Counted from the first letter of the stretch, positions 1 to 64,000 are shown. The stretch is DNA of 64,000 bases from Gemmatimonadales bacterium (GCA_035517615.1 DATIYM010000035.1:1493-65492); one strand, 5' to 3'. Notes: a model not told the origin generated them from the letters alone. A program made the numbers and translations.

Positions 1-1166
1 ATAGTGGGCATTTCAGCCCAATACGCATCTGAGAAGCCACTGACCATCCCGTTGTTGCCCGCGGCGATTACCAACAGCGGACTCGTTCCGGCTGTGCGGA
101 TGGCAAGCGCTACTACCGAGTCTGTCCGTCGCACGTCATCTCTGAAGCTCGCGCTATCGCCGGAGTCCAGGCCGCCAGCTTGCTTCACGCCAAGAGAGAT
201 GTTTATGACCTGCGCTCCCCACGCAGCGACTGACGCGATCGCGTTCGCAAACAGAAAGGTCGAGACATAACTGTTGCCATTCGCGGTAGGCACAATCACT
301 CCGCCGACGGTGTCACGAGCTGTCACGTCGAACAGATTTAGTGACGCATTCCACATCATGCCCGTCATTCCAGAACCGTTCCCTCCAACCGCAGCGATCA
401 AACCGGCGACCGCGATCCCATGTTCGAAGGTGTCGACGGCGACAGAGAGCGAGTCGGTCTCTACGGCAACGTTGGGATCTAGGTCAAATGCACTGTGGAA
501 ACCCAAATCGATCACACCGATCTTCACATTTGAACTCCCCGTGGTACAGCCCCAGGCGAGCGGAGCGGCGATAGCTTCAAACGCCCACCTTGGATCGGCG
601 GTGGGATTCGAGTACGCGCTCTCAGGATGAACCTTCCAGTCTAGTCGATGCCAGCCACCGCCGTCGTCTGGTCGCTGATATGTCGCAGGATCCGTGATGA
701 CAAGATCCGGCATAGCAAGACGCACCCCCGGGAGCCGTTGCACTTTCGCTGAGGCGGCGAACACGCGCTCGTTCGTTTGATCTGGCGGGATTCGCACCAT
801 GTACACGGTATTGGAGCGTCCGAGCGGCACGCCCCCAATGACTTCTCCTTGAATTGAGTCGATGGCCGCTTGTCGCTGCCTACCGGAGGCTGTCTGACTG
901 AAGACAATACCAATCACATCTTTGTAGAAAGAATGCGTTGAGCGGTGACGATTTCTAACCAGATTCGATGCGGCATAATATCCGCGGGGCATGCCGCGGG
1001 GCGGGTGCACCATTTCCGTGGCGTTCCGAGGAGGGGCTACCGGAGAATCGTCAAAGAGATCGCACCCCACCGCAACGGCTACCATGACCAACAGCCCGCT
1101 CAAGATCCAGCGCAAGGGTCCAGCGCGTCGGTGTGCGTCCGGTGCGGGCGTTACAGAGTCATTCAT
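1..1166 (-). CDS. S8 (subtilisin-like) serine peptidase, lipoprotein precursor; 3' end runs off the window
   Basis: Own minus-strand translation (absent from the ORF track because there is no stop in the window). It reads MNDSV...LLVMVAVAVGC (lipobox), Asp motif VKIGVIDLGF, His motif HGIAVAGLIAA and oxyanion motif LLVIAAGNNG. The catalytic Ser region lies left of position 1. A GAGG lies just upstream of the ATG at 1166. Confidence 0.85.
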   Translation of the reverse strand, partial: MNDSVTPAPDAHRRAGPLRWILSGLLVMVAVAVGCDLFDDSPVAPPRNATEMVHPPRGMPRGYYAASNLVRNRHRSTHSFYKDVIGIVFSQTASGRQRQAAIDSIQGEVIGGVPLGRSNTVYMVRIPPDQTNERVFAASAKVQRLPGVRLAMPDLVITDPATYQRPDDGGGWHRLDWKVHPESAYSNPTADPRWAFEAIAAPLAWGCTTGSSNVKIGVIDLGFHSAFDLDPNVAVETDSLSVAVDTFEHGIAVAGLIAAVGGNGSGMTGMMWNASLNLFDVTARDTVGGVIVPTANGNSYVSTFLFANAIASVAAWGAQVINISLGVKQAGGLDSGDSASFRDDVRRTDSVVALAIRTAGTSPLLVIAAGNNGMVSGFSDAYWAEMPT

Positions 1167-1188
1167 CGCCTCAACCTTCCTTCGGTTG

Positions 1189-1740
1189 CTACCGCGTGGA
1201 GTTGCAGGAAATTGTTACGAGAGAATCTCGAAAGAGGGGGAGCCTAGAATCCGTCGCCACCTTTACGATACTGACGGGGGTTGTGACCTCTGCGGGAATT
1301 ACGCAACCCGGCCCAGGTACGACCAGCCGTTCAAATACAGTGAGACCGTGCCTGCTGCGCGCAGTGGAGTCAACAATGATTTCTCCAGCCGAGAAACCCA
1401 TCGCAGCCACAATCACCATTTCGTCCTGAAAGTTGATCTGAGGTTTCTTTGGCGGTCGTTGACCATAGGGTGCGACAACCTCTGCCCAAAGCATTTGGAA
1501 CGCGCTGGAGTCCTTTGCTACGGCGCGGAGTGCATGTCGAATTCCGGAGGCTCGGTCCTTGAAGAGAACTACCAGCGTGTCATGTGTGCCGGGCGCTAAG
1601 TCAGCCCGCGGCGCGATTCCTTGAGCGACGCTCCTTGATTGGGTTGTCTCGCGATGCGAGTCGTCGACCACTGGCTTGAGATTTACTAGTGTAAGCGCCG
1701 CAAGAAGACTCACGCCGACCGCAGCGTCGTATCTAGTCAT
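1189..1740 (-). CDS. hypothetical secreted protein, co-directional with and 22 nt upstream of the S8 peptidase
   Basis: Track ORF 1189..1881, trimmed to the internal ATG at 1740 (residue 48), which is preceded by GAGGAG. The N-terminus MTRYDAAVGVSLLAALTLV looks like a signal peptide. No recognisable domain. Confidence 0.5.
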   Translation of the reverse strand: MTRYDAAVGVSLLAALTLVNLKPVVDDSHRETTQSRSVAQGIAPRADLAPGTHDTLVVLFKDRASGIRHALRAVAKDSSAFQMLWAEVVAPYGQRPPKKPQINFQDEMVIVAAMGFSAGEIIVDSTARSRHGLTVFERLVVPGPGCVIPAEVTTPVSIVKVATDSRLPLFRDSLVTISCNSTR

Positions 1741-1835
1741 GGATTCTCCTCTCGCACGCACGAAGTTGGCGCGCTCAGGTCTTTTGGGAATACCAGAAGG
1801 TTGCATCGAACCACCCATACCCGTCGACAGAAAGA

Positions 1836-2702
1836 TTGCACGCGTGCAACGTTCTGACCCGACTAGGTGAACACCTAGCACATCTCTTCATCGCATGTTA
1901 CTTCTTGGCCCTGAATTACCGAGCTATTCCCGGGAGGCGTGTGATCCCAAGCGTAAGGCGCGCGGCTGTCGGTGCAGGTTTCGAGGGCACGTTTCTGGCT
2001 CTTGCGCCGCCGTATGCGTCCCTTCTTCCGCTTCCAGCGGTCGATGACGGAGAATCTTTGCCGCTTGGCGCGGTTGTCATCGGGTCGGGCAACGAATTAC
2101 TTGAGACACTAACTGCCCTTATGCAGCTCACATGTTCGTCTCCTTGGATTGTCCCATGTATAACGCTCGCTCCTAAACAGGGACCGCTGGAACCACTCCT
2201 CGCTCTTGTAGGCGGGCTTCGACCCAGGCTCGTGGTCGTGAGTGGAGTAGAGACGTCGCGACGCAAAGACCTAGTAACGACCATCCTTCGAGGAACGAGA
2301 AAAAGAGTGCCACCTGCGCCGTCAATCATGGCCGGATGGGTGACGCAACGAGCCAGGGTTTCCGAACTCGCCCGACCCTTATCAGCCCAATTCGATGCTG
2401 CGCTTCGCCCCCGTGGCGATGTACCCGCGAGCCCTAGCGCGTCCACATATAGCCGACTGTTTCGACGACACGGGCCCTTCACCGCGAGGGATTGGCGCGC
2501 TATTGCTCGTCTCTGTTGGCATGCGCATGCGCTATCGGCTGCTGCTTCTAACGAAACCTCGGGCGCACAATTGCCCATGCGTACTGTTGCGCGACACGCG
2601 GCCCAGTATCTCCAGATGTCGCATCTCGCCTTGCGTCGATACATCGGTTGGGAATGGGTTTTGGAAGCGGCCCTGCGCGTGGGTGGATATGTGTCGCGGT
2701 GA
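1836..2702 (+). CDS. hypothetical protein (weak call; start uncertain)
   Basis: This 288-aa ORF has more protein-like composition than its antisense partner 1916..2644. The C-terminal helical segment RTVARHAAQYLQMSHLALRRYIG could be an HTH. No motif recognised. Confidence 0.3.
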   Translation: MHACNVLTRLGEHLAHLFIACYFLALNYRAIPGRRVIPSVRRAAVGAGFEGTFLALAPPYASLLPLPAVDDGESLPLGAVVIGSGNELLETLTALMQLTCSSPWIVPCITLAPKQGPLEPLLALVGGLRPRLVVVSGVETSRRKDLVTTILRGTRKRVPPAPSIMAGWVTQRARVSELARPLSAQFDAALRPRGDVPASPSASTYSRLFRRHGPFTARDWRAIARLCWHAHALSAAASNETSGAQLPMRTVARHAAQYLQMSHLALRRYIGWEWVLEAALRVGGYVSR

Positions 2703-2843
2703 AGTGTGACCTCCAGTGTGACGTAGACGTTCGAATTTCGTCACGCACCCCTGGTGCTCACCTCCTTTCCTCCCGATTCTACGGCATTCCTGAAGCCCGG
2801 GGTCGGGAATCGGCCCTAGCGCGCTACGACTTTAGTCCGTAGG

Positions 2844-3540
2844 TCAGAGGTGGTTCCGCTTCTTTGTACAGCGCAGCGGGTCGGATAATTGGATGAGCAG
2901 GCATGTTACGCATGCCACCTGGTGGGGCCGCGGGGTGAAATAGGCTTCGGCCGGGGTCTGATCCGCGAGACTCGAGTGCGGCCGGGCGGTGTTGTACTGG
3001 GTGAGGTAGCGGCCCAGGCCAGCTTTGGCCTCGGACACCGAGGCGTAGGCGTGGAGATAGACTTCCTCGTACTTGATCGAGCGCCAGAGGCGTTCGACGA
3101 AGATGTTGTCCTTCCAGCAGCCCTTCCCATCCATGCTGATCGCGATGCCGTGGTCCTGGAGCATCCCAGTGAAGTCGGTGCTGGCAAACTGGGCGCCCTG
3201 GTCCGTATTGAAGATCTCCGGCTGGCCATAGCGAGCGAGCGCTTCTTCGACGGAGCAGCCGGCGCAGCAGCCGCGCCCCGGCATAGGGGAAGTCGAGATG
3301 CAGCGCATCGAGCCGCCGCATCAGTGCCAGGTCCGCGTCGGCCATGGGCCGCCGGCACGTAGTACACGCTGCCCCGAGTGACGCCCAAGGCGCGGGCCTG
3401 CCGCGCGATGGCAATGGGTGAGTCCGGTCGATCATCGCTTGGCGCTCAGCCACCCGGCCTTGGTGAGCGCGCGTTCTAAAAAATCATTCTCGAGCGTCAG
3501 CTCGCTGATCTTGGCGTGCAGGGTCTTCACATCGATGGTC
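2844..3540 (-). mobile_element. IS3-family insertion sequence remnant (transposase fragments, frameshifted and internally deleted)
   Basis: Three frames carry classic IS3 pieces. The OrfA end reads [23 protein letters not shown]. The OrfB N-terminus reads LGVTRGSVYYVP and ADADLALMRRLDALHLDFPYAGAR. The rve/DDE C-terminus reads EIFNTDQGAQFASTDFTGMLQDHGIAISMDGKGCWKDNIFVERLWRSIKYEEVYL...YNTARPHSSL. The central part of the catalytic domain is missing. Confidence 0.8.
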
Positions 3541-3593
3541 GGCCCGGGCGCGCGGCCCTCGGCGAAGACTGCCGCAAGCAGATGCGTGGCAAC

Positions 3594-4711
3594 GGGCTCA
3601 TGCAGGCAATCGCCCGCGTGAACCGCGTATACAGCGACAAGCCGGGTGGGCTCGTGGTGGATTACCTCGGCCTCGCCCATGAGCTGAAGCAACCGCTCGC
3701 GACGTACACGGAGAGCGGTGGGACCGGCAAGACTGCGATCGACCAGGCGGAAGCAGTCGCCTTGATGCTTGAAAAGTACGAGATCTGCTGTTGGCTTTTC
3801 CACGGCTTTGACTGGTCGAAGTGGTCGAGAGGAACACCGGCAGAACGTGTTTCACTCTTGCCCGCGGCCCAGGAGCACATCCTGGCACAACAGGACGGGA
3901 AGAACCGCGTCTTGCAAGCGGTGCTCGACCTCTCGCGTGCATTCGCGCTGGCTGTGCCGCACGACGACGCTCTGCGGATTCGCGACGATGTGGCCTTCTT
4001 CCAGGCGGTACGGGGCAGCCTTTGCCAAACGGGCTCCGGGCGCGGCTCGATCTGACGAGGACCTCGATTTGGCAGTGCGCCAGATTGTCTCGCGCGCCGT
4101 CGTGTCCGGCGGCGTCGTTGACATCTTCGAGGCCGCCGGCCTAGCCAAGCCGGATATATCGATTCTGTCCAAGGAGTTCCTGGCGGAGGTGAAGGACATG
4201 CCTCAGCGTAACCTCGCTGTGGAGCTTTTGCGGAAGCTGCTATCAGGAGAGATCCGGACGCGGCGTCGCAAGAAACGTCGTTCAGGCCCGCTCGTTCGCG
4301 GAGATGCTGGATTTGGCGTTACGGCGTTACCAAAACCGTGCGATCGAGGCCGCCCAGGTCATCGAGGAACTGATCGAACTAGCGCGCGACATGCGAGAAG
4401 CCGAGCGTCGAGGGGAAAACCTAGGCCTCACAGAGGACGAATTGGCATTCTACGACGCGCTTGAGACCAACGACAGCGCGGTGAAGGTCTTGGGTGATGA
4501 GAACCTCCGGATGATCGCGCGGGAGCTGGTCCGCACCGTGCGCGAGAACGTCACGATTGACTAGACGGTCCGCGAAAACGTGCGTGCCCAACTCCGCGTA
4601 CTCGTGAAGCGCATTTTGCGGAAGTACGGCTATCCGCCCGACAAACAAGAACGGGCAACGCAGCTGGTGCTGGAGCAGGCAGAGGTGTTGTCGGAGGCGT
4701 GGGCGGCGTAG
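3594..4711 (+). pseudogene. hsdR: type I restriction enzyme R subunit (HsdR), C-terminal fragment only, with 2 frameshifts and 1 in-frame TAG
   Basis: Helicase motif [12 protein letters not shown] is followed by [28 protein letters not shown] and [18 protein letters not shown] (frame of 3516..4055). [12 protein letters not shown]...[27 protein letters not shown] follows in frame 3769..4464. [23 protein letters not shown]...[13 protein letters not shown]...VTID follows in frame 4304..4564. A TAG sits where homologues have W, and the frame then reads [27 protein letters not shown] to a stop at 4709-4711. The N-terminal ~700 aa are replaced by the IS3 remnant. No hsdM or hsdS is nearby. Confidence 0.85.
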
Positions 4712-4722
4712 CGATCTGCACG

Positions 4723-5685
4723 CTACACCGGGAATGCTGTTGAGACACTTTGATCTGTCGCGAAGAGCGCCGCAAAACCAGGGTTGAGTATCGCCTTCCT
4801 CAGGATGCCTCGAACGAGACCCTCTAACTTGCGGTAAACGGCCTTGGTTGGTTCATCCATCGCCACCAGCGCGAGAGCGTGAACAAGATCGGAACGCTTC
4901 TCGTACATTGCTCGGAGATCCGGTTCACTTACAGCGAACGAAGCGTCCAGCTGGCCAATTGCGGCGAGACGACTGACGAACGCTCGCGTCGAACCGATCG
5001 GTGCGCCCTTCTTGTCCTTCTCGTTCTTGATCCTAACCAGCGATTCTAGTCCAGTTACCAGCAGCGGCCATCGGATGTCACTGTAGTAGTTCCTCGCCGC
5101 CATTTCGTGATGCCATAACGCCACTCCGACCCTCTTCGGAATTGTTGTCGGATTCCAAGCTTTGATCAGATCGGCAATGGCAGGGATATCAGAAGGAATC
5201 AGCCAGTTCTCGTTGACGTCGAGGACAAACGCATGTTCACCGATGCCGGCTTCCGTATGGGGCACTAGTTGCCATTGGCCCCGAGGTTTCCCCCACGTCC
5301 TAATCTGAGCGGAATGACCAAGGCACAGGGAAGTCGGATGAACAAGTCGTGACAGGGCTATAGCGTTGCGCAACCGGGTGTCCGGGTCGAAATCGCCCTG
5401 ATCCGCCTTTGAAGCGGGAGGGTTGGTTCGGATGAAGGCGTAACCACCGGGGAACTGGCGAGTCGGAACGTAGTTACGGCCAGGGGGTTCAGTCCCGTCT
5501 AGCACCCATTTTGTTAGCTCCTCGTCCAGCATTCCGACCCACAGGTCGCCGTCGATTTGGACGGGCTTGTCGCAGTACACAACGGCTCTCGTCGACTTGG
5601 CGTCGTGGTCGACGTAGGGCCACTCCACCATCGAAAGGTCGGTAGTGGTGTTCTGAATCTCGAAGTATGTGAACCTCTGAGCCAT
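4723..5685 (-). CDS. hypothetical protein with C-terminal HEPN-like R-x4-H motif
   Basis: Clean 320-aa ORF whose ATG lies 4 nt after the upstream gene's stop. The C-terminal helical region carries YEKRSDLVHAL (R-x4-H at 4879-4896). The N-terminal two thirds are unrecognised. Confidence 0.7.
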   Translation of the reverse strand: MAQRFTYFEIQNTTTDLSMVEWPYVDHDAKSTRAVVYCDKPVQIDGDLWVGMLDEELTKWVLDGTEPPGRNYVPTRQFPGGYAFIRTNPPASKADQGDFDPDTRLRNAIALSRLVHPTSLCLGHSAQIRTWGKPRGQWQLVPHTEAGIGEHAFVLDVNENWLIPSDIPAIADLIKAWNPTTIPKRVGVALWHHEMAARNYYSDIRWPLLVTGLESLVRIKNEKDKKGAPIGSTRAFVSRLAAIGQLDASFAVSEPDLRAMYEKRSDLVHALALVAMDEPTKAVYRKLEGLVRGILRKAILNPGFAALFATDQSVSTAFPV

Positions 5686-5689
5686 TGCC

Positions 5690-6190
5690 TTAACGGGTTC
5701 TCTGCGACTTGGAATTCCTGATTAGCACTGCCGCGCGACGCAGCGCCCGGGCAAACTCGGCTACGGTCGAAGTCGACCTCGCGCCGATCCTGAACAAGCC
5801 GACGACAGTTGGGAACCCTTCGAATGTACGCCTCGTCAATGATCCCTCTGTTATGGGCGAACAGGTGTCGCGTCGCCTCACAGTCTGCCATAAGGTCGGC
5901 CGTTGCTGCATCGAGATCGCGACCAGTTGTCTTGAGAATGTGTTTGCGGACCGCTGTGGTTAAGCCGCCACTGAGGTCAATGTTTTGGCTCTTGGCAAAT
6001 GCTTCAAACGCGCCTTTGAAGCGCAACAACGGAGACCCCCGGCCATGAACCTGTAGTCACCCTCGGCGTCGTGATGCGGGAACAAGAGATCGTACAGCTC
6101 GTCCGCAAAGGCCTTATCAAAGAATGCGACGCCTCCCTTAAGCCACTGTACCGGGACGTCGCCATCGTATGTTGGGTCGTCTCTCACCAT
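5690..6190 (-). pseudogene. small HEPN-like protein gene split over three reading-frame segments (two single-base frame breaks, possibly assembly artefacts)
   Basis: Three segments: 6190->~6040 (MVRDDPTYDGDVPVQWLKGG...DYRFMAGG), ~6036->~5815 (SPLLRFKGAFEAFAKSQ...CEATRHLFAHNRGIIDEAYIRRVP) and ~5812->5690 (TVVGLFRIGARSTSTVAEFARALRRAAVLIRNSKSQRTR, then stop). The breaks sit at a C5 run (6036-6040) and a G3/C3 run (5811-5818). The repaired product is ~166 aa with R-x4-H at 5853-5870. Confidence 0.55.
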
Positions 6191-6232
6191 GATTTCCGCA
6201 TTCGCGAACCCATCGTCGAAGCGACTGGCCTC

Positions 6233-8164
6233 TCAGAAGTTCAAGGCCACACGCCAGTCTGAACCTCTGATTGCATGTGGGCAAGTCGCACCAAGCTCCG
6301 CAATGAAGGGGCTGGCAGCTAACCGCGCGTATGTCTCGCCTGAACTTCTCCGAACTTGAAGCGGCGGAATGTTGGCTCGTAGCGCCTGAGCCAACGGCAT
6401 TTGCGTCACCGAGCTGAGGACTAGGGTGTCTTTCGGCCGCGTGACGGCGACGTAAAACAGGCGTCGCTGTTCCCGAAGTTCGAGGTCCTGCCCGGCTGGC
6501 GTCAGCTCTGTATCCACGGTTGGAATTGCTCCTCCAACGCATCCAGCAATTACCACCAGCTCCGCAGTCAGTCCCTTTGCCTTATGAAGGCTCATTATCC
6601 GGATGACGTCGCCAGCCGAGTCGGGTAGCTCGGGCTGAGTGATAACCTCCACTAGTCGTTGGTAGAGGTTCGTGGGCTCCGGGTTGTCTGCGGCTACGGC
6701 GCCCGCAGCGAGCCGGATTGTGAGCGTTTCCGGGTCGGCCGGGTCCCAGAGGGCGTTCACGAGGGGAGTCCCCTGAAGGCCCGCCAGAGCGGCCAACCGC
6801 CCCTTGAGCTCATCATGCTTGGCAAGAACTTTCCGAGAATACCTGACTTCGATTTCATCACGAGCCAACCGCTCACAGACGTCAAAGGGCTCAATGCCGT
6901 GCTCCTCGGCGTGACCGCGGATCCTAGCGTATCCCGCTCGGTTGCCATCGACGTCTCCCAACCCGAGCCATGCGCGGTACGCGGCTCGGTCCTCTGGACT
7001 GACGAGCAGCGTCAGGAGGCAGAACCCCTCGGCGGCAGAAACTGCGTCGAGGGCATCCTCCCAGAAGAAGCTCAAGGCATTCCGACGGCGTCGGATCAAG
7101 GCGTCCCGAATTGCGTTTCCGAAGATGCGACGCGGGCTGAGGATCAACACTTGCCCCGGTGGAAGACCATTTCGTCGATTCAAGTAGTCATCGACGTAGG
7201 CGGCAATCGTGTCCGCTTCGTCGCCGATACTCGGGTGTTGGACGACGTAGACCGAAGCAGCGGCTCGGCCAGCCTGCGATCTGAGCGGCGTCTGCCGGGC
7301 GAGTGGGTCGTGACCGAGGAGTGCATTGCTCATGGTGACAATGTTTGGAGGACACCTGCGACATTCTTCAATGGTGTGTGAACACGTGCCGGGATGGTCA
7401 TCGGGGAAGACGCGAATACCGTCAGGGTTGGCGTGCCGGAAGCGATAGATGGACTGATTGTCGTCACCAACGATGGTGAGGCTCGCATTCGTGCCGAGCA
7501 CATCAACGAGGGTTTGGTCCGCCTTGTTTAGGTCCTGGTACTCGTCGACCAAGACCGCCCGGTACGCAGGCAGGACTCCCGCATGAGGATTTGCTTGGAG
7601 GAAGCGAAGGGCTATGGGAACCAGCTCTCCAATCAACATCGCGCGATGATATCTGAGCCAATCAAGCAATGCCGCTTCGAAGTCGATGTCCCGTTGCTGT
7701 TGGGGTGCCCCGGCCACCTCATGTTGAAGGCGGGCCCAAGCCGCCTCGTATGCCTCAAGCAGTTTGGCCACTTCTCGCTTCCCACCGAACTGCTTCTTCA
7801 AGTCAGTCGTGAGTTGATCGATCTCGTATGAAAGAAGGGGTCGCGGACGACGACCGGTAGCTTGGAAGACAGCGTCCTCAAGCAGCGCTGAGAAGCACAA
7901 GGAATGAAGGGTAGTTGCGGTAACCTGGTCTGCCCCGCCGACGCCAAGCCGGCGAAGTTGCTCCTTAAGATCCCGTGCCGCGGTCCGCGTGAATGAGACT
8001 GCGAGGATCTCCTGTGGGTCCATCCCCTCTGCTAAGAGACGAGCGACACGTCGCATCATTGCTAGGGTCTTGCCGGTCCCCGGGCCAGCCAGCACGTGAA
8101 CCGGATTCCCCGGTTCGGCGGCGATCGCCAGTTGTGCGCCTTCAAGGCCTTCTCGCCAGGGCAT
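6233..8164 (-). CDS. UvrD/Rep/PcrA-type SF1 DNA helicase
   Basis: 643 aa with motif I AGPGTGKT (8066-8086), motif II LVDEYQD, motif III IVGDDNQSIYRFR, motif V SLHKAKGL and motif VI RRLFYVAVTRPKDTLVL. Confidence 0.9.
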   Translation of the reverse strand: MPWREGLEGAQLAIAAEPGNPVHVLAGPGTGKTLAMMRRVARLLAEGMDPQEILAVSFTRTAARDLKEQLRRLGVGGADQVTATTLHSLCFSALLEDAVFQATGRRPRPLLSYEIDQLTTDLKKQFGGKREVAKLLEAYEAAWARLQHEVAGAPQQQRDIDFEAALLDWLRYHRAMLIGELVPIALRFLQANPHAGVLPAYRAVLVDEYQDLNKADQTLVDVLGTNASLTIVGDDNQSIYRFRHANPDGIRVFPDDHPGTCSHTIEECRRCPPNIVTMSNALLGHDPLARQTPLRSQAGRAAASVYVVQHPSIGDEADTIAAYVDDYLNRRNGLPPGQVLILSPRRIFGNAIRDALIRRRRNALSFFWEDALDAVSAAEGFCLLTLLVSPEDRAAYRAWLGLGDVDGNRAGYARIRGHAEEHGIEPFDVCERLARDEIEVRYSRKVLAKHDELKGRLAALAGLQGTPLVNALWDPADPETLTIRLAAGAVAADNPEPTNLYQRLVEVITQPELPDSAGDVIRIMSLHKAKGLTAELVVIAGCVGGAIPTVDTELTPAGQDLELREQRRLFYVAVTRPKDTLVLSSVTQMPLAQALRANIPPLQVRRSSGETYARLAASPFIAELGATCPHAIRGSDWRVALNF

Positions 8165-8167
8165 ATG

Positions 8168-8857
8168 TCAGCTCGCGAACGGGCGAGGAAAGGAGTCAAA
8201 CTGCGGCGGCTCGTGGCCGGCGGCCAAGAAGAACTCTGGACAGAATCTGCGCAGTAGGCGGAAGCCCCCTGGGGTGAATGGCGTGAGCCAAGCGGTCTCC
8301 TCTGGTGTCATGCGAAAACCAGAAAAGGCCATTGTCAGGAGGCGCGAGGCGACATGTTGGCCTCGCATTGACGGGTGGACCCATACGTGCATCACCGCCC
8401 ATGAAGGCCCCGCTGCCGGTTCCTCGCAGGCGCGGTACTCATCCTGCTCGGCCAGCCACTCGTAACGTGCGCAGCGTTCACGACGTTCGAGCACGGTGAG
8501 TCCAACGCCACGCGAACCCTGGGCTAGCACCAACGCGTGAGCAAAGTGTTCGGGAACGATTTGATATCGATCCTCAGCATAGAAGGTTGGCTTGTCGTAG
8601 TCACCTTCGAACGGAGGCTCCTCGATAGCCCGCCGCGCGACGCGCTCTGTCCGATGACGAACGAACCTTGCAGATTCGGGCCTTACCAGAAGGACCTGCG
8701 CTCCATCAATGCCGCCCACTCTTTCGAAAAGGTCGAGGCGGCGCAGACGGACGCCATTGCGGTGTTCGTCATGGTGGATCAGGTGCTTCCTTCGAGAGAA
8801 GGCCAGCGATTCGAAGTACCTGTAGTCACACGTCGGGCACGTAGTTTGACCAGGCAT
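8168..8857 (-). CDS. hypothetical protein: N-terminal C2H2-like zinc finger plus GNAT-like C-terminal region
   Basis: 229 aa. The N-terminus reads CPTC-x14-HLIHH. The C-terminus WAVMHVWVHPSMRGQHVASRLLTMAF resembles GNAT motif A only partially. Its stop lies 3 nt before the helicase ATG. Confidence 0.6.
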   Translation of the reverse strand: MPGQTTCPTCDYRYFESLAFSRRKHLIHHDEHRNGVRLRRLDLFERVGGIDGAQVLLVRPESARFVRHRTERVARRAIEEPPFEGDYDKPTFYAEDRYQIVPEHFAHALVLAQGSRGVGLTVLERRERCARYEWLAEQDEYRACEEPAAGPSWAVMHVWVHPSMRGQHVASRLLTMAFSGFRMTPEETAWLTPFTPGGFRLLRRFCPEFFLAAGHEPPQFDSFPRPFAS

Positions 8858-9145
8858 ATGCCAATTGAGGTCGGAACCTTCAGGCTTCTGGGCGACGTCT
8901 CAAGGCGCGTCCTGCCGGCAAGGATCGCACGAGACTAGGGCGACGTCAGATTGCCCGAACGGGTTTGCCGCCACCTTCGTTGCTCCACTTCACCATGTTG
9001 TTCGCTTCAAGTTGAGCGAGATCGGCCTTGGCAAAGAACTCGCTTGCTGGGTTCAGATCGATGTAGAACGTCGAGCCGGTCCCGCGAAACGATGCATACC
9101 GCCATCGGATGAAATCTAAGGCGCTATAGCTGATTTCCTATGACA

Positions 9146-9198
9146 TTTTCCGAAGGTTTTTTCTTAGAAGTTTTTCTAACGTTTTCCCGAAGTTTTTC
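9146..9198. repeat. AT-rich block with three copies of GAAG(G)TTTTT(T)C
   Basis: Read directly: GAAGGTTTTTTC at 9152-9163, GAAGTTTTTC at 9167-9176 and GAAGTTTTTC at 9189-9198. Confidence 0.7.
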
Positions 9199-9212
9199 AT
9201 TCAAGCCGCTCT

Positions 9213-9368
9213 CTACCGGACCTTCTACCGGGTTCTCCACCGGGCTTTCCACCGGGCCTCGACCGAGAATCATGGGTCCTGCTTCGAGATGGCAAACCGT
9301 ACTGATTGCCGTACTGAAAACCGTACTGATTGCCGTACGGAAGACCGTCCGAACGACCGACCTGAACG
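9213..9368. repeat. 13-unit array with strict 12-bp phase (CYACCGGR units, then CCGTACTG units)
   Basis: Units start at 9213, 9225, 9237 and 9249 (CTACCGGAC, CTACCGGGT, CCACCGGGC, CCACCGGGC). Three degenerate units follow. Then units start at 9297, 9309, 9321, 9333, 9345 and 9357 (CCGTACTG x3, CCGTACGG, CCGTCCGA, CCGACCTG). Both sub-arrays share one 12-bp register, since 9213+84=9297. Confidence 0.8.
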
Positions 9369-9436
9369 CGTCTGCCGGAGCCAGCGGCGAAATTGTCGTG
9401 TCTCAGTAGCGCGTACCGAGCCGCCCAAGAATACTG

Positions 9437-9772
9437 GTGATCGTCGTGATGTCGCGAATACATTCCGATCGTTTGTCGAACTCATTCGCATCGCTTCGAT
9501 CCGCGCTCGCGCTGATGCCGCCTGGGACTCTGGTCCCACGCGATTGGCTGCTTGACCGTTTGTCAGGTGCTGAAGCGGCTCAGACGCCTTCGACCGCTCT
9601 CGTCGATCTCACGATCCAAGACCTGGCCAAGATGTTCGGCAAGCGCCCCTCGACGGTACGGGCCTGGGTGGAGCGGGGGGACTTCGCCGGCGCTTACAAG
9701 CTCCACGGCAAGGAATGGCGTGTCCCTACGGATTCGGTCCGCGAGTTTCAGGAGCAACAAAGGCCAAAGTAA
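9437..9772 (+). CDS. excisionase/AlpA-like helix-turn-helix DNA-binding protein (start uncertain: 9437, 9449 or 9515)
   Basis: LTIQDLAKMFGKRPSTVRAWVERGDFAGAYKLHGKEWRVPTDSVREF is a typical excisionase-family HTH. It lies upstream of the integrase. Confidence 0.7.
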   Translation: MIVVMSRIHSDRLSNSFASLRSALALMPPGTLVPRDWLLDRLSGAEAAQTPSTALVDLTIQDLAKMFGKRPSTVRAWVERGDFAGAYKLHGKEWRVPTDSVREFQEQQRPK

Positions 9773-9811
9773 GCCCTAGCCGGTCGTCCGAAACGTCGGT
9801 AGCTTACTGAC

Positions 9812-10579
9812 GTGCCCAAACGCCCCCATCGCCGCAAGAACCTAGACCTGCTGGTCCCCATCGACGGGCAGCGAGTCCGTGCCGCAATCGAATGGAAGGG
9901 TCTGAGCGTCAACGCCGCCGCGCGGACGCTGAAAATGAGCCAGCAGACACTCGACTCCATAGTTCGCGGCAATACCAAGCGCTGCTACAAGTCCTTGCGT
10001 GACCAACTCGCCCAATTGCTCGGGCGACCCGCCGAATGGCTAGGCGGGGAAACCCATCTCCAGCCCGCTCTTGCGTCTTGGGTGCCAGTGCCCGACCTGG
10101 GCTACAAGCCGCCTCTGTGGGTGGATGAGAACATGCGAATCATTCGTCCGTCGTCCGAGGGCGGCTACACGCACGCCACCGAGCTTCCTCCGCGCTACCA
10201 GCTCGCCGCTCACGATCTCTCAACGCAGATCATTAAAGCCTGGAAGCGGGATATCAGTCACAAGAACACAGAAGCCGATGCCGCCATTATGCGGCTGGCC
10301 GTCGGCCGCTGGAAGCAGAATCCGTGGGATCGCCTGACCATGCTGATTTCGCGACTCATCAGTGCCTTCTGGTGGAGACGCGCCTTCCTTAAGAATCCCA
10401 AAGTCAGCGATCAAACTGCTGATGATGAATTCGCCGTGTCAGCAGCAGCGGTGCTGGAAAGCACTCTAGAGCCCTGGATCAAAGGAAAACAGGACGTGGA
10501 CTATCAATGGCTCGGTAGTGTGCTGGAGTGGGCATCTGCCGGTTTCGGAAAACACCCTTCACCTGGAGGCCAGAAATGA
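9812..10579 (+). CDS. HTH-domain protein of the integrative element
   Basis: 255 aa. The N-terminus RVRAAIEWKGLSVNAAARTLKMSQQTLDSIVRG is XRE-like. Its stop overlaps the integrase start (ATGA at 10576-10579). Confidence 0.6.
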   Translation: MPKRPHRRKNLDLLVPIDGQRVRAAIEWKGLSVNAAARTLKMSQQTLDSIVRGNTKRCYKSLRDQLAQLLGRPAEWLGGETHLQPALASWVPVPDLGYKPPLWVDENMRIIRPSSEGGYTHATELPPRYQLAAHDLSTQIIKAWKRDISHKNTEADAAIMRLAVGRWKQNPWDRLTMLISRLISAFWWRRAFLKNPKVSDQTADDEFAVSAAAVLESTLEPWIKGKQDVDYQWLGSVLEWASAGFGKHPSPGGQK

Positions 10580-11850
10580 GCAACCGAATGAAGAAGTCCC
10601 GCATTTATTGGCGTGAACGCGGCGGTACAAAACGCGCCTACGCCGATCTACGCGATTACACGGACGTGGGCGGGAGCAGGGAACCGCTCGTCGCGCCCAA
10701 CGAGAAGCTGGCGACGTCCGATGAACCGACTGCGCAGGTGCTCCTGGGTCGCAGGCTGTCAGAGCTCGACGGCATCCGCCGGGGTCGGGCACTGCACGGT
10801 GACACCAAGCGTGTCACGCTCGACGAGTTCACCAAGACGCATCTCGACGCGAAACGGGAGTCCAAGAAGTACACCGAGCATTGGATCGAGGTCACGGAGA
10901 TGTGCCTTGAACGGGCCGCGGACTTCTTCGGTGCCAATCGCGAGCTTGCGTCGATTACGGTCACGGACGTGCGGCGCTGGGCAAGCCGTCTTCTGGAAAC
11001 GCCGAACGGCAGAGAGGGAACCATGTCGGCCAGCTCAGTGCGGCATCACTTGAGCTGCCTGTCGAATCTCTACAAGCGGGCGCGAGCCGAGCGGGTAGTG
11101 CCGTCTGGATACGATCCCGTTGGCGACTTCGACGAAAAACCGTCACCTCGGCGCGGCGAAGCAAAGTGGCTGGAGATTCACGACGCCTCCCTCTTGCTCG
11201 AAGCGGCCAGGACGTACCAGCCGGATACAGAAAAGGGCGGGTGGCGGCCCGTGCCATTCGCGTACGAGCTGATCGCGACGTTCTTGCTTACGGGGGGGCG
11301 CGAGACTGAGGTGCTTGGCCTTGAAGTGGACGACGTTTCCCTCGATCGCGGAGTCGTGACCTTCCGGCCCAACCAGTGGCGTCGTCTCAAGACGGCTTCA
11401 AGCCATAGATCGGTGCCACTGTGGCCTCAGCTCCGCGAAGCGCTCCAGCGGTACTTGGCCGAGCGTCCGCCAAGCAGACTCCTATTTCCGAGCTATCGGA
11501 CGGGTCAGGAAGCAATGCTCACCGATTTTCGGAAATTGCTCGATGCTGTGGCCATGCGAGCGGGCTGGAATGAAGGCGATATCCGCTCGAAGATGTTTCG
11601 GCACACCCACTGTGCGGTCCGGCTTCAAACGCTAGATGCTGGCGCTCCAGTCAGCGTCTACACGGTTGCCCGCGAAATGGGGCACGGCGGTGAGTCGATG
11701 GTGCGCAGGGTCTACGGGCACCTGGGCCATGTCCGTCACAGGGCTGAGGTTGTGGAGTACCGTGTCGAGCAGCACGTTGCTAAGTTAGGTGCTCGGTTGG
11801 AGAGGCTTCGTGGGCTTGGATTTGGCACCACCGTTGGCACCACGGCGTAG
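10576..11850 (+). CDS. tyrosine-type site-specific recombinase (phage/island integrase)
   Basis: Track ORF 10528..11850, trimmed to MSNRMKKS (residue 17). The catalytic set is LLTGGRETEVLGL (R), KTASSHRSVPL, FRHTHCAVRL (H-x-x-R) and GHGGESMVRRVYGHL (H...Y). Confidence 0.9.
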   Translation: MSNRMKKSRIYWRERGGTKRAYADLRDYTDVGGSREPLVAPNEKLATSDEPTAQVLLGRRLSELDGIRRGRALHGDTKRVTLDEFTKTHLDAKRESKKYTEHWIEVTEMCLERAADFFGANRELASITVTDVRRWASRLLETPNGREGTMSASSVRHHLSCLSNLYKRARAERVVPSGYDPVGDFDEKPSPRRGEAKWLEIHDASLLLEAARTYQPDTEKGGWRPVPFAYELIATFLLTGGRETEVLGLEVDDVSLDRGVVTFRPNQWRRLKTASSHRSVPLWPQLREALQRYLAERPPSRLLFPSYRTGQEAMLTDFRKLLDAVAMRAGWNEGDIRSKMFRHTHCAVRLQTLDAGAPVSVYTVAREMGHGGESMVRRVYGHLGHVRHRAEVVEYRVEQHVAKLGARLERLRGLGFGTTVGTTA

Positions 11851-11890
11851 ACCTCTCGACCGATGCGGTAAGTCGTTATCGCAACAATTC

Positions 11891-11962
11891 GCCACCGTAG
11901 CTCAGTGGTAGAGCTCTCGATTCGTAATCGAGCGGTCGTCGGTTCAAATCCGACCGGTGGCT
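11891..11962 (+). tRNA. tRNA-Thr (anticodon CGT)
   Basis: Cloverleaf read by eye: acceptor GCCACCG/CGGTGGC, D-loop AGCTCAGTGGTAGAGC, anticodon loop TTCGTAA (CGT at 11923-11925) and T-loop GGTTCAAATCC. No encoded CCA. Confidence 0.93.
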
Positions 11963-11974
11963 TCTCGGCAGGGG

Positions 11975-12574
11975 TTACAGCAGAATCAAGCCTCGTCGTT
12001 GTCCGATCGCGACCGCTTCGGCCCGCGTTCGCGCTCCGAGTTTCTCCAGAATCGACGCTACGTACGTCTTCACCGTGTGCTCGGAGATCCCGAGACGCAC
12101 ACCAATGATTCGGTTGGGAAGGCCGCTCGCGAGCAAGGCGAGTACTTCGCGCTCCCGCGGCGTCAGTGCTCGAGGCGCGAGCGGCCGCCGCTCGAGCTCA
12201 CGGCTCGTCTCCCGCAGCCCCCCGGAGACGAACAGGCCGGCGGCCGCGGCTTCGATTGCGGCATGCAGCACCTTGTTCTCGGAGGTGGACGACAGCACCC
12301 CTCGAGCACCGCGGCGCAGCGCCGTGGCTACCAGCGCCTCATCCAGCGCTTCACTGAGTACGATGATGGCGGGCGCGAAGCCTGTCGCCCGGGTAGCAAT
12401 ATGCGACCATTCGGATTCGTGCAGGAGGATCACATCGGCCGCGGGAGCATCGGAGGCGACGCTCGGGGCCGCAGCCAGGATCGGAACCAGCTTGAAAGCA
12501 GATTTTTGCGCTACGGCGCGCTCGAGCGCGGAGCGCAGCGTTCGCGACTGCACCTGAATAGCGACGCGGATCAT
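11975..12574 (-). CDS. LuxR/NarL-type transcriptional regulator with atypical receiver-like N-terminus
   Basis: Trimmed to MIRVAIQV (residue 119 of track ORF 11975..12928). The C-terminus LTPREREVLALLASGLPNRIIGVRLGISEHTVKTYVASILEKLG is a LuxR HTH. The N-terminal domain lacks the usual DD acidic pair (MIRVAIQVQSR). Confidence 0.8.
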   Translation of the reverse strand: MIRVAIQVQSRTLRSALERAVAQKSAFKLVPILAAAPSVASDAPAADVILLHESEWSHIATRATGFAPAIIVLSEALDEALVATALRRGARGVLSSTSENKVLHAAIEAAAAGLFVSGGLRETSRELERRPLAPRALTPREREVLALLASGLPNRIIGVRLGISEHTVKTYVASILEKLGARTRAEAVAIGQRRGLILL

Positions 12575-13320
12575 GCCGCCTGCGGCAGCGAGAGGATCAC
12601 CCGTTCGCCACCTCGCGAAATCTCGAGCACCGGCTCCCGTTTCACGATCACGTCGCCAATCAACACCCCCGCCCGCTCGGCCACGCTGCCCGGGACGACC
12701 TCGAGGACGAGCAGCCCGCGCCCGCCTCCGGCGGACACCGTGCGGACGCGCACGCCAAGACGCGACGTGGGTGCGGACGCGCCGACGAACCGCTCCACAA
12801 CGGAAGTCGGAATGGCCAGTCCCAATCCTCTGCCGATCATCGCGTTCACGCCCACAATCCCTCCACGCGCGTCCGCCAACGGGCCACCGGAAAACCCTGG
12901 CGCGAGCCGCAAGTCGGCCTGTACCCAACGCCCGTCAGTCCGGTGCACGATCCCGATGGCGAGGGCGCGCGGCAGTCCGAACGGATGTCCCAGTGCGCAC
13001 ACCAGATCACCTACGCGGAGCGCTGCGTGTTCGGCAGGGATCGCGCGATCGCGCCCCGCGAGCGGCACATCGATCAACGCGAGATCGCGCCGCTCATCGA
13101 CCCGTATGACTCTGCCCGCCGCGACGCTCCCATCGCCGAATCCGACCTTGCAGGCATCACGACTCGCCACGACGTGCGCGTTGGTGACCACGCCGTGCGG
13201 CGCGGCCCATACAATTCCCGCGCCAAGGCTGCGTCCGCGACCGCCGCGGATCTCGACTGTGACCGTGCCGAGCGCGTCGGCCAGGCGTCCGAGCTCGCTC
13301 GTAACGTTCGCGCCGATCAC
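12571..13320 (-). CDS. trypsin-like (S1C/HtrA-type) serine protease with PDZ-like C-terminus, no signal peptide
   Basis: The GTG at 13320 overlaps the upstream stop (GTGA) and is preceded by GGAGGG. The catalytic triad reads VVTNAHVV, DLALIDV and GFSGGPLA. Its stop overlaps the LuxR start (ATGA). Confidence 0.8.
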   Translation of the reverse strand: MIGANVTSELGRLADALGTVTVEIRGGRGRSLGAGIVWAAPHGVVTNAHVVASRDACKVGFGDGSVAAGRVIRVDERRDLALIDVPLAGRDRAIPAEHAALRVGDLVCALGHPFGLPRALAIGIVHRTDGRWVQADLRLAPGFSGGPLADARGGIVGVNAMIGRGLGLAIPTSVVERFVGASAPTSRLGVRVRTVSAGGGRGLLVLEVVPGSVAERAGVLIGDVIVKREPVLEISRGGERVILSLPQAA

Positions 13321-14231
13321 CGTGCCCTCCGCGCGACTCGCTCGCCGATTTTCACGCTGAGCGCCTTCGTCTTGCCGGCGCGGATCACGCGCACGTCCGC
13401 CTCGCGCCCCACGCTGTCGGCGTCGAGCGCCGCGAGTACGTCGCCGGGATCCGCCACCGCAGTATCGTCGATTGCCACGAGCACATCTCCCAGGAGCATG
13501 CCGGCCTGTTCGGCGGGGCTTCCGCTTTCCACGCTCACGATCATGAGCCCGGTACGCTCGGGCAGCTTCTCGACCTTGACGAGCTGATCGGGGAGGCGGA
13601 CGGTTTCCGTGGCCACGCCGAGGTAACCGGCCGGCACCCGCCCGTGTTCCACGAGCTGCGCGAGTACTCGCTCGACCGTTTCCGCCGGAATCGTCGTCGG
13701 CGCTCCGCGCAGCAACGTGGAGGTGTTCACACCCAGCACCCGACCCGCCCCGTCCACCAGCGGCCCACCCGAGAAGCCATCGTAAATGCCGATGTCGAGC
13801 CGGATCAGTCGATCGATCTTGCCGCCGTGCCAGGTGCGCCACGCATCGCCGGCAGCGCTGATGAGTCCGAAGGCGGCGGTGAGTGTCGGCCCGGGACGGC
13901 CCAACGCCAGCACCATAGTGCCGACCCGCAGGGCATCCGGCGGAGCGATTTCGATCTCGCCACCCGGAGACGGATCGAGCCGCAGCGCGGCGAGGTCCGA
14001 CCCGAGGTCGCGGCCGAGCAGCGTTGCCCGCGCGGTTCCGCCGTCGGGCAAGAGCACGGTGATGTCCTCTTCACGCTGGATTGTGTGCGCAGCGGTCACG
14101 ACCAGCCCATCGCGCCACACGATCCCGGACGAGGGAATGCGGCGGCGGGCGCGGATCGCGACGACGCGGCGTCCCACGCGCTCTACAGCGCCGGCAAGAT
14201 CCTGGGACAGCGTCTCGAGCGTAGTTGCCAT
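13317..14231 (-). CDS. trypsin-like (S1C/HtrA-type) serine protease with PDZ domain, no signal peptide
   Basis: Trimmed to MATTLETL (residue 69), with GGAGGAG upstream. The triad reads VVTAAHTI, DLAALRL and GFSGGPLV. The PDZ-like region reads GLMIVSVESGSPAEQAGMLLGDVLVAID. Confidence 0.85.
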   Translation of the reverse strand: MATTLETLSQDLAGAVERVGRRVVAIRARRRIPSSGIVWRDGLVVTAAHTIQREEDITVLLPDGGTARATLLGRDLGSDLAALRLDPSPGGEIEIAPPDALRVGTMVLALGRPGPTLTAAFGLISAAGDAWRTWHGGKIDRLIRLDIGIYDGFSGGPLVDGAGRVLGVNTSTLLRGAPTTIPAETVERVLAQLVEHGRVPAGYLGVATETVRLPDQLVKVEKLPERTGLMIVSVESGSPAEQAGMLLGDVLVAIDDTAVADPGDVLAALDADSVGREADVRVIRAGKTKALSVKIGERVARRAR

Positions 14232-14343
14232 TGTCTCCTCCTTCGAGTCTCGGTGTACGGCTCGAAGACTACGACCGGGCGGTCGGGCCCGGCATCGGCC
14301 ATTCGGCGGGAGGACGGAACGCGCTACATTCGTGAACGCGGGA

Positions 14344-15147
14344 ATGGTTGCGAGCGATCGAGGGCGGTATTTACTTACCCGAGTTACCGACCGCCTTCTA
14401 CCGCCGAGACTGCCCGTGACCGCGCTCAGCAGCATATCCGATTCGCTCGTCCAGTCTCTCGACCTGGAGCTCCCCCCCGTCGCTCTGGCACGCGCGGCCG
14501 CTCCGCCCTCCGGCGTGCGCGAGTTTCAGGGCATCGTCCCATCGAGCTGCGCATTCTGGCGTCGAGCGGAACAGGAAGTGTTTTACGCGAGCGCGGCGCA
14601 GCATTTTCGCTGCCCGGTGGGAGCGATGGTGATGGGGTTCGACCTGCCGGACCCGGTCAAGGACGAGCTGATGCAGCTCGTCGGTGTGATGGTAGAGACC
14701 GGCTACATGCAGACGAGCGAGCCGCCACGCATTCCGCATCTCGACGGTGGCGCGCCCAAGACCGGTGTGGTCTACGGCCCGCTGCAGCGGTTCCCCATCA
14801 CGCCCGAATTCGTGCTGCTCTGGGTCACGCCGCGGCAGGCGATGCTGCTCACCGAATCGAGCGGCAGTTGCCACTGGACCACGTCCGAACCCGCGGGCGT
14901 CGCGGGTCGACCCGCCTGCGCCGCGATTCCGCTTGCCGCGAGCCGCCAAGCGAGCGTCTTGTCACTGGGTTGCACGGGAATGCGCACGTACACCGAGATC
15001 GCGCCGGAACGCGCGCTCGCGGTCATTCCCTACGCTGCCCTATCGTCGCTCGCAGGCCGGCTGACGCGCATGAGCGCCGTGAACGGGGTAATCGGGAGCT
15101 TTCATGCCGCGCGGAAAGCGGCTGTGCCTAAGGATCAGCAAGACTGA
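14344..15147 (+). CDS. DUF169-like protein (family recalled from memory; start uncertain, alternative GTG near 14416)
   Basis: The in-frame tail of track ORF 13786..15147 from MVASDRG (residue 187). Conserved-looking Cys-containing segments are FRCPVGAMVMGF, GRPACAAIP and SLGCTGMRTYTE. Confidence 0.6.
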   Translation: MVASDRGRYLLTRVTDRLLPPRLPVTALSSISDSLVQSLDLELPPVALARAAAPPSGVREFQGIVPSSCAFWRRAEQEVFYASAAQHFRCPVGAMVMGFDLPDPVKDELMQLVGVMVETGYMQTSEPPRIPHLDGGAPKTGVVYGPLQRFPITPEFVLLWVTPRQAMLLTESSGSCHWTTSEPAGVAGRPACAAIPLAASRQASVLSLGCTGMRTYTEIAPERALAVIPYAALSSLAGRLTRMSAVNGVIGSFHAARKAAVPKDQQD

Positions 15148-15176
15148 TAAGAGCTGAAACAGCGACGTCAAAAAAA

Positions 15177-15211
15177 CGTCGAGCGTGACCGGTGTCACAC
15201 TCGACGTTTTT
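15177..15211. terminator. bidirectional intrinsic terminator between the DUF169-like gene and tRNA-Leu
   Basis: Stem CGTCGAGCGTGAC (15177-15189), loop CGGT, stem GTCACACTCGACG (15194-15206), giving 12 of 13 pairs. It is flanked by A7 (15170-15176) and T5 (15207-15211). Confidence 0.6.
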
Positions 15212-15214
15212 CGA

Positions 15215-15296
15215 TGCCCTGGCCCGGACTCGAACCGGGACGGCTTGCGCCACTGCCCCCTCAAGACAGCGTGTCTACCAATTTCACCACCAGGGC
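15215..15296 (-). tRNA. tRNA-Leu (anticodon GAG), class II with long variable arm
   Basis: The reverse complement reads GCCCTGGTGGTGAAATTGGTAGACACGCTGTCTTGAGGGGGCAGTGGCGCAAGCCGTCCCGGTTCGAGTCCGGGCCAGGGCA. Anticodon stem CTGTC/GGCAG, loop TTGAGGG. Confidence 0.93.
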
Positions 15297-15345
15297 GTGA
15301 GCTACCTAACCTAGGAGGGGGTTCCAGGCCGAGCAAGTTGACCTC

Positions 15346-16626
15346 ATGGCTGGCCCGTACACCCCCGATATGCAATACTTACGCCCCATGGAACTCTGGG
15401 TCCCGTTCGTGTTCGGAGGGGCGATCGGCGCTCTGGTCGGCTTCGTCATCGCGCGCCAGCGCACGGCGAAACCGGCAGCACCACCACCTCCGTCTCCGGC
15501 GCCCCCGCCGCCGGCGCCGCGCTCCTCGCCCCCAACGTCCGAAGTCAAACGTGTGGCGCTGGACGACGGTTCCGCGAACGTGCTGAACGCGTTGAACAAT
15601 CGCCTGGCCGCCATCGGCGCGCTGGCCGACATGCTGCACGGCTCGCCGCTCGACCCGGAGCGCGCGCGGGCGCTCATGATGTTGCACGGCGAAGTGCGGC
15701 GCGCCGCGGAAATCACCCAGCATTTCCTCGAGCTGGCGGAGCATCCGATCGGAGCGGCGGAGCCGTCGGACGCCACGATCGTGCTGAACGGCGTGCTCGC
15801 CGAGCGCGAGGTCACATTTCGCGAGCTGAACGTCAAGATCACGCGGACCATCCCGCCCGACCTGCCGCTGGTCGCGTGCCCCATGGCGCAGCTCACCGAA
15901 ATTTTTACCCGGCTGCTCGATTTCTCGCTACGTCGGCTGCGCGACAGCCAGCCGCCGCGCAACCTCCGGCTCACCGTCACCGACGCCGGGCCGTCCTTGA
16001 CCATCGCGCTATCCGACTCGGGCTCGCCGTTGTCAGTCGAAGCGGAGCAGCGGCTGGTATCGCCGTTCCGGTTCACCCAGGGCGGCGGCGGAGAGATCGA
16101 ATTCGCGCTGGCGCGCGCGCTGGCGCAATCCACCGGCGGCTCGCTGCGCTTGAAATCGCGAGTGGAAGGCGGCGCGGAAGTCGTGCTGACCCTGCCCAAG
16201 AGCGTGCTCGGTCCGCTCGCGCAGACGACCCCGGCCGCGCCTACGCTCCCCAAACTTCGCATCCTCGTGGTGGACGACGACGCCGTGAATCGCCAGGCGA
16301 TGCGGCTCTTGCTCGAGCGCGAAGGGCACGAAGTGGTCGCGGTCGAGAACGGACTCGAGGCGATTGAGCGCCTTGGACCCGCCAGCGAGGGATTCGATGC
16401 GATCGTCACCGATCTGCAGATGCCCCGGCTCGGCGGCCGGGCCTTGTGGGAGCAGCTCCAGGACGACCGCCCCCAGCTCGCCAAACGATTCATCTTTGTC
16501 ACGGGCGATCGCGCGCGCGACGAGACCCGCCGGTTCCTGGACGAGAGCGGCCAGCCGGTGGTGTTGAAACCCTATGACTTGAGTGATTTGATCGGGGCCA
16601 TCGGGAAGGTCACCAAGAGACGATAG
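15346..16626 (+). CDS. hybrid histidine-kinase-like protein with degenerate kinase core and intact C-terminal receiver
   Basis: One N-terminal TM helix and a Pro-rich linker. The DHp-like segment reads NVLNALNNRLAAIGALADML (Asn where the H-box His is expected). The HATPase-like segment reads LSDSGSPLS...GGGEIEFALARALAQSTGGSL. The REC domain reads ILVVDDDAVNR...DAIVTDLQMPRLGG...FVTG...LKP. Confidence 0.8.
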   Translation: MAGPYTPDMQYLRPMELWVPFVFGGAIGALVGFVIARQRTAKPAAPPPPSPAPPPPAPRSSPPTSEVKRVALDDGSANVLNALNNRLAAIGALADMLHGSPLDPERARALMMLHGEVRRAAEITQHFLELAEHPIGAAEPSDATIVLNGVLAEREVTFRELNVKITRTIPPDLPLVACPMAQLTEIFTRLLDFSLRRLRDSQPPRNLRLTVTDAGPSLTIALSDSGSPLSVEAEQRLVSPFRFTQGGGGEIEFALARALAQSTGGSLRLKSRVEGGAEVVLTLPKSVLGPLAQTTPAAPTLPKLRILVVDDDAVNRQAMRLLLEREGHEVVAVENGLEAIERLGPASEGFDAIVTDLQMPRLGGRALWEQLQDDRPQLAKRFIFVTGDRARDETRRFLDESGQPVVLKPYDLSDLIGAIGKVTKRR

Positions 16627-16672
16627 GGCGGTGGCGGGGTATTACTCCGCAACCGATGCTCTTGGGGGCACC

Positions 16673-17425
16673 ATGATTACGCGTGCACTCTCTTTCGACC
16701 GCGGCCAGACTCCCACCATTGCCTGCTTCAGCGCCGCAACCATCTCTCCCGGCTTCGAGCTCGAGCGACTCGTCGCCACATTGCAGAAATTCGTGGACCA
16801 GTTGTTCGTGCCGATCTGGGGAACGCCGGCACGGCTTGTTCAAACGCGGGGCTTCGAGAAGGGCGCCTGGGCACTGGCGCTGCTCGACAGTGCCGACGTG
16901 GCGAATGCGCTGGGCTACCACGATCTCACGCCCGACGGCCTGCCGCTCTCCAAGGTGTTCGTGCGCACCACGCTCGCGGCCGGCCAACGGGTGAGCGTCA
17001 CGGCGAGCCATGAGCTGGCCGAGATGCTCGTCGATCCGGCGATCAATCTCGCCGCTACCGGTCCGGGCGGAACATTCTACGCATATGAGACTGCCGATGC
17101 GGTCGAGGAGGTCGAGTTCACGCTCGACGGCATGGCCCTCACGGATTTCGTGTATCCGTCCTGGTTCGAGGCGTTTCACAAACCGGGCTCGACAGAGTTC
17201 GATCATCTCCGCCGCGTGCGGCGTCCATTCCAAATCCTCGCGGGCGGCTACATGCCGGTGTATCGCAATGGCAGGTGGACACAGGTGTTCGGCTCGCGCG
17301 CCAAGGCGGCACGGTTTGGCCGGGAGGACCGCCGCGGACATCGCAGCACGTATCGGGGACGCCGCGGCATCATGCGTCGCTCGCATGTGCACGACGTTCA
17401 GAATGGCTTAGCCCTGCCGGCCTAA
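16673..17425 (+). CDS. hypothetical protein
   Basis: Track ORF 16631..17425, with the likely start at MITRALSF (residue 15). Good coding-like composition, no recognised domain. Confidence 0.55.
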   Translation: MITRALSFDRGQTPTIACFSAATISPGFELERLVATLQKFVDQLFVPIWGTPARLVQTRGFEKGAWALALLDSADVANALGYHDLTPDGLPLSKVFVRTTLAAGQRVSVTASHELAEMLVDPAINLAATGPGGTFYAYETADAVEEVEFTLDGMALTDFVYPSWFEAFHKPGSTEFDHLRRVRRPFQILAGGYMPVYRNGRWTQVFGSRAKAARFGREDRRGHRSTYRGRRGIMRRSHVHDVQNGLALPA

Positions 17426-17687
17426 GTCTGTCCCGTTCGTCCTTCACGCCGCATTCGTGCCCCGTTTTCGTTCGGCCGGTCGATTCGGCCGCTACCGAAA
17501 ACGGGGCAGATTGCGTTGGGAAGGAGTCGATCGGCGCACCCGATGCGCGTTGCTCATCAGCGACGATCCGGGCAACGGGGTGTGGCGGGTGAGCCCCATC
17601 CGTCTCTTTCGCCTCTTCCTATCCCTTCCCTGGTGCGCATTATGCACTAGTGCTCGTTCGACCGGGTATCCATGTACCGAGGGCCGA

Positions 17688-18056
17688 ATGAGAATACCGC
17701 CGATTGTCACCGCGCTATTCGCCGTCGTAGTCATATCCCCCGCTCCAGCGGGGCAACTGTACGCGCAGGGCGGGGACACGGTGCCGCATGCGAAGGACAC
17801 CGTGCGCACCAAGCGTGACCCCCAACCCGCGAAGCCAGCGTCGGACACGGCGCAGTCGAACCCACGTGAGAGCGGGAAGGACCGGGGACCTGCTCCGCCC
17901 ACCACCGGACCCACGGCCCCCCCCCCGGCACCGAATCGTAAGGGTCCGAAAGCGAGTCCTACGCAGCCGCCGAGCGGAGCGCCCGGCGTCACGCCACCGG
18001 TGCTGCCCATCGGAACGCCGGCACCGTGGGATGATGGAGATCCGGACTACGGGTGA
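17688..18056 (+). CDS. small secreted proline-rich protein
   Basis: Trimmed to MRIPPIVTALFAVVVISPAPAGQLYAQG (signal-peptide-like, residue 78 of the track ORF). The rest is a low-complexity P/T/A-rich tail. Confidence 0.45.
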   Translation: MRIPPIVTALFAVVVISPAPAGQLYAQGGDTVPHAKDTVRTKRDPQPAKPASDTAQSNPRESGKDRGPAPPTTGPTAPPPAPNRKGPKASPTQPPSGAPGVTPPVLPIGTPAPWDDGDPDYG

Positions 18057-18125
18057 GAGACGCTATCTCGCCCCTTAAGCGCCTACTCGGCTTCCTGACC
18101 TGCCGCCGATTGACCCACACCGGCG

Positions 18126-18707
18126 TCATGTAGCGCCCCGGCCGGTTCCACCGGCACGCCGCCCGTCCTCGTGCTCGAGGCTCGTGAAGGAGCGCGAATC
18201 CATCGCGTCGATATACAGTGTTCCGCCCAGGTGATCGATTTCGTGTTGAAGGATGCGGGCATACCAGCCACGCGCCGTGAGGTCGACGGGGGCGCCGCGA
18301 TGGTCCAGCGCGGATACGCGCACCGCCCGCGCCCGCGGGACGCGCGCCACGAAACCACGCACGCTGAGGCAGCCTTCGAAAAATACCGCCGGGGTGGGAT
18401 CGACGACTGTGAGGCGCGGGTTCACGAGCACGTGGAACGGCACGGCTTGCATCTCTCGCTCGGCGAGCTCGGCGGCGGTGAGGCCGCGCCGTGTGAGGTA
18501 CTCGGGAAGCACTTCGACCACAGCGAGCGAAACGGAAACGCCCACCTGCGGCGCGGCAAGCCCGACGCCGGGCGCGTCGCGCATCGTGTCGCGCATCAGT
18601 GCAATGAGCCCTTGAATCCGTTCGCTGCCGATTTCTTCGGGCCGGACGAGCTCCGCGGGCCGCCGCAACACGGGATCGCCGGCCTGAACGATCTTCAGAA
18701 TCACCAC
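18126..18707 (-). CDS. def: peptide deformylase
   Basis: Three canonical motifs: [16 protein letters not shown] and QHEIDHLGG. Confidence 0.92.
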
Positions 18708-18791
18708 GCATCATAGCACGAAAGTGCCATAGTCACTGTCTGACATTTCCTCTACGATCCCTCTCCAAGTCCACTCACTTGCGGAGGACAT

Positions 18792-19385
18792 ATGCGTCGT
18801 GCATTCGTCGTCGGTGTGCTGTCGCTGCTGGCAACGGGGTCGTTGGCAGCGCAAGAGGCTGCTGCTCCGGCGACTCCGGCCGCTGCTCCCGCTCCCGCCG
18901 CAGCCGCACCTTCCGGCCCGCCGGCATCCGTGGCCAATAGCGCCGCGAAGTCGTTAGGCATGGTGGTCTACCCGGCGAAGGGTCAGGACGCGGCAACCAT
19001 GGCCAAGGACGATCAGGAATGCTACGCATGGGCGAAAGACCAGACGGGGATTGACCCCGCGGCGGTGAAGTCAAACCCTGATTCCGCCGCCAAGGCCGCC
19101 CAGGCGCACGTCGATTCCGCGGCCGCCGGTATTGGCGTGAAGGGCGCGGCCAAGGGCGCGGCGGCCGGTGCCATTGTCGGTGGGATTACTGGCAACGCCA
19201 GCGAGGGCGCGGGCGTGGGCGCGGTCGCAGGGGCGGCTGCGGGCCGCAAGGCAAAGAAGCAGGCCAAGGCTCAGGCGGGCGCCCAGGCCGCGGAAGCCAA
19301 CAAACAGCACGCGCAGGCGCTGATCGACAAAGTCAAAGGTGCAATGACGACGTGCTTGACGGCCCGTGGATACACGGTGTCATAA
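18792..19385 (+). CDS. secreted glycine-zipper protein
   Basis: Signal peptide MRRAFVVGVLSLLATGSLAAQ. The Gly/Ala zipper reads GAAKGAAAGAIVGGITGNASEGAGVGAVAGAAAG. Confidence 0.6.
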   Translation: MRRAFVVGVLSLLATGSLAAQEAAAPATPAAAPAPAAAAPSGPPASVANSAAKSLGMVVYPAKGQDAATMAKDDQECYAWAKDQTGIDPAAVKSNPDSAAKAAQAHVDSAAAGIGVKGAAKGAAAGAIVGGITGNASEGAGVGAVAGAAAGRKAKKQAKAQAGAQAAEANKQHAQALIDKVKGAMTTCLTARGYTVS

Positions 19386-19391
19386 GGAGCC

Positions 19392-20021
19392 ATGGCCATG
19401 AACCAAGTGACGAGAGTGATGCTGGTCGGCGGGATCATCGCGTTCCTCGTCGGCTGCGGGAAGACCGCACCTCCACCCACTCCCGCGCCCGCATCCAAGC
19501 CCAATGCCGACTCCTTGGCGGCCGTGGAGAAGTCGCGGAGTGATTCGCTCGCGGCGGCGGCCGAACGGGCACGGCGGGACTCGCTCGCGGAAGCGGAGCG
19601 CCTCGCCGCCGAGCACAAGCGCATGGAGGATTCGCTCGCCGCAGCGGCGCGCGAGCACGCGCGCGCGACGCTCACGGCCATGATCCATTTCGAGACAGGG
19701 CGGGCGTCGATTCGGCCGGAGGACGCCATGCTCTTGGACGAGAAGCTCGCGATTCTCTCGCAGCATGGGGACGCGAAGATTCGCGTGTCGGGGTACTGTG
19801 ACGAGCGCGGGTCGGATGCATACAACCAGAAGCTCGGCATGCGCCGCGCCGAAGCGGCCAAACAGTACCTCGTGAAACATGGCATTGACGCGAGCCGGAT
19901 CGAAACCACGTCGCTGGGCAAAAAGAATCCGGTGGCGTCGGGTCATGACGAAGCGGCCTGGTCCCAGAACCGCCGCGATGAGTTCGAGATCCTGAGCGGG
20001 ACGGAGAATATGACGCAGTAG
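19392..20021 (+). CDS. OmpA-family / Pal-like peptidoglycan-associated lipoprotein
   Basis: Lipobox AFLVGC. The OmpA_C-like core reads IHFETGRASIRPEDAMLLDEKLAIL...RVSGYCDERGSDAYNQKLGMRRAEAAKQYLVKHGI...NRRDEF. Confidence 0.85.
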   Translation: MAMNQVTRVMLVGGIIAFLVGCGKTAPPPTPAPASKPNADSLAAVEKSRSDSLAAAAERARRDSLAEAERLAAEHKRMEDSLAAAAREHARATLTAMIHFETGRASIRPEDAMLLDEKLAILSQHGDAKIRVSGYCDERGSDAYNQKLGMRRAEAAKQYLVKHGIDASRIETTSLGKKNPVASGHDEAAWSQNRRDEFEILSGTENMTQ

Positions 20022-20062
20022 TAGCACCAGGTCGCCGTCCAGCGCGATGTGCCGGAGGCATC

Positions 20063-21232
20063 GTGAGTGCCAGCCTAGCTGAATCTACCCTCCGAGCGGA
20101 GCAGCGGTCGCCGGATCTGGATATCACCTCCGGCGATCCGCTGCACCGGATCGAGCGGCGCCTCGGGCTCAAACCCGGGACCCCGCCCCGCCCGGGGCGG
20201 ATGGTCGCGCTGTTACTCGCAGTCGCGATACTGCCGCTGGTCGTGCGCGTCGGCGCCCAGGGCCAAATCGCGGATCTCATCCGCGATCCCTTCTTCATCC
20301 GTCTGCTGATCGTGCTCCCGCTTCTCGAGCTCGTGAGTCCGTCGGTATCGGCGAGCGTGGCGCGCGCCCTCCAGGAATTCGAGACGAGCCGACTGGTGGC
20401 GCCCGAGGACGAGCCGCGGTTTCAGGCCGCACGCATGCGGGCGCTTCGCATGCGCGATTCGCGCGTGGCGCTGGTGGTCATGGTGGCGATCGCCTTCGGC
20501 AGCGAGGTGCTCGCCGAAACGGCGCGGCTGCCGTTCATCGGTGCCTGGGCTCGCGACGGTGAGCACCTCACCCTCGCCGGTTCGTGGTACTTCTTCGTCT
20601 CGCTCGCGCTATTTCACCTCATACGGCTGCGCTGGCTGTGGCGCATTCTCGTGTGGTGGCGGTTCCTGTTCGGGGTGTCGCGCATTCCGCTGCGCCTCAT
20701 GCCCGCTCACCCGGACCGCGCCGGGGGCATTGGCTTTCTTGCCAACGTGACGATGGCCTTCGCGCCGCTCATTTTCGGGCTCTCTGTCGGGGCCGGTTTC
20801 GAGTTGCGCGCGCGCATTCTCGTCGGAGGGGAGAAACTGGCATCCCAGGTTGCGCCCATGGTGGCGATCTCCGTGCTGTTCCTGGTCTGCGTGCTCACGC
20901 CGCTGCTGTTCTTCGTGCCCCAACTCACCCGCGCGATGTGGCGGGGCCGCATGGACTACGACCGCCTCTCGTCGCGCTACATCCGGCGCTTCGATAACAA
21001 GTGGCTCTCCCGCGACCCACCCGATACCGAGCTGCTCGGCTCGAGCGATCTGCAATCGCTGGCCGACCTGATCAATTCCGCCAACGCGGTGCGCCAGATG
21101 CTGCCGGTCCCGATCACCATACCGGCGATCCTGTCGGTGGCGCTCGCCTCGGGGCTCGCGATGCTTCCCGCGATCCAGGCCGAGGTGCCGCTGCGGGAGA
21201 TTGCGCATATGCTGATGAGCGCGTTGCGTTAG
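20063..21232 (+). CDS. integral membrane protein, unknown function
   Basis: 389 aa with several hydrophobic helices (LLLAVAILPLVV, FFVSLALFHLI, VAISVLFLVCVLTPLLFFV). No motif recognised. Confidence 0.6.
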   Translation: MSASLAESTLRAEQRSPDLDITSGDPLHRIERRLGLKPGTPPRPGRMVALLLAVAILPLVVRVGAQGQIADLIRDPFFIRLLIVLPLLELVSPSVSASVARALQEFETSRLVAPEDEPRFQAARMRALRMRDSRVALVVMVAIAFGSEVLAETARLPFIGAWARDGEHLTLAGSWYFFVSLALFHLIRLRWLWRILVWWRFLFGVSRIPLRLMPAHPDRAGGIGFLANVTMAFAPLIFGLSVGAGFELRARILVGGEKLASQVAPMVAISVLFLVCVLTPLLFFVPQLTRAMWRGRMDYDRLSSRYIRRFDNKWLSRDPPDTELLGSSDLQSLADLINSANAVRQMLPVPITIPAILSVALASGLAMLPAIQAEVPLREIAHMLMSALR

Positions 21233-21324
21233 TCCCGGGTTGGGACGCGTTGCACCAAGGGTCAATTTCTCCCGCACCCCAACCGGGGATATCCATACCT
21301 TCACCCTCACCGCGGCTCTTGAGC

Positions 21325-22917
21325 GTGCCATCATTACGAACGTGCGTGCTTGCATTTGCGCTTGTCGCAGGCGCTGTCATCGCCTGCCGGGCGCAGCAGA
21401 CGGAAACCCTGGCCGCGCAGCAAACCGTGGACTCCGCCGCGATGGCGGCACCGGTCGTGACCCAGGGCGCCTGGGCACCCGACGTTCTCGATCAGCTACT
21501 CGCGCCGATCGCGCTGTACCCGGACCTGCTGCTCGGCCGTGTGCTGATCGCCTCGGTGAATTCCCAGGAAGTACTCGATGCCGGAAACTGGCTGATCCAG
21601 AATCCGAATCTCTCCGGCGCCGCGCTCGATTCCGCCTCGCAGACTCTGGGGTTCGGAGAAGCCATGCGCGGGCTCCTTCACTTCCCGGACATCGTCGACG
21701 CGATGTGCGCCCAAATCGAGTGGACCAAGCAGCTCGGCGCCGCGTTCACGTCCGATCAGAAAGCCGTGCTCGAGTCGGTCCAACGGCTGCGCGAGAAGGC
21801 CATGATGCACGGCTCGCTGCAATCGACGCCGCAGCAGACCGTCGGCACGAAAGTCGAGAACGGCGACAGCACGGTCATTACGATCACGTCGGCTGACCCG
21901 AACATGATCTTCGTCCCGACCTACGATCCGGCTATCGTCTACGGTCCGCCGGTTGTCGTAGTAGCCCCGAAACCCGGGACCGGCACGCCCCCGGCCCCGT
22001 CACCCAAGGCGGCGCCGACGGCCGCAGCAGCAGCCGCTCCAGCAGCGGTCGCGGCGACGCCCGGCATGGCCGCCGCGCCGATTGCCCCGGCCGTGCCCGC
22101 GGCTGCCCCGGCACCGCCTGCGGCCCCCGCCGCGCCGGCGACGGGAACGGCGGCAACGACAACCAACGTCACGAATGTCTACAACGAGGATCACAGTGAC
22201 GAGGCCGCGAGCGCCGCGATCACGTTCAGCATGGGCATCATGATGGGCGCGATGATGAGTCCGTGCTGTATGCCGTATTGGGGCGGAGGAGTGTACATGG
22301 GCCCCTACCCCTTTTATCCGCCGATGTATGCCTACCGGCCGGTGTATGGGCCGGGCTTCCGCCCAGGCGTCGGATATCCCGGCAGGCCCGGCGGTGTTGG
22401 CGGGGTGGGAGGGGTTGGCGGCGTGGGCGGCCCGGGTAAGCCCGGCGGCGTGGGCGGCCCGGGTAAACCCGGCGGTCCGGGTAAACCCGGTGGTCCGGGC
22501 AACCGCCCGGGGTACGGACCGAAGCCGAGTCAGCCTATCGCCGGCAAGCCCGGTGCGGGAGCCGGGGGCTCGCGGCCGTCCACGCAGCCCGCCAAGCCGG
22601 GCGCGGGAGGTGCGCGGCCAGCGACGCAGCCTGCCACACGCCCGAGTACAGGCGCGGGCGGAGCGAAACCTGCCACCGGAGCGGTGGGCGCCGGCGCAGC
22701 GAAGCCCTCCACCGGAGCGGTGGGCCCGGTTGACCGCGGCTACGGAAGTTCGAGTCGCGCACCAAGCGCCGGTACGACGCCGAGTAATGGCGCCTTTTCG
22801 GGTGCGAGCGGCCAGCGCAACGGCTCGTACGATCGCTCTTCCAGCGCACGGGGCAATGCCAGCATGCGGGGAGGCGGAGGTGGCGGGATGCGCGGTGGCG
22901 GCGGAAGGAGGCGCTGA
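21325..22917 (+). CDS. DUF3300-family secreted protein with long Gly/Pro/Ala low-complexity tail
   Basis: The GTG at 21325 (residue 109 of the track ORF) gives signal peptide VPSLRTCVLAFALVAGAVIACRAQQ. The DUF3300 signature reads LDQLLAPIALYPDLLLGRVLIASVNSQEVLDAGNWL. Confidence 0.8.
   Translation: MPSLRTCVLAFALVAGAVIACRAQQTETLAAQQTVDSAAMAAPVVTQGAWAPDVLDQLLAPIALYPDLLLGRVLIASVNSQEVLDAGNWLIQNPNLSGAALDSASQTLGFGEAMRGLLHFPDIVDAMCAQIEWTKQLGAAFTSDQKAVLESVQRLREKAMMHGSLQSTPQQTVGTKVENGDSTVITITSADPNMIFVPTYDPAIVYGPPVVVVAPKPGTGTPPAPSPKAAPTAAAAAAPAAVAATPGMAAAPIAPAVPAAAPAPPAAPAAPATGTAATTTNVTNVYNEDHSDEAASAAITFSMGIMMGAMMSPCCMPYWGGGVYMGPYPFYPPMYAYRPVYGPGFRPGVGYPGRPGGVGGVGGVGGVGGPGKPGGVGGPGKPGGPGKPGGPGNRPGYGPKPSQPIAGKPGAGAGGSRPSTQPAKPGAGGARPATQPATRPSTGAGGAKPATGAVGAGAAKPSTGAVGPVDRGYGSSSRAPSAGTTPSNGAFSGASGQRNGSYDRSSSARGNASMRGGGGGGMRGGGGRRR
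22381..22510 (+). repeat. in-frame tandem repeats encoding the GGVGGPGKP-type low-complexity region
   Basis: GGCGGCGTGGGCGGCCCGGGTAA occurs at 22417-22439 and again at 22444-22466 (27-nt period). Shorter CCCGG(C/T)GGTCCGGGTAAA units follow. The translation is GGVGGVGGVGGVGGPGKPGGVGGPGKPGGPGKPGGPG. Confidence 0.6.
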
Positions 22918-22920
22918 GCG

Positions 22921-23862
22921 ATGGCCTCGAAGACCATCTCCTGCGCGCTGGCGCTACTCGTAGCGGCGAGCGCGGCGTGCGGCAAGCGTGGGGCCGTAGG
23001 CGCGCCGGAGTCGTTCAAGACGCCGGACGACGCGGCCAATGCGCTGGTGAAGGCACTGGAGCGCAACGACCTCCCCGCCCTCTATCGCCTGCTCGGAACC
23101 GGCAGCGAGGCGATCGTGAATTCCGGTGATACGGTGGCAGACCGGACGGCGCGCGCGGCGTTCGTGCAGCGCTATCATGAACGCCACCAGTTCGTGGCCG
23201 GGAGCCCGGACGATCTCGCGCTCTGGGTCGGCAATGATGGTTGGCCGTTGCCCATTCCGCTCGAGCGGCGCGACGGCGGGTGGCATTGGGACGCTGCCGC
23301 GGGAGCGGACGAGCTCCTGGCGCGGCGGATCGGCGCGAACGAATTGCAGACCATCGACGTGATGCGCGGGTTCGTGGCGGCTGAGGAAGATTATGCTGAG
23401 CAGGCGCACGACGGACGCCCCGCCGGCATCTACGCGCAACGCCTCCACAGCGACCCCGGCAAACACAACGGCCTGTACTGGGAGGTCACTGCAGGCGAGC
23501 CGCCCAGCCCCGCGGGCCCGTTCCTCGCGAATGCGACGGCTGAAGGCTACGCGCCAGGACAACCCCCGGGCACGCCATATCATGGGTATGTCTACCGGTT
23601 GCTGTTTGGGCAGGGGCCGCACGCAAATGACGGCGCGCGCGATTATGTAAAGCACGGCGAGCTCATTGGTGGCTTCGCGGCAATCGCCCGTCCCGCCGAG
23701 TACGGCAAGAGCGGCATCATGACATTCATTGTGAATCAGGACGGGACTGTGTGGCAGAGAGATCTTGGCCCCGACACTGAGCACCTGGCCGGAGCGATCC
23801 GGCTCTTCGATCCGGACACTACGTGGGCTCCCATTCCGCCTGAACAGGAGACTGGACGATGA
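22921..23862 (+). CDS. DUF2950-family secreted protein
   Basis: Signal/lipobox LLVAASAAC. Family-typical segments are YAQRLHSDPGKHNGLYWEV, PYHGYVYRLLFGQGPHA and GGFAAIARPAEYGKSGIMTFIVNQDGTVWQRDLG. This family is commonly paired with DUF3300. Confidence 0.8.
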   Translation: MASKTISCALALLVAASAACGKRGAVGAPESFKTPDDAANALVKALERNDLPALYRLLGTGSEAIVNSGDTVADRTARAAFVQRYHERHQFVAGSPDDLALWVGNDGWPLPIPLERRDGGWHWDAAAGADELLARRIGANELQTIDVMRGFVAAEEDYAEQAHDGRPAGIYAQRLHSDPGKHNGLYWEVTAGEPPSPAGPFLANATAEGYAPGQPPGTPYHGYVYRLLFGQGPHANDGARDYVKHGELIGGFAAIARPAEYGKSGIMTFIVNQDGTVWQRDLGPDTEHLAGAIRLFDPDTTWAPIPPEQETGR

Positions 23863-24413
23863 AGAAGCTCCTTCTCGCAATCGCCGCGGCGCTCGCCCTG
23901 GGCTGCGGTGGTCCCAGCATCACGGTCAATCGTGATTCCGCGGTCCCGATTCCCAAGACACCCACCTGGGCCTGGGGCAAACGCGACACAGTGAGCCAGT
24001 ACGAGCTCGACCCGCTGGCCGAGAGCCCGGAGGTTCACACCATGGTCCAGGCCGCGATCGAACACAACCTGGCGAAGCGGGGCTGGACCAAGGTCGATCA
24101 ACCCGCGAACGCGCAGATCATTGTCACCTATCACATCGGCGTGCGGCGGTCGGTCGAGTACCAGACGACCACGACCGGAGTGAGCGGCGGCTGGTACGGC
24201 GGCTACGGCTGGGGCTACTACGGCGCACCCACCTACATGAGCAGTACGACCACGCCGGTGAACTACAACGAAGGGGCGCTCCTCGTGGTGCTGCGCGCCG
24301 CTCCCTCCTACCAGGTCGCGTGGGACGGGCTGTACAAGAAGGAGATCCAGAAGATGCATCCCGCGCAGAAGGACGTGCAGGCAGCGGTCGACTATTTGTT
24401 GAACGATTTGTGA
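23859..24413 (+). CDS. DUF4136-like lipoprotein
   Basis: Lipobox ALALGC. Its size and the C-terminal pattern GALLVVLRAAPSYQVAWDGLYKKE are typical of DUF4136. The start overlaps the upstream stop (ATGA). Confidence 0.7.
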   Translation: MKKLLLAIAAALALGCGGPSITVNRDSAVPIPKTPTWAWGKRDTVSQYELDPLAESPEVHTMVQAAIEHNLAKRGWTKVDQPANAQIIVTYHIGVRRSVEYQTTTTGVSGGWYGGYGWGYYGAPTYMSSTTTPVNYNEGALLVVLRAAPSYQVAWDGLYKKEIQKMHPAQKDVQAAVDYLLNDL

Positions 24414-24513
24414 GCCTCGAACCCTGGGCGCGGGAGCATCGGTAAAGACGCTCGCTCTCGCGCTCGGCGCGTTCGTTTCCATCCCGGCGGCCGCGCAGCG
24501 GCCCGCTACGCAA

Positions 24514-25584
24514 ATGCCCGTTGATACCAGCCCGCAGCCGGTCGGGAAGATCGATAGCGGCGGCTTTCGCGTCACCCCGATTTTCGCGCCCGCCTATAAC
24601 CCCGAAATGCAGTTCCTCGTGGCCGGGGGGGTGCTGTTGTCCTGGAAGGCCGGTCCGAACCCGCTCGAAATCCAGCGGTCGACGCTGTCCTCGACCATTT
24701 CGTTCTCGAGCACCGGCGCGATCAACGTCGCGAACACGCTGACGTCGTTCTGGTTCGCGAATCGACTGCGCATCACGGCCGACCTGGCGTACAAGGACAT
24801 GCCGGATAACTACTGGGGCGTGGGATACACGGCGGGTCTCGAGCCCACGAGCGGCGATTCGACGACGCAGTATCAACGCGAGTGGTTCAAGTTCAATCCG
24901 CGCGCGGTCTGGGGCGTGTCAGGCCATTTGTACGTCGGCGGCATGCTCGAGTGGAATCACACGATCGCCACCGCGGTCAATGTGCACATGGCGGAGGACT
25001 CGGCGTTTCTGGCGGGTGGCAGCGCCATCAACAATGTCGGGCTGGGCCTCGCGATCCAGTACGACAGCCGTGACATGGCCGTGAACGCCTATAAGGGGTT
25101 GTACCTCGCATTCAATGCCACCGGATACGGCCATTACGTCGGTGGCGACCGGAGCTACCAGATCTATCTCCTCGACTATCGCCAGTACCTCACCCTCGGC
25201 CGCCCCGGCCGAACGCTCGCCTGGACGGTGAAAACGAAAATCGGGGCGCACGATGTGCCCTGGCCCGAGCTGCCGTTGTTCGGCACCTCCGCCGATATCC
25301 GGGGCTACGTCGAAGGCCGATTCCGCGATCGCAGTGTTCTGTTGGGTGTGGTGGAATACCGGTACATGTTTCTGCGGGGGAACGGCCACCTGTCCCGCCA
25401 CGGGTTCGTGGTGTGGACCGGCGGCGGTTCGCTCGGCCCACAGATTCAGCACCTCGAGGGCTTTCTGCCCAACGCCGGGGTGGGATACCGCTTTGAGCTA
25501 CAACCCCGCTCCAACATACGGATGGATGCGGGGTTCGGGAAACGTTCCTGGGGCGTGTACTTCAACTTCACCGAGGCATTCTAG
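24514..25584 (+). CDS. Omp85/BamA-TamA-family outer-membrane beta-barrel (surface antigen D15 domain); true start probably upstream (see finding)
   Basis: Barrel-type strands end in GKRSWGVYFNFTEAF (terminal aromatic). An in-frame upstream extension encodes ASVKTLALALGAFVSIPAAAQ but has no canonical start. Confidence 0.8.
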   Translation: MPVDTSPQPVGKIDSGGFRVTPIFAPAYNPEMQFLVAGGVLLSWKAGPNPLEIQRSTLSSTISFSSTGAINVANTLTSFWFANRLRITADLAYKDMPDNYWGVGYTAGLEPTSGDSTTQYQREWFKFNPRAVWGVSGHLYVGGMLEWNHTIATAVNVHMAEDSAFLAGGSAINNVGLGLAIQYDSRDMAVNAYKGLYLAFNATGYGHYVGGDRSYQIYLLDYRQYLTLGRPGRTLAWTVKTKIGAHDVPWPELPLFGTSADIRGYVEGRFRDRSVLLGVVEYRYMFLRGNGHLSRHGFVVWTGGGSLGPQIQHLEGFLPNAGVGYRFELQPRSNIRMDAGFGKRSWGVYFNFTEAF

Positions 25585-25600
25585 CCCACGCTCGCGCGAG

Positions 25601-26278
25601 CTACTTGAGCCGGATGCTCAGCCCGCCGTTCAGCTCTCCTGAGTCGTACCAGTTGGACGCATATTGGTAGCAATAGCCCCAGGGATCGCACCACAGACCG
25701 CCGGATGTCGTGATGTTCGTGCTCATGACACGCCACCGACCTTCGAGACGGAGCGCGACCAACTTGCTCATCTGGATCTTGGTTCCGAGCCCGAAGTTGA
25801 AGTTGAAATTCGTGTGCCCCTGTGGCTGGATGCCGCCCTGGATATGATCGGTCATGATGTCGGGATGCGTGACCGCCCAGCCGAACCCGATCTCGACAAA
25901 TGGCAGGACATGCGGATTGTTCGAGCGTTGCAGCGCGAGGAAGTTGATGTCGTAATTGTCGAGGCTGATTTTGCCGATCTTCGTGTCCGGCTGGCCCGCC
26001 AGTAACTTGTTGAGTGTGGCGTTGGACTGGGTGCGCGTATACGCGAACTCGAGCCCGAACGACTGATTGGTCGTGAAGGTCAGGCGGCCGCCGTAAGCGA
26101 CATCGTTCGCGAGCTGCACCACCGCTCCGGTCGTGCTATAGAGGTCGGCGGCGATGTAGTAGCCCGCAAACGGGGTCAGCTCGATGGCAACCTGTTGTGC
26201 CCGCGCGAGCGACACGCTCGCGAGCGAGACTCCCACGGCAAGCGCGACAACGGCAAGGCTCTGTTTCGGATAGCTCAT
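25601..26278 (-). CDS. outer-membrane beta-barrel protein (OmpA-like barrel / porin family)
   Basis: Signal peptide LAVVALAVGVSLASVSLARAQQ, alternating amphipathic strands and a C-terminal GGLSIRLK. Confidence 0.75.
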   Translation of the reverse strand: MSYPKQSLAVVALAVGVSLASVSLARAQQVAIELTPFAGYYIAADLYSTTGAVVQLANDVAYGGRLTFTTNQSFGLEFAYTRTQSNATLNKLLAGQPDTKIGKISLDNYDINFLALQRSNNPHVLPFVEIGFGWAVTHPDIMTDHIQGGIQPQGHTNFNFNFGLGTKIQMSKLVALRLEGRWRVMSTNITTSGGLWCDPWGYCYQYASNWYDSGELNGGLSIRLK

Positions 26279-26384
26279 TGATTTCCTCCGGCGAAGTGTG
26301 CGAGCGTGTATCCACGTGAATGACTAGAAGCGCGAGGGAAGCCCGGCAACTTGCCCCTTCGTACTACGATGGGGGGCCCGGGCC

Positions 26385-26945
26385 ATGATGCCGGATTCCG
26401 CCCAGGCCGCCGCGTTTCGAGCAAACCTCGAACCCCAGGCCATCGTGCGCAGACAGGACGGCAGCGTCGTCGATGCCAGCCGCGGCTGGCTGGTGCACTT
26501 TGGCCTTGTCCATGAAGACACGGTGGGGCACACGCTCCCGGAGCTCGAGATTTTTGCGGACGCGGCGAGCCAACGCCGGTTCCAGGTCGCACTGGAGCGA
26601 TCCGACGGCATGCAGGACGCGGAATTTGCGCTGCGCGATCGTGGCGGCGGCGTGACCCGGGGACGGGTGACGGTCGACCCGCTGCCGTCGCAACCCGAAT
26701 GCTGCCTTGTGGTGGTCCGAGACAACGTGCCAGTGAGCGAGATGTCCGCCACCCTGGCGCACGAGCTGAATCAGCCGCTTGCGGCGATCATGGCGAACGC
26801 CCTGGCCGGACTGCGGTTCATGGACCGCGATCCGATCGACACGGCGGAGCTGCGGAGCCTGCTGCAAGACATCGTGGCGGACGACCGGCGCGCCACGGAG
26901 ATCATCCACCGATTACGAGCGTTTCTGCGGCACGGGGTGGAATGA
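26385..26945 (+). CDS. PAS plus DHp (H-box) protein lacking an ATP-binding kinase domain
   Basis: The PAS-like N-terminus is followed by the H-box MSATLAHELNQPLAAIMANA. The ORF stops right after the second DHp helix (IIHRLRAFLRHGVE). It is a paralogue of the DHp of the full kinase at 30720..32162. Confidence 0.7.
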   Translation: MMPDSAQAAAFRANLEPQAIVRRQDGSVVDASRGWLVHFGLVHEDTVGHTLPELEIFADAASQRRFQVALERSDGMQDAEFALRDRGGGVTRGRVTVDPLPSQPECCLVVVRDNVPVSEMSATLAHELNQPLAAIMANALAGLRFMDRDPIDTAELRSLLQDIVADDRRATEIIHRLRAFLRHGVE

Positions 26946-27026
26946 GGGTGAGGTAGTACGTTCGGACAATATTCGCGGGCGCGTGCCGCGCCCTATGTTC
27001 ACCCGACCATACTCCAGGAACCCTCC

Positions 27027-27524
27027 ATGACGTTGCGCGCCGCCGCCTTCTCGTTGGTAGTGTCTTCCGCTCTGGTGCTTGTGCCCGCCGTGCTGGGCGC
27101 CCAGGCCAAGAACACTTCGGATACGTCTGTCGAAAACCAGATCGAGCTGCTGCGCACGGACGTGCGGTCCGAGCGCCAGCAAATCGTCTCGAAGCACATG
27201 GCCCTGTCCGACTCCCAGGCTGCCGTATTCTGGCCGCTGTACCGCCAGTACGAGACGGAGAAGGGCAAGCTCATGGACCAGCGCATCGCGCTGATTCGCG
27301 ACTACGCCAAAGTGTACGACTCGATGACAGATGACCGCGCGCGGCAGCTGGCCAACCGTGCGTTCGATCTCGAAGCGCAGCAAGTCACGCTCGCCCGCAC
27401 CTGGTACGGCAATTTCCTGAAGAAGATGCCGGCCAAAACCGCCACCAAGTTCTTCCAGCTCGATCGCTTCCTCGACCACGTGATCGACGTGAAGATTGGC
27501 GGGTCGTTGCCGGCGGTGTACTAA
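27027..27524 (+). CDS. hypothetical periplasmic helical protein
   Basis: Signal peptide MTLRAAAFSLVVSSALVLVPAVLGAQA, with GGAACCCTCC upstream of the ATG. No motif recognised. Confidence 0.6.
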   Translation: MTLRAAAFSLVVSSALVLVPAVLGAQAKNTSDTSVENQIELLRTDVRSERQQIVSKHMALSDSQAAVFWPLYRQYETEKGKLMDQRIALIRDYAKVYDSMTDDRARQLANRAFDLEAQQVTLARTWYGNFLKKMPAKTATKFFQLDRFLDHVIDVKIGGSLPAVY

Positions 27525-27550
27525 CGGCGAAAGACGTCAAGACAAAGGCG

Positions 27551-28156
27551 TCAAGGAGCGAAAGCAAACCCGACATCGATCCCCAACCAGCTCTGATACG
27601 GCGCCTGTCCCGAGGCGAACGCGTAGTTGTAACGCGCCCGGACGATCGCCGTCGCGTCATCCATGCCACCGCCCAGCGGAATCAGCAATCCCAGCGATGG
27701 CGCCAAGCCGACGTGCCAGTTGTTATCGCTGATCGCCCAGAGCCCGATGTCGAGCTCACGCTCGATGTAATAGGTGCCCACGGACAGGCCGAGCAGCGGG
27801 TGGACGCCATGCGGGTTTCCGAGCCCCAGGTCGATGCTCGCAAGGATCGGAAACGCGTTGAAGTAGCGGAATTGCTGACCGGTAATGTCCGCTTGATCGA
27901 ACGTGGACGTCTGCGCGGTCTCCTCGTTCAACACGCTCCAGCCGACATCGAGGCCGGCGGCGGCGCGACCCCCGACCCGCTTCCGCCACGACAGGTTGAC
28001 GCCGCGGAAACTGAACGGGCTCGCGAAGTCCTTGGTGTTGGCGGTCGGCGCCGACATGGACCAGGTCACGGATTCCCACGTCTGGCCATGACCCACCTGA
28101 CCGGCCGCGAGCGCCGGCAGTGCGAGCGTCGCCAGAAGAAATATGGGGATGCGCAT
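27551..28156 (-). CDS. outer-membrane beta-barrel protein
   Basis: Trimmed to MRIPIFLLATLALPALAAGQ (residue 102 of the track ORF). It has alternating strands and a terminal GIDVGFAFAP. Confidence 0.65.
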   Translation of the reverse strand: MRIPIFLLATLALPALAAGQVGHGQTWESVTWSMSAPTANTKDFASPFSFRGVNLSWRKRVGGRAAAGLDVGWSVLNEETAQTSTFDQADITGQQFRYFNAFPILASIDLGLGNPHGVHPLLGLSVGTYYIERELDIGLWAISDNNWHVGLAPSLGLLIPLGGGMDDATAIVRARYNYAFASGQAPYQSWLGIDVGFAFAP

Positions 28157-28164
28157 AGTGCCGC

Positions 28165-28824
28165 TCACTGGGCCGAGAGGTAGGGAGACTGCGCGAACGC
28201 CTGAGCAATCGCCGCGTCGATTCGCTGGGCAATGCTCGCGTCCGAGCCTTCGAGCAGTCCGTTGATCGTGGCCGACCAGATCACCGTCGCCTGCCCGGTC
28301 GTTGGCGGCGGCGGTGGCACATCGGGATCGAGCATGAAGATGAAAATGCTTCCCGACGTGTAGTTCACAGACACCGGTACCCACGGGTAGTAGTAGGTCG
28401 AGCTCGGGCCGTACGGCCAATAACCGCCCCATCCCGGCCACCACCCCCACCACGGCCACCAGGGAACGTAGGCGTACGCGTTGAAGTCGGTGCTCGATCC
28501 GGCAACGAGCACGACCATGTCGGGTTTCGTTCCCACCCCCACGCGCGTGTACCCCACGGCCTGGAGCTGCTGAGCGACGTCCGTCAGGACCTGATGGTCG
28601 AAGGTGTGGTTCAGCGAGGTGTCGTGGCCCGCGGCGACCGAGATGTCCACCACCGAATCGGGCATCGCAAACGTCTTGTTCGCCGCGAAATTCGCCCCAT
28701 TCATGTGAAAGGTGAGCACGACATCAGTTTGCGAAGGGTCTTCAACGCCGCCCGGATGACAGCTCAGGAACCCAGCCGCCATGACAGCCACCGCGAGGCG
28801 ATTCGAAACAGAGCGAAGAAACAT
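28165..28824 (-). CDS. DUF4136-like lipoprotein with Trp/Tyr/Pro-rich insert
   Basis: Trimmed to MFLRSVSNRLAVAVMAAGFLSC (residue 32). The unusual insert reads YVPWWPWWGWWPGWGGYWPYGPSSTYYYPW. Confidence 0.6.
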   Translation of the reverse strand: MFLRSVSNRLAVAVMAAGFLSCHPGGVEDPSQTDVVLTFHMNGANFAANKTFAMPDSVVDISVAAGHDTSLNHTFDHQVLTDVAQQLQAVGYTRVGVGTKPDMVVLVAGSSTDFNAYAYVPWWPWWGWWPGWGGYWPYGPSSTYYYPWVPVSVNYTSGSIFIFMLDPDVPPPPPTTGQATVIWSATINGLLEGSDASIAQRIDAAIAQAFAQSPYLSAQ

Positions 28825-29086
28825 GGTCACGCTCTTGTAACGGGATGAGTGGCGCGCCGCTGCACTCGAAGGTCTCACCATCCAAGTCCAGGTAGTATTG
28901 GACCTTTGGTCAACCAACGAGCGTGGTTGCCAGTCGCATCCGTGCCTTGGGAAACACCTGAACGGGTGCCTCCGGGGTTACATACTTCTTCCCGATGGGT
29001 TACTTCTATCTTCACATTTCGGGAGTTAACTCCACCTCCCTGTCGTTGCCTGAACCGTCACAACGCTGTCGCAAACAGGAGCGCCC

Positions 29087-29884
29087 ATGCGTGCCGCGAT
29101 TTCGAGCAATGTTCCGTACAGCACGATGTTAGATCACCCATCCGTTGAGTCACGCTCCCCCACTCCCGGTTCCGCCGCAACGTCATTCGGGAAATCCCCT
29201 AGCGCTTCACCGACGGTCCATATCGTCGACGACGACGCCTCGGTTCGCAAATCGCTGGCGCGACTGCTCAAGTCGGCTGGCTACCGCGTCGAGACCTATG
29301 AGGGTGCGCAGGATTTCCTCGTGCACGATCATGCTCCGGAGGGCAGCCCGCAGTGCCTCGTCCTCGACGTGCGCATGCCGAAGATCAACGGGCTCGATCT
29401 TCAGACACGGCTATGTGAATCGGGCATGGACCTGCCGGTGATCTTCGCGACCGGACATGGCGACGTCCCGTCGAGCGTGCGGGCGATGAAAGTGGGCGCG
29501 GTGGACTTCCTTACCAAGCCGATCGACGATCGAGCGCTGCTCGGTGCCGTCGAGCGCGGTCTGGCGCTCGATGCGGAGCGGCAGCGCACGACCGCTGTGG
29601 TCAACGAGCTCAAGACCCGCCTCGGACGGCTCACGCCGCGCGAGCGCGAAGTGCTCGCCCTCGTGGTCACCGGCATGCTCAACAAGCAGATCGCGGGACG
29701 CCTTGGCACCTGCGAGCGCACCATCAAAGTGCACCGGGCGCGCGTGATGAAGAAAATGCAGGCGGGCTCCGTGGCCGAGCTGGTGCGCATGGCGGACCTC
29801 GTGAACATCGGCTCCGCACCCATCGCGCTGGCCCATTCCCCCGCGGCGGGAAGCTCCCGCGTTGGTGCCCGGGCAGCCAGGTAA
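29087..29884 (+). CDS. FixJ/NarL-family response regulator (REC + LuxR HTH)
   Basis: VHIVDDDASVRKSL, LVLDVRMPKINGL, FATGHGD and TKP are followed by LTPREREVLALVVTGMLNKQIAGRLGTCERTIKVHRARVMKKM. The start may be the internal MLDHPS. Confidence 0.88.
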   Translation: MRAAISSNVPYSTMLDHPSVESRSPTPGSAATSFGKSPSASPTVHIVDDDASVRKSLARLLKSAGYRVETYEGAQDFLVHDHAPEGSPQCLVLDVRMPKINGLDLQTRLCESGMDLPVIFATGHGDVPSSVRAMKVGAVDFLTKPIDDRALLGAVERGLALDAERQRTTAVVNELKTRLGRLTPREREVLALVVTGMLNKQIAGRLGTCERTIKVHRARVMKKMQAGSVAELVRMADLVNIGSAPIALAHSPAAGSSRVGARAAR

Positions 29885-29987
29885 ACCAAGGTCCCATACC
29901 GGGCGCGCCGTACGCCCTCCATCCTTCGGTATTGGCCCGTGTACGAGGCGCGGCCAGGTTATCACGGGCGCTCTGTCAGGATGGAGT

Positions 29988-30383
29988 ATGGCACCCACGA
30001 CACTTCCGTTCGGACCGGTCATCGCTGTCGTCGAGGACGACGCGTCGGTCCTCAAGGGTCTGACCCGGCTGCTGCAGTCTTCCGGATGTGGCGTCGTGCC
30101 CTTCGTCTCGGCCGAGCAGTTCCTCGCGACGCAGCACGAGTGGGCGCTCGACTGCCTGGTGCTCGATGTGCACTTCGACGGCATGAGCGGGCTCGAGCTG
30201 GCGACCCATCTTGCGGAGACCGATCCCCTTTACCCGATCATCCTCATCACCGCGCTCGATGATCCCGGCATCACGGCCGAGGCCGCGGCGTTGGGGCACG
30301 CCTGCCTGCGCAAGCCGCTGCAGGAAAGCGAATTGCTGGAGGCAATCCATAAGGCCGTGGACCAGAGCCACAAACCGCGCTGA
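29988..30383 (+). CDS. single-domain (CheY-like) response regulator
   Basis: Trimmed to MAPTTLPFGPVIAVVEDDASVLKGL (residue 43), followed by LVLDVHFDGMSGL, LITALDD and RKP. Confidence 0.8.
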   Translation: MAPTTLPFGPVIAVVEDDASVLKGLTRLLQSSGCGVVPFVSAEQFLATQHEWALDCLVLDVHFDGMSGLELATHLAETDPLYPIILITALDDPGITAEAAALGHACLRKPLQESELLEAIHKAVDQSHKPR

Positions 30384-30719
30384 GCCTGCGGGACTGGTGT
30401 AGCGTCCCGTTCCATCGTACAATCCCCAAGCCTCGTAACACCTTGTGCTGCACAATCCTGACAGCGGGGGAGTGCTCTGGATCAGGCCGTTCTCGCAGCC
30501 AAGACGACCATCGGCCGGGACCGTACCGCGTGGGTCCGCAAATCCCTGGGGTTCGGGGGTTCCGTCGCCCTGCTCGGTTTCAGTTATTACCTGAGCGCTC
30601 GGCTTGGATTCGCCTTCCGGTTTCAGAATTCGCCCGTCGTTGTCTTTTGGCCCCCGAATGCGCTCCTCATCGCGGCGCTGCTGTGCGCTCCGCGGTCCCG
30701 ATGGCCCGCCTTCGTTACC

Positions 30720-32162
30720 GTGGCGGCGGTGGCGCACGCGGCGGTCGCCATCGGTGCTGACCTCCCCGCCTGGCGGTGGTCGTGGCAGATCGCCCACAAC
30801 TCGCTGCTCGCCGTTGCAACCACGGTGGCGCTACACCGGGCGGCCGGCCGCCCGCTGCATTTCGGTTCGAAGCAGCAGGTTGTTGTGTTCACCTTGATCT
30901 CGTTTGCGCTGCCGGGGGTCGCGGGCCTGGGCCTGCCGTCGGTGGTCCGCAGCGCGCTCGGAATCGAGACGGCGGCAACGCCGTTGCTGACCTGGCTCCG
31001 CGGCTCGCTCGCCTCCGCTACGGCGATCCTGATCATCGTCCCGGCGATAGTGCTGTGGACCCAGCATGGGTGGCGCACCCTCCAGACCCCGTCGTGGCCG
31101 CGGCGAATCGAAGCCGGGATGGCCATGCTGGCGCTGGTGGCCGTGGGCTCGCTGACGGTGGGCGCCGGCCCGCAGGCAGCGGACTCGCCCGACATGCTCC
31201 TCCTCATGCTCGTACCGCTCCTGTATGCCGCCGTCCGATTCGGGCCCATGGGAGCGGCGACCGCGCTGTTCACCGTCGCCGCGCTCTCCATGTGGGGGAC
31301 GGTTCAGCAGCTCGGGCCGTTCGTGGGGGCGCTCGACGCCTCTCAGGTCCTTTCGTTGCAGACCTTCTGGGTGGTGCTGTGCGTCCCCGTCATGCTGCTC
31401 TCGGCGTCGATCGCCGAACGCGCGCAGATCGAGAGCGCCCTCCAGGAACAGCGGAGCCAACTCGCCCACCTGACCCGCGTGGCGACGGCGGGTGAGCTGT
31501 CCGGCCTGCTCGCGCACGAGCTGCACCAGCCGCTGACGGCGATTCTCGCGAACGCGGAGAGCGCCCTGCTCATGCTCGGACATGGATCGACGAATTCGGC
31601 CGAGCTCGGCGAGATCCTGCGGGAGATCGCCCAGCTCGATCAGCAAGCCGGCGGCGTCATCACCCGCTGGCGCGCGTTCCTGAAGCAGGAGCAACCGCAC
31701 TTCGATCGCCTCGAGCTCGAGGCGCTGCTCCGCGACGCCGCCGCGCTCGGCCGGAGTGCGATCGTCAATTCGCGAACGGAGTTGTTCGCGCACGCGGATC
31801 CGGTACTCCCGTCGGTGCGCGGGGATCGGGTTCAGGTCCTCCAGGTACTCGTCAATCTGCTGGTCAATGCCTGCGAAGCGATGAGCGAGACGCCCGCGCC
31901 CCAGCGCCGGCTGTGGCTGCGCGCCCTGCGGGTGAGCGAGACGGAAGTCGAGTTCCAGGTTACCGATAGCGGATCCGGAATCGCTCCGGGATACGAGCGA
32001 CGCGTCTTCGAGCCGTTCTACAGCACGAAACCGCAGGGACTCGGACTGGGGCTTTCCATCAGCCGGTCGATTGCCGCGGCACACGGTGGCCGTCTCTGGG
32101 CCGAAACCAACGACGGCGGCGGCGCCACCTTTCATCTGGTCCTCCCCGTCGCTTCACAGTAG
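30720..32162 (+). CDS. MASE1-type membrane sensor histidine kinase; conserved N-terminus continues upstream to ~30445 (see finding)
   Basis: H-box LAHELHQPLTAILANAES, N-box LVNLLVNACEAM, G-boxes VTDSGSGI and GLGLGLSISRSIAAAHGG. Upstream and in frame (no canonical start): SVALLGFSYYLSARLGFAFRFQNSPVVVFWPPNALLIAALL, which is MASE1-like. Confidence 0.85.
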   Translation: MAAVAHAAVAIGADLPAWRWSWQIAHNSLLAVATTVALHRAAGRPLHFGSKQQVVVFTLISFALPGVAGLGLPSVVRSALGIETAATPLLTWLRGSLASATAILIIVPAIVLWTQHGWRTLQTPSWPRRIEAGMAMLALVAVGSLTVGAGPQAADSPDMLLLMLVPLLYAAVRFGPMGAATALFTVAALSMWGTVQQLGPFVGALDASQVLSLQTFWVVLCVPVMLLSASIAERAQIESALQEQRSQLAHLTRVATAGELSGLLAHELHQPLTAILANAESALLMLGHGSTNSAELGEILREIAQLDQQAGGVITRWRAFLKQEQPHFDRLELEALLRDAAALGRSAIVNSRTELFAHADPVLPSVRGDRVQVLQVLVNLLVNACEAMSETPAPQRRLWLRALRVSETEVEFQVTDSGSGIAPGYERRVFEPFYSTKPQGLGLGLSISRSIAAAHGGRLWAETNDGGGATFHLVLPVASQ

Positions 32163-32276
32163 AGCTGACACGACGGCTACGCTCCGCTCGTTCACCAAGG
32201 TGCAATGGCCGAACAGCGCTCAGAACCCCACGCTTTACTCCGTAGCATCACCACTACCCACTCGAGGAGCCGTGAC

Positions 32277-32360
32277 ATGAAAAAGGCGACTGCGAAGCGC
32301 GCCAAGAGCGCCAAGAAGACGGCCGCGCCGAAGCGCAAACGGAAACGGCGTCGGCGCTAG
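32277..32360 (+). CDS. possible 27-aa highly basic micro-protein
   Basis: MKKATAKRAKSAKKTAAPKRKRKRRRR, with GAGGAG 8 nt upstream of the ATG and G/C-rich third codon positions like neighbouring genes. Too short for the ORF track. Confidence 0.35.
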   Translation: MKKATAKRAKSAKKTAAPKRKRKRRRR

Positions 32361-32460
32361 GATGTGACACGAGTCAACTCACGTGGCTCCGGGACTCCCC
32401 GGGGCCACGGGGCGCTTCCCGTATTGCTTCCGCACCGCTGCGCCGCCGCGTTGAGATCCC

Positions 32461-33228
32461 ATGAACTTCATTAATAGCCTGCCGATGTGGATGATCCTCG
32501 TCCCCATCCTCGTGATGGCCCTCATCGCGAGCGTGGCCGGTTACCGCTATGGCCGCCGGCACATCGAGGCAGGCACGCACAGCAACATCTCCGGGCTGCG
32601 CGCCAGTACCATCGGTATCGTTGCCCTGCTCTTGGCGTTCTCCTTTTCGATGACCTCGAGCCGTTTCGGCGACCGCTCCCGCACCGTGCTCGAGGAGGCA
32701 AACTCGATCGGAACGTGCTACCTGCGCGCGGGGCTGCTCGACAACCCGGCGCGTGACCGCATCCGGAACGCGCTCAGGACCTATACGGACTCCCGGCTCG
32801 AGAATTACCAGAAGGGCGTCGACTCGAAGGAATACCTTCGCACCACTCTGGCCATGCATGCCGCTCTCGACGAGCTGTGGTCAGGGGTGGAGCAGGCGGT
32901 GCACCAGGACCAGGAGCGCGCCCGCGTCAGCGTCATCGTGCCGGCCGCGAACGACGTGATCGATCTGTCGGGCAAACACAGCTGGTCCGATCACAATCAG
33001 ATGCCGGCGCCAGTGGTATTCCTGCTCGCGGCGACGATCATCATTGCCAGCGTCCTGATCGGCCAGTCGCTGGCCGAATCGGGGCAGCGCCACATCGGGC
33101 TTTGGCTTGCGCTGAACATCCTGTTGGTGCTCGTGATTTTTGTGATCCTGGACTTCGACCGGCCGTTGCGGGGGCTCATCCGCATGAATCAGGCGCCGCT
33201 GGTCGACGTGCGGGAGAGCATGCAGTAA
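32461..33228 (+). CDS. DUF4239-like membrane protein (family recalled from memory)
   Basis: An N-terminal TM pair and two C-terminal TM helices flank a helical soluble region (RFGDRSRTVLEEANSIGTCYLRAGLL). Confidence 0.6.
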   Translation: MNFINSLPMWMILVPILVMALIASVAGYRYGRRHIEAGTHSNISGLRASTIGIVALLLAFSFSMTSSRFGDRSRTVLEEANSIGTCYLRAGLLDNPARDRIRNALRTYTDSRLENYQKGVDSKEYLRTTLAMHAALDELWSGVEQAVHQDQERARVSVIVPAANDVIDLSGKHSWSDHNQMPAPVVFLLAATIIIASVLIGQSLAESGQRHIGLWLALNILLVLVIFVILDFDRPLRGLIRMNQAPLVDVRESMQ

Positions 33229-33232
33229 ATGC

Positions 33233-34084
33233 CTACGAGGCTACGGCGGCCCGCGCGGCCTCCCACGCCCTGAGACAGTGGGCCGCCAATCGCGAATCCC
33301 CGAGCTCCTCGGCCAGGCGCGCCAGATCGTCCCGCGGGCCGCGCCAGCGCAGCTGGTCGACATCGTGAAACACCCTGGCGTCGGTGCGGAGCGTGGCGAG
33401 CCGCTTGAACAAAAGCGCCAGCTCGCGCTGCTCACCCGTTTCGAGAACCGCTTCCGGGAATCGTTCGAGCGGACCGTACTGATTCAATAGTCGCGCCGCC
33501 GTTACGGCGCCGATACCGGGCATGCCGGGAAAGCCGTCGGCCGAGTCGCCGACCAGCGCCAGATAGTCGGGAATGAGCGCCGGTACCACGCCGAACTTTT
33601 CCTTCACTCCCTCCGCATCCCGGATCTTCTGCGTGCGCCGGTCCACCTGCACCACGCGATCGTCCACGACGCACTGCGCCAGATCCTTATCGGGCGTCCA
33701 GATACAGACCTTCTCGACCTGGTCGTCGCGTGCCGCGAGCATGGCGGCCGAGGCGAGCGCATCGTCCGCCTCGAGCTCGATCATGGGCCAGACCGTCACG
33801 CCCATGACCTCGAGCGCGTGCTCGAGCGGCTGGAACTGCGCGAGCAGCGCGGCGTCGATGCCGGCGGACGTCTTATAGCCGGGCCAGAGATCATTGCGGA
33901 AGGACTCGATCACATGATCGGTCGCGACCCCCACATGCGTGGCGCCGGACTCGATCATCTGGAGTACGGTGTGCAACACACGCGCGGCGGCGCCGAACGG
34001 TTGGTCGTCGCCCGAGCTGAACCGGCGCAGCCCGTAGAAGTGGCGGAACAGCTCGTAGGTGCCGTCGATGAGATGGACGATCAT
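33233..34084 (-). CDS. 5'-3' exonuclease / flap endonuclease (PIN-like 53EXO plus H3TH)
   Basis: LIDGTYELFRHFY, ELEADDALASAA, TPDKDLAQCV and DYLALVGDSADGFPGMPGIGAVTAARLL. Confidence 0.88.
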   Translation of the reverse strand: MIVHLIDGTYELFRHFYGLRRFSSGDDQPFGAAARVLHTVLQMIESGATHVGVATDHVIESFRNDLWPGYKTSAGIDAALLAQFQPLEHALEVMGVTVWPMIELEADDALASAAMLAARDDQVEKVCIWTPDKDLAQCVVDDRVVQVDRRTQKIRDAEGVKEKFGVVPALIPDYLALVGDSADGFPGMPGIGAVTAARLLNQYGPLERFPEAVLETGEQRELALLFKRLATLRTDARVFHDVDQLRWRGPRDDLARLAEELGDSRLAAHCLRAWEAARAAVAS

Positions 34085-34132
34085 TGGAACACGAGAGGCG
34101 TCAAGAGAGAGACATCGAGACGCATGCTGCCT

Positions 34133-34582
34133 CTAGCACGGTGTATCCGGCTGCACCCGACAGCAGGCTACTGGCAAATCATCCGCCACATCCCCGGTCG
34201 TATTCCCCGAGGAGCACGTCTGCGCACTACTCGAAACGTATGCGCGGTTACCGAGATAGATGATCGCCGCGAGCGTAACGCCGGTGGCGCCTCCCACCAG
34301 CACCGCCGTGCGGGCCGAGTCACGTTCGCGGACCTGCAGCGCGACCGTCTGCGAGAGCGGCATTTCCCGGTATTTGCCGTCAACAAACCCGATCAGCGTG
34401 TCGCCGCGGACTTCCGGAGCGGCAACCTGGATGACCGTGTGATCGGATTGGGTCACCCAGATCCGGTCCAGCGAGCGCGCCGACCCGATGTCCGCGGGCG
34501 TGACCGTCCGCATGGAGTGACAGGCGCTCGTGAGTACCGCTCCCGCCAGCGCCACGACACCGAGGCGAAACGAATGCGTCAT
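34133..34582 (-). CDS. paralogue 1 of the small WVT/GDTL lipoprotein family
   Basis: Trimmed to MTHSFRLGVVALAGAVLTSAC (lipobox). The core reads RIWVTQSD...VRGDTLIGFVDGKYREMPLSQ, then TM ARTAVLVGGATGVTLAAIIYLG and a Cys-rich tail ...CSSG...ACCRVQPDTPC. Confidence 0.7.
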   Translation of the reverse strand: MTHSFRLGVVALAGAVLTSACHSMRTVTPADIGSARSLDRIWVTQSDHTVIQVAAPEVRGDTLIGFVDGKYREMPLSQTVALQVRERDSARTAVLVGGATGVTLAAIIYLGNRAYVSSSAQTCSSGNTTGDVADDLPVACCRVQPDTPC

Positions 34583-34813
34583 GCGTAGAATTTTAACACC
34601 GGATTCAATCCGGCGTCGCGCATCAGAACACGGCAAGGCACGAACATGTGTGGCGGCTCAAGGGCGGCACCCACAGCCGGTTCAACATCGACGGCTATTA
34701 CTTCTCCGTGGCGGCAGCCGATGTGGCGTTCGCCAACAACTGGCTGTGGAGCTCGGACGATATCGTGTTGTACGACGACCCCGACCACGACGTCGAGAAC
34801 ACGCGCACCAGTT

Positions 34814-35998
34814 ATGTTGCCGGCAATGGTGCGCATTGTCCGGTTGGGAAACCACGCCTGGATGGCCGCAGTCCCCTGCCTGCTCACCGGGTGCAGCGAC
34901 AGCTCGACCCTCGCGGCGAGCAGGATCCTGCACCCGGGACTCACCACCGTGGTCTCCGGGCTCAGCTCGGCCCTCTATGTCACGGCTCCCCCTGGCGACA
35001 CGAACCGGATCTTCGTCGTGCAGCAAAGCGGTGTCATCCGCGTGCTGCGCCGGGACACCCTGCTCGCCCCGCCGTTTCTTACCGTCTCGAGCGTAATCGC
35101 CTATGGGGGCGAGCAGGGCCTGCTCAGCCTCGCGTTCCACCCGCGGTATGCGACGAACGGCTTCCTCTATGTCGGCTATACCGCAAAGAACGGAGACGTC
35201 ACTGTGGCCCGCTATCACGTCTCCACCGACCCGAACGTCGCCGACCCAGCGTCCGGCACCATCCTGCTCACGGTGCCACACTCGACGTACGGCAATCACA
35301 ACGGCGGCCTCGTGCTGTTCGGACCCGATGGTTACCTCTACGTCGGGATTGGCGATGGCGGGAGTGAAGGAGATCCGTCCGGGAACGGCCAGGACAGCAC
35401 GAAGCTCCTGGCCAAGATTCTCCGCATCGACGTCGATGGCGGCACGCCGTACGCCATACCCCCCACCAATCCGTTCGTGGGCCGGCCTCCCGCCGCACCG
35501 GAAATCTGGGCGTACGGTGTGCGCAACCCGTGGCGGTTCTCGTTCGATCGGGCCACCGGCGATCTCTACATCGGGGACGTAGGACAGGATCTCTGGGAAG
35601 AGATCGATTTCGCGCCCAGCGGCGATCGCGGCGGGCACGACTACGGCTGGAACGTCATGGAAGGGATGCACTGCTACCAGCCGTCCAGCGGGTGCGTGAC
35701 CACGGGACTCAACCTCCCCGTGTACGAGTATGGCCACGGGCCCGGCTGCTCGATCGCCGGCGGCTACGTCTACCGCGGGACCGCGCTTCCGGCGTTCGCG
35801 GGTCGCTACTTTTTCGGCGACTACTGCGCCGGGTGGGTGCACAGCTTCGTGATGCAGAACGGGAGCGTGACCGACGTGGTCGATCACTCCGCTGAGTTCG
35901 GACTGATCCCGGGGCTCACATCATTCGGAGAGGACGCTCGAGGCGAATTGTACATCACGAGCTCGAACGGAGACGTGTACCGGATCGCGCCTCAATAG
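34814..35998 (+). CDS. PQQ-dependent sugar (glucose/sorbosone) dehydrogenase-type beta-propeller lipoprotein
   Basis: Trimmed to MLPAMVRIVRLGNHAWMAAVPCLLTGC (residue 57). Family motifs are EQGLLSLAFHP, HNGGLVLFGPDGYLYVGIGDGG, GQDSTKLLAKILRIDV, EIWAYGVRNPWRFSFD and GDLYIGDVGQDLWEEI. Confidence 0.88.
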   Translation: MLPAMVRIVRLGNHAWMAAVPCLLTGCSDSSTLAASRILHPGLTTVVSGLSSALYVTAPPGDTNRIFVVQQSGVIRVLRRDTLLAPPFLTVSSVIAYGGEQGLLSLAFHPRYATNGFLYVGYTAKNGDVTVARYHVSTDPNVADPASGTILLTVPHSTYGNHNGGLVLFGPDGYLYVGIGDGGSEGDPSGNGQDSTKLLAKILRIDVDGGTPYAIPPTNPFVGRPPAAPEIWAYGVRNPWRFSFDRATGDLYIGDVGQDLWEEIDFAPSGDRGGHDYGWNVMEGMHCYQPSSGCVTTGLNLPVYEYGHGPGCSIAGGYVYRGTALPAFAGRYFFGDYCAGWVHSFVMQNGSVTDVVDHSAEFGLIPGLTSFGEDARGELYITSSNGDVYRIAPQ

Positions 35999-36017
35999 CC
36001 GTGGTCTAGCGATAGCT

Positions 36018-36269
36018 TTGGTCTCGACAACGAAGGGCCAGTCTCGCAACCCCGAATTCCTGCCTGAAAGGACGGACAGTGTGGCCGACCTCAATCTGAC
36101 GCCGGACGAAGCCACCATCATCGCGAATGCGCTCCAGAGCTACGTATCGGATCTGCGGATGGAAATCGCCGACACCGATGCGCAGCCGGTGCGCGAGCGG
36201 CTGAAAAAAGAGGAAGCGGTGCTCAAGGCGGTGATCCAGCGCTTGGCCGGACCCTCCGTCCAGCGCTGA
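36018..36269 (+). CDS. small hypothetical protein
   Basis: An 83-aa helical-looking ORF (DEATIIANALQSYVSDLRMEIADTDAQPVRERLKKEEAVLKAVIQRL). Start uncertain. Confidence 0.4.
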   Translation: MVSTTKGQSRNPEFLPERTDSVADLNLTPDEATIIANALQSYVSDLRMEIADTDAQPVRERLKKEEAVLKAVIQRLAGPSVQR

Positions 36270-36330
36270 CGCGCGCGGTTTGAGGAGCGCCCCCCTGATC
36301 ACCCAAGGAGGGCGCCCCGCTCTACCAGGC

Positions 36331-37602
36331 TTACAGCGACTTCAAGAACGCGAGCAGCGCCGCTTGCTCGCCGGGCCTGAGCGCGGCATACCGATCGCGG
36401 GCCCTTTGCCCCTGACCAGCGTGCGCCAGAATCGCCGCAGCCGGCGTGGACGCGCGCCCGTCATGCAGAAACACCGGTCGTGAGCTGAGGCCCCACAATG
36501 GGGCCGTCCGCATCAGGCGACCGGTCGCGTTGCCCTGCGTGATGCCGTCGCCGAGACTGCCCATGTCGTGCAGCAGGAAATCGGAAAACGGCTGGAATGC
36601 CTTGTGCGACAGCGCCGCGATGGGGCTGTCGCCCGTGGTGAGAATCGGTGTGTGACAGTTGGCGCAGCCGATCCCAACGAACACGGCGCCGCCCGCAATG
36701 GTCGTGCGCGTGATCGCACCGCGCCGCGGTGGTCCGAGCATCGACATGAAGTCCGTGAACGCCGTGACTCCATCGCCAGTGTCGTTCACGGCGGGTGCAG
36801 GGTTAAACGCAAGCGACGCGCAGTTTCCCTGGGGACAGTTCTCCGTCGGGAACTCCGGGTTCGTGATGCCCATCTCGTTCAGGTAGGCGTCCCCCGCAAA
36901 CTGATGCAACGTCGGGTTCTGCGCTTTCCACCCGAACCGGCCCACGCGCGTCGCCCCGGTCTTGATTTCGGTGGTCATGCTGGGGGTTCCCTGCGTGGAA
37001 GGCGCGCTGCGTGCTTCGCGACGGGCGAGTTGGAGCAGCTCGTCGTCGGGAACCGCATCGACCAGCCCGAGCCCGAACAACGGGGTCGTGATGCGCAGCG
37101 CGACCACGTTCGCGGACGGCGGCACCATTTCGGGAACAAAGGTGAAGTCCCCGGCGGACGTATGCACCAAGCCGATCGCGTGATCCTGCATCAGTGAGCC
37201 GCCGAGGTTGGCCAGCGGATCGAACAGCCCGCTCGACACCCGACCGAACCGGGTCTCGGCGCGGCCAGCCGTGCCACCCAAGGGCGCGGTATGACAAGTG
37301 GAGCACGATGCCTCGTTGAAGACGGGGCCGAGTCCATCATCGACCCCCTCCGCGTCTGAGAATTCCGTCACGCCGGCTGCGAATCGCGCCCGTTCAGCCG
37401 CCGTCAGGCCGGACAATGGGCTACCGAGGGCTGCCGCGGCGGTGGCCAGCGCCATGTTCGTCGTCAAGTCTGCTGGCATGATTTCATCGGACGAGGACGA
37501 CGCGGGAGGCGAGGTGTTGAGGTTGGAGCTGCTGGTTTCGCATCCGGCAACGAGAAAACAGAAACTGAAAACCGATGCAGCGAGACGCTGTCCTGGTGAC
37601 AT
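36331..37602 (-). CDS. di-haem c-type oxidoreductase (DUF1111 / thiol-oxidoreductase-like) lipoprotein
   Basis: Lipobox FLVAGC. It has two CxxCH haem sites (CSTCH, CANCH) plus the family-typical RVGRFGWKAQNPTLHQF and TAPLWGL...FLHDGRA. Confidence 0.85.
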   Translation of the reverse strand: MSPGQRLAASVFSFCFLVAGCETSSSNLNTSPPASSSSDEIMPADLTTNMALATAAAALGSPLSGLTAAERARFAAGVTEFSDAEGVDDGLGPVFNEASCSTCHTAPLGGTAGRAETRFGRVSSGLFDPLANLGGSLMQDHAIGLVHTSAGDFTFVPEMVPPSANVVALRITTPLFGLGLVDAVPDDELLQLARREARSAPSTQGTPSMTTEIKTGATRVGRFGWKAQNPTLHQFAGDAYLNEMGITNPEFPTENCPQGNCASLAFNPAPAVNDTGDGVTAFTDFMSMLGPPRRGAITRTTIAGGAVFVGIGCANCHTPILTTGDSPIAALSHKAFQPFSDFLLHDMGSLGDGITQGNATGRLMRTAPLWGLSSRPVFLHDGRASTPAAAILAHAGQGQRARDRYAALRPGEQAALLAFLKSL

Positions 37603-38015
37603 GGTCCCTCCTCAGGGTGAGACATGAGGTTCGGCGGCTCGACTGGCGTGACACGCAAGACTGGCGTGCGGTAGCCTCGGGGCTTTGCGTCGCCGGCTTT
37701 CGCCGGGTTTGCCTTTGTCGCGCTCGCGCAGAGGAGTGCGGAGGGCGATCCTGCCGAACTAGGGATTACGGCAGAGCTGCGGTACAACGACGCAAAGATT
37801 CACTCGGGTGCTGATTTGTTCTGTGACGTCGCTCAAGTAAGCGTGGGCGGCGAATTGGGTCGGATGCTTGCCAATTGTTTGGGTCAGATGTCCGGAACCT
37901 GCGGCGTCTGACGCGCGACATTCAACGTCTGACGACTAGTAATTGTTCGGACGAGGTACTAGGGAAAAAATGGGGGCACGGTATGCCGCGCCCCCATTGC
38001 TTCGTAACGCGCCTT

Positions 38016-39428
38016 CTAGTGTTTGTGGCCGGGCACAACGGTGCGCGCAAAGACCACGACGCAGCCCTGGCCTTTGACGACACAGCGGTTGGTCGCGTCA
38101 GTCGCCGCGGCAAACAGCACTCGGGTAAAAATCTCGTTCGTCTCCGCGAACGCGGATGGACTCGCACCCGCAATGTTCGGGACGTTCTGCAGCCATTGAC
38201 CGGTGAACGCGTTCATGATACCCAGGGAGGAGACGGCCGTAACGGCATCGTTGCCGGTCACGAGGAAGGTGCCGTCGCCTCGGTTGATCCAGTCTTCATC
38301 CCCCGTGCCCACCTGGGTGATCACGTTCAAGACGTCCCCGGTTCGCGCATTCAGTCGCATCGGACGACCGCACAGCTGTGCCCACAGATTGTTTCCGATC
38401 ACCCGAAGATTGTTACTGGCGTTGCTCGCGGCCCCCGTGAGCGCGACACAATCGTACGTGCGCTGCGATTCGATCGTCATCGTCCTCGGATTGATGGTCT
38501 GGATGAACGGGCCTCCCGCAGCGCCGGTGATCGGCAGCAGGAAGCGGTTCAGCACGGGAACCCAGACGTGCCCCTCGGCCGAGCCGGGGCCCAACGACAG
38601 CTGGCCCAGAATCCGGTACGGGTGACGTGCCGAGATGAGCGTGAGATAGCTCGGGATTGCCGCGCCGGCGGCGGTGATCCCGGCGGCCGTGGTGCAATTC
38701 GCTCCGGCTGCGCTGCACTTCACATAGGACAGTGGGTTCGGATTGGAAACCGCGACAATGTGGTGCACCGGATCGTAATCGATTTCGTTCGAGCGCCCGC
38801 AAAAGTGCGTCGTCGCGGTCCCGCCATCACAGTCGGACTTGGCAACGCTGATCGACGTGAGGATCTGCAGGCGTTCCATGTCCACGACCTGCACCGTCGC
38901 ATTGCCATCGGACACGAACAACACCCTTGTGTCGAAGCCACCGTGCTCGTCGTCGTGCCCCCAGCCATGGTCGTCGTCATCATGACCGCGTCCACGAAGG
39001 ACAGGCGCCGACACAAAGCTGTTCGGCCCAGCACCGTTGGTCGCGGCCGTACCCCCGCCGGTCCCGACGTTGCCCGCCATCCCGCCAACGCGGCCGATGT
39101 ATGTGTGCGTCCGGACATCGACAACGTCCACGCCATTGTTGGACGCGTCGGACACGAAATAGCGGGCGTTCGACTGCTCGACCCAGGTTTTCTGGGAGCT
39201 GGTCAGCGGATTACCGGGAATCTCGATCGCGCACAGGAAGTCATAGGGGCCGCTGGCATCTCCACGGCCATTGAGCGCACAATCGGGGTTGCCGTGATTC
39301 ACGCTATGCCCGAACGCGGGCACGGCGATGGGAGCCGTTGCCTGTGGCGTGTTATCGCAAGCGGCTACGAGCGCGGCCGCCAGAATACAGATCGACGAAG
39401 CGGACACGATTCGCACTGCAGGCTTCAT
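38016..39428 (-). CDS. secreted lipoprotein, probable beta-propeller fold, unknown function
   Basis: Lipobox LVAAC. 470 aa, Gly/Thr/Asn-rich with repeated strand-like segments and a His/Asp-rich loop (RGHDDDDHGWGHDDEHGG). Confidence 0.6.
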   Translation of the reverse strand: MKPAVRIVSASSICILAAALVAACDNTPQATAPIAVPAFGHSVNHGNPDCALNGRGDASGPYDFLCAIEIPGNPLTSSQKTWVEQSNARYFVSDASNNGVDVVDVRTHTYIGRVGGMAGNVGTGGGTAATNGAGPNSFVSAPVLRGRGHDDDDHGWGHDDEHGGFDTRVLFVSDGNATVQVVDMERLQILTSISVAKSDCDGGTATTHFCGRSNEIDYDPVHHIVAVSNPNPLSYVKCSAAGANCTTAAGITAAGAAIPSYLTLISARHPYRILGQLSLGPGSAEGHVWVPVLNRFLLPITGAAGGPFIQTINPRTMTIESQRTYDCVALTGAASNASNNLRVIGNNLWAQLCGRPMRLNARTGDVLNVITQVGTGDEDWINRGDGTFLVTGNDAVTAVSSLGIMNAFTGQWLQNVPNIAGASPSAFAETNEIFTRVLFAAATDATNRCVVKGQGCVVVFARTVVPGHKH

Positions 39429-39793
39429 AGAACCTCCTCGATGACGGTCGGCTCGGAGGTGCTCGGCGTTCGCTGTAAAAACCTTCGTGGCGTCGAATCA
39501 GGGCGTCGCGGAGGAGACGAGGACCCCGGTGCCTCTTGATTGTAGTGGGGCGGTAAACCTGCGCACGGTCTCGCGGGTGTCAAGAACTCGGGATCATGCG
39601 CAGAACCAGGGAATCGAACCGAGGGGAAGACCTAGGTGCGCGTGGAAAAATCTCGGACTGTGACCGCGAGCAGTGTACGCGACATCACGGACCAAGAGGA
39701 TTAGCCCATGCAGCCTATCGACTCTCTAAAGCCGTAGTGATCGAGCGAGGCCGCATGGGCATTCAGCCGCTGAAACCCGGTAAGATGTATCCG

Positions 39794-40249
39794 TCAGTAC
39801 GGCAACCAGACCCGCTCGCCAACCGCTGATCGGGTTGGCGCTGCCTGTGTGCGGTATTCGGACGTCCAACGATCCCACTTCGATGCGAGCGCGAGCTGCG
39901 ATGCGCCATAAAGGGCGATCGCGGGGCGACCAGCGTAACTCGCAAGCGCGCCGCTTACGCGCACGTATTTCCCAACCCATTGCCCCGGATCGCGGAACGC
40001 GCGGGCGTACGCCGGCAATGCAATCGCGGTGAAGGTCTGATATGGGGCTGGGCGTCCCAGATTAAAGAACACCGCTCCTGATTGTGCTGTGTACACGCTG
40101 GCAACCGTCCCCTCTACCGTGAGTACGGGTCGGGCCGTCATTGATGCATCATTTCGTACACGCGCGGATGCTTGGCGGGGCAGAACAAGCGAGATCAGGG
40201 CTAACACGGCCATCGCGGCCGCCATGAGTGGGTCACCATGTTTCTTCAT
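39794..40249 (-). CDS. small secreted protein, unknown function
   Basis: Signal-like LMAAAMAVLALISLVLPRQASA with GGAGG upstream of the ATG. No motif recognised. Confidence 0.5.
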   Translation of the reverse strand: MKKHGDPLMAAAMAVLALISLVLPRQASARVRNDASMTARPVLTVEGTVASVYTAQSGAVFFNLGRPAPYQTFTAIALPAYARAFRDPGQWVGKYVRVSGALASYAGRPAIALYGASQLALASKWDRWTSEYRTQAAPTRSAVGERVWLPY

Positions 40250-41057
40250 ACAACCTCCACATGACGGCGGGAAGAGCTGCGACGGCGGGGACGACCGGTG
40301 TTCCGGGGAGACCTGGGCGGCCTCTTTCCTTTGTACCCATGAGACTCGTCCAGGTTTTCAGGCGTCACGGGATTGCAGCAAGGAGCAACGTTTAACCGGA
40401 AACCGACACAGCGGCGCCAAGGACTACGATCGGGGCAAGGAAACTCGGATCTGCGCAACCGCACTGTGCGCTCCGAGGGGATCGCCGAGGGCGCCGCGCA
40501 GAACTGAGGGGTCAAGATGAAAACGGCCCCTGGCAGATGGAATCAATAGCGTCCGTTAGCACCCACTGCTTGCTGCGAGGTTCGTTTGGCGGCACACGCA
40601 CAACCCCCGGAGACATCCGGCGAGGAGTATCGCGGTGTGTGCGGCGGTGATCAGTGACCCGGTCGTCGCGAATCTGACGGCGTGCGCTGGCGGGTCCGTC
40701 GGGGGCCCGCCACACGAGCGGGCGAGCCAGACGCCATCACCTTGCGGGGCGAGTTCCCAGTACCTTCCCCCAAACCAGAACGGGTCAGGGGTCATGTTCA
40801 GAGGGCACATCGGTACGCCCCAATTGACGGCAAAGGGGGCTCAGGATGTGGCAATAGCGGCCGTACTTCGGTGACCTCGGGCACGCAGCGTGATTCCGAT
40901 GTTCCAGTTGGCGCCAACCTCACGGGTGTTCAAGCGCACGGACGCTCGAGAGGCGCGCGTACCGATTTGTACGAGCGCCACGGGATTGAAAGCCTTTTGA
41001 GAGAGGATGCAGCGAGGCTACGGAGCTTGCTGCCAATGTGGCGAGCTAAGTCCTTGA

Positions 41058-41130
41058 TGCGCCGACTCGGAATCGAACCGAGAACCTACTGATTAAGAGT
41101 CAGTTGCTCTACCAATTGAGCTATCGGCGC
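41058..41130 (-). tRNA. tRNA-Lys (anticodon CTT)
   Basis: The reverse complement reads GCGCCGATAGCTCAATTGGTAGAGCAACTGACTCTTAATCAGTAGGTTCTCGGTTCGATTCCGAGTCGGCGCA. Confidence 0.93.
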
Positions 41131-41213
41131 TGGACAAGAAAAGAAAAGACTTCAAGAAAAGACGTTTAGCAAAAAGCCTGGGAAAGATCACTGATCCACA
41201 ACACGGAGACAAG

Positions 41214-44207
<2,994 letters not shown>

Positions 44208-44214
44208 GCGGGAA

Positions 44215-44286
44215 TGCCTCCAAGGGGAATCGAACCCCTGTTCCCACCTTGAAAGAGTGGTGTCCTAACCGTTAGACGATGGAGGC
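44215..44286 (-). tRNA. tRNA-Glu (anticodon TTC)
   Basis: The reverse complement reads GCCTCCATCGTCTAACGGTTAGGACACCACTCTTTCAAGGTGGGAACAGGGGTTCGATTCCCCTTGGAGGCA. Confidence 0.93.
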
Positions 44287-44314
44287 GGTGTCCCCTGGAC
44301 GTAGTTGCGGTTCA

Positions 44315-44387
44315 TAGCGGTAACGGGATTCGAACCCGTGTTTGAGCCTTGAGAGGGCTCCGTCCTTGTCCCCTAGACGATACCGCC
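44315..44387 (-). tRNA. tRNA-Glu (anticodon CTC)
   Basis: The reverse complement reads GGCGGTATCGTCTAGGGGACAAGGACGGAGCCCTCTCAAGGCTCAAACACGGGTTCGAATCCCGTTACCGCTA. Anticodon stem GAGCC/GGCTC, loop CTCTCAA. The first acceptor pair is G-U. Confidence 0.88.
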
Positions 44388-44482
44388 GCGCACACTGCCG
44401 GCCGGAAAATATCACCAGCCCAGGAGGGTGGAGCAACCCGCGCCGCTGTTGACCCCGCACGCGAGACACATACCGTAGAGCC

Positions 44483-45703
44483 GTGAAAAAGGCCGTTTCC
44501 TGGATCGTGCCGGAAGGCGTGCTGTTCACCGCCACGCTGCTCGTCGCGGCCGTGCCGACGTTTCGCAAAGCGCTTCCGGACTTCATCTGGTTCGACCCCT
44601 ACGCCGTCGCGATCGTAGGCGGACTCCTGGCCTGGCGGTTTCAACGGAGTCGCGTGCTGCTCGCCCTCGTGATCCTGGCGCTCGCCAACTGGTCGATTCG
44701 GGAATCGGTGGCGCTGACCGACGCCGTAGGCGCGCGCGTGATCTATAACGCCACCGCCGTTCTCGTCCCCTTGAATATCGCCGCACTCGCGTTGCTGCCG
44801 GAACGGCGCATCACGACCTGGCGCGGCCTCGTGCGACTCGTGTTCATCGGTCTCCAGGTGGTGATCGTCGAAGTCTTCCGGCGCACGGCCGCGCCCGCAA
44901 CCGCGGCATGGCTCGGCCGCGCCCTGGTACACCTGCGGTGGCTCGGCAAACTTCCGCTCGCACAGTCCGGGATAGTCGCGTTCGCGGTGGCGCTCGCAGT
45001 CGTACTGGTGTTCGTGCCATCGCCGTCGCGCCGTACGGTCCTGTGGGCGCTCGCCACCACCGGAGCCGCCTTTACCGTGTACCGTGCCGGCCCGGGGCCC
45101 GCCCTCTATCTCGGGACGGCCGGGCTGATCCTGGTGATCGCGGTGATCGAAGCGTCGTACCTGCTCGCCTATCAGGACGGCCTCACGCAATTGCCGGCCC
45201 GCCGGGCGCTGTCGGAAGCCATGGCGCAGCTCGGTGGACAGTACGCGGTGGCCATGATCGACGTCGATCACTTCAAACAGTTCAACGACAAGTATGGCCA
45301 CGACGTTGGTGACCAGGTGCTGCGGATGGTCGCCGCGAAGCTCGGCGGCGTCCTGGGCGGTGGCCGGGCGTACCGTTACGGCGGCGAAGAGTTCGCGATC
45401 CTGTTCCCCGGCAAAACCGTCGAAGACGCGGTGCCGCATCTCGAGACCGTGCGCCGGGCCGTGGCGGACGGGGCGTTCACGATCCGCCGGCGCCTCCGGC
45501 CGCGCCGGAAACCGGATACCCCCAAACGCCGCAGCGCGCGGAGGGAAGTCTCGATTACGGTCAGCATTGGCGTCGCCGCTCCCAATAGCCGGCATGCATC
45601 ACCGGAGCAGGTAATTCAGGCCGCGGATCGCGCGCTGTATGTCGCCAAGGGCGAAGGCCGGAACCGCACGAGGATCGCCAATGGAAAAGCGGCGGTCCAT
45701 TGA
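44483..45703 (+). CDS. membrane-anchored diguanylate cyclase (GGDEF domain)
   Basis: A multi-TM N-terminus is followed by DGLTQLPARRAL, VAMIDVDHFKQFNDKYGHDVGDQVL, YRYGGEEFAILF and ADRALYVAKGEGRNR. Confidence 0.9.
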   Translation: MKKAVSWIVPEGVLFTATLLVAAVPTFRKALPDFIWFDPYAVAIVGGLLAWRFQRSRVLLALVILALANWSIRESVALTDAVGARVIYNATAVLVPLNIAALALLPERRITTWRGLVRLVFIGLQVVIVEVFRRTAAPATAAWLGRALVHLRWLGKLPLAQSGIVAFAVALAVVLVFVPSPSRRTVLWALATTGAAFTVYRAGPGPALYLGTAGLILVIAVIEASYLLAYQDGLTQLPARRALSEAMAQLGGQYAVAMIDVDHFKQFNDKYGHDVGDQVLRMVAAKLGGVLGGGRAYRYGGEEFAILFPGKTVEDAVPHLETVRRAVADGAFTIRRRLRPRRKPDTPKRRSARREVSITVSIGVAAPNSRHASPEQVIQAADRALYVAKGEGRNRTRIANGKAAVH

Positions 45704-45719
45704 ATCGGACCGCCGCTTT
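45686..45719. terminator. GC-rich hairpin overlapping the cyclase stop codon (possible bidirectional terminator)
   Basis: AAAGCGGCGGTCC (45686-45698), an 8-nt loop, then GGACCGCCGCTTT (45707-45719). The T/A runs are only 3-4 nt. Confidence 0.45.
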
Positions 45720-45742
45720 CGATTGAATCGCTCGACTGGTGC

Positions 45743-46147
45743 TTACTTCGCGCTGTTGCTCTCGATGACCTTCACGTAGCCGTAGGTAATCAACGCCCAG
45801 GCACCGACACCGGCGAAGATTGCAAGCGCGGTCTTGCCGTGCGCATACTGCTGGGCTTCGACCACTTTCACATCGCCAATCGGCATTTCCGTGAACTCAC
45901 CCATCGCGCCGCCCGGTCGCTCGGTGAACCCCATCAGCGTATCACCCGACAGGTGCGCACCGATGATCGTCAGCTTCTGCCCGTCGGTGCGGGTCACACG
46001 AATCAACTTGGGTGTGACTGATTCGATGTAGTTGGCAGGCTCCTTCACCGGCGACATCGAGGTGCAAGCACCGCTGGCCAACGCGATCATGAGCAGCGTG
46101 GCGCCCGCGGCGGCCGAACGAGAACGGGAATCGGTGCGTCTGGACAT
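45743..46147 (-). CDS. paralogue 2 of the small WVT/GDTL lipoprotein family
   Basis: Trimmed to MSRRTDSRSRSAAAGATLLMIALASGAC, with AAGGAG upstream. The core reads LIRVTRTDGQ...LSGDTLMGFTERPGG...FTEMPIGDV and the TM is GKTALAIFAGVGAWALITYGYV. Confidence 0.7.
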   Translation of the reverse strand: MSRRTDSRSRSAAAGATLLMIALASGACTSMSPVKEPANYIESVTPKLIRVTRTDGQKLTIIGAHLSGDTLMGFTERPGGAMGEFTEMPIGDVKVVEAQQYAHGKTALAIFAGVGAWALITYGYVKVIESNSAK

Positions 46148-46361
46148 GTCGTACAGTCTCCTTGAAGGCCGGGTTCTGGCGCGAGCCACCGGTCGTTGAA
46201 CAGGGCGTCAATCTTCGCAACGCTGGACCCTACACTTACGGCAGGGAACCCTTTGAAGGGCTCCAATATTCCACGCATTCCGGGATCATGCAAGGGTGGC
46301 CCGCCGGGCCGGTCGGGCGGCGAAGGCCACCACCGGCCTGCGGGTGCGGCTCGATGCCGCT

Positions 46362-46827
46362 CTACATCTGGCCCGAGTCGGCCGGGAAGGGACAGGCTGC
46401 GCCGGCGGTGTACAGCCCAGTGTTGCAGTAGTTAGCAGCGCCCTGCCCTTCAGCCTGCTTCACATACAGATAGATGATCCCCGCCGAGGCGGCGAGACCG
46501 CCCCCCACCGCCAGCAAGGTCTTCCCGTGCGCCCATTGCTGGGCCTCAACCGCTGTGACGTCCTGAAGCGGGATCTCCGTGTACTCATGCATCACACCGT
46601 TCGGTCGATCGACGAAGCCGTAGAGCGTGTCTCCTTGCATCTGCGCGCCAATGACGGAGAGCTTGCTGCCATCCTTCTGCGTTACGCGGACCATCTTGGG
46701 CCGTACCGTCGTGATGTAGCTGGTGGGGTCCTTCACTTTGCGCATCGAGGTGCAACCGGCCAGCAGCACGGCCGCCGCGACCGCCGCGCGCGCCGCGCGC
46801 GACCACGGTTCCAGGGACTTGGCTCAT
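46362..46827 (-). CDS. paralogue 3 of the lipoprotein family; frame break inside the signal-peptide region
   Basis: The body (track ORF 46362..46769) reads LLAGCTSMRK...MVRVTQKDGS...MQGDTLYGFVDRPNG...YTEIPLQDV...GKTLLAVGGGLAASAGIIYLYV. The only well-placed start is the ATG at 46827, which overlaps the GWxTD stop (ATGA) and has GGGAGACGGG upstream. That ATG is in another frame. Confidence 0.6.
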
Positions 46828-48221
46828 TTCCCGTCTCCCGTTTCCCGGCTCCCGGTAGTTCCGGACGCCCGGTGCAATGAGTTCAATGCCGTCTGATAGT
46901 CCTCGCGTGATTCCGGCGTGAGCTTGTATTGGCCGAGCCCGCTCGCGTCTTCAAAATAGAGCGTCACGTGGGGATGATCGTACTCCCATTTCCACCCTCC
47001 GCCCATCTTGCCCGGAACTTCGGACGTTCGGTCCGGCTCGCCCAGAGTAATGTAGACCTCGCCGCGGTCGGTCAGCCAGCCCGCATCCACGAACTCCTGG
47101 TAGCGGCGATTGGCGGTATCCACGCGCTGCAGGTACCCGTCCAGGGTCTCGTTCTGTCGCGTCGCGGGCACGGTATCCGTGCTGCTGTTGAACTGATGCC
47201 AGGCGCCGACGCGGTCGTCCTTAGTCGCATTGCGCAGGTCGGTCACGAGATCCTGGCGGTCGAAGAACTTGAGCAGGCTGATCATCTGATCCCACGACGC
47301 GACGGCCCAACGATCGGAGAAGCTGACCAGGAACGGAGTGCTCCCGACCGCGATATCCGAATCGTTCCCGATCGCCGACAACCAGAGAACGTCGCTGCCC
47401 AGCGGCAGCACGCCCGGCGCGATCGCGACCTTCGCGGTCTGCAGGATGCCGTTCGGGTCACGCGGCTGAAGGGTGACGGTGTCCTGCCAGAACGCGACCG
47501 AATCATGATCCATGACCCACGCGGCGAGCTTCGCGCCGACCGGCAAGCGATAGCCTTCGATGTAGAAGTGCAGCGAGTCGGGACCGGTGAGCACCGTCCC
47601 GCGCGGGTTGATGACGAGGTCCGCGAACTCGGCGAGACTCGCGCGACCCCGCCCCTCGTAGATCGGAATCGGCGTTCCCAGCGACGGTCCGTCGAAGCGG
47701 GGCACGGTGTCGCGAATCTCGTGACTGCCATGCGCCGGGCTCTGGAGATCGCGCACCACGACGTTCACGCCGTAAATCCCCGGCCGGATCGGAATGTTTT
47801 CCTGATAGATGATGCTCTCGTCCGTGCGCTGCGTTTCGGCGACGTTATGGACCCGCACTGCCTCGTCGCGCGACACGTCGCGCGCGTATCCCGAGTCGCC
47901 GCTGAAGGAGATGTCGACGTGATATCGCCCGACGAAATCCGAGCCCTCGGTGCGGAAACTCAGCGCGCGGTTCGAGAGCGACAGGCCGAACACGACGATG
48001 GTCGAATCGGGCGTCGGTCCGGCCAGGAAGCGAAGCGATCCCACGAACCGCAGCTGGGCGGTATCCACGAGATAGCCCATGGAGCGATAGATCTCGCGTG
48101 AGTCGTAGGGCGCGGCCCCGGGATGCGTGGGATGCACCTGTGACGCCGTCCACCACGGGCGCGGACCGCAGCCGGCGAGCGCCGCGGCGAGAAGCACAGT
48201 TCGGGCAATCCGATGACTCAC
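46824..48221 (-). CDS. GWxTD domain-containing lipoprotein
   Basis: The GTG at 48221 (residue 27 of the track ORF) gives VSHRIARTVLLAAALAGC (lipobox). The signature near the C-terminus is FVDAGWLTDRGEVYITLGEPD. Confidence 0.8.
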   Translation of the reverse strand: MSHRIARTVLLAAALAGCGPRPWWTASQVHPTHPGAAPYDSREIYRSMGYLVDTAQLRFVGSLRFLAGPTPDSTIVVFGLSLSNRALSFRTEGSDFVGRYHVDISFSGDSGYARDVSRDEAVRVHNVAETQRTDESIIYQENIPIRPGIYGVNVVVRDLQSPAHGSHEIRDTVPRFDGPSLGTPIPIYEGRGRASLAEFADLVINPRGTVLTGPDSLHFYIEGYRLPVGAKLAAWVMDHDSVAFWQDTVTLQPRDPNGILQTAKVAIAPGVLPLGSDVLWLSAIGNDSDIAVGSTPFLVSFSDRWAVASWDQMISLLKFFDRQDLVTDLRNATKDDRVGAWHQFNSSTDTVPATRQNETLDGYLQRVDTANRRYQEFVDAGWLTDRGEVYITLGEPDRTSEVPGKMGGGWKWEYDHPHVTLYFEDASGLGQYKLTPESREDYQTALNSLHRASGTTGSRETGDGK

Positions 48222-48374
48222 GGGCGAGTACACCCTCGATTCTGGTACGGAGACGATCGCCGCCGGTTCATTTTTAGCGGGCCGAATGGCGCCAGTCAAC
48301 GCAGGGCGCCTGGATCACATCCGGTAACACCGAAGACTATATTAGAGTATCGTGCCCCGATTTTGGTTCCAGTG

Positions 48375-48713
48375 ATGAACAGTAGTCGTTCCGCATTGCC
48401 GACGCTGCCGGTCGAATTGCTCCGTGATGCGGTCGCCCGCGCCGTGGTGCAGACGTCGCTCCGTAAGGCGGCCCGCGAGATCTCCATCAGCCCAAATGGG
48501 TTGCGGAATTTCATCAATGGGGCCGTGGCCCGCCCGGCCACCTGCCTGAAGCTCGAGCGCTGGATCGCTCGCCGCAATCTCAAGAGCCGCATGCCCACGG
48601 AAGGACGCTTCATCAAGCTGCTGAACGAGGTCGCCGTCGACCTCACGCCAAGGAACGCCGCCGCGCTGGATCGTGGATATGGCGCGGCAGGCGGATTCGA
48701 GGCGAAGAGTTAG
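48375..48713 (+). CDS. small hypothetical protein, possible HTH
   Basis: Trimmed to MNSSRSALPTL (residue 55). SLRKAAREISISPNGLRNFING looks HTH-like. Confidence 0.45.
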   Translation: MNSSRSALPTLPVELLRDAVARAVVQTSLRKAAREISISPNGLRNFINGAVARPATCLKLERWIARRNLKSRMPTEGRFIKLLNEVAVDLTPRNAAALDRGYGAAGGFEAKS

Positions 48714-48764
48714 ATCAGCCTGATGAGGCGTTGAAGCGGAAGCGCACAGCGGCGGAGCAACGAG

Positions 48765-49196
48765 CTAACAGGGCGTCGTATTCTCGATCTGGCAACAGGG
48801 AATGTATTGCGAGCCTGGCGCGACCCCCATGTCGAGAATCCCGTTGGTGCACACGCCCACATCGCCAACGTCGGGCCGGTGCTCCATGTACCACAGGCCG
48901 GCGAACGTCGCGCCTCCCGCGATGATCGCGACCACCGCGGTCTTGGCCGGGTCTGACTGGAGCGCCTGAATTATCACGACATCGTCCAGGGCAATCCGTT
49001 GCGGCTCCCCATCCACGATCCCATTCAACGTGTCGTGGTTCACTTCGGGGTCCTGCAACTCCACCACGGAATGATCGAGGCCGGTGACCCAGACCCGGTT
49101 GTGGGCGTGCACCGGGTTCAACTGCGTCGGCGACACGGGCCGCAACGAGTGACAGGCAAGCGTGAGGGGCGCGGCAAGCACGACGATCGGGCGCAC
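48765..49196 (-). CDS. paralogue 4 of the small WVT/GDTL lipoprotein family
   Basis: Lipobox PLTLAC. The core reads RVWVTGLDHS...VNHDTLNGIVDGEPQRIALDDV, then TM AKTAVVAIIAGGATFAGLWYM and tail ...VCTNG...IPCCQIENTTPC (compare paralogue 1). Confidence 0.7.
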   Translation of the reverse strand: MRPIVVLAAPLTLACHSLRPVSPTQLNPVHAHNRVWVTGLDHSVVELQDPEVNHDTLNGIVDGEPQRIALDDVVIIQALQSDPAKTAVVAIIAGGATFAGLWYMEHRPDVGDVGVCTNGILDMGVAPGSQYIPCCQIENTTPC

Positions 49197-49457
49197 GCCG
49201 AAAAGAACCGCCTTCCGAGCGATGAGTCAACGTGGAAAGCCGCCATTCCGGCGAGCTTTCAGGGTGGACGGTTCATGGGGCCTGATATACGTTGGGGGAG
49301 CGAGTTCTTGCATAACGGTGCGTACACAGCCCGAGGGAGGGTGGCCGCATAACAAGGCTCAAGGCCAGGCCAGCTTCTCAGGTCCGTTTGACCTGGAGTC
49401 GGAAGACACCGAACTAGGGATGGTCGGAGCCGCAGCCCTCGCTGCGGCTCCGTTTGC

Positions 49458-49868
49458 GTGTTGAGGACAGGACGCGGGAGCGGAGCATTGGACGAGACCG
49501 GCTCGGCACCGTCTCACTGGGCGCGCCTCACGGCGGTTGGGCCCCATCCACTGCGTCGAGGCGCGTGGTATCGCGTCACGGTGCTCACGAACGACACGGT
49601 CACGCTGGAAGTGAACGGCAGGCGCGTGGTGGTGTCCCGCGCATTGACGGAACTCGCCGATCATCCGCCGGGCCAGTGGACGGTGGTCCCCCGTCCTCCC
49701 AACGCCTCGCTGCTCTTGCCGGCCAGCTGGGGCAGCCACTACGCGGTATGCCCCAGCTGCGGGAACCGCGCTCCGTTGTTTGGCGCGCCCTCGAGCATGG
49801 GGTGCGCGCGCTGCGGCCAAAGTTTTCCGGTCGCCTGGAACGAGCAATACATGAACAAGAGCAAATAG
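49458..49868 (+). CDS. hypothetical protein with C-terminal zinc-ribbon (CPSC...CARC)
   Basis: 136-aa ORF (TTG start in the track). HYAVCPSCGNRAPLFGAPSSMGCARCGQSF has two CxxC pairs. Confidence 0.45.
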   Translation: MLRTGRGSGALDETGSAPSHWARLTAVGPHPLRRGAWYRVTVLTNDTVTLEVNGRRVVVSRALTELADHPPGQWTVVPRPPNASLLLPASWGSHYAVCPSCGNRAPLFGAPSSMGCARCGQSFPVAWNEQYMNKSK

Positions 49869-49914
49869 GATCGCACGGGTTGGGCGCGCCCTTCCGTTTC
49901 ACTATGCTGAACAT

Positions 49915-50352
49915 ATGTTTGATATATCAACTATGACTCAACCATCACCTCTCACACTGCTCCTCGAACTCTCCCGGGCTCAGGCCCGGCTGGTCCGCCG
50001 GCTCGACGGCCGGCTCGGCGCGCTGCATGGCCTGAGCTTCGGGGATTTCGCGATCCTGCGGCATCTCGCCCTGGCCCCCGAGCGCAAGCTGCGCCGGGTC
50101 GACCTGGCCGAGGCGCTGGGCCTGACCCCGGCCGCGGTGACGCGCGCCCTGATCCCGCTCGAGAAGATCGGCCTCGTCAAGCGCGCCGTCGACAAGCACG
50201 ACGCGCGCGTCGGGTTCGCTTCGCTCACCCGAGCGGGCGAGCAGCTGCTCTCCCACGCGACCGAGGCCGCGGACCAGGCGAGCGCCGAAGCCTTGAGCGC
50301 GGATGCCACTCAGCTTGGCGAGCTGTCGCGGCTCGTGGCGAAGTTGCTGTAG
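49915..50352 (+). CDS. MarR-family transcriptional regulator
   Basis: The winged HTH reads LSFGDFAILRHLALAPERKLRRVDLAEALGLTPAAVTRALIPLEKIGLVKRAVDKHDARVGFASLTRAG. Confidence 0.88.
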   Translation: MFDISTMTQPSPLTLLLELSRAQARLVRRLDGRLGALHGLSFGDFAILRHLALAPERKLRRVDLAEALGLTPAAVTRALIPLEKIGLVKRAVDKHDARVGFASLTRAGEQLLSHATEAADQASAEALSADATQLGELSRLVAKLL

Positions 50353-50362
50353 GACCGCGGTC

Positions 50363-53023
50363 GTGGCCGTAGCGATTTACTTCATCTTCCTTATTTCGGG
50401 CGTTTCCGGACTCGTCTATCAACTCATTTGGGTTCGCGAGTTCGGACAGCTGTTCGGCAATACCGTCCAATCAGCGGCTCTCGTATCCGGCACCTTTGTA
50501 TTTGGTTTGGGACTAGGCGCCTATGTCGCGGGCCGCCTGATTGACAAGATTCATGCCGCACATTCGTCCGCCGCATTGCTTTGGTATTCCTGCGCGGAAG
50601 TGGGAATAGCAGTGGCGGCGTTTCTCTTGTCCGTGCTCATTCCGCATCTCGAGAGCTTCTCTCCTCTGGTTTCACACTATCGAGTCGCAGCACACGGTTG
50701 GCTCGAGCTCACCGGATCGTCATATCTGTGGCGCTACGTGATCGCCACCGTTCTTGTCGGGCCGGTGACCATTCTCATGGGCGCCACGTTAACCCTCCTT
50801 ATTCGTTTCCTGCTTAGTGGGTCGGTCGGCCATGCCGGTTGGCGCATTGGTTTGCTCTACGGCATCAACACCTTGGGCGCCGCCCTGGGCTGCGTATTGG
50901 TCGATCTCTGGGCAGTACCTCACCTCGGCATCACGACAACCAATGCGATCGCGGTGATGCTCAATTTGACGTGTGGGGTCGCGGCATTTGGTCTGACGCG
51001 GGTGCACCGATCAGCAGTAGCAATCAGTCGAGCAGTCTCTCCCGCCACGCTACCAGACGACGCTCTCGCGATTCTGCCCCTGGGCCTTGCGATCGCGATT
51101 TCCGGCTTCGCGGCCATGGGCATGGAAATCGCGTGGTTCCGGTTTCTCTCCGGCGTCTACATGGCCACCCGATTCACCTTCTCCATCCTGCTCGCCGTGC
51201 TCCTGGTGGGAATGTTCCTCGGGTCGACGATTGCGGGGTCCATATCGAAGCGGTTTGGGAACATGGCCGTGGTGTACGTCTGTGGTCAATTGCTGTTTGC
51301 GGTCGCTGTCCTGGGTGGGGTGTTCGTATCGATCCACACGAGACGATTCTATTTTGCCGGTCAACTGATGCGGCTCGAGGCGCCGGCGATTCCTGTCTCG
51401 CTGTTCGATTACATCAATGTGACGGCGGCGGCACTGAAGACGCTGTTTCTTCCGGCTGTGTGTATGGGACTGGCCTATCCTTCCATCAATGCCGTCGTGC
51501 AGAAAACACTCGACAAGGTTGGGACTCGCGCGGGCGCGCTCTATCTGTGGAATTGTACCGGGGCCATCGCGGGCTCTCTCGTTACCGGATTCATCTTGCT
51601 GCCCCATCTGGGTATCCAGCGATGCGTGACCGTGCTCGTGATGTGCGCCGCCGTGGCGACGGTCCCGGCGCTCGTCAGCTCCTGGGGCACGAGTCGCTCG
51701 TGGCTGGTGCGCGGTTCGGTCCTGGCGTTTGGGGTGATGAGCGTGGTGTGGCTGACCAAGCCCCCTTCGTATCTGCTGGCGATGGCCTACGATCTGTACA
51801 GCATGCCGTACGAGAACATCCTCACGGTCAGCGAGGGCATCAATGAGATTGCCGCGGTCAGCGAGGAGCCTGAACCGACGACGGGAGAGGGCAAGGTTCG
51901 CCGGCTTATCACCAACGGCTTCAGCATGTCGTCGACAGAGTATGTGGCACTGCGCTATCAGCGTGCCTTCGCGCATCTTCCCTTGCTGCAAATGGAGCAT
52001 CCTTCCTCCGTCATGATTCTTTGCTTTGGGGTCGGCAACACCCTGTATGCAGCATCGTTGCACCCGAGCGTACGGCACATCGAAATCGTGGACCTGTCCA
52101 AGAATGTGTTGGGCTTGGCGCCGTACTTCAGCCAATGGAACCGGGATATTCTGACGGATCCGCGGGTGAGCGTCATCGTGAACGATGGCCGCCAGCACCT
52201 CCGAATGACACCGGAACGATCCTTTGATTTGATTTCGCTCGAGCCGCCGCCGCTCAATCACGCGGGCACCGCCGCGCTCTATACCGAGGAGTTCTATCGC
52301 TTGGCTTACCGTGCGCTCAAGGCCGGCGGGTACATGACCCAGTGGGTGCCGTTCAATCAGGTGAGAGAAGAAAATTCCCGGCGGCTGGTGAAGGCGTTCC
52401 TGGATGTGTTTCCCAATGCGGTCCTGTTGAATGGGGCCTATCGCGATTTCATTCTCATGGGCCAAAAAGAAGGACCGAATCAAATCGACTGGCTGAGCGC
52501 GGAACGGCGGCTGCGCAGCAGAAGCTTGGTCATGGAAAGCTTGCGGGAGGTGAATCTCGCCGAACCGGTCGACTGGCTGGGGACGTTTGTCGGAAGCGCA
52601 CCACGCCTGACGACCGCGTTGAGCAACGTGAAGCCGATGACGGATGACGAGCCGGTGATCGAATACTATTCCCAGGAGGGGTTTACGAAATTCCCGCGGG
52701 ATCTATTCGAGACTGGCGACCTGGCCGACTGGTGTCCGACGTGCTTTCACGGTGGTCAACTGGCGGCGGACCTGAGCGTGTTGGGCCAATATCTTGCCGT
52801 CATGCAGGATATCTACCACAGCAAGGCCTTTGGGAATATTTACCCAACCAGCGACGATCACAGACCGTTTTTCGCCATTCGCATGACGCGGACGCCGCCC
52901 CGTCCCGAGGTGGGCCGTTTCCTTCGCTTTCCGACCGCGCAGGAGTTCAAAGCGCTGTTGACCAGGTTTCCGTACCTGAGTCGAGCCTTTGGCCCCCTGT
53001 TCATACGCAAGTACGTCAACTGA
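50363..53023 (+). CDS. fused polytopic membrane / spermidine-synthase-like (aminopropyltransferase-fold) protein
   Basis: GTG at 50363, just after the marR stop. The N-terminus IYFIFLISGVSGLVYQLIWVREFGQLFGNTVQSAALV is typical of this family. It has more than 10 TM helices, then a methyltransferase-fold part (VMILCFGVGNT, VIVNDGRQHL, FDLISLEPPP). Confidence 0.85.
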   Translation: MAVAIYFIFLISGVSGLVYQLIWVREFGQLFGNTVQSAALVSGTFVFGLGLGAYVAGRLIDKIHAAHSSAALLWYSCAEVGIAVAAFLLSVLIPHLESFSPLVSHYRVAAHGWLELTGSSYLWRYVIATVLVGPVTILMGATLTLLIRFLLSGSVGHAGWRIGLLYGINTLGAALGCVLVDLWAVPHLGITTTNAIAVMLNLTCGVAAFGLTRVHRSAVAISRAVSPATLPDDALAILPLGLAIAISGFAAMGMEIAWFRFLSGVYMATRFTFSILLAVLLVGMFLGSTIAGSISKRFGNMAVVYVCGQLLFAVAVLGGVFVSIHTRRFYFAGQLMRLEAPAIPVSLFDYINVTAAALKTLFLPAVCMGLAYPSINAVVQKTLDKVGTRAGALYLWNCTGAIAGSLVTGFILLPHLGIQRCVTVLVMCAAVATVPALVSSWGTSRSWLVRGSVLAFGVMSVVWLTKPPSYLLAMAYDLYSMPYENILTVSEGINEIAAVSEEPEPTTGEGKVRRLITNGFSMSSTEYVALRYQRAFAHLPLLQMEHPSSVMILCFGVGNTLYAASLHPSVRHIEIVDLSKNVLGLAPYFSQWNRDILTDPRVSVIVNDGRQHLRMTPERSFDLISLEPPPLNHAGTAALYTEEFYRLAYRALKAGGYMTQWVPFNQVREENSRRLVKAFLDVFPNAVLLNGAYRDFILMGQKEGPNQIDWLSAERRLRSRSLVMESLREVNLAEPVDWLGTFVGSAPRLTTALSNVKPMTDDEPVIEYYSQEGFTKFPRDLFETGDLADWCPTCFHGGQLAADLSVLGQYLAVMQDIYHSKAFGNIYPTSDDHRPFFAIRMTRTPPRPEVGRFLRFPTAQEFKALLTRFPYLSRAFGPLFIRKYVN

Positions 53024-53120
53024 TCGTGGGAAGAACACCGGATCGAAAACCAAATGGTCGGACTCGACGAGTCCGACCATTTTGGACGAGCACGCTGCGA
53101 CTGCGGTGCGGTGCTGCGCG

Positions 53121-53588
53121 TTACGGGGTTTCGATCACGGACGTTCCATTGGGCTTTCCATTGGTCGTACCGCACGGTTGCGGCAGCCCGTTGTTGGCGG
53201 CACCGGGAGCGAAACTCGCGCAGTAGGGCGCGCTCCCCTGGGTTTGCGATACGAGGAGTGCCATACCGATCGCCACCGCGCCGCCGAACACCATGGATTT
53301 CGCGAGCGATACTTCCTGCGCCTTCATGAGCTGCACCTGGGACACGGGAATTTCGGTGTATCCGCCAGTTTTGCTGGCAAAGCCCACGAGTGTATCGCCG
53401 CTGTCACCCCTGATCTGGGGATTGTACATCTCAACGACTTTCTTGTCGGCAGTCGTGACCCAGATGTGGCTTGGCGACTTCATCGAGACGTACTCCGCCG
53501 GATACCCGACGGTGGTCGTGCTCTTACAACCGGCACCGCCGACTACCAGAGCCAGCGACCCTAGACCCGCGAGAAATGGCACGCGCAT
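53121..53588 (-). CDS. paralogue 5 of the small WVT/GDTL lipoprotein family
   Basis: Trimmed to MRVPFLAGLGSLALVVGGAGC. The core reads HIWVTTADKK...IRGDSGDTLVGFASKTGGYTEIPVSQV, then TM AKSMVFGGAVAIGMALLVS and a tail with 2 Cys. Confidence 0.7.
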   Translation of the reverse strand: MRVPFLAGLGSLALVVGGAGCKSTTTVGYPAEYVSMKSPSHIWVTTADKKVVEMYNPQIRGDSGDTLVGFASKTGGYTEIPVSQVQLMKAQEVSLAKSMVFGGAVAIGMALLVSQTQGSAPYCASFAPGAANNGLPQPCGTTNGKPNGTSVIETP

Positions 53589-53960
53589 TGACAGACCTCC
53601 CATTCGTGTTTCCTACCTGACGGCTGCGACAATCCACGGCTATGACGAGGCCGGATGACGCCTGTCGCCACAGGGATAATACCATACTATCCAATACCAC
53701 GCTTTGTTCCGTAATGCAACGGCGACAAGAACTACGGCCAAAATGGCCTTAGGACTAGTTATGTACGCGCATCATCAGCGATCGTCACACCAACAGTGAC
53801 CCAAGCGCCCGGTGGCCGTGAACGGAACCATCAGCGGACGGTCGACGACCAACGGGAAAATCTCGTTCGATTCGTTGTGCGGTTGATCAAGGTCAATCGC
53901 GCCTTCCCCGTTGCCCGTTTCGCGGGTACGTTCTCCGCTCCTTCTCGAACGAGCGTTCCC

Positions 53961-54374
53961 GTGCATCGAGCCGTCTGCCTCGGATTGTCGCTAGTGCTCG
54001 TGCTGGCCGGCGGCCGCACCGCGCATGCGCAGGGCAGTAAGTGCACCATGTGGCACATGCAAACCCTCGCCGGCTCGAGTGACAGCGTGGTGGTGACGTC
54101 GCAGCTCTTCATGGCTCCGGATGGCAAGAGTGCCATGATGAAGCTGCCGGACCGCGCGCCGGTTCCGGTTCGCATCGTCGCGAGCGGCGGCGACAGCATG
54201 GTGTCGGAAGCGGGGCCGTATCCCAGCGTGCTGCGGCCGGGCCGCACCGTCACGCTGCTGCACATCGTGACGCGGTTCTATGACAAAGACATGACCGGAA
54301 CCATGGAAGCCCATTACGACTCGGGCGAGGTGTTTCACGGCCGGATCCGGGCGAGCTGCGGGAGCAAGAAGTAG
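53961..54374 (+). CDS. small secreted hypothetical protein
   Basis: The GTG at 53961 (residue 56) gives VHRAVCLGLSLVLVLAGGRTAHAQG. No motif recognised. Confidence 0.5.
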   Translation: MHRAVCLGLSLVLVLAGGRTAHAQGSKCTMWHMQTLAGSSDSVVVTSQLFMAPDGKSAMMKLPDRAPVPVRIVASGGDSMVSEAGPYPSVLRPGRTVTLLHIVTRFYDKDMTGTMEAHYDSGEVFHGRIRASCGSKK

Positions 54375-54405
54375 TCCAAAGCGCGGAACATCAAGCCTGC
54401 CTTCA

Positions 54406-55767
54406 TCACTCGTGCTCGGGCAGGTCGACGGCCGGCAGGATCAGGGCAAACACATTCCGCTCGTCGCGGCGAAACGACAGGAGCGATCCGTTGTGGGCCG
54501 CGGCAATCCAGCGCACAATCGAAAGGCCGAGCCCCGAGGACCGCACGCCGTGTGCGTCGCGCGATTCCGGGGCAATCAGCGGGCCGGCGCTCGACACCTC
54601 GAGGTGCGCCATGCCATTCTCGCGGTGCACGGAGATCGAGACCGGAAGGGTCGGGCTGCCATGGCGCAGTCCATTCTCGACCAACTCGAGCAGCGCCTCG
54701 CGCAGCAGAATCTCGTTGGCTCGCGCGTGCACCGGGTCCATGGCGTCGAGCTGCAGCGTCTGATGCAGCGCCTGCGCCCGTTTGCGGAGTAGATCGGCGC
54801 ACTCGAGTGCCAAACCGTCAAGCTCGACGGCATCGTTCATGGGCGGGCGCTCACCGGCCTGGGCGTGGGCGAGGAGGAACAGGCCGTCGACGCGCTGCGC
54901 CATCTGCTCGGACGCGCGTTGCACGCGGCGCAGCGAGGCTTCGTATTCCTGGGGATCGCGCGGCCGCTCGAGACTCAGCGTGCTCTCGCCGCGCACGATC
55001 ATCAAGGGCGTCTTGAGCTGATGCGCCGCCTGTGCCAGAAACAGCCGGTTTTGTTGCTGCGCCTGCGCGAGGCGGGCGAGGAGCCGGTTGAACTGATCGG
55101 CCAGGGAATCGAGCTCGTCCTGGGGTTCGCGCACGGGCAGGCGGCGATCGAGATCGCCTGGATCCATCGCCGCGATGGCGCGGGTCATCCGTGCGATCGG
55201 CGCGAGCGAGCCGGCGCCGACGAAATAGCCCGCGGCGACGGCGAACAGGATCACGATCGGAATGCTGGCGAGGAGCCAGTTCAGCAGCGCTTTCTCATGC
55301 TGGCGCAGATCGACCGTGGAACGGGCGACGACGACGGAGAGACGCATGCCGAGAACGGTGTCGGACGCCTCGGTCAGACGGAACGTCGCATCGGGGCCAC
55401 GATCGACCTCCCAGATCGGCGCGTCAGGGTGCGGCCACGGCGCCGTGACGACCTCGACCTCGCGACCGTGGGCGCGAAATCCCAACAGGTGCCGCTGCTC
55501 GTCGAAGAAAGCAAACCAGTCGGGGCCCACCGGCCAGCGGCGCAAGGCATTATCAATCGCGACGGGCACCGGGACCTGGGTTTCGAGCGCCTGACGGCGA
55601 ATGCCGGCGAGAACCGCGGCACTGGTAGTTGTGATCTGGCGGGTGAGGCGGCGGTCATCCTGGCCGTGGATGTACACGTAAAGCAGCGCATCCAGGGCGA
55701 CGAGGCAGACGAGGAACGCCGCCCCAAAGCGCGCGGCGAGCGCCAATCGCAGACGGCTGTGCGTCAT
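54406..55767 (-). CDS. sensor histidine kinase (two TM helices, HAMP, HisKA, HATPase_c)
   Basis: Trimmed to MTHSRLRLALAARFGAAFLVCLV (residue 169). H-box AAHQLKTPLMIVRGE, N-box LVENGLRHG and G-box GLGLSIVRWIAAAHNG. The start overlaps the regulator's stop by 1 nt. Confidence 0.88.
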   Translation of the reverse strand: MTHSRLRLALAARFGAAFLVCLVALDALLYVYIHGQDDRRLTRQITTTSAAVLAGIRRQALETQVPVPVAIDNALRRWPVGPDWFAFFDEQRHLLGFRAHGREVEVVTAPWPHPDAPIWEVDRGPDATFRLTEASDTVLGMRLSVVVARSTVDLRQHEKALLNWLLASIPIVILFAVAAGYFVGAGSLAPIARMTRAIAAMDPGDLDRRLPVREPQDELDSLADQFNRLLARLAQAQQQNRLFLAQAAHQLKTPLMIVRGESTLSLERPRDPQEYEASLRRVQRASEQMAQRVDGLFLLAHAQAGERPPMNDAVELDGLALECADLLRKRAQALHQTLQLDAMDPVHARANEILLREALLELVENGLRHGSPTLPVSISVHRENGMAHLEVSSAGPLIAPESRDAHGVRSSGLGLSIVRWIAAAHNGSLLSFRRDERNVFALILPAVDLPEHE

Positions 55768-56465
55768 CAGGACGGCCGGGCCGGTCTCGGCGGCCAGCGC
55801 TCGGCGAGCACGTATCCCATGCCGACGACGGTGTGAATCAAGGGCGGCAATCCGCCGCGGTCGACTTTGCGGCGCACACGGCCGAGCAGCACGTCGACGG
55901 CATTCGCGACGGGATCGAAGTTGTCGTCCCATACGTGCTCGAGGATCTGAGCGCGGCTGACCACGCGGGCGCGGTTGCGCATGAGATACTCGAGCAGGGC
56001 GTACTCGCGCGACGTCAGGGTGAGCGTGCGCCCGGCGCGGCGGGCGGTGCGGCTCGCGGTGTCGAGCTCGAGATCGGCGACGTGCGGTGTGACATCGAGC
56101 ACGGACGGGGGCCGCCGCGCCAGGGCGCGCAACCGCGCCAGGAGCTCGTCGATCGCGATGGGCTTGCCGAGGTAGTCGTCGGCGCCCGAGTCCAGGCCGC
56201 GCACGCGATCGGACAAGCCGCTGCGCGCCGTCAATATGAGGATTGGGGTTTTGCCGCCGCGGGCACGCCACAAACGGCAGACCTCGAGGCCGTCGAGGTC
56301 GGGGAGTCCGATATCGAGTACCGCCAGGTCGTAATCATTGCGGGCGAGGGCGGATAGGGCCGCGGTGCCGCTCGCGGTGGTGTCCGCCGCCCAGGATGCT
56401 TCCCGAACCGCTCGCACCAGCAGGTCGGTCAAGTCGACGTCGTCTTCCACGATGAGCACGCGCAT
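55767..56465 (-). CDS. OmpR/PhoB-family response regulator
   Basis: Trimmed to MRVLIVEDDVDLTDLL (residue 8), followed by LAVLDIGLPDLDGL, LTARSG and the winged-helix LTSREYALLEYLMRNRARVVSRAQILEHVWD...VDVLLGRVRRKVD. Confidence 0.9.
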   Translation of the reverse strand: MRVLIVEDDVDLTDLLVRAVREASWAADTTASGTAALSALARNDYDLAVLDIGLPDLDGLEVCRLWRARGGKTPILILTARSGLSDRVRGLDSGADDYLGKPIAIDELLARLRALARRPPSVLDVTPHVADLELDTASRTARRAGRTLTLTSREYALLEYLMRNRARVVSRAQILEHVWDDNFDPVANAVDVLLGRVRRKVDRGGLPPLIHTVVGMGYVLAERWPPRPARPS

Positions 56466-56602
56466 ACGAATACAACCTAATCCCACCCACGCCCGGGGCT
56501 CAAACTGCCGTCATCCCGTTGTCATCTCCTCTCGGTATACCCCAAGGCGTTTCGAAGTGTGGCAATATCAAAACTGGCGAACCGAGACCGAAAGGACAGG
56601 AT

Positions 56603-57025
56603 ATGCGCAACTATCTCGTCGTAATGGCAGCGGGACTGTTTGCCGTAGGCGCATGTAAGACCGTCGAGCCGATCGGGTATCCGGCGGAATTCGTCGCGAC
56701 GCGCGGGCCCAGCCACGTGTGGGTGACGAACACCAATGGTAACGAAACGGAGTTGTGGAATCCGACGGTGCACGGCGACACGCTGGCGGGCTTCAACCGC
56801 GGCGCCTTCACGGAAATTCCGCTCGGCGACATCAAGCTCATGAGAGCGCCGATCGCCGCGCCGGCTCGTACGGCACTGCTCGCGGGCGGCCTGGCAATTG
56901 GAAGCGCGGCCACGGTGGCGCTACTCATGGGCAGCGGGACCGGGTCGACGTGCATCACGCCCGGAACGGACTTCGTCAGTCCCTGCGTCAATCCGAACAA
57001 CCCGGACCAACACATCATCAACTGA
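56603..57025 (+). CDS. paralogue 6 of the small WVT/GDTL lipoprotein family
   Basis: Trimmed to MRNYLVVMAAGLFAVGAC. The core reads HVWVTNTNGN...VHGDTLAGFNRGAFTEIPLGDI, then TM ARTALLAGGLAIGSAATVALLMG and a tail with 2 Cys. Confidence 0.7.
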   Translation: MRNYLVVMAAGLFAVGACKTVEPIGYPAEFVATRGPSHVWVTNTNGNETELWNPTVHGDTLAGFNRGAFTEIPLGDIKLMRAPIAAPARTALLAGGLAIGSAATVALLMGSGTGSTCITPGTDFVSPCVNPNNPDQHIIN

Positions 57026-57050
57026 CAGGGACGGGACTGAGGCGGTCGCG

Positions 57051-57683
57051 ATGATTGTCAGCGTAGTCTTGTTCGCGGCTCTGGCGAGCGCGCCGGGTCC
57101 GGGCGCGCCCGCCCGTGCTGATGAGCTGCGGGTGTTCCTGGATCTCACCGATGCGACTGGTGGGGTGTTCCAGACGGCACTCGAGAGTGAGCTGCGCTCG
57201 CTGGGGGACGTCCTGATCGTGAAGGACTTGGAGGGCGCGAATTACGTGCTGCGGGTGGCGGTGCAGTGCAGCGCGACGCCGTGCGAGAAGGCAGACCAGT
57301 ATCTCTTCGTGTTCGAGATTGCCCGGCCCTTGCGTGAGGGGATGGTAACGCTTCCGCTGCGGCTGGCGCTCGCCCAGCACGGGGTGCGGATGTCGGCCGG
57401 CGATGCGGCGGCGGTCGGGGACGAGCTGTACAATGATTTGAGCGAGTACGAACGCCCGGCGCCACTGCGGGTCGAACGCTGGTCCCGAAAGGACTATCGC
57501 AGCGAGATACGGGACTTCGTGACGCGGCTCGATCGGGAGTGCCTGGAGTTCGACCGCCTGACGCTCAGGGCACAGGCGGCGCTCGCAGCGCACGATTCGG
57601 TGAATGCCGCAGCGTTGTGGCGAGAAGAAACACGGGCGCGGCGCAACAGCGATCTCTGTGCGGAGCAGGTCGTGGGCCAATAA
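57051..57683 (+). CDS. hypothetical secreted protein
   Basis: Trimmed to MIVSVVLFAALASAPGPGAPARA (residue 52). No motif recognised. Confidence 0.5.
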   Translation: MIVSVVLFAALASAPGPGAPARADELRVFLDLTDATGGVFQTALESELRSLGDVLIVKDLEGANYVLRVAVQCSATPCEKADQYLFVFEIARPLREGMVTLPLRLALAQHGVRMSAGDAAAVGDELYNDLSEYERPAPLRVERWSRKDYRSEIRDFVTRLDRECLEFDRLTLRAQAALAAHDSVNAAALWREETRARRNSDLCAEQVVGQ

Positions 57684-57878
57684 CGGTGGGGATCGTGAGT
57701 CCCAAGGCGCGTCTTTGATCTTCACGCCGTCGCCCGCGCTGGAACTCTATTGGCATGCCGGCTGGCCCCGTGGGGCCGGGCATTGCAGGAATCGACCGGA
57801 TGTCGCGAGCGACAGCGAGCGATGACGGCCAAGATCCGGCCGGGCGTGCGCAGGGCCGCGACGGAGTCGCAGCCCAAG

Positions 57879-57951
57879 CAGGCCCGGCAGGAATCGAACC
57901 TGCAACCCCCGGTTTTGGAGACCGGTGCTCTACCAATTGAGCTACGGACCT
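57879..57951 (-). tRNA. tRNA-Trp (anticodon CCA)
   Basis: The reverse complement reads AGGTCCGTAGCTCAATTGGTAGAGCACCGGTCTCCAAAACCGGGGGTTGCAGGTTCGATTCCTGCCGGGCCTG. Confidence 0.93.
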
Positions 57952-58754
57952 AAGAATTGCTACCGCTGCAAGTTACAGAATACGGGACGAGCGCGAAAGG
58001 CGCACTGTCAACGCGAGGTCTCGGCGTCCGGATCATCACCGACACAGGACCCACGCCATCCAGCGCCGCACGGAGCGAGAGCTCCGCGTCATCCACGATC
58101 AACGGTCCATTCACGGCGATGGCGAGCGAGCGCTTGCCCTTGTCGAACTCCCACCGGTACACCTCGTCGGGACGGTGTCGAAAGTTGATGCACCGGTGAC
58201 TCAACAGCTCGCGAGGTGACGCGGGCTTGGGGTGCGATTCGAAGTACGCGGGCGAGCCCACGATCGCCGCTCGCAGGTCCCGCGACACGCGGACCGCCGC
58301 CATGTCCTTCTCGATCTACTCCATGAGGTGGATCCCGGCGTCGAAACCCTCGGCGACGAGGTCGACGCGGCGCTCCTGGATCGTGACGTCGAGCACCACC
58401 TTGGGGTAGTCGCGCGCCAACTGCCCCACCTTCGGCGCGATCACGGTCATCGCGGCGAGCCGCGATACCGCCACACGCACGCGGCCCGCCGGCCGTTCCC
58501 GCAGCCCGGAGATCAGGTCCAGGGCCCCGTGGATGTCGCCAAGTGCCGGGCGCAGTCGCGCCACGAGCTGTGCTCCGGCATCGGTCGGTGCGACGCTCCG
58601 CGTGGTGCGCGCGAGCAGCCGCACGCCGAACCGGTCCTCCAACCCGCGAATCGCGTGGCTCAGCGCCGAGGGAGACACACCCAGTCGTTTCGCCGCCCGC
58701 GCAAATCGATTTTTGCCGCTACTCAGCTGGCAACTGCGCCTGTACGCTTGGCAT
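57952..58754 (-). pseudogene. LysR-family regulator, decayed (in-frame TAG, damaged N-terminus, 3' truncation next to tRNA-Trp)
   Basis: The [38 protein letters not shown] and FDAGIHLME are followed by TAG (58316-58318). The same frame then reads IEKDMAAVRVSRDLRAAIVGSPAYF...RWEFDKGKRSLAIAVNGPLIVDD...AALDGVG. The last ~50 aa typical of LysR proteins are absent. The only upstream ATG (58754) is out of frame. Confidence 0.7.
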
Positions 58755-58770
58755 CGAGGAGGCAGTCCAC

Positions 58771-60197
<1,427 letters not shown>

Positions 60198-60320
60198 GCG
60201 GACGGGAGGCGCTGCGCGTATACCGTGTCGTGCTCGGCGCGGCGCTCAACGTTGGCTTCACCCCGATGAAGGCCAGGGAGAGACGCTGAACGGCCTCCGC
60301 GCAGTCGACGAGGTGACCGG

Positions 60321-60835
60321 ATGAAGGTACTGGCCGTCGGTGCGACAGGCAGCATCGGACGCCTCGTCGTTGATGAAGCGCTTCGCGAGGGCCATGCCGT
60401 GCGCGCGCTGGTGCGCAACCCAGCAAGGGCGCGCCAGCTTCCTCCGAACGTGGAGCGCGTCGTGGGCGACGTCACTCGACCCGATACCCTTTCCGGCGTG
60501 ACCGATGGCGTCGATGCGATCGTCTTCACGCTGGGCTCGGACGACGGCGGAAGGGTGGGCGCTGAAATGGTCGACTACGGTGGCGTGCGCAACGTTCTGC
60601 GTGCGCTGGTTCCGCGGAGCGCGCGCATCGTACTGATGACGGCGATCGGCGTCACAAACCGCACCGGACGAGCACCGGCTCGTCCTTCTGCAGGGCGATA
60701 GGCGGCAGGCGGGCGATGCTAGCGACGGCGGACCCGCCGGGCGCGCTGGACGGCGTGCACGACACGGCGAACATGCCGCTCGAGGACGAGCCACCGCGGG
60801 TGCGGAACGACTTGAGCGCGATGCTCGCGCACTGA
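60321..60835 (+). pseudogene. NAD(P)H-binding atypical SDR (NmrA-like), internally deleted and frameshifted
   Basis: The intact Rossmann N-terminus MKVLAVGATGSIGRLVVDEAL...DYGGVRNVL...LMTAIGVTNR stops prematurely at 60701. Other frames downstream carry family-like pieces (EHRLVLLQGD; ...NDLSAMLAH, with a stop at 60833-60835). About 55 codons, including the expected ...YTIVRPG... segment, are missing. Confidence 0.55.
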
Positions 60836-61032
60836 TCGTCAGCCAATCCTCTAGTGCGGAGGAACCCTGCACTGCCCCGACGCGCTCACTCGATAATGGT
60901 GTAACCCCCACGTAGACCTGTTTCACCCCGCGAATCACAACAGAGACCCACTAAGAAATCATCAAGAATATGAACGCGTCTGAACCGGGATTCGTAACCC
61001 ATCAGGAGCGAGAGAACCCAATCGAGGGCCCC

Positions 61033-61401
61033 ATGAAACCGGTATTGCCATTGCTCGTTGCCGTTGCGCTCGCTGTGGCCTTGCTCGGCTGTACGCAGCA
61101 GGTCCCCATCCTGGCCCCGGCACAGTTCGTCAAGGACAGCACACCGCAAGCGATCTGGATCAGCTGGAACGATCAGCGCAAGGTCCGCATGGATTCCCCG
61201 TCGCTCCACGACGATACGCTCGTCGGCCTCGTGAATGGCGAGGAAACACGGGTCGCGTTGGCCGATATCACCGCCGCAACCGTCGAGCAGAAGAACACCG
61301 ACAAATTTGTGAAGTATTCAGTCGTCATCGGCGCCACCGCTGTCGCCGCGGTCCTGCTCTACAAGGTCACCCACCAGGCGAGCTTCCCCGCAGAACATTG
61401 A
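61033..61401 (+). CDS. paralogue 7 (most divergent) of the small WVT/GDTL lipoprotein family
   Basis: Trimmed to MKPVLPLLVAVALAVALLGC (residue 22). The core reads AIWISWNDQR...LHDDTLVGLVNGEETRVALADI and the TM is KYSVVIGATAVAAVLLYKV. There is no Cys tail. Confidence 0.65.
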   Translation: MKPVLPLLVAVALAVALLGCTQQVPILAPAQFVKDSTPQAIWISWNDQRKVRMDSPSLHDDTLVGLVNGEETRVALADITAATVEQKNTDKFVKYSVVIGATAVAAVLLYKVTHQASFPAEH

Positions 61402-61454
61402 TCGCCACCTGTCCCGCTGCGGATCGCAACGGGACAGGATAGGTTTACTGCACG

Positions 61455-61889
61455 ATGCCGCTCGCTCCCCGCACGGTTCTGTCGCTCGCTTGTCTGCCCC
61501 TGCTGGTCGGTGCGGCAGCCGCCTGCCACAAGATGCGCCCCGTCGAGGCCGCGCAACTCTCGAGCAAGACGCTCGAACGCGTGTGGGTCACGAAATCGGA
61601 CGATGTGTCGATTGTGCTGGTCAATCCCCAATTGCGCGGCGACACCTTGGCCGGCTTTGTCGACGGCGCGTACCAGGAGATGCCGCTTTCGCAGGCGCGC
61701 TCGATGCGCGCGCGGGAGCCGGACTATGGACGCACGGCCCTGCTCGCCGGGGCCGCCACCGCTGCCGCGCTTGCCAGCTTCGTCTACTTCGAGAATCGTT
61801 CATATGTCGGCGGTGGCGAAGCCTGCTCGGAGGATATCCAGCAACAGCAGCAGATCGACCTGCACTGCGGGGGGCCGTGTCCGTGTTGA
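61455..61889 (+). CDS. paralogue 8 of the small WVT/GDTL lipoprotein family
   Basis: Lipobox GAAAAC. The core reads RVWVTKSDDV...LRGDTLAGFVDGAYQEMPLSQA (very close to paralogue 1). The TM is GRTALLAGAATAAALASFVYF and the tail is ...EACSED...LHCGGPCPC. Confidence 0.7.
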   Translation: MPLAPRTVLSLACLPLLVGAAAACHKMRPVEAAQLSSKTLERVWVTKSDDVSIVLVNPQLRGDTLAGFVDGAYQEMPLSQARSMRAREPDYGRTALLAGAATAAALASFVYFENRSYVGGGEACSEDIQQQQQIDLHCGGPCPC

Positions 61890-61911
61890 ACGGAGCGACG
61901 GCAACGGCAAG

Positions 61912-61986
61912 GGTGGCTGACGGGAATTGAACCCGCAACCTCTGGAGCCACAGTCCAGCGCTCTAACCGATTGAGCTACAGCCACC
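61912..61986 (-). tRNA. tRNA-His (anticodon GTG) with encoded G-1
   Basis: The reverse complement reads GGTGGCTGTAGCTCAATCGGTTAGAGCGCTGGACTGTGGCTCCAGAGGTTGCGGGTTCAATTCCCGTCAGCCACC. The extra 5' G pairs with discriminator C, as is typical for tRNA-His. Confidence 0.93.
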
Positions 61987-62041
61987 ACGTGCGCCCGCAA
62001 TCTACCCGCGGACGCTCGTCGTTGGTACAGCGTGGGTGCGG

Positions 62042-62662
62042 CTACGCCTGCTGATGCGCCTCCACGAACCACAACCACTTGTCCACGCCACGGGAGATCT
62101 CCGTCAGAATGTCGGCGGAGTCCGCGTCATCGAGCTCGTCCATCTCGCCGATGCCCATACGGACCGCACGGCCGAACCCGGCCAGCGCATCCGACAACGC
62201 GGCCACATGCTCCGCGCCGGTTGACAGGCCGAGCGGGTAATCGAGCAGCGTGGACCGCTCGGCGACGACACCCACCGTCCCCTCGGCCACGCCGCCGAGC
62301 TGCACGACGCGCTCGGCGATCAGATCCACGTACTCCTCCGCATCCTCGTTGATCTCGTCAAACAGCTTGTGCAGCGCGATGAAGGTCGGCCCCTTCACGT
62401 TCCAGTGTGCCTGCTTGCACTGCGTCTGCAGGTCGATGCCGTCGGCCAACCGCTGGTTGAGCAGCTCGATGACCTGCACGCGGGTCGCTTGAGGCAAATC
62501 GTTTTTTGTCTGATAGATGCGCGGCTGTTCCGGCTCGCGCTCCACCGCAGGGGACGAATGGACTCGTGGGGCCGGAGGGGCGGACGGCGCCGACGAATTA
62601 CGGGAGTTGGTACGCGGCTTGGCAGCGTAGCGGTCGTTGCGGGTACGGGTGGTGCGAGCCAT
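62042..62662 (-). CDS. dps: Dps (DNA-binding ferritin-like protein) with ~55-aa basic/Pro-rich N-terminal extension
   Basis: LNQRLADGIDLQTQCKQAHWNVKGPTFIALHKLFDEINEDAEEYVDLIAERVVQLGG plus ILTEISRGVDKWLWFVEAH. The N-terminus is MARTTRTRNDRYAAKPRTNSRN. Confidence 0.9.
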   Translation of the reverse strand: MARTTRTRNDRYAAKPRTNSRNSSAPSAPPAPRVHSSPAVEREPEQPRIYQTKNDLPQATRVQVIELLNQRLADGIDLQTQCKQAHWNVKGPTFIALHKLFDEINEDAEEYVDLIAERVVQLGGVAEGTVGVVAERSTLLDYPLGLSTGAEHVAALSDALAGFGRAVRMGIGEMDELDDADSADILTEISRGVDKWLWFVEAHQQA

Positions 62663-62703
62663 GGGGTGGTTCTCCTCTTCCTCTCGTTGTCTTCACACAC
62701 AGC

Positions 62704-63072
62704 CTAGTTCTTCGCGTGCAAGCGGGTCTGCTCCGCCATCAATGCGATGAGGTCGTCGATCTCCTGATCGGTCAGGTCCATGTTGGGCATCTGCAAGTCA
62801 TACTGCGCGCGGATGGTGCGAGATGTCCGATCATCCGGCGCCTGGGGATCCTTGAGCCATTTGCGCAGCCACGCCAGACTGCGGCGATCCGTGACCCCAA
62901 CCAGATCGGGGCCGGTCGACTGCTGCCGGCCGAAAGCGTGGCAACCACCGCACTCCTTCACGTTCCACACGTGCTGACCCCGGCTGGCCAGGGAGGTATC
63001 GATGGTCGCCTGCGCCTGCGCCGCCCGATCGACTCCCGTTGCGATCCACAGCGTGAGTAACAAGAAACACAT
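62704..63072 (-). CDS. class I c-type cytochrome (copy A of a tandem pair)
   Basis: Trimmed to MCFLLLTLWIATGVDRAAQAQ (residue 17). The haem site is CGGCH, and the distal Met is in QYDLQMPNM. Confidence 0.8.
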   Translation of the reverse strand: MCFLLLTLWIATGVDRAAQAQATIDTSLASRGQHVWNVKECGGCHAFGRQQSTGPDLVGVTDRRSLAWLRKWLKDPQAPDDRTSRTIRAQYDLQMPNMDLTDQEIDDLIALMAEQTRLHAKN

Positions 63073-63133
63073 GCGACCCACTTCCAATTCCTCCCGCGAG
63101 TACGGGCTTGCTGGAAACATACTGCTGGTGCAA

Positions 63134-63159
63134 AGGCCCCGGCTCCAAGGCCGGGGCCT
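63134..63159 (-). terminator. GC-rich hairpin between the two cytochrome c genes (weak terminator / REP-like element)
   Basis: AGGCCCCGGC (63134-63143), a 6-nt loop, then GCCGGGGCCT (63150-63159). On the minus strand only TTTG follows. Confidence 0.4.
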
Positions 63160-63172
63160 CTCACGTCGCGGA

Positions 63173-63562
63173 CTACTTCTTCGCGTGTAGCTGACTCTGT
63201 TGCGCCAAATAGGCGATCACGTCATCAACCTGCTCATCGGTCAGACTCATGTCGGGCATCTGCGAGCCGTATTGCTTGCGCAGCGCCCGTGCCGTGGGGT
63301 CGTCGGGCGCGCTGGGATTCTTGAGCCAGGCATGCAGCCATTCGGGGCTGCGACGGTCGGTGACCCCCACTAAGTCCGGACCGGTGGATTGCTGCCGTCC
63401 AAAGCTGTGGCAGCCGCGGCACTGGCGTGAATCCCACAAATGCTGGCCGCGAGCCGCCCTCACGGGGTCGACAGAGGTCGCTTGCGCGGCCAACGGATTC
63501 GAACGTGCGATTGCCAGAGTCGCAACGACTGCGGTGAGCAGGACAGAACACGTGCGCCCCAT
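63173..63562 (-). CDS. class I c-type cytochrome (copy B of a tandem pair)
   Basis: Signal MGRTCSVLLTAVVATLAIARS and haem site CRGCH. A long identical stretch, FGRQQSTGPDLVGVTDRRS, is shared with copy A. Confidence 0.8.
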   Translation of the reverse strand: MGRTCSVLLTAVVATLAIARSNPLAAQATSVDPVRAARGQHLWDSRQCRGCHSFGRQQSTGPDLVGVTDRRSPEWLHAWLKNPSAPDDPTARALRKQYGSQMPDMSLTDEQVDDVIAYLAQQSQLHAKK

Positions 63563-63633
63563 TTGAGAACCTCCGCTGGTGAGTAACTGCCGAGAGGGAA
63601 ACGTACGCGCTATTTCGGCGGCGAGCGAGCGGC

Positions 63634-63668
63634 AAAAAAACGAGGCCCCGGCTCGGTGCCGGGGCCTC
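63634..63668 (-). terminator. intrinsic terminator downstream of the YceI-like gene
   Basis: The minus strand reads GAGGCCCCGG - CACCGAG - CCGGGGCCTC followed by GTTTTTTT (A7 at 63634-63640 on the plus strand). Confidence 0.65.
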
Positions 63669-63691
63669 TCCCGTGCGACTGTTTCTGGCTA

Positions 63692-64000
63692 CTACAGCGG
63701 TTGGGGACGGAGCACCAAATCAACGCCCATCCACAGCTGCTTCCAGATGCCCATGCCGACGCCCAGTCCGAGCGCCATCTTCGAGATGCCGTACTTGCTC
63801 CAGAGATCGTTACCGGTCATGTACCACCGCCCGCGGACGCGGATCCCGCCGGCATCATGCCACTCCTGGATCGCGATGGTAAGGGGCTTGGTGGTCCCGT
63901 GCAGGTACAGCGACCCAACGGCATCGGCATGGACCGTATCGCGGCCACCGTGCCGGATGTTCATCAGGCTGTCGATCGTGAAGGTGATCTGCGGATACTT
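63692..64000 (-). CDS. YceI-like periplasmic protein, N-terminus beyond the window edge
   Basis: The frame is open to position 64000. It reads ...KYPQITFTIDSLMNIRHGG...AVGSLYLHGTTKPLTIAI..., which is typical of YceI-family strands. Confidence 0.65.
   Translation of the reverse strand, partial: KYPQITFTIDSLMNIRHGGRDTVHADAVGSLYLHGTTKPLTIAIQEWHDAGGIRVRGRWYMTGNDLWSKYGISKMALGLGVGMGIWKQLWMGVDLVLRPQPL

Follow-up and report, generated by a model that had tools for sequence, protein, structure and literature searches.

One defence system or separate cargo? A row of four closely packed genes in a tRNA-Thr island of a Gemmatimonadales bacterium

Between positions 4723 and 8857 of the 64,000-nt stretch of Gemmatimonadales DNA analyzed here (hereafter the window), four genes follow one another on the minus strand, raising the question of whether they form a single defence system or are separate genes that came to lie side by side. 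The initial annotation favored a dedicated system of four genes, with a UvrD-type helicase that is preceded by a zinc-finger protein and works with two HEPN effectors. Its description of the layout was accurate: the four ORFs are co-directional, the spacers from gene 1 to gene 4 are 3, 42 and 4 nt, and the motifs quoted for genes 2, 3 and 4 lie where they were placed (GPGTGKT at 8066-8086, ATRHLFAH at 5853-5870, and RSDLVH at 4879-4896). The 3- and 4-nt spacers suggest translational coupling and co-transcription, which would fit a functional linkage in this lineage.

The setting was also described correctly. The row belongs to a defence-type integrative island with a GC content of 57-61%, compared with 65-69% beyond 12 kb. 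The island backbone (9437..11962, plus strand) comprises an HTH_17 excisionase-like gene (9437-9772), a gene for a 255-aa HTH protein (9812-10579), and a tyrosine integrase gene (10528-11850) that adjoins a tRNA-Thr gene (11891-11962), all on the plus strand. On the other side, the degraded C-terminal part of the type I restriction gene hsdR (3516..4712, plus strand) was recognized from two ORFs with T1RH-like_C and T1R_D3-like fragments, the hsdR pieces being located at 3516-4564; this part is convergent on gene 4, truncated by an IS and frameshifted. The remnant of this IS, an rve transposase (2844..3308, minus strand; Pfam rve_3, 1.6e-14), is positioned upstream of the surviving hsdR fragments. 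Neither hsdM nor hsdS was found among the genes of the window locus.

Three intact genes and their relatives

Gene 2 (6233..8164, minus strand) is intact and encodes a 643-aa SF1A helicase of the UvrD/PcrA/Rep type. As the initial annotation had stated, the helicase is complete: all the quoted motifs were found, the translation contains the full SF1A set (Walker A, DEYQD, and motifs III, V and VI), and both the N-terminal and C-terminal UvrD domains were matched in Pfam (UvrD-helicase PF00580, 4.5e-40; UvrD_C PF13361, 5e-15). In PADLOC, it matched GajB models (best 4.4e-46) and RTasHel (1.2e-42), and the best PDB matches were UvrD1 and PcrA (1e-31). A helicase-associated reverse transcriptase system (DRT) was rejected, as no RT domain was detected among the locus genes despite the RTasHel match. 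With Gabija, the locus shares a GajB-type UvrD SF1 helicase in a defence island, but no GajA, OLD, TOPRIM or ABC-ATPase gene is present in the window island, the protein is nearest in the PDB to the housekeeping helicases UvrD1, PcrA and Rep, and its relatives keep many different neighbours. Neither an ORF of the GajA type (ABC ATPase with TOPRIM/OLD nuclease) nor a corresponding Pfam match was found in the island.

The neighbourhoods of the helicase family were surveyed at the best 80 of 474 relatives in species-representative genomes, all near-full-length matches. Approximately 10 of these 80 were placed between hsdS and hsdR (e.g., L055), while others had FRG-HepT, AbiJ, GIY-YIG, TIR, Mrr, MutL or DinB genes as neighbours. 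An arrangement of this kind recalls the accessory genes that are housed within type I R-M loci, of which PrrC in EcoprrI is an example (PMC12707154). The likeness extends to a gene 4 homologue located behind hsdM and hsdS in a row of type I R-M genes (L007) and to the hsdR remnant that adjoins the window locus; the window, however, contains only convergent, frameshifted hsdR pieces and no intact hsdM-hsdS-hsdR operon. The literature searched yielded nothing that ties a UvrD-like helicase functionally to type I R-M. The gene 2 product may be a stand-alone UvrD-like DNA helicase from a family that is often found in defence loci, about one member in eight being embedded in a type I R-M operon. 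This helicase probably works on invading or damaged DNA, or helps restriction, and would not be a partner of the gene 3 or gene 4 product.

Gene 1 (8168..8857, minus strand), also intact, encodes a 229-aa protein that had been described as a zinc-finger protein with a GNAT-like region. This description holds and can be made more precise, as the protein is of the Eco1/ESCO acetyltransferase type: PF13880 matched it with 24.8 bits, above the gathering cut-off of 22.8, and the profile of its family (alignment A1) matched ESCO2 (6sp0, E 1.7e-5), over the zinc-finger region and the AcCoA motif, and ESCO1 (5t53, E 1e-4). The landmarks are C7-x2-C10 and H25-x3-H29, followed by an acetyl-CoA motif near residues 155-206. 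Within the family alignment, H25 and H29 are invariant and C7 nearly so, and C10 is present in the window copy; the N-terminal region can be aligned with the zinc finger of ESCO2 at identical spacing. As in Eco1, ESCO1 and ESCO2, the C-x2-C ... H-x3-H finger directly precedes the GNAT core, but the gene 1 protein is bacterial, is found in defence islands and is without a cohesin context; no SMC gene was found in the locus. The family is rare, with 12 cluster representatives in 5.8 billion sequences, including the window's own protein. Its homologues are found beside AAA_15, pPIWI-nuclease and GIY-YIG genes in L017 and beside an FRG gene in L018. From its sequence, the gene 1 product is predicted to be an ESCO-type protein lysine acetyltransferase.

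Gene 4 (4723..5685, minus strand) encodes an intact 320-aa protein from an unnamed family with only 21 homologues. Its structural model (AF2, pLDDT 89) comprises two domains: an N-terminal alpha/beta domain with an SRLVHPT motif and a C-terminal helical domain in which Y261, R264, S265 and H269 are invariant, the R..H pair being that of the RSDLVH motif. A dN/dS of 0.12-0.18 (0.18 against L013 and L015) indicates purifying selection. Apart from the type I R-M row mentioned above, homologues follow an HTH-Peptidase_M78 gene, sometimes accompanied by a PIN gene, in the vicinity of Eco57I or DarTG (L008 and L010), or have as neighbours AbiJ and AbiEi (L011), AbiEii (L013) or a gene encoding a DCD protein (L016). 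In L015, an 87% relative, gene 4 comes immediately after helicase codons 9-19; it was thus kept where the helicase and gene 3 were lost.

A decayed gene 3 and a probable recombination junction

DNA alignment, tblastn and the lengths of homologues identified gene 3 (5690..6223, minus strand) as a pseudogene remnant that retains the R-x4-H motif. Its broken ORF extends over 5690-6190. Proteins of this family (P0034-37 and 112 representatives) have 223-230 aa, typically about 228. The window copy is missing codons 1-51: the tblastn match begins at residue 52, and homology starts at about 6223-6224, approximately 10 nt past the stop codon of the helicase. The repaired 166-aa product put forward previously is therefore not full length. 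The two single-base breaks reported within it were not recovered either. Alignment with intact homologues (A6) revealed three indels instead: 2 nt are lost between 6033 and 6032, the A-run at 6015-6017 contains 1 inserted nt, and another 2 nt are lost between 5768 and 5767. Reading the remnant takes three frames. At 5811-5818, where one of the breaks had been placed, the IRRVPNCRR stretch is in frame in all homologues.

All these lesions are identical in three assemblies made by different pipelines (L020, L021 and L022). True disruption of gene 3, together with the lack of a phage or plasmid phenotype, had been named beforehand as an observation that would speak against the four-gene proposal, and a 5' truncation together with three indels is what the three assemblies contain. 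Gene 3 is non-functional here. The dN/dS of its in-frame segment is 0.05, which suggests that the inactivation was recent. Because the junction removes 51 codons of gene 3, the adjacency of the helicase and gene 3 is a scar left by recombination, not a purpose-built operon boundary.

The HEPN question

Genes 3 and 4 had been interpreted as HEPN genes from an R-x4-6-H signature. At this composition, 1.6-4 occurrences are expected by chance per protein, and five were counted in the helicase and three in the gene 1 product; the motif in a single sequence thus means nothing, and only invariance across a family has weight. Such invariance was observed in both families: in the gene 3 family (63 sequences), no columns other than R170 and H175 are invariant, and R264, S265 and H269 are invariant in the gene 4 family (22 sequences). 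This part of the HEPN reading stood, whereas the fold itself was not demonstrated for either protein.

No PADLOC, Pfam HEPN or NCBIfam model matched the products of genes 1, 3 and 4, which are therefore undescribed. The best Pfam HEPN score was obtained with HEPN_Swt1 (14.5 bits, below the GA of 27.5) in 2 of the 63 gene 3 family members, and when this family was compared with a Swt1-HEPN protein by hhalign, the motif alone was aligned, with a probability of 1.5%. Foldseek returned no HEPN match in the PDB for the gene 3 family (pLDDT 95). For gene 4, Pfam, PADLOC and NCBIfam searches gave no match and a profile search of PDB sequences found nothing; Foldseek listed the HEPN toxins 7ae9, 7ae2 and 7ae8 at E 1.1-2.8, with probabilities of 0.12-0.35 and TMt of 0.37-0.45, none of them significant. 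Both families thus resemble HEPN RNases (Swt1-like HEPN, AbiJ/Abi_C and HepT-MNT) in an invariant R-x4-H located in helical regions of defence-island proteins, but differ from them in falling below every Pfam HEPN threshold and in having no significant Foldseek match. The gene 4 product is a candidate HEPN protein, on the basis of its conserved motif and a weak similarity in predicted fold (E > 1, TM 0.45). It may act alone as an abortive-infection-type effector, in which case its C-terminal domain would be a HEPN-like RNase, with R264 and H269 as the catalytic pair, under the control of a sensing domain at the N-terminus.

Co-occurrence of the families and origin of the row

A tblastn survey of 103 loci in other organisms addressed the co-occurrence of the four families. 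The helicase alone was found at 80 of them (the best 80 of 474 helicase relatives), gene 4 alone at 14, gene 3 alone at four and gene 1 alone at three, with few outside contexts for gene 1 (n=3) and gene 3 (n=3 independent) and mostly short contigs. The only co-occurrence was that of genes 3 and 4 at two loci (L013 and L014), which are 91% nt-identical to the window. Each of the families occurs in variable defence-island contexts, including type I R-M, Abi, DarTG, FRG, TIR and AAA_15. A related island (L029) shares its backbone with that of the window, namely the tRNA-Thr, integrase and HTH genes (74-78% nt-identical) and a type I hsdR gene in convergent orientation. The hsdR gene pieces of L029, which span the full HsdR domain set, include a part 88% nt-identical to the window hsdR remnant. 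The cargo of L029 consists of an HTH gene, a gene 3 homologue and an unrelated 256-aa gene; gene 1, the helicase and gene 4 are all absent.

These results do not bear out the dedicated system: apart from genes 3 and 4 in two close relatives, the families are not co-located at the 103 loci surveyed, gene 3 is disrupted, and the HEPN fold was not shown. A genuine four-gene system, in which the zinc-finger GNAT protein and the helicase would sense or process nucleic acid, with two HEPN RNases as effectors and gene 3 only recently damaged, could still draw on the tight co-directional packing, the defence-island setting, the invariant R-x4-H of both small-protein families and the suggestion from L015 that the helicase and gene 4 adjoined in a relative too. 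We nevertheless consider it very improbable, given that, at the loci surveyed, the families do not co-occur beyond close relatives of the window, that L029 carries gene 3 without the other three, and that the copy in the window is cut off at the helicase junction and dead in all three assemblies.

Smaller units can also be envisaged. Genes 1 and 2 might be a rare module of an ESCO-like acetyltransferase and a UvrD helicase, inserted whole beside a separate gene 3-gene 4 module; they are separated by 3 nt and, relative to L029, arrive together, with an insertion boundary just past the helicase stop codon. This is unlikely, since no gene 1 homologue was found within 6 kb of the helicase at any of the best 80 of 474 helicase loci, no helicase was found at the three gene 1 loci, and each family has many different neighbours. 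Similarly unlikely is a former two-gene HEPN module of genes 3 and 4 (two HEPN subunits acting as a pair, or a toxin plus a regulator) whose loss of gene 3 left gene 4 orphaned or deregulated. The two genes are adjacent with a 4-nt spacer both in the window and in L013/L014, and in L029, a further protein encoded after the gene 3 homologue has a faint HEPN match (PF05168, E 0.06). Gene 4 homologues occur, however, without gene 3 in eight other contexts, a solitary gene 3 homologue exists in L111, the two families show no relationship in profile-profile comparison, and purifying selection on gene 4 persists without gene 3. As the pair is retained in L013/L014, where the 3' half of gene 3 is intact, a two-gene module specific to this lineage is possible.

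We favor, with a probability of about 0.78, the interpretation that an integrative island at tRNA-Thr carries the locus as variable, mosaic cargo, made up of independent mobile defence genes from unnamed candidate single-gene families and not of the components of one system. Recombination would have placed separately mobile defence-island genes head to tail. In the lineage of the window, a segment carrying gene 1 and the helicase abuts gene 3 some 10 nt past the helicase stop codon, and the first 51 codons of gene 3 are missing. Gene 3 afterwards decayed through three indels; gene 4 remained intact under purifying selection. Close packing alone may mean that genes 1, 2 and 4 are still co-transcribed.

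More tentatively, and with the odds rather against it, genes 3 and 4 would represent two unnamed, structurally divergent HEPN-like families of single-gene anti-phage proteins, and gene 1 a bacterial Eco1/ESCO homologue recruited to defence islands. If this is true, the locus would provide three new candidate stand-alone immunity genes, and not one system.

Gene layout and co-occurrence of the four families

The locus comprises four co-directional genes on the minus strand, namely g1 (8168-8857, 229 aa), the helicase gene g2 (6233-8164, 643 aa), g3, whose reading frame is interrupted between 6190 and 5690, and g4 (4723-5685, 320 aa). The initial annotation had described them as a candidate defence operon running from 8857 to 4723 with spacers of 3, 42 and 4 nt; the frames and spacers are present as it stated, and its motif positions are correct (GPGTGKT at 8066-8086, and R-x4-H at 5853-5870 in g3 and 4879-4896 in g4). 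The setting that it had described, a low-GC, integrase-bearing island beside a dead restriction-modification (R-M) gene and an IS remnant, also holds. Over its first 12 kb, the window has a GC content of 57-61%, versus 65-69% beyond; a tyrosine integrase gene (10528-11850) adjoins a tRNA-Thr gene (11891-11962), and frameshifted fragments of the hsdR C-terminus (3516-4564, in the region 3516-4712) start beside an rve IS remnant (2844-3308). Since hsdR is represented only by these fragments, and neither hsdM nor hsdS was found in the window, the type I R-M system is dead here. No direct repeat of at least 12 nt of the tRNA-Thr region was detected in the low-GC block (1-11962) that makes up the island portion of the window, and at its distal end the island probably extends past the start of the window. 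A scan of 4400-9500 for promoters and terminators yielded nothing exceeding shuffled sequences. The packed genes may be co-transcribed, which would not in itself imply a joint function.

With all four proteins as queries, we searched 103 loci, all of them from other organisms than the strain of the window itself. Eighty contained only the helicase, 14 only g4, four only g3 and three only g1, and g3 and g4 were found together in the two others (L013 and L014), which are 91% identical to the window at the nucleotide level and are thus not independent. By the initial annotation's own terms, its four-gene system falls, as the families are not co-located among the independent loci and g3 is disrupted, while its annotations of the components were largely right. 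The four genes are not a single system, and their families are separable. We consider, with a probability of nearly four in five, that an integrative defence island carries the locus as mosaic cargo, in which three genes are intact candidates for immunity, each mobile on its own, and the fourth is dead.

When all four proteins were compared with PADLOC, Pfam and NCBIfam, only the helicase and, weakly, the GNAT region of g1 were matched, and none of the named systems fits the locus, as had been proposed. It is not Gabija, because GajA is missing, nor, for lack of a reverse transcriptase, a helicase-associated DRT. All named sources label these proteins "hypothetical", and a literature search found no description of them.

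Disruption of g3 and origin of the arrangement

Homologues of g3 are 223-230 aa long and can be aligned end to end, as seen in P0034-P0037 and in the representatives of 112 clusters obtained by exhaustive searching with HMMER. In the window, the match begins only at family residue 52, and the ATG at 6190 corresponds to an internal methionine of the family. DNA alignment with a related tRNA-Thr island (L029) and with the close relative L013 revealed that the window has lost 2 nt between 6033 and 6032 and again between 5768 and 5767, and has gained 1 nt in the A-run at 6015-6017. The frame had previously been restored by repairing two single-base breaks, one of them at 5811-5818; this repair was wrong, as there are three indels and a missing start, and 5811-5818 is in frame in every homologue. 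Assembly error as the source of the breaks was ruled out, since a 4201-bp region including the lesions is 100% identical in the ENA, JGI and Logan assemblies. Thus, g3 is a pseudogene, and the dN/dS of 0.05 of its in-frame middle relative to L013 indicates that inactivation was probably recent. In L029, the g3 homologue itself seems to be frameshifted near codon 17 (region 8380-8540), where MSRSPDPRDSITPGIK and EWEEFRASL are read in different frames. Elsewhere, a g3 homologue stands alone (L111).

The L029 island shares with the window the tRNA-Thr/integrase backbone (78% nucleotide identity), HTH genes and a convergent hsdR (88%). The island lacks g1, the helicase and g4; as cargo, it has an HTH gene and the g3 homologue, together with an unrelated gene of 256 aa and, on the other strand, one of 140 aa. 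DNA homology between the two islands at g3 starts at ~6223-6224, ~10 nt past the helicase stop codon, and in the window, what precedes codon 52 of g3 has been replaced by a block of g1 and the helicase. The helicase-g3 junction is a scar left by recombination rather than the boundary of an operon. In an 87% relative (L015, GCA_040960765.1), positions 1-60 contain helicase codons 9-19, followed by 22 nt and the start of g4; either a 2.4-kb deletion removed the helicase and g3 while g4 was kept, or this contig is chimeric.

HEPN-like motifs and the g4 family

At the arginine-rich composition found here, R-x4-6-H is expected 1.6-4 times per protein, and it was seen five times in the helicase and three times in g1, so that its occurrence in one sequence is uninformative. 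The initial annotation had taken R-x4-6-H as the HEPN RNase signature and g3 and g4 as HEPN-motif proteins and putative RNases. The motif part of this proposal stands, as both proteins carry the HEPN motif and it is invariant in both families; in g3, R170 and H175 are the only invariant columns among 63 sequences (consensus DATRHxxVHNRG). The fold did not emerge from structural searches, in which confident models of g4 and of the g3 family (pLDDT 89 and 95) gave no significant Foldseek match in PDB or BFVD, and the AF2 model of the g3 family retrieved no HEPN structure from PDB. Profile searches of PDB sequences with both families were empty. The HEPN_Swt1 profile reached 14.5 bits (threshold 27.5) in 2/63 g3-family members, and in hhalign comparisons with Swt1-HEPN and AbiJ proteins, only the motif was aligned between the g3 family and a bona fide Swt1-HEPN protein. 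A relationship between the g3 and g4 families was rejected (hhalign probability 0.3%).

The g4 protein had no match in Pfam, PADLOC or NCBIfam, was absent from IMG/VR, and has only 21 homologues among 5.8 billion sequences. Y261, R264, S265, H269 and an N-terminal SRLVHPT motif are invariant in the 22-sequence alignment, and a dN/dS of 0.12-0.18 indicates purifying selection. AlphaFold confidently predicted two domains (pLDDT 89.3), for which the only locally coherent Foldseek matches, all non-significant, were the HEPN toxins 7ae9, 7ae2 and 7ae8 (E 1.1-2.8, probability 0.12-0.35, TM 0.37-0.45). One homologue comes after hsdM and hsdS in a row of type I R-M genes (L007), and others after an HTH-Peptidase_M78 gene, accompanied or not by a PIN gene, in the vicinity of Eco57I or DarTG (L008 and L010); other neighbours are AbiJ and AbiEi (L011), AbiEii (L013), a DCD protein (L016) and, in some cases, unannotated genes. 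No g3-like protein was detected by BLASTP among the genes upstream of g4 homologues. Directly upstream of the homologue in L007, a 146-aa gene (6789-7229) appears by eye to encode a putative ASCH/PUA-like domain (RQPWAWAI...GKDIENRSW). We propose that g4 may work alone as an Abi-type effector, combining a sensor domain with a putative HEPN-like RNase whose active residues would be R264 and H269.

A putative ESCO-like acetyltransferase and the helicase family

The zinc-finger/GNAT-like assignment of g1 was upheld and could be refined to the Eco1/ESCO type. The protein scored 24.8 bits against Pfam PF13880 (ESCO1/2 acetyltransferase family; gathering score 22.8), and the profile of its 12-member family matched human ESCO2 (6sp0, E 1.7e-5) and ESCO1 (5t53, E 1e-4) over both the C-x2-C...H-x3-H zinc finger, with equal spacing, and the acetyl-CoA motif. 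These matches give g1 the zinc-finger and GNAT architecture of Eco1/ESCO, and it has the sequence features of that family; it is putatively an ESCO-type protein acetyltransferase. This bacterial protein with the architecture of eukaryotic cohesin acetyltransferases belongs to a very rare family (12 clusters) found in defence-type neighbourhoods. One homologue neighbours AAA_15, pPIWI-nuclease and GIY-YIG genes (L017) and another an FRG gene (L018), and no helicase gene is present at either locus. In L018, a DUF5343 and Swt1-like HEPN gene pair (3728-4914, minus strand) adjoins the FRG gene and the g1 homologue. No relatives were found in 185k species-representative genomes or in IMG/VR, and a literature search for bacterial Eco1-like proteins gave nothing specific.

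The UvrD-type SF1 call for g2 was likewise confirmed, as it is a complete UvrD/PcrA/Rep-type SF1A helicase (PF00580, 4.5e-40; PADLOC models GajB, 4.4e-46, and RTasHel, 1.2e-42), with UvrD1 and PcrA as its closest solved structures (1e-31). The family is widespread, with 474 relatives in bacterial and archaeal phyla. Among the best 80 of these, whose neighbourhoods were examined, ~10 are flanked by hsdS and hsdR within a type I R-M operon. This placement of a ~645-aa helicase recurs in phylogenetically distant bacteria (L055, 3161-11096; also L040, L042, L047, L052 and L045); the window locus differs in not being an intact R-M-embedded module. Further neighbours are FRG-HepT, AbiJ plus GIY-YIG, TIR or Mrr genes, and certain relatives adjoin housekeeping genes such as MutL or DinB. 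In L035, the gene beside the helicase encodes an FRG domain fused to a HepT-like region. Nothing specific on UvrD-like helicases within type I R-M loci emerged from a literature search. We suggest that g2 may act on its own, as a UvrD-like DNA helicase of a kind often found with restriction systems.

As a four-gene system, the locus is of no consequence; it was patched together by recombination and includes a dead gene, as is typical when defence islands turn over. Close gene packing together with single-sequence motifs such as R-x4-H can give the impression of a system for which comparative genomics offers no support. Island cargo is an ordinary kind of object, which here includes unnamed families. 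The leads are the g3-type family, with 112 clusters and R-x4-H as its only invariant residues; the rare two-domain g4-type family, found in the company of R-M, Abi or TA genes; g1, a rare bacterial protein with the eukaryotic ESCO/Eco1 zinc-finger and GNAT architecture; and the widespread family of ~645-aa UvrD-like helicases, with its repeated placement in type I R-M operons, between hsdS and hsdR.

Follow-up and report, generated by a model that had tools for sequence, protein, structure and literature searches.

Eight paralogues of a putative small cell-envelope lipoprotein family with a predicted Sm/SH3-like barrel in Gemmatimonadota

Eight paralogous genes in a 64-kb window

The window, a 64,000-nucleotide stretch of DNA from a Gemmatimonadales bacterium (a wetland Gemmatimonadota), harbors eight ORFs of one architecture, p1 to p8, as described in a first-pass annotation. 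Their positions and strands, together with the associated features, are as follows:

34133-34582, minus strand: p1, 149 aa, four-Cys tail ending in ...CCRVQPDTPC, family HMM E 7e-58
34520-34582, minus strand: p1 signal peptide and lipobox Cys21
34307-34522, minus strand: p1 predicted barrel, from the putatively lipidated Cys to [KR]-T, AlphaFold2 pLDDT 92-98
34250-34306, minus strand: p1 hydrophobic helix
34136-34249, minus strand: p1 tail
45743-46147, minus strand: p2, 134 aa, short Cys-free tail, final gene of the conserved p4-GWxTD-p3-p2 module
46362-46827, minus strand: p3, two-Cys tail, frameshifted, frame of the body 46362-46823
46794-46801, minus strand: (CG)4 run in the p3 signal peptide, one CG unit fewer than the (CG)5 of L011 and L012
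46824-48299, minus strand: GWxTD-domain protein (Pfam PF20094, E 2e-10) with its own lipobox (...LLAAALAGC...)
48765-49196, minus strand: p4, 143 aa, four-Cys tail ending in ...CCQIENTTPC
53121-53588, minus strand: p5, 155 aa, two-Cys tail, three-residue GDS insert before GDTL
56603-57025, plus strand: p6, 140 aa, two-Cys tail, divergent from an OmpR/HAMP-kinase pair
61033-61401, plus strand: p7, 122 aa, Cys-free tail, the most divergent copy (IWIS, HDDTLVGL)
61455-61889, plus strand: p8, 144 aa, four-Cys tail ending in ...CGGPCPC, in tandem with p7

p1-p8 are true paralogues of one family. All 28 of the 28 possible pairs were significant by BLASTP (29-127 bits, 24-57% identity), and an HMM built from the eight sequences recovered, out of 741 ORFs from a six-frame translation of the window, these eight and no others (E 1e-43 to 1e-58, next-best ORF E>1). 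With a broader 104-sequence HMM the same eight window ORFs were obtained, and no extra family copies were found in positions 1-34000. The alignment of p1-p8 shows the lipobox Cys, the WVT strand, GDTLxG(F/I/L) and E-x-P-L, so that most of the motif list proposed at first pass holds; the exception is [KR]-T ahead of the Ala/Gly-rich helix, which occurs in only six of the eight copies, while p5 carries K-S and p7 deviates. The tails of p1 to p8 contain 4, 0, 2, 4, 2, 2, 0 and 4 cysteines, respectively, in agreement with the earlier count of six copies carrying two to four, and the C-terminal CC...TPC reported for p1 and p4 is indeed common to both. Related proteins were also found outside the window: p1 has an orthologue with 94% identity (P0001), p5 is called in four assemblies with a length of 155 aa and a protein identical to p7 (P0010) is encoded on 19 contigs. 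A secreted 211-aa ORF of unknown function begins 23 nt after p6.

Eight genes of 122-155 codons had been described. All eight ORFs exist, but p3 is frameshifted, its span of 466 nt not being divisible by three. The ancestral p3 start, ATG 46827, overlaps the stop codon of the GWxTD gene (ATGA), an overlap at which intact p3 orthologues begin, but it lies in a different frame from the p3 body. The first in-frame start is GTG 46769, leaving merely 'MLLAGC' up to the lipobox Cys. When aligned to the intact orthologues in L011, L012 and L001, the (CG)n run at 46794-46801 is one CG unit short, resulting in a -2 nt frameshift within the signal peptide. Since contigs from two independent runs, X1 and X4, cross this site without indel, the frameshift allele is real. 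The body of p3 is 96% identical to intact P0002. A JGI name given to P0002, CpaD/CtpE pilus lipoprotein, is not supported, as no CpaD model of Pfam or NCBIfam was matched at E≤1. The neighboring GWxTD protein noted at first pass is the PF20094 gene lying among p4, p3 and p2, and this gene order recurs in L001, L002 and L011; p4-GWxTD-p3-p2 is a conserved module. Linkage to GWxTD is confined to the p2, p3 and p4 subfamilies.

Distribution and selection of the family

No match to p1-p8 was obtained with the models of Pfam-A (2025), NCBIfam (2026), PHROGs or PADLOC. None of the PDB sequences is related to the family, whose profile matched in the PDB only the signal peptide of the BamE lipoprotein; the earlier failure to assign a named domain is thus confirmed. 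An exhaustive profile search yielded 5,833 clusters of relatives (50% identity, E≤1e-3), the named sources of which are Gemmatimonadota MAGs only, and so far the family has been seen in Gemmatimonadota only. Taken as a whole, the data are probably best explained by a large family, modelled by no database, of small lipoproteins of the cell envelope.

Each copy is more similar to an orthologue elsewhere (44-96% identity) than to any paralogue in the window (28-57%). dN/dS of the family copies against their orthologues was 0.08-0.33, with a GC3 of 0.73-0.83; values for single copies were 0.08 for p2 (against L001), 0.10 and 0.14 for p4 (against L001 and L002, respectively) and 0.25 for p5. The family genes are real and under purifying selection. 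What had been called a lineage-specific expansion therefore does consist of eight true paralogues but is not a recent burst, because the copies are old, orthologues of each are found in other Gemmatimonadota, and the family is large (5,833 clusters). Transcripts related to p2 were present in three metatranscriptomes, and metatranscriptome contigs of related p2 orthologues cover p2. Comparison of gene neighbors across the family revealed no recurring partner. A tandem p7/p8-like pair next to Dps and cytochrome c was also found in L023, and tandem pairs occur as p2-p3 and p7-p8 in the window and also in L002 and L015.

Multiple diverged copies packed into a short stretch, with tandem pairs and variable tails, would also be expected of immunity or defence arrays, e.g. 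orphan immunity lipoproteins directed against periplasm-acting toxins. This is very improbable, as PADLOC gave no match, toxin, secretion-system and mobile-element genes are absent nearby, the neighbors being housekeeping or envelope genes, and the paralogues are kept as orthologues under purifying selection, unlike fast-turnover arrays.

Lipoprotein signal and predicted barrel

N-termini were analyzed with a PROSITE PS51257-type lipobox rule, which demands a positive n-region and a hydrophobic core followed by [LIVMFWSTAG]2-[LIVMFYSTAGCQ]-[AGS]-C. As encoded, seven of the eight window copies satisfy the rule, p3 doing so only in its unshifted orthologues; the lipoprotein signal ending in Cys that had been described is hence found in every copy with an intact N-terminus. 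Of 169 relatives, 142 likewise have it, and none of 104 diverse members deviates at the lipobox Cys, suggesting that this Cys is lipidated. Thr or His occupies the following position in 75%, and Asp in 0/157. Rules for Lol sorting have been established in proteobacteria and are not known for Gemmatimonadota. Apart from a weak RR in p2, no Tat motif was detected.

The mature part was modelled with AlphaFold2, both for full-length p1 (barrel pLDDT 92-98) and for the core of p6 alone (pLDDT 88.6, pTM 0.71, α-β5 Sm topology). The models contain a helix (H10-17), five strongly bent antiparallel strands and an HHH (3-10) turn between β4 and β5. The predicted barrel comprises about 70 residues from the lipid Cys, with an extra N-terminal strand followed by α1, the five bent strands and the 3-10 turn before β5. 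Foldseek matched RimP (TMq 0.70, E 3.9e-3), Hfq and a designed SH3 barrel (TM 0.55-0.72 over all three), none of the E-values reaching 1e-3; the fold is a prediction from single-chain models. The two models together with Foldseek bear out the initial suggestion of a barrel of the SH3 or Sm type, and the family core is predicted to be an Sm/SH3-like small β-barrel. P0038 and P0128 are natural variants with two barrels and one helix, which show the barrel to be a module, putatively an extracytoplasmic one.

Among the Foldseek matches were the solved DUF903 lipoproteins 2ra2_B, 2rd1_A and 5cai_A (TMt 0.63-0.72, rmsd 2.2-3.0 Å, 51-54 columns), which raises the question whether the family is a very divergent DUF903 (YgdI/YgdR, PF06004) branch that gained the N-terminal strand and helix, the C-terminal membrane helix and the Cys tail. 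Both are small lipoproteins with the barrel immediately after the lipid-modified Cys, and hhalign pairs the strands VWVT/YVMHT, GDT/DDT and EIPLSDV/QINRTDV. However, PF06004 was matched neither by p1-p8 (E≤1) nor by 104 members (E≤0.01), while all YgdI/YgdR relatives that were collected carry it. Comparison of the mature domains (152 family cores against 92 DUF903 sequences, the latter profile being almost wholly enterobacterial) gave an hhalign probability of 1.2% with a score of 14.8; with signal peptides included the probability was 14.8%. Hfq and RimP score equally well or better, so the likeness may exist at the level of the fold only, and we regard descent from DUF903 as doubtful. Such descent would concern the family's ancestry and does not contradict the reading as an envelope lipoprotein.

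Membrane arrangement and comparison with known systems

The barrel leads without a linker into the [KR]-T cap, which is followed by an Ala/Val/Leu/Gly helix of 19-20 residues with a small-residue face (3.6/7 periodicity). By Kyte-Doolittle this helix is clearly hydrophobic (mean 1.97 over 19 residues), whereas it is marginal on the translocon scale (median +0.95 kcal/mol, window copies +0.5 to +3.0). The tail is variable, Gly/Pro/Ser/Thr-rich (12.5% Gly, 11.3% Pro) and K/R-poor, with on average 0.89 K+R in the 12 residues after the helix versus 2.83 before. Among 169 relatives, 46 tails have no Cys, 69 have two, 48 four, two six and four an odd number; the count is therefore even in 165/169 (binomial p=1.5e-37), and of the four exceptions, one is a parsing artefact and two have tails that look frameshifted. 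The cysteines are mostly spaced as C-x8-10-C or C-x16-CC-x7-C, CxxC was seen in two tails only and the barrels of the relatives contain no Cys. Since 46 of the 169 members, including p2 and p7, lack tail Cys, the tail is not essential for the core function. Judged from these sequences, paired disulfides outside the cytoplasm would fit the tail data best, at odds with a simple inner-membrane helix. The C-terminal TM helix annotated initially therefore stands as a hydrophobic helix, while a plain inner-membrane segment clashes with the even Cys parity and the K/R-poor tail.

The arrangement that we consider the most plausible, with some reservation, is an envelope lipoprotein with a lipid anchor, a barrel lying flat on the membrane, an embedded helix and a disulfide-bonded tail outside the cytoplasm. 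The anchor and the helix would exit the barrel at adjacent points, by which the barrel would be held flat on one membrane face, and the embedded helix would probably drive self-association. The tail cysteines may form one or two disulfides, in which case the tail would be located not in the cytoplasm but where conditions are oxidising, in the periplasm or at the cell surface. WVT, P, GDTLxG and ExPL would lie at strand bends and turns and thus probably serve as fold scaffolding, whereas specificity would come from those surfaces and tails that vary between the paralogues. The paralogues may act as membrane-tethered adaptors or structural envelope modules, a role that is weakly grounded as no gene neighbor recurs family-wide. 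Even Cys numbers could also reflect pairwise metal chelation.

Ala/Gly-rich inner-membrane helices are frequent in high-GC bacteria, and together with the Kyte-Doolittle mean this makes it conceivable that the helix inserts as a normal stop-transfer segment and leaves the tail in the cytoplasm. The protein would then be anchored twice in the inner membrane, with the lipid in the outer leaflet, a periplasmic barrel and a cytoplasmic Cys tail that binds metal (Cys2/Cys4 sites, possibly inter-subunit) or signals inward. Apart from length and hydrophobicity of the helix, a basic residue often located ≤3 residues after it and the two-component system adjoining p6 are in line with this arrangement. 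The strict even parity with almost no CxxC or CxC knuckles argues against it, as do a tail composition contrary to the positive-inside rule, the marginal translocon values and the many Cys-free members with tails of only 9-12 residues, and we consider a double inner-membrane anchor unlikely.

A lipid anchor combined with a C-terminal TM helix was initially called unusual; it is, but precedents exist, as the unimolecular spanin gp11 of phage T1 reportedly carries an N-terminal lipid and a C-terminal TM helix. A lipobox with a C-terminal TM tail, a layout that would also accommodate the double anchor, is documented for a DUF4349 protein (PMC10924467). The same two-anchor layout, a similar size and a hit of one member to an Rz-like spanin PHROG (E 0.09) could suggest a prophage-derived spanin-like protein, bridging the periplasm for lysis with its lipid in the outer and its TM helix in the inner membrane. 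This is scarcely conceivable, since PHROG and viral-structure (BFVD) searches yielded no significant match, eight chromosomal copies have conserved orthologues and the compact linker-free barrel cannot span the periplasm; with holin, endolysin and other phage genes absent nearby, a unimolecular spanin is effectively ruled out by genomic context.

The envelope lipoprotein proposed here thus resembles the DUF4349 protein and the spanins in being a small polypeptide with a lipoprotein signal at the N-terminus as well as a C-terminal hydrophobic helix, but differs in lacking homology to them (Pfam, PHROGs and BFVD negative), in its predicted disulfide-type tail and in its linker-free barrel. Hydrophobic helices are also present in lipoproteins of the SlyB/Pcp, OsmB and Rick_17kDa type, which still reach the outer membrane. 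With these glycine-zipper lipoproteins the family has in common the lipobox and an Ala/Gly-rich membrane helix with small-xxx-small spacing; in contrast, it has a single, more hydrophobic helix after a globular domain instead of a hairpin, [GAS]xxx[GAS]xxx[GAS] occurs in only 87/176 helices, and the glycine-zipper models PF13488, PF13441 and PF05433 matched none of p1-p8 or 104 members. Hfq and the C-terminal domain of RimP, the best Foldseek matches, likewise have α1, five strongly bent strands and a 3-10 turn before β5, but they are cytoplasmic and bind RNA or the ribosome, whereas the present family is predicted to be exported and lipid-anchored; identity is 10-20%, motifs are not in common and the fold of the family is predicted from single-chain models. 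DUF903/YgdI-YgdR proteins (PF06004; 2jn0, 2ra2, 2rd1, 5cai) are shorter (about 55 residues), are without N-terminal helix, C-terminal hydrophobic helix or Cys tail, and those collected are almost all enterobacterial, while the present family is from Gemmatimonadota; what both have in common is a small lipoprotein with an Sm/SH3-like barrel, in our case a predicted one, straight after the lipid Cys.

Eight paralogues of an unassigned family

The first-pass annotation had described eight small putative lipoprotein genes of one shared architecture, and this description was largely right. The present analysis adds a fold class, how large and how old the family is, a frameshift in p3, a conserved module with a GWxTD gene, and the cysteine-parity and charge evidence on topology. 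In an ORF listing of the window, all eight reading frames were present at the positions and on the strands assigned to them.

The eight paralogues (coordinates, strand, name, cysteines in the tail)
34133-34582, (-), p1, 4
45743-46147, (-), p2, 0
46362-46827, (-), p3, 2
48765-49196, (-), p4, 4
53121-53588, (-), p5, 2
56603-57025, (+), p6, 2
61033-61401, (+), p7, 0
61455-61889, (+), p8, 4

A MAFFT alignment of the eight proteins reproduced the proposed motifs: an invariant Cys closing the hydrophobic N-terminal segment, an (I/V)(W/R)(V/I)(T/S) strand, an invariant D-T-L-x-G, an E/R-x-P/A-L motif and a basic residue with T/S followed by an Ala/Gly-rich hydrophobic stretch. All pairwise BLASTP comparisons were significant (28 of 28, 29-127 bits). 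When the 741 six-frame ORFs of the 64-kb window were searched with a profile HMM of the eight sequences, the same eight were matched (E 1e-43 to 1e-58) with no further match below E=1, and a broader HMM search had the same outcome. The copies are confined to 34-62 kb of the window, which lies at the end of a 110-kb contig ending ~3 kb past p8.

That the family could not be assigned to a named domain was borne out, as the eight proteins and 32-104 relatives, searched against Pfam, NCBIfam, PHROGs and PADLOC, yielded no meaningful match; none of 104 diverse members matched a Pfam family. A PDB sequence search aligned only the BamE signal peptide, and the CpaD/CtpE name carried by the public relative P0002 was not supported by library searches. 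A word-indexed homology search returned 34 relatives, none with a Pfam domain (0/34) and with a Gemmatimonadales MAG as the sole organism name, while an exhaustive profile search of 1.84 billion representatives retrieved 5,833 clusters at E≤1e-3, of which 2,032 reached E≤1e-10. The source environment was wetland metagenomes. Among GTDB genomes two family loci were found, both in Gemmatimonadota MAGs. Related locus L001 carries 4 copies within 15.9 kb and L002 carries 4 copies within 10.5 kb, with 2 more in tandem on a second contig of the same MAG. Clustering of multiple copies thus recurs in the clade of the window, L001 and L002; more distant members are often single-copy.

GC3 was 0.73-0.83 for all eight paralogues, and the genes are under purifying selection, with dN/dS of 0.08-0.33 for orthologous pairs between the window and two Gemmatimonadota MAG loci. 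The nearest relative of every paralogue lies outside the window (44-96% identity, as against 28-57% inside), and the duplications are therefore older than the split of these lineages. The proposed eight-copy expansion stands as a cluster of paralogues, but it did not arise in a recent burst. In three independent studies of peat and soil, p2-type orthologues were covered by metatranscriptome contigs at ~88-93% identity, which suggests that these are transcribed in nature; DNA carry-over is a possible alternative source of the contigs.

Taken together, the family is a genuine, large and unannotated group of small proteins with predicted export, of which a single genome encodes many old paralogues. 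Soils and wetlands harbour Gemmatimonadota in abundance, and to our knowledge their cell envelope is almost unstudied. Comprising sequence clusters in the thousands, present in several copies in a genome and lacking a Pfam or NCBIfam model, the family constitutes a sizeable annotation blind spot in Gemmatimonadota genomes; the alignment and HMM of the present analysis could seed a new domain family and better annotation.

The p3 frameshift and gene neighbourhood

Gene p3 had been taken as intact. It is present, but its span is 466 nt and the ATG at 46827 is out of frame with the body. The corresponding ATG of the related assemblies L011, L012 and L001 is in frame in all three and begins a normal signal peptide, MSRVPGTVVARATRAAVAAAVLLAGC….

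Lesion in p3
46794-46827, (-), signal-peptide lesion: reading frame shifted by -2 at a (CG)n run; stop of the upstream GWxTD gene overlapping the ancestral ATG (ATGA)
46794-46801, (-), the repeat itself: (CG)4 in the window, (CG)5 in L011 and L012

Contigs of two independent wetland runs, one from a slightly different strain, span the site without indel, which identifies the frameshift as a genuine allele rather than an artefact of assembly. The lesion is recent, since the remainder of p3 shares 96% identity with intact P0002 and has a dN/dS of 0.09 against L001. The first in-frame start is the GTG at 46769, from which no usable signal peptide is encoded. In other samples, relatives with 98% identity lack the lesion, and the dinucleotide repeat is thus naturally polymorphic, perhaps through gene decay or slip-strand switching.

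Among the neighbours named in the first-pass annotation (GWxTD protein, two-component systems, tRNA genes), the link to GWxTD is conserved, for the p2-, p3- and p4-type subfamilies only. The GWxTD gene (46824-48299, (-)) encodes a putative lipoprotein with a PF20094 domain; a literature search for 'GWxTD' found no paper. It forms part of a conserved module in which a p4-type gene, a gap, the GWxTD gene, a p3-type and a p2-type gene are followed by a GGDEF gene on the opposite strand. In intact orthologues the p3-type start overlaps the GWxTD stop (ATGA). The module is whole in L001 and L002 and partial on the shorter contigs L011 and L012; L002 holds a third tandem p2/p3-type copy.

The p4-GWxTD-p3-p2 module
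Window, 45743-49196, (-)
L001, 2273-5895
L002, 1904-6000
L011, in part

The other genes around the paralogues have housekeeping or envelope functions and are unrelated: enzymes (5'-3' exonuclease, glucose/sorbosone dehydrogenase, di-haem oxidoreductase, aldo-keto reductase), a cupin, DUF748, MarR, a GGDEF protein, an OmpR/HAMP-kinase pair, a spermidine-synthase-like membrane protein, Dps, cytochromes c and five tRNA genes. A pooled Pfam scan of 50 flanking genes from ~25 loci of other subfamilies revealed no recurrent partner. Dps, cytochrome c and YceI occurred at 2 loci that are mutually syntenic, and at three loci that are not otherwise related (L013 7861-9966, L015 10962-13088, L028 5519-7747) a TonB-dependent receptor adjoins a family member. 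As these genomes probably encode many such receptors, the proximity may be due to chance. Because no partner recurs, the family appears to act by itself, apart from the subfamily-specific link to GWxTD.

Additional features of the window
1-12000: GC 0.575-0.62, against 0.62-0.70 in the remaining window; tRNA-Thr at the boundary (11891-11962)
38016-39428, (-): 470-aa exported protein without Pfam match; its His/Asp-rich stretch (…GHDDDDHGWGHDDEHGG…) may be a metal-binding site
49200-53100: rearranged between close relatives; p5- and p4-type genes are adjacent and divergent in a related MAG (L001 1717-2761), and in the window ~3.9 kb apart, with MarR and a 906-aa protein between them and p5 inverted
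50303-53023, (+): the 906-aa protein, in which a spermidine-synthase-like domain is joined to a long polytopic membrane region with a weak MFS-like match
57048-57683, (+): 211-aa secreted ORF 23 nt downstream of p6, without Pfam match, called as a gene in four assemblies and probably co-transcribed with p6
57950-58678, (-): LysR-type regulator in two ORFs (one with the HTH and the beginning of the substrate domain, the other with its remainder)
60321-60701, (+): 126-aa NmrA/NAD-binding fragment, truncated in appearance

Four independent assemblies show the split LysR gene and the NmrA fragment in this same form, suggesting that genes are decaying locally.

Predicted fold and topology

AlphaFold2 modelling of p1 from a 32-sequence alignment gave pLDDT 92-98 for residues 22-87 and 56-70 for the tail; the p6 core, modelled from the eight window sequences only, reached pLDDT 88.6 and pTM 0.71. 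The p6 model runs strand, helix and five strands, with a short helical turn ahead of the last strand. The core is thus predicted to adopt an Sm/SH3-like small barrel with one extra N-terminal strand, and the earlier guess of an SH3- or Sm-like barrel agrees, as a predicted fold class, with both models and with Foldseek. Foldseek matches in the PDB comprised the RimP C-terminal domain (E 3.9e-3, TMq 0.70), dozens of Hfq chains (TM 0.55-0.72), a designed SH3 barrel and the solved lipoproteins 2ra2, 2rd1 and 5cai (TMt 0.63-0.72, rmsd 2.2-3.0 Å), whose DUF903 identity was confirmed. None reached E≤1e-3, and the assignment is therefore one of fold class and no evidence of homology. The conserved P56, G60-D61-T62, G65 and E73-x-P75 sit at strand bends and turns of the model and are thus likely fold determinants. 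Two public relatives, P0038 and P0128, are natural variants with one lipobox, two tandem barrels and a single terminal helix, and show that the barrel is a module confined to one membrane side. Another relative, P0035, resembles two neighbouring genes fused by frameshift.

Cysteines were counted after the helix in 169 relatives.

Tail cysteines (number of cysteines, relatives of 169)
0, 46
2, 69
4, 48
6, 2
odd, 4

Between the lipobox Cys and the helix no cysteine was found in any of the 169. The count was even in 119 of the 123 Cys-bearing tails (p=1.5e-37 against a Poisson null); of the four odd cases one is a parsing artefact (P0038, second Cys at the helix end) and two have Arg-rich tails that look frameshifted. 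At least 24 distinct spacings occur, dominated by C-x8-10-C and C-x16-CC-x7-C, and CxxC is present in two tails only. One blocked (lipidated) Cys with 2n others would be the pattern expected of paired disulfides.

The tail is rich in Gly, Pro, Ser and Thr, and the 12 residues past the helix hold 0.89 K+R, compared to 2.83 ahead of it. By Kyte-Doolittle the helix is hydrophobic (mean 1.97; 25% Ala, 14.5% Gly), and on the translocon 'biological' scale, for which approximate values were used, it is marginal (median +0.95 kcal/mol; all eight window copies positive). Asp directly after the lipobox Cys was found in none of 157 sequences; in E. coli an Asp at this position marks inner-membrane retention, a rule that may not hold in Gemmatimonadota. 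Cysteine parity, the K/R-poor tail, the marginal helix and the missing Asp together argue that the tail lies outside the cytoplasm. If so, the helix would be no ordinary inner-membrane stop-transfer segment, or the protein would reside in the outer membrane. The architecture, in which a compact barrel is set between lipid anchor and hydrophobic helix and is followed by an apparently disulfide-bonded tail, poses a clear question of topology that can be tested.

Proposed role and comparison with known systems

In the models the lipid anchor and the helix would leave the barrel at adjacent ends, the first strand following from the Cys and the helix starting one residue after β5, so that the barrel would be clamped to a single membrane face. 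The helix has a small-residue face with 3.6/7 periodicity, suggesting that it probably mediates membrane embedding and self-association. Disulfides would staple the tail outside the cytoplasm, and partner specificity could come from the variable surfaces and tails of the paralogues. The most likely biological role, put as a hypothesis, is to act in the envelope as a structural component or adaptor.

A further reading, by analogy and rather improbable, is a new kind of outer-membrane protein. Lipid and Sm-like barrel would lie at its periplasmic side, a ring would assemble from the barrels and the small-residue helices, with the helices crossing the outer membrane like Wza, and the disulfide-stapled, paralogue-specific tail would be exposed on the Gemmatimonadota cell surface, as variable surface peptides or small helical pores. 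With the tail outside the cytoplasm and the helix spanning the outer membrane, the proteins would represent a rare class of helical outer-membrane protein; were this outer-membrane or surface-display reading true, the family would be of high interest.

Genomic context and library searches, including PADLOC for immunity, led to rejection of the spanin, prophage and immunity readings. Hfq and RimP have only the fold in common with the family. Glycine-zipper lipoproteins likewise combine a lipoprotein with an Ala/Gly-rich membrane helix, but their sequence models were not matched. Nearest in architecture and fold is DUF903 (YgdI/YgdR), for which the YgdI and YgdR sequences and 120 gathered relatives served as comparison set; a literature search found no functional paper on either protein. 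Membership in DUF903 failed in both sequence-based tests (no Pfam match; domain-only hhalign 1.2%), and the likeness is kept at the level of the fold. Unimolecular spanins are doubly anchored proteins. A DUF4349 candidate is doubly anchored as well (PMC10924467). The combination of an N-terminal lipid anchor with a C-terminal membrane helix, flagged at the outset as unusual, is thus not unique, though rare, and the evidence from cysteine parity and charge turns its topology into a real puzzle.
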